This document shows positions 1 to 64,000 of a DNA stretch of 64,000 nucleotides, in pieces. The stretch comes from Amoebophrya sp. A120 (lineage: Eukaryota; Protista; Dinoflagellata). A program made the translations under genes and the position numbers. Below the pieces are notes generated by a model. The model had not been told where the DNA came from. It searched no databases and saw only the letters and a program-made list of their open reading frames with translations. Each line of letters opens with the position of its first letter. Position 1 is the stretch's first letter. The stretch is taken from positions 2,997,412 to 3,061,411 of the forward strand of contig CAJINV010000012.1 of NCBI GenBank assembly GCA_905178155.1. Direction: 5' to 3'.

Positions 1-1914
1 ACTCCCGACGGAACTCCTCGTGCCTTTTCTCGCTCGCCTCGACCTCGTTCAGCAATTCCGTGATTTTCCGCTGGTACTGCCGCTTCATCACACTATCCAG
101 GTGTTGGAGGCTCTTGGTTGATGTTGTACTTCTAGCAGGACTGGTGGGCGGATGATCGAGAACAAGATGATGATCACCAGCTCCTGGCTCACCCCCTGGA
201 GAAGTGCTGTTCTTGATGCCCCCTCCGACATTTTTGATACTATTCGCCAGCTCCGCCTTGGTTTCCTCGAGTAACAGCTCCAACTCCTGAATACGGTGCA
301 AATCTTCCAACCGCGGGCTCTTCTCGACCGGCGCCAGCACGCTCGTGCCAAACGCGACCGAGGGGCCTTCGTGGAAGTCGTCGTCCTCTTCGAAAGAGTG
401 GCTATCATTTGGATTGCGCTCTTGCGCAGCTGCTGCCCTTGTCGCGGGCGAAGATTTGTTCATTGTCATATTATTTCTGCTGGTAAATTGCGCCTGGAGC
501 TCCAGCTCTTTCACCTTCGACTTCAACCTCTCGTTTTCCTCTTCAAATTGCAGCACTGCGGTTTTGAACCGAGTCGCTTCTTCATTTTCTTCCTCCAACT
601 CTTGGACTCGCAACCGCAGGTCCTGCAAAATATTTTCCTTCTCGCTAAGCATGTTTTCGTACTTCATTGATTTATTCTGCAGTTCCATCTCCAGCTCCGC
701 CACGGCGGTCTCTCTCTCCTGGGTCGTCGCCTGCAATTCCTCGCGGAGAAGCTGCAACTCTACTTCGGCGTTTTGCTCTGCAGCACCTTTTCCTTTATTT
801 CCCCCCTCGTCCGTGAGCTGCATCGCCGGCGAAGTAGTAGATCCGGCTCCGGAGGTTACTCGCCTGGCACTCAGGTCGTGGTCATAACCGCCTCCCCTTT
901 CATCATTCTGCTCCGGCGACAAAACGCCAGCGGAGGAGGAACCGCCCGCGGCCAACTGCGCGTCCTTCTCTTCCAACTCGTTGTTGAGCTCCACAAGCTG
1001 TGCTGTGCAAAAGTATCGCGCTCGTAGTAATTGCAAACATGCATTACAAATCTTGGTCTTAAGGTAAATCCGCATTACAAATTTTATTATCCCATACTGA
1101 GGAAATTTGTAATGCATTTATACGAGTACGATACTTTTGCAATGCATACCAGCTCTGTCTCGAGCGTTTCCTTGATCAACTCGAGCGTTTCCAGTTGCTT
1201 TCTCAACTCGGTGTTTTCCTGCTCCAGTTTCTCCTGCTGCTGCTGCGCGGCTTGCGAACCAGGGCCACCAGCGTGATCGTTTTGAAAAGGATTCCTTCCC
1301 CGCAGTCCCCGCTCAAACGCCCGCCCGCTCGTCTCCGAGCTAACATCGGAAGACTGGTCCTCATCGGGGACGAAGTTTTGCTGATTTTTCCGCAGGTTCT
1401 TCGCTTTTTTGTTTTTCATGGTTCTTCCCCGACGGAAATTGTCGTCTTCGAGCGCAGAATCGACCTCCGAGTCGTCCTGCATTTGTTCCCGGTGCTCCTC
1501 ATTTCCTTCCGCGATCTCCTCCAGCTGCGTTTCCAAATCCTTTACCCTCTCCTCGTAGAAGTCGTCTTTCAGCTTCAGTTTTCGCAAAAACGCGTTTTTC
1601 TCCGCCTCAAATTTCTCCTGCACGCGGTGCTTTTTGTACACCAGATACACACTGAGAAACAGCAGCCAGCAGGTGAGGATGACAAAAATCCAGGTCGCAA
1701 GGGTCGTGGATTCTGACGTAACCAGCACGATGATGAAGAACAAGATGGGGAAAAACAGCAGAAAAACCACCAAATAAGCCCGCTCCAATCGCTGCCGCTG
1801 GTCCTTGGACAGCGACTGGGCGAAGCTGGGCTTCATCGGTGTTGGTGCCATGGCTCCACCTGAGCCACCACCTTGTCCAGAGGGTTGTGCTAGTACAACT
1901 CCTGGAGCTTTCAT
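1..1914 (-). CDS. Coiled-coil protein with two N-terminal TM helices; 2 exons seen, runs off the window start
   Basis: ATG at 1914; hydrophobic helices AYLVVFLLFFPILFFIIVLV and LATWIFVILTCWLLFLSVYLVY. Removing the intron at about 998-1149 joins ETEL to LVELNNELEEKDAQ; an E/L/K-rich frame then stays open to position 1. Confidence 0.8.
999..1148. mobile_element. Introner, family D
   Basis: TIR tgtgctgtgcaaaagtatcg / cgatacttttgcaatgcata; DR caagc/ccagc; also removable as GT-AG 998-1149. Confidence 0.85.
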
Positions 1915-2895
1915 GTCTTGGTCAAGCTTTGGCTTGTCTTTAGAATAAATCCCGACAAAAATTCACGCACTGGAGCTCCGGTTCTTTACGCCGTCGGCGT
2001 CGTAATTCTTGCACGAGGCGAACGGTGCGCGCCGGCCGTTTTCGTTTGCGCGAGGTGGCCATGGTGATGTCTTTATTTCGATAGTACTACACAGAAGTTG
2101 CTAGCACCAAATCAAAAATTTGCGACAAAAACTCTTTCCCGTAAGTAGTTGCAGTTGCTCCCTGCAAGGTAACTGCTCAGGCTGCTGGTAGCAGAAATTT
2201 CTTTTTCTCACCCGATAATTCGCAGCTCGCAAAAACTTCCAGCTCAAACAGCAGAAGTACTTGTGAGTGTGCCTCAACGAATATTGATTATGCCGCTCGT
2301 GAAACCATAACAATGCAGTGTCAACAAACGAATCAACTATAGAAAAAGCATCATCTTCTCGATATTCGGCGGTGGAAACTGGTAAACCACGAGATTAATG
2401 TCTCGTTCATCTCGGCGGATACTTACTGAACGCAGTGGACCAATACGTGGTTGCAAGTTCTACAGCTGGAGGTTCTTTTTTACGCCAAACTGCGCTCGGA
2501 GGTCGAATGAATCTACCTTAAACGATTCACAGAAAAACGATTACAGTGCTGGAAAAATTGACGCAAATAACAGTCCCAATTACGGCGTCTGATGAACACA
2601 GTTCACTGCGCCTGCTCCGTATGCAGCAACAGCGGATAAGTACCAATCAACAAGGTGCTTGCCTGCTGTGGTCAAGATCCTTTCCTGAAGTGTTATTTTG
2701 CCTGCTACTATGATACCAAAGTCGCGTCGGTTGAAATCGTTTGTCTTCGAGCTTATCTTTCCAGCGCTTCTCGTCGCTGCTGTGTACATTGAAAAATTGT
2801 TAAGGACTCTACACTGCCAGATGCGAACGATGATGATTTGCAACCGGTTATGCGGTGCATCGGTTGTTATTTCTCATCGATGAAGCAACGCTTTA

Positions 2896-5800
2896 TCACC
2901 CGGTTTTCGGCTTTTTCGCGTTTTTGTCTTCCATGACAATGTCGAAACTTTTCGGCGGCGTGTCCGGCATCACGCAGGAGATGCGCTTGTAGAGATATCA
3001 AATGCGCAAATGTCTGGGTCTGGAAGATTCCGAGATTTGTCATGCAGTTTTTCAAGCTCCGCCAGGTCTGGAATGCAGGGCCTAGCATCACAGGTTCTGC
3101 AGCCCCTTGGTGATGCCTATTCTGCATGAGAAATGCCCTCTCAACATGGCCAGAAGTGGGGACCTTTTGCAAGTCATGCAACACAGATTTTTGTATGATC
3201 CGCAACACGCATCACAAGTTCGGATTCTTCCAGACCCAGATGACATTTTTACATTTGATAAGAGACACATGTAGGCGATCTGCGTATCCGCGCGGCCGCC
3301 CTGCAGGTCCAGATTTATTCCGGTGATCTGCTTCCACTCGTATTGCAGCACATCCTCATCGTCGAACAGGAGCTGTTGTGATTTGTATTGCACAGCATCT
3401 ACTAATGTAACCAATTCACGAATTACTCGCCTTTGCCATGCAGAGTTCAGAACTCAGAAAAAATCTCTGATGCAGAAACCACTGCACAAACTGTACCCAT
3501 TGGTCGTCCTTGTAGTCTTTCCCATCTGCGGAGTGGTTCTTCACCCACCCCACATAGTGGCCGCCCTGGAGACTTCGGCCTTTGTGGGACACGATACCGA
3601 CCAGCTCGTATTGCCCGGTGTGGAAGTCTTTCATTTTCTGGTCGACTTCCATGGGAACAACTGCGATATAGGTGGTATTGCAAATTTTGCATGACAAAAG
3701 TAGAGCTAGTAGTCATTTTTGCATGACAAGTTTTTCATCGTGGTGACAAGGACAACTAGGCCATCTATGCATGACAAGTATGATACAGTAAACTGTTTAT
3801 TTAATACCTGCCTCTTTCTTCTCTTCCTCTTCCTTTCCGAAGTTCTTAATTTTTTCCTGCTCTGCCTCCACCTCGGCCTCCCGCTTTTCCCGGAGTTTCA
3901 GCCGGCCCACGGACAAATCTTTCTGCAAGTCTGCGGAAGCGTAGTCGTAGACGTCGAGCGTCGAGCTAAACGCGCACTTCCGCACCATCTTCACCGCGCT
4001 GGCCTCGGTGCCCGCGACGGTGTTGGCCTGCTTGTAGCCGAACCGGGCAAACTGGACCCACAGGTAGTCGGGGAGCGACGCCATACACGTAGATTTCTCA
4101 TACTGGGCGAGGCGGCCTGAAAGTGAAAGTTGGGATGGCGCATCAGCATGACAGAAGATGTTCTTAAAGTGAAAACCTCTCTTGCATTATGGCCAATGAT
4201 ATTACCGTGATGCAGAAGTTGTGATTAACAGGAATGAATCATGCTGCAATCATCAGTACTTACCTAAGCTGGGACTGTTTTTCTCCAGGTGCTCCTTCAA
4301 GCTGTGTTTAATCCCCTCGTGCATGTGCGACACAGGCTCGGTGGTGGAGCCCATGTGGCAGACAAAGAAGCGGTAGGACTTTATCAAAAGGAAAAATCCC
4401 CCCTCTCCGCATCGAAAAGGTATGTTTCCGAAAATTTGCGTTGCTGGTTTGAGGTCACAAGTCGCATTTGTCTTGCAAGAAGACAGGGCCAGAAGCTTCG
4501 CCCCGTCATGGAAGCGATTTGTCATGCTGTTGGGCCTAGAGGGGAACCGTTTGCCATGCTGAACAACTAGACCCATACGCCCCTACCTCGCCTGGGGATC
4601 TGGTCGCAATGCCTCTCTGCAGTGCAAAGCTGATTTGCGTACACAAATCCAGCATCAGAAATTCCGTTTTGATATGGGGAGGGGGGATTTTTCCTTTCGA
4701 TAGACTCTTGTCGCTCTTCTGGCGGCTCGTCCTCAGACTCCAGGCACTTGTACCTGATACAGCGAAGTAGATTTGGTATCCTTTTTAATGGCTCCAAGCA
4801 TGACAAACCACTTTTTTTTTGCCTCTTTACGCATGACAAGTAATCATTTACTAATCACTGAACAATGCGACTTCTGTTTTTCTTACTGGCTCTTCATCCG
4901 GAACCCGAACAAGGAGTCCACTATGTTCGTTGTTTTCCCGTCCACCTCCTTTTGCGTCGCGTTGCCGATCACCGAGAACATTTCTCGCAGGCACTCCTCT
5001 GCGTCTTGCTGCTGGTAGTTCGGCGGGTTCCCTGTAGCCTGGCCAAACTGTGGGAATCTCTGCCGCAAGGTGTTGACAAAAGCAAACGGGGTGACGGTGT
5101 CGGTGGTAGACTCCATCTGGTTGAAAAAATTCCGCATCGAGGTGACGAACTGCCCGTCGCTGGGCGCGCCGAGACTGCCCGCGAAGGAGGAAGAACTGGA
5201 GGAGGAGGAGCTTGGAATCAATCCGTCCTTGAACTCGGGCACCGTTTTCAAAACTTGCACAACGGAGTTCATGTAGCAGGTGTTCCCGAGATTTTTCAGC
5301 CCGCACGGGAGCACCTCGATCTTCTTTTCCTTCAAAATTTTTGCCCTTTCTTCCGCGGTGAGATCCTCCATGAAAACCGTTTTCTCAGCCGGCTTTTCGA
5401 TCTCCTTTCCCTCGGCAGTGCCGATCTGATAGTACGAAGATTTTTTGATGGTGAGGAACGGGTTGACCAAGGTTTCAGGACACATTATATTTTCCTCGTT
5501 TATCTCCTGCAACTTTTTCAGCAACAGTGAAAATAAATTGTGCATGATGCACAACTACCTCTACATTCTCGAGAAATGATCTTCAACAGTGCAACTCCGT
5601 GTCTACTTACTTGACCTTCTTATACCAGCTGCACTTTCGCATTCGGTTTCAGCTTCTTGATTTTTGCCGTCAGGTCGTCCGAATCCTTTAACAAACCGCC
5701 GGCAAATCCGAGGAATTTCATCCGATCCGTCGGCACGTTGGTCTATCCTGTGCAAAAGTATCGCACTCGTATAAATGCAAGTGTTGCATTTTTTTCGTAT

Positions 5801-5994
5801 CGTAAATCCGCATTACAAATTTTATTTCTCACGCGGAGGAAATTTGTAATGCATTTATACGAGTACGATACTTTTGCAATGCATATGGTCATGGAATAAA
5901 CCAGGGATTTAAAATCCTCGACCGAAAGACCCTCTTCGACGTCGACGGTCAATTCTTGCTTCCCCCATTTCAAAGGCAGCTTCATGTTGGGCAT
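2896..5994 (-). CDS. USP14: Ubiquitin carboxyl-terminal hydrolase 14 / Ubp6 (9 exons)
   Basis: N-terminal UBL (LKWGKQEL...NVPTDRMKFLG); Cys box GLKNLGNTCYMNSVVQ; QQQDAEEC; His box GIVSHKGRSLQGGHYVGWVK; WLLFDDEDV; IAYMCLY. Introns at 5744-5885, 5426-5625, 4754-4886, 4382-4702, 4117-4263, 3661-3807, 3373-3496, 2996-3260; stop at 2896-2898. Confidence 0.95.
2996..3260. mobile_element. Introner, family A
   Basis: TIR tatcaaatg...tctgggtctggaa / ttccagacccaga...tttgata; DR agaga; joins YMCL-YKRI. Confidence 0.9.
4382..4702. mobile_element. Introner, family B
   Basis: TIR tatcaaaaggaaaaatcccc / ggggatttttcctttcgata; DR gactt/gactc. Confidence 0.9.
5744..5885. mobile_element. Introner, family D
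   Basis: TIR tatcctgtgcaaaagtatcg; DR tggtc; joins SMT-NVPTD. Confidence 0.9.
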
Positions 5995-6691
5995 TGGGTG
6001 GGCGTGTCTGTCGTTGGTGGTACTTGTACTACTTAATTTTGTTGAATTAAAGACTACTGATGTTGTATCAAAGCCTGCACAAATTTCTAGAAGTTTGTAT
6101 GGTCGCTACTAGAGTACTATTGAATTATTACTTACTGGTCGTGTCGCTGTAAAAATGGGAAAAACGTAAAAGACAGGGTAGAAGCAGAACTATTAGGCAG
6201 ATTCTCGGAAGAAAATTCTGAGAAATTTACAGTGAGGTCACACACACTCCGACAAGAACTTTCACAGTTACAAGAACAGCTGTATATCTTAAACTACTTA
6301 CGCTCCTCGTCATGTTCTATAATTTCTCGCTTTCTTTGTTGGATCTATGATCATTCAAAAGAACAGGAGTATTAAATTCTACATGGAGGAAAGAAAAGCA
6401 CGAAGCACTCCTGCAACGACGGAACAGAAGCATTCGAGCGGCTCGAATAAAGTGGCAACCTCTTTTCTATCTACTGCGCCAGATTCTGCGGCATGCAGTG
6501 TCACCATCCGATAGAGGTGCAACTACAGGAGAATTGCTCCCGTGGAATCTTCCTATTTCTCGTTTTCCTGCTATGGGAATTACAACCCTCGATTCTTTTA
6601 TTTCCCCAAAACAGGAGTCTGGGTCTGTATCTGTCCTCTGGCGCGAAGAAGAAAGCGTTTTATTTCACTTGGTCCTTATTTCTACTCTCCC

Positions 6692-9593
6692 CTACAAAGG
6701 TTGTGTCAGCGGATCGAGTAAAATCCCCAATAGATGCATCTCGTGGCCGATCTCGCGCATGAGCAGGTTGAGGAGCGTCTGCTTAATTTCGACTTTCGTG
6801 GGATTGCTGGCGTGGTGGTGGTAGAAGCAATATGCCCGTAGTCAAAACTTTCATCGTCTTCAGTACAATTTCGTGAACAAGGTGATGCAGTTACTACTTG
6901 TGGCGCTCCTTGTGCCAAAACATGCAGGATCATGCAGAGAGTACTGAATAGAAAGACCTCGACGTCTCTCCTCCATGCATACATTGGATAACGACTGTCC
7001 CAAGTCGCACCTCTGTTATACGAAGCTCTCCAGTCCTGATATTCCAGAAGGGAACTGAAACGTGCCTTAAGACGATAGCTTCTATCTTCCTGCATACCAG
7101 CGCGAGCAGCTTGACCTTCCAGGGGCAGCTGGCCTGCACAATCTCCTGCCACCGCCGCGGTTTCACAAACTCGACTTGCCATGTGCGATTCGGCACGGCG
7201 TCGTTCTGTTTTAGTAGAAAAACACGTTCGTAGCTTCTTGAATTTTCTTCCCCGCATCATGATCTTCTTCTTCGCTGTGAAGAACGAAGAACGAAAATGA
7301 TCAGTCACAACAGCACATACATGTCTGCTTATGACAAACAGCATCTTCAAGCAACCACTTTGCGAACAAAAAATTCAAATTACCGAAAATTCTTCCTGAT
7401 TCGAAGACGAAGATTACACCAAGATAGAAGTATAGCAAAATTACAAGCAAAAGGGTAGTAGAAGCTACTCCGCCGACTTTCCGTTTTGTCTGAAAGTCCC
7501 AGAGTCGCTTCAGCGATTCGAATATCGAATGCAAAGATGTCTGGGTCTGGAAGTAGCGTGGAACCTGTATTGCGTGTCTTGGATTCCTGTAAAATCTGTA
7601 TTGCATCAGCAACAAAAGGGATAGGGAATCTGCTTCTTCCGTCATGCAAGAAACGCGCAGCTTCTAATGCGCACTACGCATGAGGAACTGGAATTCGAAA
7701 ATTTTGTCATGCTTGGCTGCAAGCAGGAGTATGCTCAATCATGATCGCCACTCAGCATTACAAGTTTCCAGACCTAGGCATGTTTATTGCAATGGATATC
7801 GAAAGGTTCCTTCGCGGGATCCGGGTTCCACTCCGCCAGATCAGAGAACAGGTAGCGCTATCCAATGCAAATATGTATGCCGGTCTGGGTTTGTGATGCG
7901 AACTTTGAAGGATAGCGAGCATTTGTGATGCATGAACACGATCGAGCTGATTTTTTTGTCATGCTGTGGAACTCAGATTGTCATGCAAAACACCATAGAA
8001 CTCGCAATACCACCTGCAAAATTTGCGATGCGCGGACGCCGTACAAAAGATCGCTCTGCCATGCAAAACTCAGCAACACAAATTCGCTGCAGCGTCTTTC
8101 CAGACCCAGACATATCAATTTGCAGTTGATAAGCGCTCGACCCAGGAGCATCGCATTCGCTCGTCGGAGGTATACAGGCAGACACCGCGCATAAACCTGA
8201 CAGGGTTCGTTCTGTCGACATTTCATTCAAGTGTCAAAAACATTGTGCTGGGTAGTACTGAACAAACCCGCAGCTGAAAACAACACCCGACTTGTTCCTT
8301 GTGATACACGACAGCTGCACCCACTCTTGATACAGATGCGACATACAGTAGAAAGAAAAAACCAATTCTATCAAAATACGGCGTCCCCTCCCGATCAAAG
8401 TGGTTTGTGTAGAATCCCGGGCACTCGTTTGCCATCTTCACATTCAAATCCAGCTGGGGACAGTTGGCGCCGAAGTCTAAAATGCGGGCGAGCTTCTTGA
8501 TCATTTTCATTTTCAACTGCCTGCTATCCGGCTTGATTTTGTACATGTCCTTGTTGACGCAGCGGAGCCGCAGCACGTCGAAAATGTCCAAGAACTTCGA
8601 AGCCATGTGCAGCAGGTCGGACTTGTCAATGTTTTCATTCGCGTACTTTTTCAGACTATCGGAGAGCTGTTTCTCTTGTTCATAGTTGTGCTCGCCGTGC
8701 CATGCGTTGTAAAGCTCCTCCGTGTATTCAATGCAAACATGTCCTCTCGACGTGTTCTGGAAAATTTCTGGCACATCTCTTTAACTGCAGCCAAGCATGA
8801 CAAGTTTTTTGAAAGAACAAGACCGCTCCTGGTTCGTCATCATCATTTGTGCGCATATCGAGGAGGGAAGCTGCGTCCGTTTCATCTGCATGACAAAAGA
8901 CGCTTTGCTTGTGTCCTCGGCTAAGTATGCAACACAGACTTTACAGAAATGCAAATGCAAGGCAAGCATCACAAGTTCCACTTTTTCATACCCAGAGCAC
9001 ATATTTGCAGATGATACCGTGTCGGGATGAATTTTTCGTTTCGAACTCCCGTAAACATCTGTCGTGGTCCTGGAAGAGGTTCCATTCCCGCCGCCCCGAG
9101 TGGAACTTTTGTTCATCCCGAGATTACTACTATTTTTCGGCCTCGCTTTCGCTTTCCCACTGGCCTGCTTTCTCTGTGCCGTATTCATCTGCTCTCCTGC
9201 GGTGGTCAACATCTGGGCAGGAGCACCAGACGACGTAGTAGATTTGGCGCCGTAGGGACCGCTACGCGCCGCTGAGTTTTTATTTTTCAGATTGTTACTC
9301 CTCCCTCCTCCCGCGGGGCGCGACTCTGAGTCTATCTGATCCATGTTTTCCGGAAGCAGGTTCGAGAGGTCCACCGGTTTTTTCTTATTCCTGCTGGCGG
9401 AGTTCTGTGCCAGGAAGGATGTTGTCGAAATTGGTCCTCTCGAGGAACCGGGTGCGTGGTCGCCGGTTTTTGATGTCGCAGCACCGTCCAGTATCGCATC
9501 AAATGTGTGGTAATCCGGATTCATCGGCAAGGCGGCTGCCGAGGACGAGGAGGCAGAGCTCCCGCCCGCGGGGTTGTCAGGGACAGGCGGCAT
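6692..9593 (-). CDS. Hypothetical protein with low-complexity N-terminus and F-box-like motif; multi-exon, 3' end provisional
   Basis: ATG at 9593; introner removal joins HPDT-EELYNAW. DLLHMASKFLDIFDVLRLRCVNKDM resembles the F-box consensus. The frame continues across 7859-8131 and 7523-7798 (WVER-YLFSDLAEW...EPFE-SLKRLWDF). Exons below 7460 are uncertain. Confidence 0.6.
7523..7798. mobile_element. Introner, family A
   Basis: TAT...ATA, tctgggtctggaa TIR, DR tcgaa. Confidence 0.85.
7859..8131. mobile_element. Introner, family A
   Basis: TAT...ATA, DR agcgc. Confidence 0.85.
8725..9016. mobile_element. Introner, family A (diverged)
   Basis: TAT...ATA, DR ccgtg. Confidence 0.8.
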
Positions 9594-12500
9594 GATTTCA
9601 GGATATTTTTACTTCGCGGGTGAAGAGAAATGTAATAATTTCGATTTCCTTCGTTATTCTTGCTAGCTAATTGTTCTCTGTCTGGACACTAGGCACTAAG
9701 AAAACATCGCATTCGAAACTGCACTAGTTCTATCGATGCTTGGTTTGTGAAGACTTTTTTTTAGATGAAGACGTCACAGACGGAGCGCTAGTTCTTTATT
9801 CTCGTATTCCACTGATTAGATCTTGTTCATCACTCGTGCAATTCGTTACCTCTCTATCATCAGCAACAAGCCATCACTTTTTCCAGGTATCCCGAGCGGC
9901 AAGCAAAGCCGCGAAAGAAAGTAAGAACCGGGCACCAGCAGCGCCTGTTCACTGGACCGCCGCAAAAATCTTAATGTGATTACTTGTCACCTTTCACCAG
10001 CAGCAGCCCGCTACTTGCAGCACCATATCTTCACGAAACTGAATAGGCAACTCGCGATCCATATTCCTCCGAACACGCTTGATGTCCTTCCAGAAAAAAC
10101 CAGGCAACGTGCCACGTGGCAGGAGCTGCCAAAAACAGTGACAAGTATTTTTTGCTTTTTTTCAATTTTTCAAGTGATGAGACTAGTCTGGGAAAAATCT
10201 TCATCTCAGTGCAAACAATTCGAGGCCACAGCCTCCAACCAGTTTCTCGTAGGTAGAGCTAGGAAAACTGTGCCACAACCTTCCATAGTACTCGAGGCAA
10301 CGATGCCACAAGCACTAGCTGTAACTTGTGTATATTATTTTCACAGCCTACCATCCTCGTCCTTTTTTTCATCTGTAATATACTGGTTTTCTTTTTCTTG
10401 GCAACGACGGAAAAAAAAATTGACCCGCTGCGCTGCCATTTGGCATGGCAGAGAGCCAATATGTGCTACTTATTTCCGGCGTCCTATTCTTCTTGTTCGC
10501 CATAGTTCTTTTTCCTTCTTCATAGCTGGTACAACATTTAGATTTACAGAATCTCGGCACTGCTGCGCTTTCGAATGTCGCCAAACTGCTTCTGCTGCTA
10601 TCGAATAAACCAATGCTCATCTACTTCCATCTGGGCCACTCTGAATAGCCCCCGAGTCACAGTTTTTCGTAGCAGAGAATCAATGTATTATTTCGGCCAG
10701 CCTTGTTCTGTTATTGGTTGGTGAAGATGACACCACGAAGATCTATTAGAGCTGATAGGAGGTTTTTGTTGATTTTCATATAGAGCAATTATATAGGGCA
10801 GAGAAGCAGTAGAAACTCTGTTCTCGCACAACATCGAAAATTCATACAGAGTTCTTGTGCTGGTGTGAGCTACATAACAATATTACGTCCGCTGTACTAA
10901 ATTCGGTGTCTCGATTAGAAGTGATGAATTTCGAAATGTCGTCCGCAGAGTTATTTTGTCACAGAGTTCTACTCTTTTGCTTGAGCGATTTAATGCTTTG
11001 TAGGTTCTTTTTACCACAAGAAATTATTGCTCCAAGTTGTAGAGAAAAAATTTTCTTTGTGCCATAGCAGAAATAATACTGTTTTACATCCACGCCCTGT
11101 TCTCATCCTTCTTTCCAAATAATTTGGTTTTCAGTGCAGTAAGAGTACTCTTGCTTTCCTAAACTGAGCGTGTAGTAAAGTAGTTCTCTGGATTTTTACA
11201 TCTTGTGACGAGAAATCGCTGGGTTCTTGCGTTAGTACTAAACAGTAGTACAAGCGAGATTTTTCTATTTCTGTGCTACGAGTGATAGTGGTAGAGATTT
11301 TCATCTTTTCCGATAACCCACCGCGGTTGCCCTCCATAATCTTCGTCTTGTTCGTTGGGTATTATTTCCTTGTTCTAATATTTTCGATGTTGATGTCGCA
11401 GCAGCTACCTCTACTCCCGGCCGCACTGCCGTCACAGCTGTGACCAGAACGACCAGAAAGCAAAAGACCACGGCGCGTCTCCACGAAAATATCTTTATTG
11501 CGATGGGAGCTGCTCCGCAGAAGTATTCTTCGAAAGTAATGCTCTGTCTTAAGACTCCTGAGTTGTAGTAGTAGTACATGTAGCAAGTAGTACTCACTAC
11601 AGAGTGCCGCTATATATATGTCCATAGTTTTTAGTTCTTCGATGCTAGAGTGCAATTCCATTTTCCGATACACTTCTTAACAGATCTAGATGGTAAGAAA
11701 TGAGTCATGGCATGTTTCTGTCGCGAGTCTTCAGCAAGACTCGCAACACCATTCTCATTTACCGCTCGGCAAAAAAGGCTGTGCTGCCGTTCACCAAATT
11801 ATATCAGTACTAGAGTGGGGTAAGTACTAGCACGCTCTATTCGTTGGGAAACAGACCCGAACGAGTAAAGTAGTGCATCTCGTCACGCAACAGTGCAACG
11901 GTGTTAACAGCCCTCCTGCCAAGAGCGGTGCGGTGTCTTAATCTAAAGAGATAGTTTTTCGTCCCTCCGTGCCTCTTCATGTTGTAGTGAGAAATTTTCT
12001 CTTTCCGAATAGAAAGAACCGTCCGTGCAGCAACCCCATGTTGCTCTACCCCTTCCTATCACAACCACCTGAATAATAGATAGACATGGAGCCGGCTGCA
12101 ATAGAAATGACGCTCCCTTCTATTTTGGTCGTTCAGTGCGTTATCGTTGTGCAGTTCCAGACATGTGTGTTTTGGTGTAAAAAAAACTTAATCGCGATTC
12201 TTTCATCTCGAGTGTTGTAGTGGGCCACTCGGATAATTTTTTGTTTAGTGTGAAAAAAGCAGGTGTAAAATTTCGACAAACAAGCTACCCGATCGCGCCG
12301 CAACGCGAAAGAAAAAAGTGTTCAACTAGTTGTAAAATTTGTTCGCAACCGAATTAGAGTAGAGATGTTTTGAAGTTCTGTCAAGTTGATGTGAATAAAT
12401 TAGAATGCTGTAAAAAGATTCAATGGCGGTGTATGCTACAAATAGCTTGCTTCATACACGTCAAGTTTTGTTAAATTCAGAATTGCCGTCAAAAGCAGCG

Positions 12501-12642
12501 GTGGACTTCTATTTCTCCTTCTGTCCACAAAAAAAAAGGTGCGCAATTCTGGTGTGAGGTTAGTACCACTTTGCTCCTCAAATCTCGTTTTCTGTTCTGA
12601 ATTCTGTATTTTTCATTTCCGACATCAAAAGCCGCCTCACAT

Positions 12643-13420
12643 TCAGTACATCGGACCGCCGAAGCCCGGGTCCATCGGCGGGAAGCCACCCTTCATCGGC
12701 GGGGCGCCGAAGCCCGGGTTGAAGCCCTTGTCGAAGCCGCCCTTCGGCTGGAAGCCCTTGTCGAAGCCGCCCCCAAATCCCTTGTCCATTCCGAAACCTC
12801 CCTTCCCGAATCCGTTATCAAATCCGCCCTTCCCGAAACCGCCCTTCTTCCCGAATCCGCCCTTGTCAAACCCCTTTCCCTTTCCCTTGCCCTTCCCCTT
12901 TCCGCCCTTGTTGCTCATGCGCGGCACCCCGTCGCCGTTTCCGTGCACGTTGATGGCCGCGGTTTTGCCCTTGGCCTCGTCGTATCAACTGCAAAAATGT
13001 CTGGGTCTAGAAGAGTCAGGACTTGTCGTTGTCATGCACATTTCGCATGACCCATGAGGTCTGTAATGCTGGTGCTAGCATCACAGATCTTTTGAGAGCT
13101 TCTTGATGCTAATTACGCATGAGAAATGCCCTCTCGGCGTGCCAAGAACTGACTCGTCCTCTTGCTGCCCATGCACCACAGATATTTTTCGAATCCGCAG
13201 ACGGCATTACAAGTTCCACTCTTCCAGACCCAGACATATGTGCATTCCATACGTCGATCTGGGTATCGTAGGTAACCGTTTCGCCCTCGTTCAGCGCCTT
13301 AAACCCTTCTTTTTCGATCGAGGTGTAGTGGACGAACACATCGTCTCCGCCGTCCGAAGGCTGGATAAACCCAAAGCCTTTTTCGGCGTTGAAAAATTTC
13401 ACGGTGCCAGTCAGAGACAT
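12643..13420 (-). CDS. Cold-shock domain protein with Gly/Phe/Lys-rich tail (2 exons)
   Basis: [15 protein letters not shown] (RNP1) and DVFVHYT (RNP2); introner removal joins [15 protein letters not shown]; GFDKG repeats; stop at 12643. Confidence 0.93.
12983..13251. mobile_element. Introner, family A
   Basis: TAT...ATA, DR cgtcg. Confidence 0.9.
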
Positions 13421-14169
13421 TTTTTTTTGGTTTGCTTCGTTCTTCGACAAGAAGGAATCAATCTCGGAACGCGCTCTGTTGACAAGGAGAAGATGCAAGG
13501 TGATCTACTACTACGGTTGGTGAGACCACGAGAGTTTCTGGTTCTGGAAAAATTTACTCCGTAATATTAGAAGCTTGTTGTCAAAATGAAACAGGAGGTG
13601 ATTGTGAATTTATTATACAAACGTGTATGGCAGTGTAGGGCAGAAATCAAAATGTGACAGCAACTCAACAGATACTGATAGCTAGAAACCTGAAGGGCAT
13701 CGTAGTATAGGAAAAGGAGAACATGGCTTTGTCTACGTGTAGTGTCGTTGTGCAGCAGAGGAACTAAAAATTTATGTCGCTCACTCGTTCGCGCGGAGGG
13801 AGCTTGAGGCCACATTTTAGATTTGTGACGATTTTTACTCCAGGAGATTATTATACTGGTGGCTATTTGGTTTCGGATTAGGAAAAAGAAGGACGTGCTA
13901 CTTCCAAAAGCTTCTTGTAGTGTGTCCAGCTTACTTTACGGATCGCTTTGTGAAGAAACGTGGAGAAGTCTATCTGTTGTATGAAAAATGTGAGGCAACA
14001 ACAACAGTTCGTGTGCGTGCACGACTGCAGTCATGATGTGCTGTCCAAATAGAAATATCTCTGATCGCTCTCACTTCAGGAGAAGAAGGTAGCCGCACCG
14101 CGAACACCAGCAACGGGCAAAAACGAGAACTGCGCCGGATTCTGTAGGGGGGGCCAAGTGCAATCTTCT

Positions 14170-15090
14170 TCAACAGCTATCGACGCGCAGGCCACCTCCA
14201 CGGCAACGGCACGGCACCTGCAGTGGGGCAACGCCAACGGACGCCACAAGCCGTGTGGCCCGCTGCCGGCGCGCTAGGCGGGCGCCGGGCGCGCGAAACT
14301 GCGGCGGCAGCGCGCAGCCCCGTATTGCGCGAAGGAGTACTGGCACGCGCCAGCGGGCGGGCACTTTCGCAGGCGATGCCCTGAGCCCCACGCCGCCGCG
14401 TGCGGGGGCGCGCCTAAAAGCAAACGCAGCGAAACCCCGGGCCGCCGCAGCGGCGGAGGCGCCCGCCAGCGTGGAGGGGCCTGCGCGGCGCCCCCCCCGC
14501 GCCAATCCATAACGGTGCGCAGACCGGCCCGCCCGGGGCCGAGGACTGTGGCCGGCGCCTGCGTGGCGCCTAGCTTTTAGCCTGCCGCAGAGTTTCCCGG
14601 CGCGATTCCCTTGCCCGGCATGCGGGGCCTGTAAGCATGCGCTTCCCGCTGTCGGCGTTGTCGGAGTTGTGTTTGCTGATCGGAGTTGTGTTTGCTGATT
14701 TTGATTCCAGGCATAGCGAGCTGCGACACAAAGCACAGGGCCTGTGGCCACATGCTGCTGGTCGGCTCTCGCACTGCGAAAGACGGAGCCCGGCCCGCCT
14801 GGCTATCCGGCCGCCGCGATGCGCCTCTTCGAAAGTGCTGCCCCCCCCCCCGTACCAAGGGGGGGCTGCGCAGGCATGTTCCGGGCCCGGCCGCTTCCAG
14901 GCGGGGGCCGCGCAGTATCGCGGCTCCCCGGTCTATTTTGTGCACTGACACGAGTCCGGGCGGGCCACGGCCACGCACTGTCGCCGTGCATCTGCGCTGC
15001 CCGGGGCGCTCCAAGGTGGAGAAAACGCGGCTAGAAGCGCCACACGGAAAACGCCGCCTGCTTGAGGCACCAACGAAGGCGCGCACTCCC
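14170..15090. promoter_or_regulatory. GC/CpG-rich island, candidate transcription-start region
   Basis: Abrupt shift to very high GC inside AT-rich intergenic DNA; no credible protein; 19-nt tandem duplication at 14661-14698; lies upstream of the minus-strand CSP gene. Confidence 0.4.
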
Positions 15091-15360
15091 ATCTTGCTTT
15101 ACTGGCAGTAGACGCAATCTTCTTAGCAAGGCCTGTAGATTGAAACGAGCGTCTTGTCTTCTGCCTCTCCAGTCCTGCGCCCACCTCTCGCTCAGAACCT
15201 GACTCACTCGAAGTCACCAAAGTAGCCACACCTCTCAACACATGAGACAGAGACCTCAGCATCCATACCAGGAGACCTCTCTCACACACGAATTTTGTGG
15301 CAGGGCTCTCAGGAGCTGCCACTGATCTCCTCTCTCTGCGCAAGGGAAGGAGATCTCGAA
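15091..15360 (+). ncRNA. Candidate structured ncRNA, snRNA-like (unverified)
   Basis: Stems GGCAG/CTGCC, AGACGC/GCGTCT and AATCT/AGATT; Sm-like AATTTTG (15291-15297) followed by hairpins GTGGCAG/CTGCCAC and GATCTCC/GGAGATC. Confidence 0.22.
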
Positions 15361-18197
15361 ACCTTCCGCAAAACTACAAACCACTACAACGCAAGCACGG
15401 AACACGGATGAACTGCTTGCACCATTTACAATCGGAGGCGTATCGCCATCCACAGTCACGGCAGTCTTTCTATTTTTTCACAACAAAAATCATCAGCATC
15501 GCGAGAATAACCTCAATCCGGATTTTTATCAGCGCAAATTCTACCATGAAGCATCACATCATCGCAAATACCCATCTGGTTCTAGTTGTCATTTTTTCCC
15601 GCTTTTTTTTTTAGTTTTCTTTCTTTTTTTGTGTTTTTGAAATTTTATTCGAAGCAGCCTATTTCATCTTCCAGCGTAGTTCAAGTTCTTGTTCTAGCGG
15701 CATAGGTGTATTACAGTACATCAAGAGCTTCTTGAATGGGTGTCTGTTTTTTTCGGAGAATTGTGTATTGACATACTTATCACTTCCAACAATCTCGAGT
15801 TCTGTGAAACTACAGTTCTTCAGTTCTTTTCTGTGGCAAAGCGAAGTAGTTTTTCATGCTGTACCGTAAACACAACAAAACCTCGGCACACAACCGATCC
15901 CCCCGCCTGATCCAGACATGGCGTTCACAGGCGATGTTGAGATGCAGAAACTGTGTCGAAGCAATGTCTATCTACGGCTTTTTTAGTATTTTCAGTCCTG
16001 TGGTCTTTTTTAAATCCTTCTTTCCCAGTTCCTAAAGATCATCTTCTGTATGTGCAGCAACAATCTGATACATTTGTTCACCTTACATAGCAGAATTCAC
16101 AACCTTTTCTAGTGCCTCGTTCCATTAACCTGCTCTTGTAGTGCTCTAAAAGTAGTGCTGTTCCTCGTTATACGTACGATAGTTCTAAACGATAGTGTAA
16201 GTATCTGCAATAAAACCAAAGTGCGAAACGTAGCAAACGATCTAGAGACAACATCAGTACAGACTGCGCGTGCGAAGTAGAGAATTTTTCAAATAGACCA
16301 GTTCTATTTTGCCTACGATTTTCATCTTGTTTCCTTCGACCCCCAATAAAACTCTCCTTCTCAGTTTTTTCTTATCGAAACAATATTTTTTCAACCTTAG
16401 CTATCAATAGTGTGGTGGTGGTGCGGGAAGATCATGGGGGAAGCACCGCCAGACATCCGAACAACCATCCAAACAGGCAACTACATTGGTAGAGGCTGTC
16501 TGAATGGAAGACACGAAGACGATGATACTTTTACCCCACGACCACGCGGCGAGACGTGTTAGTTATGTACTAAAGGAATAGTCTAAGTAGTGCTTGTTGA
16601 AGAAATAGTTCAGTTCTGCGAGTCTTGTTTCGTGCGAAATCTTTGGAACTACGGTACTAGCAAGACGACAAACAGAAGAGCGAAAATTCCGCAAAAGAAC
16701 TCCGCGACTTCTTCTTGCCCCCCGGGTACGTACCATCGTTGCCAAGACACTGCCTTTTTTGGTAGAGCAAAGTTCTCAGGTAGGATTTTTGTCATATGGA
16801 GCTTATAGCTTCTACTTGTAGTGCAAGTTTCCGTAGCAAACTCCTATTGTGGCATTTTTACAAAACACAAATTCTGTAATGCAGCGAAAGGTTAGTCCTT
16901 AATAGAGAAGCAGAGTCCTACATAGCACAGTAAAGATATGCTTTTGAGATTTGAAAACCGAGAAGCTTTTTTTCTGTCCACAGCTAGAAAGCAAAAAAAG
17001 AATTCATATGATGTTTGTCAGGGCCGCGATCAACAGTTCTGAGTAGAAAAGAGATTTTTCGAAAAATCATCTCATCCCCACCTCGTTCCTTTTCTTGAAA
17101 TACGGAATGTATTGTTCTAGTGCGGGTAGTTTTGTGCTGTCCTCTGTGCCACAGACTGAATTTGATCCTATAATTTTTCTGCCGTTACAGATCCATCCAG
17201 CGCTTCAATTGTTGTAGAAAATAGTGCTTCTTTTGGTAGTGATATAAATTGGGTGCATGGTACAGCTACTTCTTCTATGCGCAGCTAAAAATCCGAGTCC
17301 GCAGAGTGAATGACCCACTTCCCGAAAAGATGAGGGACATAACTGAAAACTGCGGAAAAATAGCTGCCGCATGGGTGATTTTTGAAAAAAATCCGTCGTG
17401 CAGAGTGAAAACATTTTTGCCGCAATTTTACTCAAAGTTGAGCTCTTTGGGCTGAAATAAATGACTGTCGCTAGTTGCACCAGCTGCGCGCGCGCGTGTG
17501 TAAGTAAGCTAGCCCTTGAAGTCGCGACAACCAAAGAAAAAATTCTGGCTGTTGCTCCTTTGTTTATCTCCGCAGCTGGTGAACCACTAGCGGCAACAAG
17601 ATGATTTCAACACAGACCTCAATCTCAGAAAAGCTTTGGCAATATCGGTGATATAGTACAACACCCAGATTCTCTTTTCCTCAGAAAAACTAGCGCACGA
17701 TGTTGACTGGCGCTTTATACAAGGCGAACTACACCTAAACGGTCAAAACGGCTCAAGTTGCGAACCGCATCGTTGAATAGGCGTAGCTCTTTGACGAAAG
17801 TTCTAAATCAGCATCACAAAGGTTTTTCGGTTGTAATAGTCTTTGTCGCATTATCCAAATTGTAACAGTCGCTCCGACATATTTGTCAGCCTTTGAACAG
17901 TAAACAATGCTCCGTCGCTCCGATTGTAGTAGAGTAGAGTGTGAACAATAGTGTACAAAATATGGGCCAACAAGAACTTCTTGCTGTGTGTAGTTTAGTC
18001 CTTCTAGACCGGGGGTGGTGTAATAGGGTGGAAAACGATTTCTTGGCTCCACTTAGTGTTCTTTAAGTAGTCTCAAGTTGGTCCGGGAAACCAAGTCATC
18101 TCTTCGAGAACCCTATCAGGGGTAAGTTCTTTTTCTTCTTCATTATCATTTCCGTTCAGTTTCGATACTAAAAACATTCGATGACGCTGAAACGCAT

Positions 18198-19582
18198 TTA
18201 GTAGAATCCGCCCTTGCCAAAGCCCTTGTCGAAGCCACCACCGTAGCCCTTGTCGAAGCCGCCGCCATAGCCCTTGTCGAAGCCCCCGCCGTAGCCTGTT
18301 GAATTATCGAGAAAACATTTTCTTTGAGCAAAAGTGTTTCTCCTGTCTCTAATTGCGTATGTGTAGACGTCCTTTCCCGCTGAAAATAAATCCGCCGTTG
18401 CAATCACATCAGCCACCTTCAGGCATACAAGACCGACAACAGACTTGCTAGCCAGCTGCAGCTGCAACAGCTATGTGGAGTCTGATCCTGATGTCACTAC
18501 CACAGTTAAAAACTATGCAGGAAAAATTCTAAACGAGGAATTCAAAGCACAAACCGAAAAAGCGCGAGGGATTATAGAAGCTAGCGGTCTTCTCCTCCGC
18601 TACTACTATAAAACACACGTTCCAAAACTGAAATAAACTGTATCAAAAATTATACCGTCGAAGCCGCCACCGTAGCCCTTGTCCATGCCAAAGCCGCCGC
18701 CCTTGCCGAAGCCGCCGCCCTTACCCTTACCGCCCTTCTGCTGGCGGGGGATGCCGTCACCCTTACCAGAAACGTTCATGGCCTATCCTGAGTAAAAACG
18801 TACCCATACCAGAGTCAGGATGGGGAATCTGCTAGACAAATCAGCCAGCTTTGGTTGTTTGGCATGACAGGTTTGTCCGCGTAGTGTAGTGCTGTTTGAG
18901 CTAGTTTAGCAGCATTACAGATCTAGTATCTCGTGCTGATTGGAGCATGACAAATTTCAAAACCGCATTAGAAAATGCTTCTCATGGGGCTCCGCATGAG
19001 AAACATTTTAAGCATGCAGAGTTGCATGACAACTATGGTGTGGGTACGTTTTTACTCAGGATATGGCCGCGGTTTTGTTCTTGGCCTGGTCGAAGGTAGT
19101 GTCGTAGAAGACGGTCTCACCCTTATCAAAGTGAAAAATCCCCCCTTCCCATATCGAAAAGGTATGTTTCCGAAAATTTGTGTTGCTGATTTGAGGTCGC
19201 AAATCACGTTTGTATTGCAAGAAGACAAGGGCAGAAGCTTCCGCCCATTATGGAGTCGATTTGTCATGCTGTTGGACCCAAAGGTGAGCCGTCTGTCATG
19301 CTGAGCAACTAGACCCATACGCCCCTACCTAGCCTGGGGATCTGGCCGCAATGCCTTCCTGCAATACAAAGCTGATTTGTGTACACAAATCCAGCATCAG
19401 AAATTCCGTTTTGATATGGGGAGGGGGGATTTTTCCTTACGATAACCCTCGTTCAGGGATTTGAAACCTTCCTTGTTGATGGCGGAAAAGTGGACGAAGA
19501 TGTCCTCACCTCCCTCGGCCGGCTGGATAAAGCCGAAGCCCTTCTCAGCGTTGAAAAACTTGACGGAACCCTGTTGCGACAT
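18198..19582 (-). CDS. Cold-shock domain protein with GYGGGFDK repeats (4 exons)
   Basis: [15 protein letters not shown] and DIFVHFS; introners at 19124-19444 and 18784-19063; GT-AG intron at 18296-18655; stop at 18198. Confidence 0.92.
18784..19063. mobile_element. Introner, family C
   Basis: TIR tatcctgagtaaaaacgtaccca / tgggtacgtttttactcaggata; DR tggcc. Confidence 0.92.
19124..19444. mobile_element. Introner, family B
   Basis: B-type TIR; DR accct; body very similar to 4382-4702 and 31383-31704. Confidence 0.92.
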
Positions 19583-20933
19583 CTTGTGTTGTTGTTTGTG
19601 ATGCTGTGGTGTTTAGAACCCTGATAAAGAGATAGAAGATTTACAACTCAGATAGAGAAGAGAGAATTAAATCCAGATACAGATACTATATCCTGCTGGG
19701 GCGGTAGTTGGATGAAGTTCAATTAATGAATGCAGATATGTGAGTCCTTCTGCCTTTACATCGAACTATCTCCACGAGTACTCTTCTTCGATTGGATCGT
19801 GACAAACCGGTAGTTGTACTAGGATTTTCGGTCTGGGCAGGAATTTAGATCAACAGAACAGTACTAGAGCGGCTTTAGAAGTTTTTACAGATGAAATTCA
19901 CAGCTCTACTGTTCTGTCCGGGGCAAGAGATTTTTGAAATTCTTATCTGGGTGCCGATTACACTGGAGTTGCGGTGAGCGGGTTGTAGTTTTGGTATGGA
20001 AGATCTCTATCAGCGTGAAGATCCTATGACTCAGTGTGGCCGATGAAATCGATATGTTTCACTCTGCCTCTATTTCTGGATTGAGGTCATCGCATTTACA
20101 CTTCGCTGTTCTCTTCCGCTCGAGGTGTCGCAAACAGATCTTCTTACTTCGCAGCTCAAGCTGGCTAATATGTGAATTCTCAATCTGCACTGCCGACTGA
20201 CGGTGAACACAGTTTTGTCAACTTTGGCTAGATACCATGCGACGCGCAGCTTTGTCCTTGCCGCGCCTGCAAGTACTGCACCGGTTGTATTTGCTGCAAC
20301 AAATTATTCGCATTGCGGTTTACAACTAATTGGGCATTTGAAGAATCTTCATCTTGAATCGTTAAGAACTTGAGAATTGACACTCTACGATCTGGCTTTG
20401 CAGATCTGCGGATCACTTCTCCCCGGGGTACATTGAAATGTGTTCGAAATTCACTCGCAATCGTGTTTGGTCAAAAAATCTATTGCTAGCCGCAATCCCT
20501 TTGATCCCAATGCAAGCTCCTTCTTTCTACGTTGCTTGATCTATTTAGTTGAGAAAAAATACGGGCGATTGATATTATTGTTCCTACTGTACTTACTGCT
20601 GCTGGTTGGTTCTTACAGAGATGTTGCTGTTCTTTGCCGATAATGCTTTGACTTTGTTTCGTTTGTTTTACTAGAATTTCTTTGGGCTTAATTTGTAGTG
20701 ATAGCTGGAGTGTTTGTCTACCGCTTGGGCGGTTTGAAAGTGTTTTTATCGCGTTTTTGACTTTGTTGGACCACTCTAGCAGGGTTTATTGGCAGTTTGT
20801 TTTTGAGTACTCGAGCGTGCTCGATCCAGGAGTTCCTTGTTTCCTGTAATTGTTTCGAAGAAAAATCTTTAAAATTCCTACCTCATTCGTTTCTTCTTTT
20901 CCCACCAGAAAACCAGACGCAATCTCTACTCCG

Positions 20934-23900
20934 TTACTCCGCATCGGGCTCGTCGGTTTCGTGAATGGCTACGTCCTCCAATTCGATCTGCACGATGTTC
21001 CCTTGCCCCCCGCCAATCGCTATCAACTGCAAATATGTCTCGGGATGGAAACTTGTGATGCTGACTGGCGAATCATGAAGACGCTACTAATCACGGCTCA
21101 GCATGACAAGTTACTCAGTTGCTAGGTGTTGTCTATCCAGCATGACAAACTGCGTTTTTGCATGGCAGAAAGCTGTGGCTTTTGGATAACGCGCATGACA
21201 GACTTCCGAGTCATGCTAGCCAAGCAAGACAAACTTGCACTCTTCCAGACCCAGACATATTTGCAGTGCATAATCGCGTGCGACAGCCGGGCGTCGTGCG
21301 CGGGTCCGAGCACCGACTCATCCGGCACTGATCCCATGTATGCAATACAAATCTACTTTTCCTGTAGTAGTACAAAACGCATCACAAATTTTTGTTTCAG
21401 CAACCTACAGTGTGTGCAATCTGTCATGCTGAATGGGCCACTAGAGGAACTTCTTGTCATGCAGAGTCCGCAGTTATTGTACGCGTACTACAAGACAAAA
21501 CTTTCTGTGGATACCGTGCCGTCTTCCTGCATGATGATCGGTCCGTTGCCCAGTCCCGTCCCGGTGGACACCGATTCGATTCCCGCGTTTGCGCCAATCG
21601 TTTCTTGGTCCATAGTATGCAGTGCAAATGTGTCTGGAAACCTGTGATGCAGATTTGCTGCTAATTGCAACGCTTACCATGGCAGCCACGCATGACAAGT
21701 TTTTGAAACGCTTTCTGATGTCTGGCACGCATTACAAGTTGCGTTTTCGCATGACAAAGGAAGCGGCTCCTCTGCTGCTCACACAACACAGATTTTCTAG
21801 GAATGCAAGACACACATTACAAGTTCCACTTTTCGTCCAGACCTAGACATGTTTGCATTCCATACAAAGCCTTTGCTTTTGCCTTGTCGGCGGCCTTGCC
21901 GGCGTGGTTCGGGAATTTTCCCTATGAACTGCAAAAGTATCGCACTAGTAGTAATTGCAATACAAATTAGCTCAGCATGACAAAGGGAGTTTGTCATGCT
22001 GTTTTGCCTTGGGATGGAGATTTGTAATGCATGACTGCCATTTTTACTACGAGTACGATACTTTTGCACAGGATATTCCCGCCTCCAGCATCTTCACATA
22101 CCCCTCGTACAGCAGCGCGAACTGGTCCCAGTTCATGTACAGTTCTTCGGTCTATCAAATGTGAAAATGTCTGGGTCTAAAAGAGTCATGCTGTTTTTGC
22201 ATGGCGCAGGAGGTCTGGCATGGAAGCTCTAGCATCACAGGTTTCGAGACGCTTCCGCAATGCCGAACCCGCATGAGAAATCCCCTATTTTGGTGACAGA
22301 AAGTCGGCAGCTTTTGCTACCTATGCATGAGAGATTTTTCAGTGTTCTAAAATGCGCATCACAAGTTCGGATCCTTCCAGACCCAGACATTTTTGCATTT
22401 CATACGGTCAGCGTGCTCGGATCTTCGACCGATTTCTCGAAAAACTCCATGCCGTCGATATGGAATGCAAAAGTGTCTGGGTCTGGGAGATGTCATGCTA
22501 GTCTGGCAAAAGTGACTCTGAACTCTGTATTGCGTGGCCGCGATGCGCTCCTCTTGCCTGCCATGCAAAAACGCAGTTTCTCATGCGGAGTACGCAACTC
22601 AGAACCACGGCAAAACTTGTCATGCTGGGCAGCGCATTACAATGCTTTCACTATTCCCTCTCTTGCATCACAAGTTTCCAGACCCAGACATATTTGCAAT
22701 GCATAATCAATGAGCAGGTTCAATTCCTGGGTGGTTAACTCCGACGAGGCGCCCGCGTCCTGTATCAAAAGGAAAAATCCCCCCACCCCATATCGAAAAC
22801 GTATCCGTCTGAAAATTTGTGATGCGCATTTGTGGCCTCAAATCCTGTCTGTCTTGCAAGAAGGCAAGTCCAGAAAGCGCCCCGCATTTTGCAGGCGGTT
22901 TGTGATGCTGTTGGGCTTAGAGCATACACGTTTGCCATGCTAGGCGCCTACGTCAAAACCTCGCGACTGAGGCTTGGCATATGCCTGCAGTCCTCTACTG
23001 CAAGACAGATCGGATTTGTATACGGAAATCCAGCATCAGAAACTTCGTTTCGATATGGGGAGGGAGGATTTTTCCTTTTGATATCCTGCAGCGCTTGTTT
23101 CGTCTTGCGGTAGAAGAGAATGCGACCACGCTCGTCGACCTGGGGTTTTCGTTTTTTGTTATAACGCGAACTTTGCATGAAAAACTGCTGTCAAGTAGCG
23201 TAGTTCCACGCATCACAAAATCTTTAGCTGCATCTTGTCGAAGTTAGCGCCTTATCTTACCATCGTCGCGTGCGTCGAGAAGGCCTTGTATAGCTTCGGG
23301 GACTCCAGGTAGAACCGCGCTTCCCGGGCACACAGCACGATGCAGCCGAGCAGCATGACCACGCCGAATAGGACGGACAGCGTTCCAAACGCGGTGCTCG
23401 ATTCCGTGGAGAACAGGTGCAAGGACATCCAGAAGTAGAACGGGGCTTGCCACAGCTGCGCGGGCTGCTTGATCATGGACACGCACAGCCAGACCGAGAA
23501 AAAAATTCGCAGCACCGCGTCGCAAAACTTCTGCAGATTGGACCCGGACTTTGGCTCGGTCTGACAAGTTTGTAGTTTTCTGATGGTTTGTACGTTCTGC
23601 ATCACTGACCGAGCTTTAAACCAGCATCGGACTCTGGCCTCGATTAAACCATGCTGGCTACAAGCACAAAGATTCCTGCACGTTGGCCACGAAGATGTTG
23701 AGATTCCCTCTAATATTAATTGTACTGTATACCTCCCTGACCAAGCAGTAGAAGACGTGGAAGAGCGCGCACAGGGTGCTGGAGTAGTACAGGATGAAGG
23801 TCAGATCGTGGTGCAAAAAGCGGTAGAACCGCTCGGATTTTCGCTCCGTCTGGAACTTTTTGATTTTTTCCACCAGCGACTGTTTCCGGGTGTAGGATAT

Positions 23901-24470
23901 CAAGTGCAAAAGTGTCTGGGTCTGGAAGACTGCATGTCTGTCATGCTTGTCTGGCATGACTCTTGAATCTGTCATGCACGTTACCAAAGAGCTCCACTTT
24001 TCTGTCATGCAGAAACAAAGTCTGTCATGCAAAATAGGCAAGAACGCCTAGAAGCTCAGAAACTTGTCATGCTGAGCCAGCACCTGTGGCCTCATCATGA
24101 TACGCCACCCGGCATCACAAGTTTCCAGACCCAGACATTTTTGCATTTGATATAGGAAACCGTGGACGGTTTCCGTGTCTCCTGCGGCCGCACTATGAGA
24201 GTGCGCAGCTCCCCCCCCCTCATTTCTATTGCATGAACAGAAATACGAAAACCCGCACACGTCGATGCCGCGCATGACAAGTTCGTGCGCTCAGTGTCGT
24301 CCAGTTTGGGCTTCCAAAATTTGTAATGCAGACAGTGCCACAAGGCAGCAACTGGATTTGGGATTTTGCATGACAAACGAGGGGGAGGGGGAGTTGTGCA
24401 CTTTTATACGCATCACAGACGCGTCTAAAGCAGCCTGGGAGCTGCTGTTGCTCCCGTGGAAGGAAGGCAT
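20934..24470 (-). CDS. Multi-pass membrane protein with EF-hand-like C-terminal region (about 12 exons)
   Basis: Reconstructed frame MPSFHGSN...VMR-PQETRK...LVRE-TEPKSG...TM segments...KQALQD-AGASSELTTQELNLLID-GMEFFEK...LYMNWDQFALLY...DEPDAE*; 10 introners plus GT-AG intron 23561-23732. Confidence 0.75.
21021..21272. mobile_element. Introner, family A
   Basis: DR atcgc. Confidence 0.88.
21339..21513. mobile_element. Introner, short diverged family
   Basis: TAT...ATA, weak TIR (tgtagta/tactaca), DR ccatg/ccgtg. Confidence 0.7.
21616..21864. mobile_element. Introner, family A (diverged)
   Basis: DR catag/caaag. Confidence 0.8.
21923..22075. mobile_element. Introner, family D
   Basis: TIR gcaaaagtatcg; DR ttccc. 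Confidence 0.88.
22153..22404. mobile_element. Introner, family A
   Basis: DR cggtc. Confidence 0.88.
22459..22705. mobile_element. Introner, family A
   Basis: DR gtcga/atcaa. Confidence 0.85.
22763..23083. mobile_element. Introner, family B
   Basis: DR tcctg. Confidence 0.9.
23160..23256. mobile_element. Short degenerate introner (about 100 bp)
   Basis: Weak TIR tataacgcgaactt / aagttagcgccttat, gcatcacaa motif, interrupts the frame. Confidence 0.55.
23898..24152. mobile_element. Introner, family A
   Basis: DR tagga. Confidence 0.9.
24194..24408. mobile_element. Introner, family G
   Basis: TIR tatgagagtgcgcagctccccc / gggggagttgtgcacttttata; DR cgcac/cgcat; related to 61215-61423. Confidence 0.85.
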
Positions 24471-25481
24471 GATGTTTATTCTGCTGTTATTCTTACCGTA
24501 TAATTTCCCCACAGAAATCTAAATTTTGTCGTGGTCCTCTGCGTAGTCCGATAACTGCGAGGAGCCGTAGCAGTAGTGCAGGAGTACTGCGTTGCTCTCC
24601 GCGGTAACAAATATGAGTCGCCCACTGACGCCGGCAGGTTGTTTCCTCTGGAAGTAGGCTTGTTCCTCTGCAGGAGAAGCTGAAACACTAGAAGTCGGTC
24701 CGCAGGCAACAAAACGACGACAGAAAACGACTCAAGCTGCACAAGGTGCCGTCAGAAATCTCGTACCATCTCCGCTCAGTGTAGTCTTTTCTCAGTATCA
24801 GTCTGCACCTATCATCTCCGCTCTTTCTTGGTTTGTAGTTCCTATTGCGACTGACTACTTACTGGTATTGAACATCGCAAGGTGGTACTTAGCAGTGATG
24901 TTTTCGATACTGCACCTGCACGCAGGTGCTGGGAACAGCAGTCCCACGGTGGTGCTCAGCGACGATTGTAAGGAGTTTTTTAGTTCTTTCGCAAGGTGGC
25001 TATTTCCTCCTTCGCCCCTCAGAAGATTTATTTTGTGCACTTTGATTCGCAAAACCTCGTGCTGTTCTTGCCACGTCAAGCACGAGGTGACGCAGTAGAG
25101 GTAAGCTACACGCACAGCACTGGTACAACCTTTTTGAAAGATCGAAAGGAGAAAAACACGACACTGGCGCTCGTTTCTACTTCTTCACGAACAAATTTCA
25201 TTCATGAATTTTTTCAATCGTACAAGAATTACAGCGGGGATACAGAAAGGGTTTTCAAACCTAAAATCTTAGTACAATTTCTGCGTAATTTTAGTGGTAC
25301 AACGGGGATAAATAAAACGATAAATAGACAATTGATAATTGCGTGTTGAAAGCGAAAATTTCAAGATTTCTTCCACATAGCTATGCTTCTGGCATCAAAC
25401 AGGACCATTAGTTCATCTTGACAGCGGCCTATCAGAACTACAGCCTCGTCCGATCTACCTATACTGCTCTTCAAGATCGGT

Positions 25482-28400
25482 TTATTTCTTCTTTCGGTTC
25501 TTTGCAAACGGGGACGGCAATGCAGCTGCACCGTCTTCTTCGTCTTCCGGACTTGTAGTGGCCATAAGAGTGGACGATTTGCTGTGATACAGGTTATTCC
25601 CCCTCTGATGCTCGTCGTTGTTCCCGTGACCTAGTACGTTGCCCTCCCCGTCAAACTCGGTTTCCAACCCTAAAAAAGACCGGTACACCGACCCGGAAAC
25701 CGCGTCCTTCTGGGCCATGTTGGTCGTCAGGTGGATGTTGGGCACCAGCCAGGGTAAAAGCAAGATCGGGATGAACGACATCACGCTGTGAATCAAGGCC
25801 GCGATCCAGAGATTTTTGAACTGCGCCGACTCCCCCTCTTCCGCCCGTGGGTGAATAGATAAGAAATCCAACACCACCGCCCCGTTCGCCCGTCCCTGCG
25901 CAAATCCCATAAGCGTAACCGAATGCAACAAAGCGAACATGACGGCTTCGAGTCTTCGCGGGCAGAGTAGCGACATCAGCGCGAAGAACGACATCAGAAA
26001 CCACACGTGCGTGAACTCGTACACCGCGGCGGACATGTATCCTGAGTAAAAACATCCCCACACCAGAGTCAAGATGGGGATTTTGCAACACAAACGGAGA
26101 ACTTTTGGGGTCACGCGTCACAAGTTGCAGTCCGTAGTGTAGTGCAGGTTAGCATGTGCAGCCGCATCACAGATTCATCTGCTCATCCTGTTCACAGCAT
26201 CACAAATTCCAAAACACGACTGGGAATGGTTCTCATGGGGATGCGCATTACAAGTCTTCCTGTCTTTGCAAATCTGCATTACAACTCTGGTGTGGGTACG
26301 TTTTTACTCAGGATAGCATGAGGATCAAAAACTGGTCCATCGCGGGCGTGGGAATGACGCGGGAGAACTGCAGCGCTATGGATGTGTCAGAGTTGAAATC
26401 GACAAAGTTGAAATAATTTGTCATGCATAAAATGGATGCCACTTGGAACCCAGTTTTCAAGTGGCGCATGACAAATTTCGGTGGTCCCTCAATCCAGTTT
26501 GTCATGCTGTTTAGGCAAAGAAAAGCGATTTTCTCATGCTACTTTACCAGCTCGATCTGTAACCCCAAACAGGCTGACAATCGGCCTCACTTGCCTGCTC
26601 TGCAACACACGTACCTCGGGTCATGCATTTTATGCATTACAAATTATTTCAACTTTGACGATTTCAAACCTGACACTTCCATAAGCGCCCCCGCCAGGTT
26701 ACAAACCATCGCGATCGCGGAGGACGTATCAAATGCAAAAATGTCTGGGTCTGGAGGCGTGCAAGATTTGTGATGCAGTTTTTCCATGACCCTTGAGGCC
26801 TGGAATGCAGAGCCTAGCATGACAAACGCTGTGAGGTGTCTATCATGCCTATCCTGCATGAGAAACTCCCTGTCAAACTGCTCAAAAGTGGACGTCTTTT
26901 GGTAATCATGCAACACAAATTTTTGCCTGCTTCAGATTCAGCATGACAAGTTGCATTCTTCCAGACCCAGACATTTTTGCATTTGATAGGACGCGTACAT
27001 TAAAGTGTACACCCGCACGTTCTGCATGTAGCTGGAGTAGAACCAGAACCCGAACAGGTTCATCACGTTGGAGAAGAGCGGGAGCCAGGTCGCGACGAAC
27101 ATGGTGGAGAAACCCGGGCTATCAACTGCAAATCTCCGTGGAAAGATAGCAAGACTTGTGATGCAGGTTTTCCATGACCCACGAGCTTTGTGATACAGAA
27201 CCTAGCACGACAGATTCTGCGGAATCTCTCCCATGCCACTCCTGCATGAGAAACTGTCTCTCAACTTTGTCAAAAGTGGACCACAACTTTTGGTATTCAT
27301 GCAACACAAATTTCTCCACGATCCAAATTTAGCATCACAACTTTACATGTCATCAGACCCAGACATACTTGCATTTGATACGGGCCTTCCGGGTACTGCT
27401 CCTTGCTGTCGATCATGAAGTAGAAGACCGCGCCGTCGATCGTGAAGGTGAAAAAGGTGCCGAAATAGAAGAACACCACCACCTTATCCCGTGGAAAAAC
27501 GTCCCCACGCCATATTCAAGATGGGGAATCGGCAAGACAAATCTACAAGCTTTGGCTGTTCTGCATGACAAATTTGGGCTCGTAGTGTAGTGTTGTTTGA
27601 GCTAGCTCAACAGCATCACAGATCTCGTGTACCATGCTGATTGTAGCATGACAAATTCCAAAACACAGCGAGAAAATGCTTCTCATGGGGCCCCGCATGA
27701 GAAACATTTTCACCATGCAGATTTGCGTTACAACTATGGGGTGGGCACGTTTTTAGATACGATACACCTTCGCGATGACCGGGGTGAGGACGGAAGCGGC
27801 AACCCCGATGGCGGAAATCGACATGAGGAAGGAAATCAGACAGGTGTTTAAAGGGGTGAGCTTCGCGATGGACAGAACAATCATCCCCACGGAAACGCCG
27901 ACGATGTAGAGGGAGAGAAAAACAATTTCGTTCGGGATCCGGGACTTCTCTTCAAGTTCCCCTGCAACGGAGCTTCGGGCGCCACCGCCGGCGGACGAGT
28001 ACCCGGTCTGGTCTTCGGGAGCGGTTTCCGTTGCGGAGTGGTCTGTTAGTATAAAAAAAGGATTTATTTTTCACCGCCTACAATTGGGCGCGTCGTGTGC
28101 TTTGTCTTATGCAACAGTTCGTCGACTAACGGAAGTACCGAACAAAAGTTGATGCAAAAAGGAAACATGTTCTTCTTCGACTAGTTAGATCATCCTACAA
28201 TTTCTCAGAAAAAACTACTTCGCTGTAGCTCACGCTATACTTCTATACCTTGCAAATAAGCCCCCGGCGCCTCTTCATCTCTCCTTTCCCGAAACGGCAC
28301 ATAGGTCGTTCCGACCGCGTCACCCGGCAACACCGCGCCGGTCGTCATCGCGTTTGCGCGGTCCTTATCAAATGTAAAAATGTCTGGGTCTGGAAGATTG

Positions 28401-31400
28401 CCAGGTTTGTCATGCACATTTTGCATGACTCCTGATGTCTGTGATGCATGCCCTAGCATCACAGATTTTGTGAGGGCTTCCGGATGCCTATACCGCATGA
28501 CAAATGCTCTTTCCGTGTAGCAAAACTTAGACTCTCTTTGCTGCTCATGCAATACAGATTTTTTTAGAATCCAAAATCAGCATGACAAGTTGGATTCTTC
28601 TAGACCCAGACATTTTTACAGTTGATAGTCCTCGTCTTGGTTGCTCGTGCCCACGTTGTTCGCGAGTCTCCCCTATCAAATGCCAATATGTCTGGGTCTG
28701 GAAGATGTCGTGCTGTTTTTGCATGACACAGAAGGTCTGGCATTGAAGGCCCAGCATCACAGGTTTCGAGAAGGTGTCGCAATGCCTAATCCGCATGACA
28801 AATCCCCCCTTTGGTCGTGACAGGAAGTGGGCATCTTTTGCTGCCTATGCATGAGAGATTTGTGTGTGTTGTGAAATTCGCATCACAACTTCACATCCTT
28901 CCAGACCCAGACATATTTGCAATGCATATCCCCTTCCGCCCCGCGTCCTCCATAAAAATGTCCTCCCCGTCGTCCTTGCCCTCCCGGAGCCAGCCGAGAA
29001 GGAAGGGGATCAGAGAAACGACGCACAAACCCCCAATCGCGTACATGGGGAGGAAGTGCCCATACCGCTCGATCATCCACCCGATCAAGCCAATGGCGAG
29101 TAATTGCCCGATCATGTTGTGCGTCCACGAGAACATGATCACGTGCGGCCCACTATCCTCAGTAAAAACGTCCCCACCCCATACGTCAAGTTGGAATCTC
29201 TGCAGCACAAATCCAGAAGTTTTGGGAATCACGCATGACATAAACAGACTGTGCAACTACGGGACATGACAAGTTTCTCGCTGTATTGTAGTGCTGGTGA
29301 GCAAGGGAAGCCGCATGACAAAGCCGTCCCCTTATCCTGTTTGCAGCATTACAAATGCCACAACACGACTGAAAATGCCTCTCTTGGGGATGCGCATTAC
29401 AAGTGTGCCTGTCCTTGCAATTCTGCATGACAACTCTGGGGTGGGGACGTTTTTACTTAGGATACCCGCACTTGGGTCGTTTCCGGATGATGTCCGTGTA
29501 CCTCGCGTCCATAAACAGCCCGCAGATCGTATCACTTCTAAAAACGTCCCCACCCGCAGAGTTGTAATGCAACTCTGCATGCTGAAAATGTTTCGCATGC
29601 GGAGACCCACGAGAAGCAGTCTCTGTTGGTGTTTTGCGATTGGTGATGCTCAAATCCGCACGGTATGCTAGATCTGTGATGCTGCTCCACTAGCTACACA
29701 AGACTACACTGCGAGCCCAAATTTGTCGTGCGAAACAGCCAAAGCTAGCAGATTTGTGTAGCAGATTTGCCATTTTGACTCTGGGGTGGGGACGTTTTTG
29801 CTCACCATAGATCGCGTTCTGCAAAAACCCGGCGCTCAGCGCGAAAACAAAAACCATCACCGGAATGGCGGATTCCCGCAGGTACTGGTTGCTCTCACTC
29901 GGAGACTATGCACTGCAAACATGTCTGGGTCTGGAAGGATGCGGGATTTGTCATGCTAGTCGGGCATGACACTAAGCTCTGTATTGCGTCACCGCGAAGA
30001 GCTCCACCTCTTTTGTGTCATGCGAAGTGGCTGCTTCTCATGCGGAATGCGCAACACAGAGCTGCGGAAAAATCTGTCATGCCTGGCAGTGCGTTACACC
30101 AGTGTGCTTTCTTTTCACTGACATGCATCACAAATTTCCAGACCCAGACATATTTGCAATTGATAGAGACTTGAAGCTCGACTTCTCCCGGTCGTGCTCA
30201 TACAGGCCGTTCTATCAAAAGGAAAAATCCCCCTTCCCCATATCAAAGACGAAATTTGTGATGCTGTATTTGAGTACACAAGTCGACTTGTAATGCTAGA
30301 AGGGCGAGAGACGCAGCTGTGGCCTCGGTTGCAGGCAATTTGTCATGCTGTTTCCCACTTCCAGCTGCCCCCTGTCATGCTGAAGATGCAAGGCTTTCCC
30401 ACGCCAACCAGCACTACAGTCCGCATCTTTTCTCTTCTAGCATGACAAAGCTGATTTGTGGCCACAAATCTGCATCACAAATTTCTAGTTTGAGTATGGG
30501 ATGGGGGGACTTTTCACTTTGATACGTTCCCGCGGATGGCCGCGTAGAAAATCTATCAACTGCAAAAGTGTCTGGGTCTGGAAGATTTCAAGATTTGTCA
30601 TGCATATTTTCCATGACCCATGAGGTCTGATATGTAGGACATAGCATGACAGGCTCTGCGGGTCCTTTCCAATGCCTACCCTGCATGAGAAACTGCCTCC
30701 CGACTAGCTCAAAAGTGCGCAACTTTTCTTGGCAATCATGCAACACAGTTCTTTGCCTCCTTCAGATTTAGCATGACAAGTTTTAATCTTCCAGACCCAG
30801 ACACTTTTACATTTGATAAAATCGCGGAAATCGCAATCACGCTCGAGAAGAGACAAAACGGCAACTTTCGGTGGACAAAGGGCAGAGACTCCGACATGAT
30901 CCCCCACAGCGGCTGGAACATGAAGACGCCGGAAAGAATGTTGTGGTAGATCTGCGTCCGGGGGCCGTCGATCCCGTAAAACCGCATGCCAAAGTCGAAA
31001 CACCGGTAGGTCATGGCGTAGGCCGCGCCGCGGAGCGTGATGGCAGTGATAGAGATCAAAGCGGTTAACCGCCACCCCAGGATCCGCTTGGAACGGCTGA
31101 TGTTATTAATATTGTGTACAATTTTATTCGGTTGTACAAATTTTGAAATCGATGATACATTGCGTTTTTGATATTCACTACGCAGCCTAGCATGTAGTTG
31201 CGTTCGGAAATAAAATAAAATAAAGGGTGTTGGACCAAAAATATCTACTACTTTTGATTTACGCCAGTGGTCAATTAGAATCTCTTTGAACAAACATCGT
31301 AAACAACCACGATGAAATCAATCACAAATCAATACTTGTAGAATTTCCAGGGGTTCATCGCGTCAAAATTTAGTATCCCGCCTATCGTAAGGAAAAATCC

Positions 31401-31856
31401 CCCCTCCCCATATTGAAAAGGTATGTTTCCGAAAATTTGCGTTGCTGATTTGAGGTCGCAGATCGCATTTGTCTTGCAAGAAGAGAAGGGCAGAAGCTTC
31501 CGCCCCATTGTGGAAGCGATTTGTCATGCTGTTGGGGCTAAAGGGGAGCCGTCTGCCATGCTGAACAACTAGACCCGTACGCCCCTACCTAGCCTGGGGA
31601 TCTGGCCGCAATGCCTCTCTGCAATACAAAGCTGATTTGTGTACACAAATCCAGCATCAGAAATTCCGTTTTGATATGGGGAGGGGGGATTTTTCATCTT
31701 GATACCGCCGGGCTCCGCGTCCGCCGGCTCCGGATCCGTCTCATACTGGGTCGAAGCCTCCGCGTGGGTCTTCACCGGCTGCTTCTGCGCATTGAGGGCT
31801 TTGGCGTCGAGCAGGGCGTCCTCCTCATCGGACACGACGCTGTCCTCCGCCACCAT
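25482..31856 (-). CDS. BT1-family folate/biopterin transporter, MFS (16 exons)
   Basis: FMFQPLWGIMSESLPFVHRKLPF matches the BT1 PW..KP..G..SD..P motif; many TM segments; 13 introners plus GT-AG introns 31097-31335 and 28043-28248; stop at 25482. Confidence 0.82.
26038..26315. mobile_element. Introner, family C
   Basis: DR acatg/gcatg. Confidence 0.88.
26377..26683. mobile_element. Introner, family E
   Basis: Long TIR tatggatgtgtcagagttgaaatcg / cgatttcaaacctgacacttccata; DR agcgc. Confidence 0.9.
26727..26988. mobile_element. Introner, family A
   Basis: DR ggacg. Confidence 0.9.
27120..27380. mobile_element. Introner, family A
   Basis: DR cgggc. Confidence 0.85.
27485..27764. mobile_element. 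Introner, family C
   Basis: DR cacct. Confidence 0.88.
28366..28627. mobile_element. Introner, family A
   Basis: DR gtcct. Confidence 0.9.
28674..28928. mobile_element. Introner, family A
   Basis: DR tcccc. Confidence 0.9.
29154..29464. mobile_element. Introner, family C
   Basis: DR cccac/cccgc. Confidence 0.88.
29530..29809. mobile_element. Introner, family C (opposite orientation to 18784)
   Basis: DR gatcg. Confidence 0.88.
29907..30165. mobile_element. Introner, family A
   Basis: DR gagac. Confidence 0.9.
30213..30524. mobile_element. Introner, family B
   Basis: DR cgttc. Confidence 0.88.
30554..30818. mobile_element. Introner, family A
   Basis: DR aaatc. Confidence 0.9.
31383..31704. 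mobile_element. Introner, family B
   Basis: DR ccgcc. Confidence 0.92.
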
Positions 31857-34386
31857 TTTGTGACGGTTTTTTCGTTACTGCTCACAAAAACTATTCGGGG
31901 TTCTTTATCAGGTGAAAGTTAGTTAGTTACTAAAAATAAGACCTATGGTGATGACAAGAAAGTTGGAATGAGGGACTTTAATCCAAATAGTTGAAATGGT
32001 GAATAAATTAGCAAATTATTGAGGAAAATTACAAAAATGCAGGTCCCTGCTCTACTCGATGCGGCAAAACAAAAGGTATAATATTACCGCAGCAGAGCAA
32101 TAGGCAGAGATGAAAGAGGAGGACCTGGCGATAACGACAGCGACAGTGAAAATAAAAAGTATCCCTATCGATAGAAGTACTTCCGAGGACGACAAACGAG
32201 TGAGGACGACGAGTAAACTCAAAATAGAACCCTAAATCCATAAACCCTTCCAACCCTTCTAAACCCTTTTCGACGCTGGCGAAGGAACCGGGCCGTAGGA
32301 AGATGAATCGGGGGAGAAGAACAGGAAACCGCACTGATCAGAGAGAGTGTGCACAAAAACGCATGGTAAGACCTAAAGGTTCTAACTCAAGCAAAATACC
32401 CACATAGGACACCGGAGGGTGTCATGTCCCAGACCACAAAAAATCCTGCTTGGTGCCAGTAGGGCCCGGGGAAAGCAAAAGAGCAGCACAAGGAAGGAAA
32501 AGTAAAATCTACTTTCAAAGAGCGCTAATAAAGCCTTTTGCTCTGATCCGTCCGGGTGTGCACTCCCATCTGGTTCTAAAGCTTCAGCAGTGCTGAGAGC
32601 GCTCCGACCCTAAACCTCCTGGCCAAAGCCAAAAGATCTACGTACGTATGCGCACGGGCAAGGCAGGAACATCGCCTGATGTGGACGATGTTCCTAAACT
32701 AAAAACAAAAAACGACTCTCGGACCGGAGGTAGCCTCACGGTAGTCGATGCGAGCGAAGGGCGCGAGGAGCGAAGCGAGAGCGAAAGCGAGAATGAGAGC
32801 GAAATCGAGACGAGAGCGAAAATCGAGGACAAAAATCGAGAATCGAATTCGAGGATCGAGAGATTATAGGATGGAATCGACAAAACCGAATATGCGCTCG
32901 ATGATGAAACGGACACGCGAACAATATCGAAAACGAGATATCGAAAACGAGAAGTCTCTCTTTTCTCGTAGACGAAGCGAGAGAGAGAGAAACTCACATA
33001 TCAGGATGTTGCAATTTTACATCCATGTTTTTCATTTTGATTTTGATATACCAAAAAAGTCAAGCAGGTCAAAAGTTTCAACAAGTCAGAAGGCATTTTT
33101 ATAAATTGTGATCAGCCCAGATATCATGCATAAGCACAGTGTCATGTTAGTTATGTCGGAGGCGACAGAGGGCATGTTGCATAGGAGGACAGAGTTCGCA
33201 CAAAAATACAAAACGCATACATGGTCCGAGGACGACAAACGAGTGAGGACAACGAGTAAACGAAAATAGGATGCGAGCGTCGATACGAGAATATAATGCA
33301 GGTCCAGTACGAATAGATTGCGAATTGGGAACAACAACAAGCGAGCTTGTTTTAGTAGTAAGTTCCGATGGACGAAACCGAAAGTAATTGCCACGAAAAT
33401 GGACGAGGACCGACATAGTATCATAATGTCAACAATTTTTCACCGCAATAAATCATCACCGAATAAGATAGATTGATGAAGGTGCAAACACCCCTGACTG
33501 TGTCTAGCAGTGGTAGTTGTGTCACCATTCGAAGTAGACCGAAATGAAAGGACAAGAACAACTTCTCTCAAGAACATAAATTATCTCTACAGCTAGACCG
33601 ACGTTCACAGTACATCGTGGGTCGTCGTCTTCAACAAGAAACCGAGACTTGTGTTGCGTACGTGCGAAAGGATATCCGAGTGACCAGTTTTTGCGACGAG
33701 TCGTGTTTTTTTTTTCGAGTCGTCGTGCTTCTTAGCATATTGAGATGACCGAAAAACAGTGTAGGAGAACGCTACCAGTTCGAAGGACCTGGCGGCACCA
33801 ATTCTCGCCGCGGTTCTGCTTATAGCAGCATCGTGCGACGGCGAACAGTGTATCGTGCTGCTCCGAAGATGTGGTGTTTTTTACGACCTAGAATTTTCTC
33901 GCCTTTGTTTTATTTTACGTCGATCAGGATCATTTGCTGCGGCATAGAAAAATCAGCGCGTGGTGTGGTACCCGGAAGTTTTCAACTTTATCCTGCTCCT
34001 CGTCTCATGCGAACGTTCCTTTCGCATGCTTCTGTTTTTGCCTGGCATGATGAAAAATTCCTAGTGTAGAAGTGTTTGAACCCTACCTGCGGAAGGGTAG
34101 TTGTGTGGTCTGGAGCTGAGCAATGCCGAGCATTTGTAAAACTTTAGTTAGTAAGGTTTGTAGATCTCATCTCCTACATTGGAGACCGGGTCGCGAGCGC
34201 TCGCAGACACTATAACGCTTGGTTCCAAGAAGTAAAAGCGAAAAAATATCTCGTTCGTTAATATCGTTTTTGTTTTTGTTTCGAGTAGCCTTGATGAAAT
34301 TTGTCTTCAAAGCTGAATTTCATCTCGAGGGCGTTGGTTTTTTTCAGTTACAAGAAGGTAAAAATTTCATCAGGGTCGTTGTGTAC

Positions 34387-36571
34387 TCATAAACAATTGC
34401 CGAGATGGCCTCCTCCAGTTGTGCTACTCTTCTGCCCCACGTCCTCACGCGCGGATTCTTCTGCTGCTGCTCCTCTGTCCACTACAGTCTGCAAAATTTC
34501 GGAAACGGACCGCACGGTGTAGTGTTCCTCTACCACCAATTTGTACAGGATTTTATCTAACGCTTCCAGCAGGTGCTGCCGCCGCGAGCGCTCCGGCATG
34601 TGCGTGATCAGAATGCTGATCGGGGCGGTTGGATTATTGCGATTTTTGCTGACGTTGTTGTCGTTATTACTACCACGAACCCTTTCTTGATTCTTATCAC
34701 TCCCATTGTATCTCCGCCAGTTCTTTGCCACTTGTTTCAGCGTCGCCTCGGCCACCCAATCCGCGTCTTTCACCATCAGGTCGTCGCAGTACGTGTCCCC
34801 GAGAATGTGCAGCATCTGGTGTCTCCGAAGCACTTCCGACATCGCCCCACTGTACATCGCGCTGGGGCTGCGGAAAAGGTCGATGCGCCGCTGGACAAAA
34901 CGCTTAGACTTTTGTTTTTCATCCAACATTTTCTTGTTGTTGGCAACATCAACTACATCTTCACGAGGATCCTCCTCCCCAGCAGGAGCCCCACCCGGCA
35001 ACAGGTACTTTTCCAGTGCTGTGTTACACTGCAACAGACTTTTTTCGAATTCGTCCTTGCTCAGCCGGTGCATGGGCTTGTCCACCAGTCCGTGGTTCGC
35101 CATTTCGTGTCCGTCTCGGACTAGTCTTTTCAGGTCTCTATCTGCGTTTGCGTACTCCAAATGGGCCTCCACGAGAAAAAAGGTTGCCGTCGCATTGTAC
35201 TTTTTCAAGAGGTCGAAAACCGGAGTATCAAAAGGAAAAATCCCCCCTCCCCATATATATTGACCAGGCACGTTTTCGAAAATTTGCGCTGCTGATTTGT
35301 GGCCACAAATCGTCTCTGTGTTGCATGAAGGCAACCCCATAGACAGCCGCCGCATTCTACAGGCGGTTTGTCATGCTGTTGCACCTCCTACAGCGTAGAC
35401 GTCTATCATGCAAAGCGCCCAGGCCAAAACCTGTGGTCTACTCAGGCTTGATATGGGCCTGCAGTGGTCCTTGCCAGCAAGACAAATCTGATTTGCGTAC
35501 ACAAATCCAGCATCAGAAACTTCGTTTTGATATGGGGACGAGGGGGGATTTTTCGTTCTGATACTCCGTGGCAAGGCACTCGTCCGGGTCCACCGGGTTG
35601 CTGCACAGTCCGTCGTCATGTGCATTGCAAATATGTCTGGGTCTGGGAACTTGTAATGCTAGTCGCGAAAGACGAGGACGCCTCATTTGACAGGCAAGCA
35701 TGACAAGTTTTGGAGGTGCTACAGTCTTGGCTTTTCTGCATGAGAAAGTGAGCTTCTGCATGACAGAAAAGTGGGACTTGTGGGTAATGTGCATGACAGA
35801 CTTGAGAGTCATTTCCGACAAGCATGACAAACCTTGGATCTTTCCAGACCCAGACATATTTGCAGTTCATACGTCAATTGTGAGGGCGATGAATTTTGGC
35901 TCAGCTTCTACTTCTCCTGCAAGAACATCATCCTGTCCCTGTGCAATAAAATGTTGAACGGGGCTCTTCATTAAAGAACCCCCAGACTTTGCTTGCGAAT
36001 CTGCTGCTTGGTCCTCGACTTCTTCCACCGCCGCATGCTCAACATCCTCTACTTTTTGCGACGACGAGGGGGGTTCTGGAGCTGCTCCGCCTATGCCTGC
36101 CTCGTCAGGGCGACCGCTCGGGGCCGCGGGGCAGAAGATTTCGGCAACGAGGGGGTAATTCTCCTGCAAAACAGGTGGTCGCTCGATGCGATTCAGCGTG
36201 TTCCCGTCCCGGTAGCTTGGAAGCAGCTTCAGCCAGTTCACCGGAGGCGGCAGCGGCGTCCAATCCACAACTTTGTGGACCAAGCGAAACATGGGTTTTC
36301 GTGTCTGGGGCTGTCGCTCGTGGGGATACTTTCTGTACAGAGCACCAGGGGGAGTCGTTTTAATATCTTCTTCAATACTACTTTCTTGTTCTTCACCACC
36401 AGCCGCGGTTTTTATTTCATCATCTACAGGGGACGACAGAGTTGTAGTAGTCGTGTTCTGAAGAAGCTGATGTTGAACAAATTTGGTTGCCTGCGATCCC
36501 TCTAGTAAAGATGTCCAGCTGCTCAAGGTGGTGATTACTACAGCATTCGTTAGTGTTACTCTTTTCAGCAT
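34387..36571 (-). CDS. NodB/CE4 polysaccharide (chitin-type) deacetylase with putative signal peptide (3 exons)
   Basis: Spliced FIALTIDDG (motif 1), LLKKYNATATFFL, GHEMANHG, LFRSP, ILITH; hydrophobic N-terminus. Confidence 0.88.
35226..35563. mobile_element. Introner, family B, with inverted rather than direct flanks
   Basis: B-type TIR; flanks cggag / ctccg. Confidence 0.85.
35619..35871. mobile_element. Introner, family A
   Basis: TGT...ATA; DR cgtca; splits the TIDD motif. Confidence 0.88.
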
Positions 36572-38339
36572 CTTTTTCTCCTAGGTTGTGTTTGAGGTGT
36601 AGTTTTTCGACGAAAATTTTTAAATAATTTTCTACTTCTAATTCTATTGCGTGTTAAGATTAAATTTCGACGATGAAGACCCGGAATCTGCTACAGCTAT
36701 GTAAAAAGGGAGCAGGTAAAACTCAAGAAAAAAGAAATGCGAGTCAAAGGAGAGGCTAATTGCCAATCGGTAGTTGGTGGTGTTTAACCTCTGGTGTTGA
36801 ACACGACCCGCACAGAGCTGTATTTTTCAACTGGAATTATCGTGATGTAGTTGCTTTATTATTGGTTCAAGACGAGGCTTTGCTTTATTTCTTGATAAGG
36901 TTAATCTTCCGAGCTAAGTATACGTATCTTATCCTCCGCCGGCCATGTTCTTGACCATCATAATTGGTGAACTTATTTTGATACCGAGTGGAGATGAGTC
37001 GATTTTTGACCGAGAGAAGGAAAGTACCTTACATATGCTGGCATCGTGCCGTCGTGCAGTCACAAATTCTGCTCGAAGTACCCATTTTTGTTCTGCTGCG
37101 ATCACAGGTAGAAGAAGTTCTTCGCAAAACTACCGAGCCGAGTAAGTATGAAGATGATCAAGCGTGCATTTTTACAATCGATTCGCTCATGATCGGCATT
37201 ACTTGGCTACTTTCTTCATCGACAGATCTGCACGCGTTACCTAGTACGTCATCCTCCATAAGACCTCTAGACGGCGAAAGGAGAGGCGATAGAATACATT
37301 TTCCGAGACCAGCACGAAGATCTTCAGAATACTAAACGGATCTTCCTCTGCTCTTCAGAATCAACGATCTTCCACTGCTTATTGATCATGGTAAGTGCCA
37401 TTTCTCGCCTTATTTCTCCACCGAATTTTTAAAGAAGCTCGCCTTCATCTTCGACCAGTGTCCTCCTGAACAGCAGAAACTACCAACTTGCAACTCCAAA
37501 TTTACTATAGCCTTAATTTCCGCGGCCGTGGCATTATAGTACTTCTTTTTCCTAGTAGCGAGGAACAATCAAATGCTGGGCGGAGTTCTTCTCGTTCAAA
37601 AATCTTACACGAAGCAGTGCTGCGAAAAAGTAGTTCCTGGCCCGGACACACCAGCACGTGCAGTCCTGCCACCGGATTATAGATCATACCTAAGACCCTG
37701 TGCAGCTCTCTCGTCGTCGTCCGTAGCGCGTGCTGTTCTCGTCGTCCCCGGCCGCGCAGGGAATTTGTTCTGTCGGGTTCTGACTCTGTTGTAAGTAAAA
37801 CTTGTATAACAGGAAAATAAAGCGGAGATTTGATTTTTACATTAAACTCCATCATACACGTGTGGAGAATTAGAATTACAATTAGTCTCCCTGATTTGTT
37901 GTTGCATTAGCGCTAATCATTTCTTTGATATCTGTCTGAAAATTTATTTCTAATTGAATTTTACACTATGACTTCACGTCACGAAAAGGTTACCAGATAA
38001 AAGCGTTCTTTAGTTGTTTTCCACCAAGCGGAAACCACCAAAGGAGAGAAATACGAAAAACATCCTTCGAGGACGGAGGGCCGAGGACCCCTTCTAATCT
38101 CTTTGCTCGAAAACCACCTGCAGGGGCTGCGCAAGGAGCTCGGAATACGCAAATTCTCGAAGAAGGCTTCCTTTCATTTCTCCGCATCTACTTTTCATTT
38201 TTACACAACAACTTTTCTCAAACTGATAAAGACGCCACGTCCTTTTGTTTTTGCAAGCAAAAACAAATCTACCACTACTACCTGCCCGTCCAGGGGCAAG
38301 TTCAGTTCAGTTCAGTTCTACGCTTTAGTGGAGTGGAGT

Positions 38340-61100: not shown

Positions 61101-63066
61101 AACCAGCATCACAAGTCATCTCCAGACATCCCCATCCAGATGAGATATTTGCGTCTGATAAACTCTGCGGCTCGTACCCGGCGTTCTCCCGATGCTCCCG
61201 CATCTTCCGCCGCATATGAGATTGCACAATTCCCCCTCGTCCCCTCATTTGTCATGCGAAATCCCAAATCCGGTGGGTGCTTTATGGCGCGGTTTGCATG
61301 ACAAATTCCGGAACAAGCTGGGACAGTACTACACTAGGCCCAGGAACTTGTCATGCACTCCTATTGCTATTCATGCCATACACAAATGAGGGGAAGCAGG
61401 GGGAGTTGTGCACCAATCTCATACCGCAGCATCTGGTGCGCGAAACGTGCCGCGGTTCGGGCCTTCGGCCCGTACGCTTGCACGTATTCTGCTATCAAGT
61501 GCAAATACGTGGGTCTGGTGCACATTTTGCATGACTCGTGATGCCTTTAATGCATGACCTAGCATCACAGATTTCTAGAGGGCTTCCTGGTGCGTGTACT
61601 GCATGACAAAAGCCCTCCCAGCGTAACACAAAGCCGCCTCCTCTTGCTGGTCATGCAATACAGATTTTTTTGGAATCCGAAGACAGCCTCACAAGTTACA
61701 ACCTTCCAGGCCCAGACATATTTGCAGTTGATATCCGCCTCGTTCTTGCATTTGTCCGCCTTTGGCTTGGTCCGCGACGCGTATTGAGAGGAAAGGTCCC
61801 CCCCATATCGAAAAGGTATGCTTCCGAAAATTTGCGTTGCTGATTTGAGACCACAGATCGTGCCTGTCTTGCAAGAAGACACGCGCAGAGGCTTCCGCGC
61901 CATTAGGGAAGCGATTTCGCATGCTGCTGGGCCTAGGGGCCGGCCGTTTGTGATGCTAAGCAACTAGATCCGAACGCCCCTACCTAGGCTGAGGATCTGG
62001 CTGCGATGCCTTAAAGCAAGGCAGCGCGCACTTGTGTACGGAAATCCAGCATCAGAAACTTCGTCGCGATATGGGGAGGGGGGATTTTTCCTTACGATAA
62101 CGCGCGCTGCCGCTTTTCGTCGGCCAACTGCTTCAGAATCTTCTTCTTATGCTCGTAGTACCGCGCGGTGGCCGCCTCTAGCTTGGAAAGCGAGAGGGAT
62201 TTTGATGCTTGTTTCTTGGATACATTGGTCTTGTTTTGTCGTGGTGCTAACAAGCTGCTGCTGTTTGGAAACTTCATGTTCTTCGCCTGGGCAGCAGCGC
62301 CGTTTGCAGCTCCAGAAGCAGAAGAGATGATCGCAGAATTGTTCAGATTTTTACTGTTCGATGACAAGACCGAGAGATTCAGAAAATCGTTTTCTCCATC
62401 ACTTTTCGCGGACACCATCGAGTCGTCGAGATTCGCGCTTTTCGCCCTATTGCTCCCTTTCGCTTTAGTTTTCAACCCGGCTGCTCCTGAAGATGCAGGA
62501 CCATCAACCCCTCCGGGCGTGAAAAACCTACTACTGCTCGTCCCCTCGGAGGATCGGGAGGAAACAACAGACTGGCGGACCCCACCCGCGTTACTAGAGT
62601 TCGATTTTTTCCTACTGGACGTCGTCCCTTTCTGCAACAAGTCTACTTTCCCGCTCTTAATAGTCGAAGAAGCTACTGAAGATTTCGAGGAAGAAGCCGG
62701 CGTTTTTTTGGCACTGTCAGGAGGAGCAGCGGACGAGGCAGCCGTGCCTGTCTTGTTGTTTTTGCTGGATGCGGCAGGACCACGACCATCATCGCCATTG
62801 GCGTTTTTAAGCTGATCTTCGGCTCGTTTCAACTTCTTCTTGTTCCCGCCTTTATTATTCTCACCCCCGGCTGCTGAACCCTCTTCGGCGTTGGAATTGT
62901 GATTGTCGCTTGCTTTCCGTTTCTTCGACGGCTCGGGTTCTTTGTCCGCTTTGCTGGTGGTCGCTTTGTCCTGCTTGGAAGTGGAAGACGGAAGAACTTT
63001 CATAGCCGTTGCTGCAGTAGCACCGGAAAGACTACTGCTCGCGGCGTCTTGTTTTTTCGGCGGCAT
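52180..63066 (-). CDS. Large protein with low-complexity termini, ankyrin-like repeats and a U-box-like segment (about 24 exons)
   Basis: One frame from MPPKKQD (63066) across 22 introners plus GT-AG intron 60225-60410; DVWGRTQYNDTPIHVLL, DACGRTILHVCA, DKLGKRAHDY; TNPRTKE...KLIPDNALREKL. Confidence 0.72.
52627..52885. mobile_element. Introner, family F
   Basis: TIR tataacgtgctca...gttacaatctcaa / ttgagattgtaac...tgagcaggtcata; DR acgtg. Confidence 0.88.
53102..53367. mobile_element. Introner, family A
   Basis: DR tgggt; body similar to 2996-3260. Confidence 0.9.
53427..53704. mobile_element. Introner, family C
   Basis: TGT...ATA; DR tgttg. Confidence 0.87.
53851..54026. mobile_element. Introner, D-related short family
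   Basis: aaaagtatc/gatactttt TIR; DR tcgac. Confidence 0.8.
54231..54540. mobile_element. Introner, family E
   Basis: DR acagg/acagt. Confidence 0.88.
54588..54840. mobile_element. Introner, family A
   Basis: TAT...GTA; DR gtttt. Confidence 0.87.
55115..55263. mobile_element. Introner, family D (reverse orientation relative to 5744)
   Basis: DR cctct/cctcc. Confidence 0.85.
55344..55609. mobile_element. Introner, family C
   Basis: DR gggct. Confidence 0.88.
56217..56474. mobile_element. Introner, family F
   Basis: DR ttctt; related to 52627-52885. Confidence 0.88.
56805..57069. mobile_element. Introner, family A
   Basis: DR cgtgc. Confidence 0.9.
57258..57543. mobile_element. Introner, family C
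   Basis: DR tccgt. Confidence 0.87.
58045..58200. mobile_element. Introner, D-related
   Basis: TIR tatgcattgcaaaa / ttttgcaatgcata; only gcg shared in the flanks. Confidence 0.8.
58448..58717. mobile_element. Introner, family A
   Basis: TGT...ATA; DR tgccc. Confidence 0.87.
58921..59069. mobile_element. Degenerate short introner
   Basis: tatcac/gtgata ends, gcattacaaa motif, no clear DR. Confidence 0.65.
59120..59381. mobile_element. Introner, family A
   Basis: DR gatca. Confidence 0.9.
59477..59736. mobile_element. Introner, family A
   Basis: DR ccaat/ccagt. Confidence 0.87.
59834..60138. mobile_element. Introner, C-related singleton family
   Basis: TIR tattacaatgaaaaatgcccccacccc / ggggtgggggcttttctcactgtaata; DR ccgcg. 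Confidence 0.85.
60477..60719. mobile_element. Introner, family A
   Basis: TGT...ATA; DR tgggc. Confidence 0.85.
60851..61160. mobile_element. Introner, family A (diverged)
   Basis: DR gcctc/aactc. Confidence 0.78.
61215..61423. mobile_element. Introner, family G
   Basis: TIR tatgagattgcacaattccccct / agggggagttgtgcaccaatctcata; DR ccgca. Confidence 0.88.
61493..61733. mobile_element. Introner, family A
   Basis: DR tctgc/tccgc. Confidence 0.85.
61782..62099. mobile_element. Introner, family B
   Basis: DR acgcg. Confidence 0.88.
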
Positions 63067-63589
63067 TTTTGTGTAGGAGGGGTGTAGGCCTATTTTCACG
63101 CGTTGTCCAGCAGTAGTGGTTATTATTTCTCTCTTTCACGTCGTCGTGGTCCGCGAACTTTGAGGCGCGGTCGGATGGGAAACCGGTTGCAATAGGGGAG
63201 TCCGTCGGATGAAAGGTGGCGGCGTTTGTTGTCACACCGTGGGAGGTACAACTTTCGAATTGGCCGGCGAAATCTTGGTGCGGGCGGGGGGAGGGAGCAA
63301 AAGTGGCGTAACGTGGTAGTGGTACCCCAGCAATAAATAAGTATTTTGAAACCCTAAAAACCCACTGTGAAAAAGAGCGCCGCGCGTGCGATGCTTGGCC
63401 AATTGTTGATGCGTCTTGGTTGTTCACTCCGGGGGGACGGGGAGGCGCCGGTAGCGGGACCCGCGCACACCCGAACGGGGAAAGAACCAACCTCACTAGC
63501 GTCTCTCACACTCGAACTCGCTCTACTGCGCCACCCTCAGAAGGCTTCCCGGTCTTGAAAGTGGGACGGGCTCTCTCGTTCTCAGATCG

Positions 63590-64000
63590 CGGCCCCGGCG
63601 TATTCGGGGACCATAAGGAAATGCTCGCGCGCATTGCGCGCCGCCGAATCGGCCGCCGCACGGGTCCCCGGGGGGCGCCGCCGCTAGCCTTCGGGGACCC
63701 ACCGCCGCGGCCGAAGGTCGCTGCGGCCGCGCCGAAAGTTCGCAAGCCGCTCGGGGCCGGTTTTGTGGGCCATTCGCCGCGCCAGATCGACCCGCGGACG
63801 GGGCCCGGAAGAAGCGGGCGCGATCGGATGTGGCAGTCGCGCCGGAACCCCCCCCCCCCGCGGCGCCGCTCGTATCAGCGGCGCCGCTCTTTGAAAATCC
63901 CTGGGCGCTGGGTGGCTGCCGCAGCCTTGTCCCTCAGGCCCCAATGTGGTGGGTGCTCCCGTTCTAGTTGCCGCCTGGTTCCGGCGACGCACTTGGGCCG
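63590..64000. promoter_or_regulatory. Second GC/CpG-rich island upstream of the minus-strand gene run (truncated by window end)
   Basis: Very high GC, no credible protein, same character as 14170-15090. Confidence 0.38.

Follow-up and report, generated by a model that had tools for sequence, protein, structure and literature searches.

The window, a stretch of 64,000 nucleotides from Amoebophrya sp. A120, contains 65 transposon-like elements with terminal inverted repeats (TIRs) and a uniform 5-bp direct repeat (DR), whose families occur in both orientations; 24 of the 65 are missing, together with five further bases, from RNA contigs and deposited proteins, and DNA contigs retain them. Most likely, these are insertions of small DNA transposons that duplicated five target bases. 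As to what follows insertion, we give about even odds to a ruler-like cut, placed at fixed distances from the hairpin ends by a divergent spliceosome.

Number and structure of the elements

The final set (Table 1) derives from the 57 candidates of a TIR scan independent of the repeat (1 candidate in one shuffle), from which three were dropped (94, 1376 and 33878, all without the internal motif) and to which 11 were added by eye, the ends of two being redrawn. The original prediction of about 65 elements, mostly with TAT…ATA ends and 140-340 bp in length, from at least seven families, agrees well with the census: the ends are exact in 59 of 65, the length applies to 64 of 65, and seven multi-copy families (30, 10, 8, 5, 3, 2 and 2 members; identity up to 93%) stand next to five single elements. 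The predicted 5-bp DR is exact in 46 of 65 and carries at most one mismatch in 59, while two to four mismatches were found in the other six; an exact DR of 4, 6, 7, 8 or 9 bp occurs in none of the 65. Scanning for a 5-bp repeat plus a tight TIR without a preset end motif yielded 19 matches, all beginning with TAT; 6-bp repeats gave one match, 7 and 8 bp none, and a looser 5-bp scan of three shuffles gave 1, 5 and 2 matches, none with a TAT start.

The TIR bodies, held to be unrelated, do form multiple families, but all families share TAT(C/G)nnnnGnAAA-like ends and GCAT[CGT]ACA is present inside 65/65 elements. The inverted repeat (IR) starts as TAT-N7-AAA at one end at least in 56/65 and at both ends in 39/65. 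T and A at the sense 5' end never vary (65/65), and the TGT/ACA end variants all sit at the sense 3' end, an asymmetry (5:0) of small numbers. With TIRs, a target-site duplication (TSD) of fixed length and no coding capacity, the elements classify as non-autonomous TIR DNA transposons (MITEs). The window had been described as free of transposases, which holds for the 40 ORFs and proteins scanned with Pfam (0 transposases), most of which were picked among the 141 ORFs in 1-54000 that reach 100 aa; an Rfam scan of 1-54000 gave 0 matches. That every gene is interrupted applies to the ORFs recognised in a partial annotation, the element at 50423 lying outside any long ORF.

Table 1. Elements of the window and one ordinary intron; k, number of downstream-repeat bases inside the intron; +5, removal of the element plus five bases
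Feature	Positions	Strand	Remarks
family D	999..1148	-	one DR mismatch; ACA at sense 3' end; alternative GT..AG in frame
family A, in USP14	2996..3260	-	exact DR; GT or AG absent in all +5 registers
family C, in USP14	4382..4702	-	DR mismatch, giving k>=1
family D, in USP14	5744..5885	-	exact DR
family A	7523..7798	-	exact DR; weak host ORF
single element	7859..8131	-	exact DR
family A	8725..9016	-	exact DR
family A, cold-shock gene 1	12983..13251	-	RNA contig skip at +5
family B, cold-shock gene 2	18784..19063	-	RNA joint skip 285
family C, cold-shock gene 2	19124..19444	-	RNA joint skip 326
family A, P0001 gene	21021..21272	-	
single element, degenerate TIR	21339..21513	-	k>=3; whole in one DNA contig
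family A	21616..21864	-	k>=3
family D	21923..22075	-	
family A	22153..22404	-	
family A	22459..22705	-	2 DR mismatches, yet +5
family C	22763..23083	-	
ordinary GTA…CAG intron	23140..23260	-	one of 8 donor controls
family A	23898..24152	-	0 in-frame GT..AG pairs <=12 nt
family F	24194..24408	-	k>=1 (RNA contig + protein)
family B, BT1 gene	26038..26315	-	k<=4 (RNA contig end)
family E	26377..26683	-	
family A	26727..26988	-	
family A	27120..27380	-	
family B	27485..27764	-	GT-AG possible at k=2
family A	28366..28627	-	
family A	28674..28928	-	
family B	29154..29464	-	DR 1 synonymous mismatch
family B	29530..29809	-	
family A	29907..30165	-	
family C	30213..30524	-	
family A	30554..30818	-	
family C	31383..31704	-	short host frame
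family C, polysaccharide deacetylase	35226..35563	-	3 DR mismatches, yet +5; k>=4
family A	35619..35871	-	splits TID-DG; sense 3' end ACA
family A	41994..42331	-	DR mismatch; k=4 would predict Thr
family A	42977..43238	-	
family B, 2021 bp	43413..45433	-	nested 1.7-kb insert; P0078 shows +5 removal
family E	45650..45954	-	k<=4
family A	46514..46813	-	
family A	46875..47155	-	2 DR mismatches, yet +5
family A	47677..47929	-	
family C	48440..48761	-	
family B	50423..50701	-	UTR or intergenic
family G	52627..52885	-	
family A	53102..53367	-	
family B	53427..53704	-	sense 3' end ACA
family D	53851..54026	-	
family E	54231..54540	-	DR 1 mismatch
family A	54588..54840	-	sense 5' end TAC
family D	55115..55263	-	GT-AG at k=4
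family B	55344..55609	-	
family G	56217..56474	-	
family A	56805..57069	-	
family B	57258..57543	-	
single element	58045..58200	-	4 DR mismatches, yet frame compatible with +5
family A	58448..58717	-	sense 3' end ACA
single element	58921..59069	-	without DR; apparent exception
family A	59120..59381	-	
family A	59477..59736	-	DR 1 synonymous mismatch
single element	59834..60138	-	
family A	60477..60719	-	sense 3' end ACA
family A	60851..61160	-	2 DR mismatches; k=5 gives stop, hence k<=4
family F	61215..61423	-	
family A	61493..61733	-	DR mismatch makes AG at k=4
family C	61782..62099	-	

Relation to described introners

Three exons of the window match Amoebophrya sp. A120 proteins at 100% identity, which identifies the elements as the introners of Farhat 2021, as had been suspected; they are thus already described. 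In that paper, A120 is reported to possess RNA-seq-supported non-canonical introns with TAT-N7-AAA IRs and DRs of 3-5 nt, including a 5-bp example (PMC7789003). The two sets agree in strain, IRs, DRs, families, non-GT-AG junctions and the lack of transposases inside, whereas the published DRs of 3-5 nt and variable borders contrast with the 5-bp duplication found here, counted from the TIR ends and common to all families, and with a likely single register; the internal motif shared by our elements does not appear in the main text consulted. There, the borders are called unknown and removal is left unexplained (PMC7789003). A fixed register, if correct, would reduce the many reported border dinucleotides to one rule, explain how transposons can flood exons harmlessly, offer gene finders a signal and show where a lariat should be sought.

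Among other systems, the introners of Micromonas and Aureococcus, as well as MITEs, are likewise non-autonomous TIR elements with TSDs which become introns and lose one TSD copy when spliced; in those, however, canonical sites are supplied by the element or the TSD, while the TSD here is free sequence (PMC11282704; PMC7789003). Ginger2/Tdd integrase-type DNA transposons (PMC2836005) also have TIRs, Tdd-4/5 have 5-bp TSDs, and our elements fall within their 4-5-bp TSD range; their TGTNR termini differ from the TAT…ATA ends, TGT being found at one end in five elements, and no transposase is linked to the elements of the window. TIR introners with integrase-like ORFs have been reported from A120 (PMC12130899). 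The nonconventional introns of euglenids show a paired end motif, fixed spacers with the longer one at the 3' side and traces of TIRs and TSDs (PMC12501133; PMC11282704). Their signature N3CDG…CH'GN5-6|R is replaced here by paired TAT/ATA ends with a presumed N1TAT…ATAN4, and their R at the exon start contrasts with a purine in 43/65 elements, which amounts to no purine rule.

Loss of the elements from RNA

Loss was counted from RNA contigs and deposited proteins, with DNA contigs as comparison. The RNA read-out comprises 12/65 elements, namely three direct junctions, at which contig joints skip 269+5 (the predicted junction in the CSP gene), 280+5 and 321+5, and nine elements by record-length sums, where lengths fit seven and two further elements at +5 once the GT-AG introns (121 and 172 nt) are subtracted; junctions were read within 12600-31900, among the joints listed. 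The contigs of runs X3 and X5 represent one sample, and their RNA label is a guess, with no run recorded as RNA; in X9, a raw RNA run under the same species label, only 10 reads matched, too few to be informative.

Four database proteins cover 21 elements, and for all 21 the skip is length+5 and no other offset between -4 and 11. Restoration of conserved motifs upon removal of the element and one DR copy was confirmed for USP14, where P0002 reads IAYMCLYKR and the orthologue of strain A25 IAYMCLYRR (80% identity, gap-free at the junctions), and for TIDDG of NodB in P0079. Removal also yields one ORF of 1073 codons over 7 elements and another of 1184 codons over 15, compared with at most 389 codons in the raw sequence. 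An apparent exception to removal at +5 is 58921, where the reading frame points to +4 (mod 3) instead. Both a transposon origin and a loss at the RNA level with one repeat copy, as originally predicted, are supported.

Position of the cut

Eight elements with differing repeat copies constrain k: it is at least 1 at 4382 and 24194, at least 3 at 21339 and 21616, at least 4 at 35226, and at most 4 at 26038, 45650 and 60851. Only k=4 fits all eight (permutation 1/56, p≈0.02; monotone labelings 5/256). Two of the constraints come from RNA contigs (one k>=1, one k<=4), one from a stop codon and five from gene models; since k=4 produces a GT start in four of these five (21339, 21616, 35226, 45650), these four may be artefacts of an aligner preference for GT, and the register, being mostly gene-model based, should be taken as a lead. 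With this in mind, we lean modestly towards a fixed register N-TAT…ATA-NNNN (1+4=5). As 1+4 equals the length of the duplication, the frame would be restored with no need for the repeat to be read. The literature searched listed no report of such a register.

A YAG-like acceptor (ATA plus a repeat G, k=1) was considered and discarded (G in 25/65, p=0.086; proteins demand k>=3). The 'T-P' NodB motif proposed at 35226 was also rejected, P0079 having T-E and P occurring at that position in 0/11 aligned homologues; the homologues are compatible with both Glu and Ala (k=3).

Splice signals and a possible mechanism

The claim that many elements offer no GT-AG pair proved correct, GT-AG being available in any element+5 register in 2/65 only (GC-AG likewise 2/65; GT-AG at k=4 in 1/65) and AG at the acceptor in 3/65. 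G at donor +1 (23/65) is not clearly enriched (10/19 vs 13/46, p=0.09), and 0 of 10 tests for G enrichment in mismatched repeats fell below 0.08. If k=4, a value read from eight elements, is right, T at +2 and A at +3 are present in 65/65; the donor N-T-A would then resemble that of the ordinary introns examined, of which 8/8 begin with GTA. The predominant borders given in Table S4 are NT-NN for A120 (9/9) and TT-NN for A25 (9/9), whose IRs start with TTA (PMC7789003), so both can be read as N-T-A. The same table may be affected by such an aligner preference too. For A120, 83 of 89 spliceosome proteins and U2/U4/U5/U6 were reported, U1 not being found (PMC7789003).

In this reading, a small DNA transposon would insert and duplicate five target bases, after which the transcript may be cut one base before TAT and four bases after ATA of the predicted terminal hairpin. 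TA(T) would serve as donor positions +2 to +4 without G+1, the hairpin would position an acceptor without AG, and a divergent spliceosome would be the likely remover of element + 5; given the register, we consider it fairly probable that this putative spliceosome, rather than a separate nuclease/ligase, performs the chemistry. Whether A120 thereby possesses a second splicing code, in which any TAT…ATA hairpin is cut 1 upstream and 4 downstream with neither G+1 nor AG, seems to us evenly balanced. Under such a code any insertion, in either orientation and at any sequence, would be silent at once because 1+4 equals the 5-bp duplication, and strain A25 (TTA ends, TT-NN borders) would have the same N-T-A donor.

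Alternative explanations

The same insertion and ruler might be served by a non-spliceosomal nuclease/ligase or second machinery, as proposed for the nonconventional introns of euglenids, which we regard as possible, though rather unlikely. The independence from G+1 and AG and the removal of both orientations would suit such a route, as would the predicted hairpin (z -8.4 for element 19124; mean terminal pairing probability 0.71), and Euglena measures spacers from its paired motif (PMC12501133) and forms circular products (PMC11282704). Against it, the invariant sense T-A falls at +2/+3 of ordinary donors, and 4/8 ordinary introns contain the internal TGTNATGC motif as well, always in the sense direction (7:0), a hint that the machinery may be shared. 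A cut that floats within the repeat, or a repeat that guides the join, would yield the same mRNA from any register, and appears less probable still. The register is invisible in the 46/65 exact repeats, its constraints are partly gene-model based, and according to the legend of Fig. 3 of Farhat, the position of the splice sites varies with respect to the hairpin (PMC7789003). However, deposited proteins show 22459, 46875 and 35226 removed at +5 despite two to three DR mismatches; a matching DR is therefore unnecessary, and the original view that the DR itself is recognised is not supported, the informative cases fitting fixed TIR offsets. About 10/22 mismatched DR positions are synonymous (hand count; 58045 and 58921 left out), in line with free drift of one copy of each base, and all eight informative elements agree on k=4.

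A hairpin-plus-repeat layout favours template switching by reverse transcriptase. Such switching, or excision at the DNA level, could produce the same joints, contigs lose rare alleles, and the runs are labelled as RNA by a guess; we nevertheless consider this very improbable, as the DNA contigs of run X1 (even depth of ~44-54 across intergenic DNA) run into elements, one spans 21339-21513 whole, and X1 depth is 0 at the two element joints listed. The X3/X5 contigs skip GT-AG introns too and are without intergenic cover, and conserved proteins such as USP14 need the removal. Least credible is the use of nearby ordinary GT-AG sites: an in-frame pair lies within 12 nt in 27/65 elements, and a GT-AG reading is possible for 999 and 55115, so that single elements such as 999 may follow it; as a general rule it is refuted by 19124 and 23898, removed at +5 without such a pair, and by the protein matches at +5 alone.

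Strand signals in the hairpin

Counts of G·U versus A·C pairing in the hairpin on the sense strand gave no signal at four window sizes (17:17, 23:25, 40:40 and 43:34); at 40:40 they show no sign that RNA pairing is under strand-specific selection. The sense strand had the lower MFE in 41/64 (p=0.012), a comparison confounded by strand composition. G at TIR position 4 was found 15 times at the 5' end only and 6 times at the 3' end only (p=0.078), a difference tied to family orientation.

Identity and definition of the elements

The elements of this window are those already published for Amoebophrya sp. A120, and the feature is both real and known. Three exons of the window are 100% identical to proteins named Amoebophrya sp. 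A120, and the pattern described for inverted repeats in this strain (a TAT start, 7 nt, then AAA; PMC7789003) fits 56 of the 65 elements at one end or both, which bears out the match to reported introner elements made in the original prediction. That paper also gives direct repeats of 3-5 nt with one 5-bp example, 65% non-canonical introns in A120 and 29,850 repeated introns (Farhat 2021). Among the several TE classes to which A120 introners have further been assigned are TIR elements that carry integrase-like ORFs (PMC12130899).

Scanning without a preset end motif for tight TIRs with a 5-bp flanking repeat yielded 19 matches, all beginning TAT; repeats of 6 bp gave one match and those of 7-8 bp none. 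A looser 5-bp scan returned 28 matches, against 1, 5 and 2 in shuffled sequences, where no match began TAT, and a repeat-blind TIR scan 57 candidates versus one in one shuffle. Removal of three candidates lacking the internal motif, redrawing of two and addition of 11 by eye led to the final set of 65 (named here by start coordinate). The predicted TAT…ATA elements with TIRs and a 5-bp direct repeat are real: the ends are exact in 59/65 and the repeat in 46/65, the latter showing at most one mismatch in 59, two in three elements, three in one and four in two, while exact flanking repeats of 4 or 6-9 bp were found at none of the 65. All but one (64/65) are 140-340 bp long. By BLAST they form multi-copy families of 30, 10, 8, 5, 3, 2 and 2 members plus five singles; both orientations occur in five of the seven families, and the largest, family A, is oriented 23:7 relative to the transcript.

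Recognised host ORFs and genes all lie on the minus strand (USP14, two cold-shock proteins, two BT1-family transporters, a polysaccharide deacetylase and unnamed proteins). About 63 of the 65 elements lie within ORFs. In the two cold-shock paralogues the elements occupy different positions, so that each gene shows the empty site of the other.

Removal from RNA

RNA joints were taken from 12600-31900, using runs X3 and X5, presumed to be RNA and from one sample. Contigs of these runs skip 285 (280+5) and 326 (321+5) bases, that is, element length plus 5, and an X3 record connects 12977 with 13252 (269+5). In one X3 record the mapped pieces are separated by 439 and 196 letters, where 560 and 368 are expected after deleting seven and two elements at +5; the shortfalls of 121 and 172 correspond exactly to two GT-AG introns. 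Run X1 is DNA-like: unique contigs from it extend into elements, one covering 21339-21513 whole, and its depth is 0 at both element joints listed.

All 21 elements in the database proteins P0001, P0002 (USP14), P0078 and P0079 (polysaccharide deacetylase, NodB) match only a skip of length plus 5 among offsets from -4 to 11, and P0078 drops all 2021 bp of element 43413 at +5 despite a nested insert. USP14 aligns with its orthologue from strain A25 with gap-free junctions. These results support the prediction that deleting an element plus one repeat copy restores the proteins. With the elements removed, ORFs reach 1073 and 1184 codons, versus a raw maximum of 389. Contigs and proteins together document +5 removal for 24/65 elements; the other 41 are assigned by reading frame or pattern alone. 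Many elements were said to offer no GT-AG pair, and indeed one is possible in only 2/65 across the +5 registers. The ORF around 58921 is continuous only if 58921 or 59120 skips +4 modulo 3; 58921, which has no repeat, is the likely exception.

Cut register

Where the repeats are identical, six registers give one mRNA, and the register is visible only where the copies differ. Among 19 elements with unequal copies, eight are informative, seven differ only synonymously, two have no protein for comparison and two no recognisable repeat. Let k count the bases of the downstream repeat that belong to the intron. The ends of RNA contigs then require k of at least 1 at 24194 and at most 4 at 26038; proteins require at least 1 at 4382 (Glu in A25 too), at least 3 at 21339 and 21616, at least 4 at 35226 and at most 4 at 45650; a stop codon requires at most 4 at 60851. 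Only k=4 fits all eight (permutation 1/56), and the intron would therefore read N-TAT…ATA-NNNN. It should be noted that at 35226 the nearest NodB homologue has Ala, the residue predicted by k=3, and that G stands at +1 in four of the five purely protein-based cases, to which an aligner bias towards GT may contribute. Deposited gene models were built with EST2GENOME/BLAT and Table S4 with HISAT2 (PMC7789003); the predominant border motifs of that table are all NT-NN in A120 and all TT-NN in A25, whose inverted repeats begin TTA.

The ordinary introns examined start with GTA and end with CAG (8/8), so that under k=4 T+2 and A+3 would come from the element; both sense 5' bases are invariant in 65/65 elements. 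The TGT/ACA end variants all fall at the sense 3' end (5/5, in three families and both orientations), and the sole sense 5' variant, TAC, matches one ordinary donor, GTAC. Wobble pairs have no strand bias (40:40). A literature search, covering text passages of Farhat 2021, found no published statement of a fixed cut register. Such a register would be a refinement of the known feature; we consider the chances about even that it holds, and it is directly testable.

Possible mechanism

A DDE-type transposase would insert the elements with a 5-base stagger. Tdd-4/5 are known to make a 5-bp TSD (PMC2836005), whereas the TGTNR ends of Ginger differ from those of the A120 elements. The TIRs are predicted to pair into a hairpin (with z -8.4 for 19124 and terminal pairing exceeding 0.5 in 52/64 elements), and cut sites could be fixed by their distance from the stem (1+4=5), in which case the exon would be restored without reading the repeat. 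Of the proposed recognition of hairpin plus direct repeat with exact removal, the +5 removal is supported (24/65), while reading of the repeat would be unneeded.

The second splicing step involves mutual recognition of G+1 and the acceptor G, so that joint loss of both is coherent. We favour removal by the spliceosome, because the invariant bases correspond to ordinary donor positions and A120 retains U2, U4, U5, U6 and most spliceosome proteins; the same source reports the absence of U1 snRNA and of a transposase (PMC7789003). The rival is a route like that of Euglena, whose introns have spacers set from a paired motif (PMC12501133) and yield circular products (PMC11282704); passages of PMC12005148 and PMC11453091 offer nothing further on mechanism.

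Shared internal motif and other features

Elements and ordinary introns have a motif in common (TGTNATGC/GCATNACA). GCAT[CGT]ACA has 202 copies in the elements (18.8 kb; present in each of the 65) and 14 in the remaining 45.2 kb, a density about 35-fold higher in elements; seven of these 14 copies sit in four of the eight ordinary introns, all as sense TGTNATGC. When one mismatch is allowed, 17 elements have the motif at 25-60 nt from the sense 5' end alone and four at that distance from the 3' end alone (p=0.007); with exact matches the split is 17 to 11 (p=0.34). As a lead only, the motif may be a repeat bound by the transposase, may act as an intron enhancer, or may do both. The deposited model of P0078 may be truncated.

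Coordinates of features in the window
Position	Feature	Remark
999-1148	element	in-frame GT…AG alternative; may be becoming an ordinary intron
3661-3807, 4117-4263, 4754-4886, 23140-23260	ordinary introns with motif	sense orientation only
9700-12600, 13600-18200, 32000-34300	long intergenic stretches (examples)	without elements
12643-13504, 18200-19612	cold-shock paralogues	
35221-35568	element 35226 with flanks	flanks exact reverse complements, not direct repeats; hairpin lengthened 5 bp
38345-39178, 39258-39962	duplication	81-89%
40170-40784 (-)	ORF with endonuclease/exonuclease/phosphatase domain PF03372	likely LINE remnant
40928-49835	P0078 region	P0078 stops just past 42838; 523-codon ORF beyond an apparent short ordinary intron
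43413-45433	element with nested insert	
43444-45188	1727-bp insert	poly-T end, 18-bp duplication; non-LTR-like
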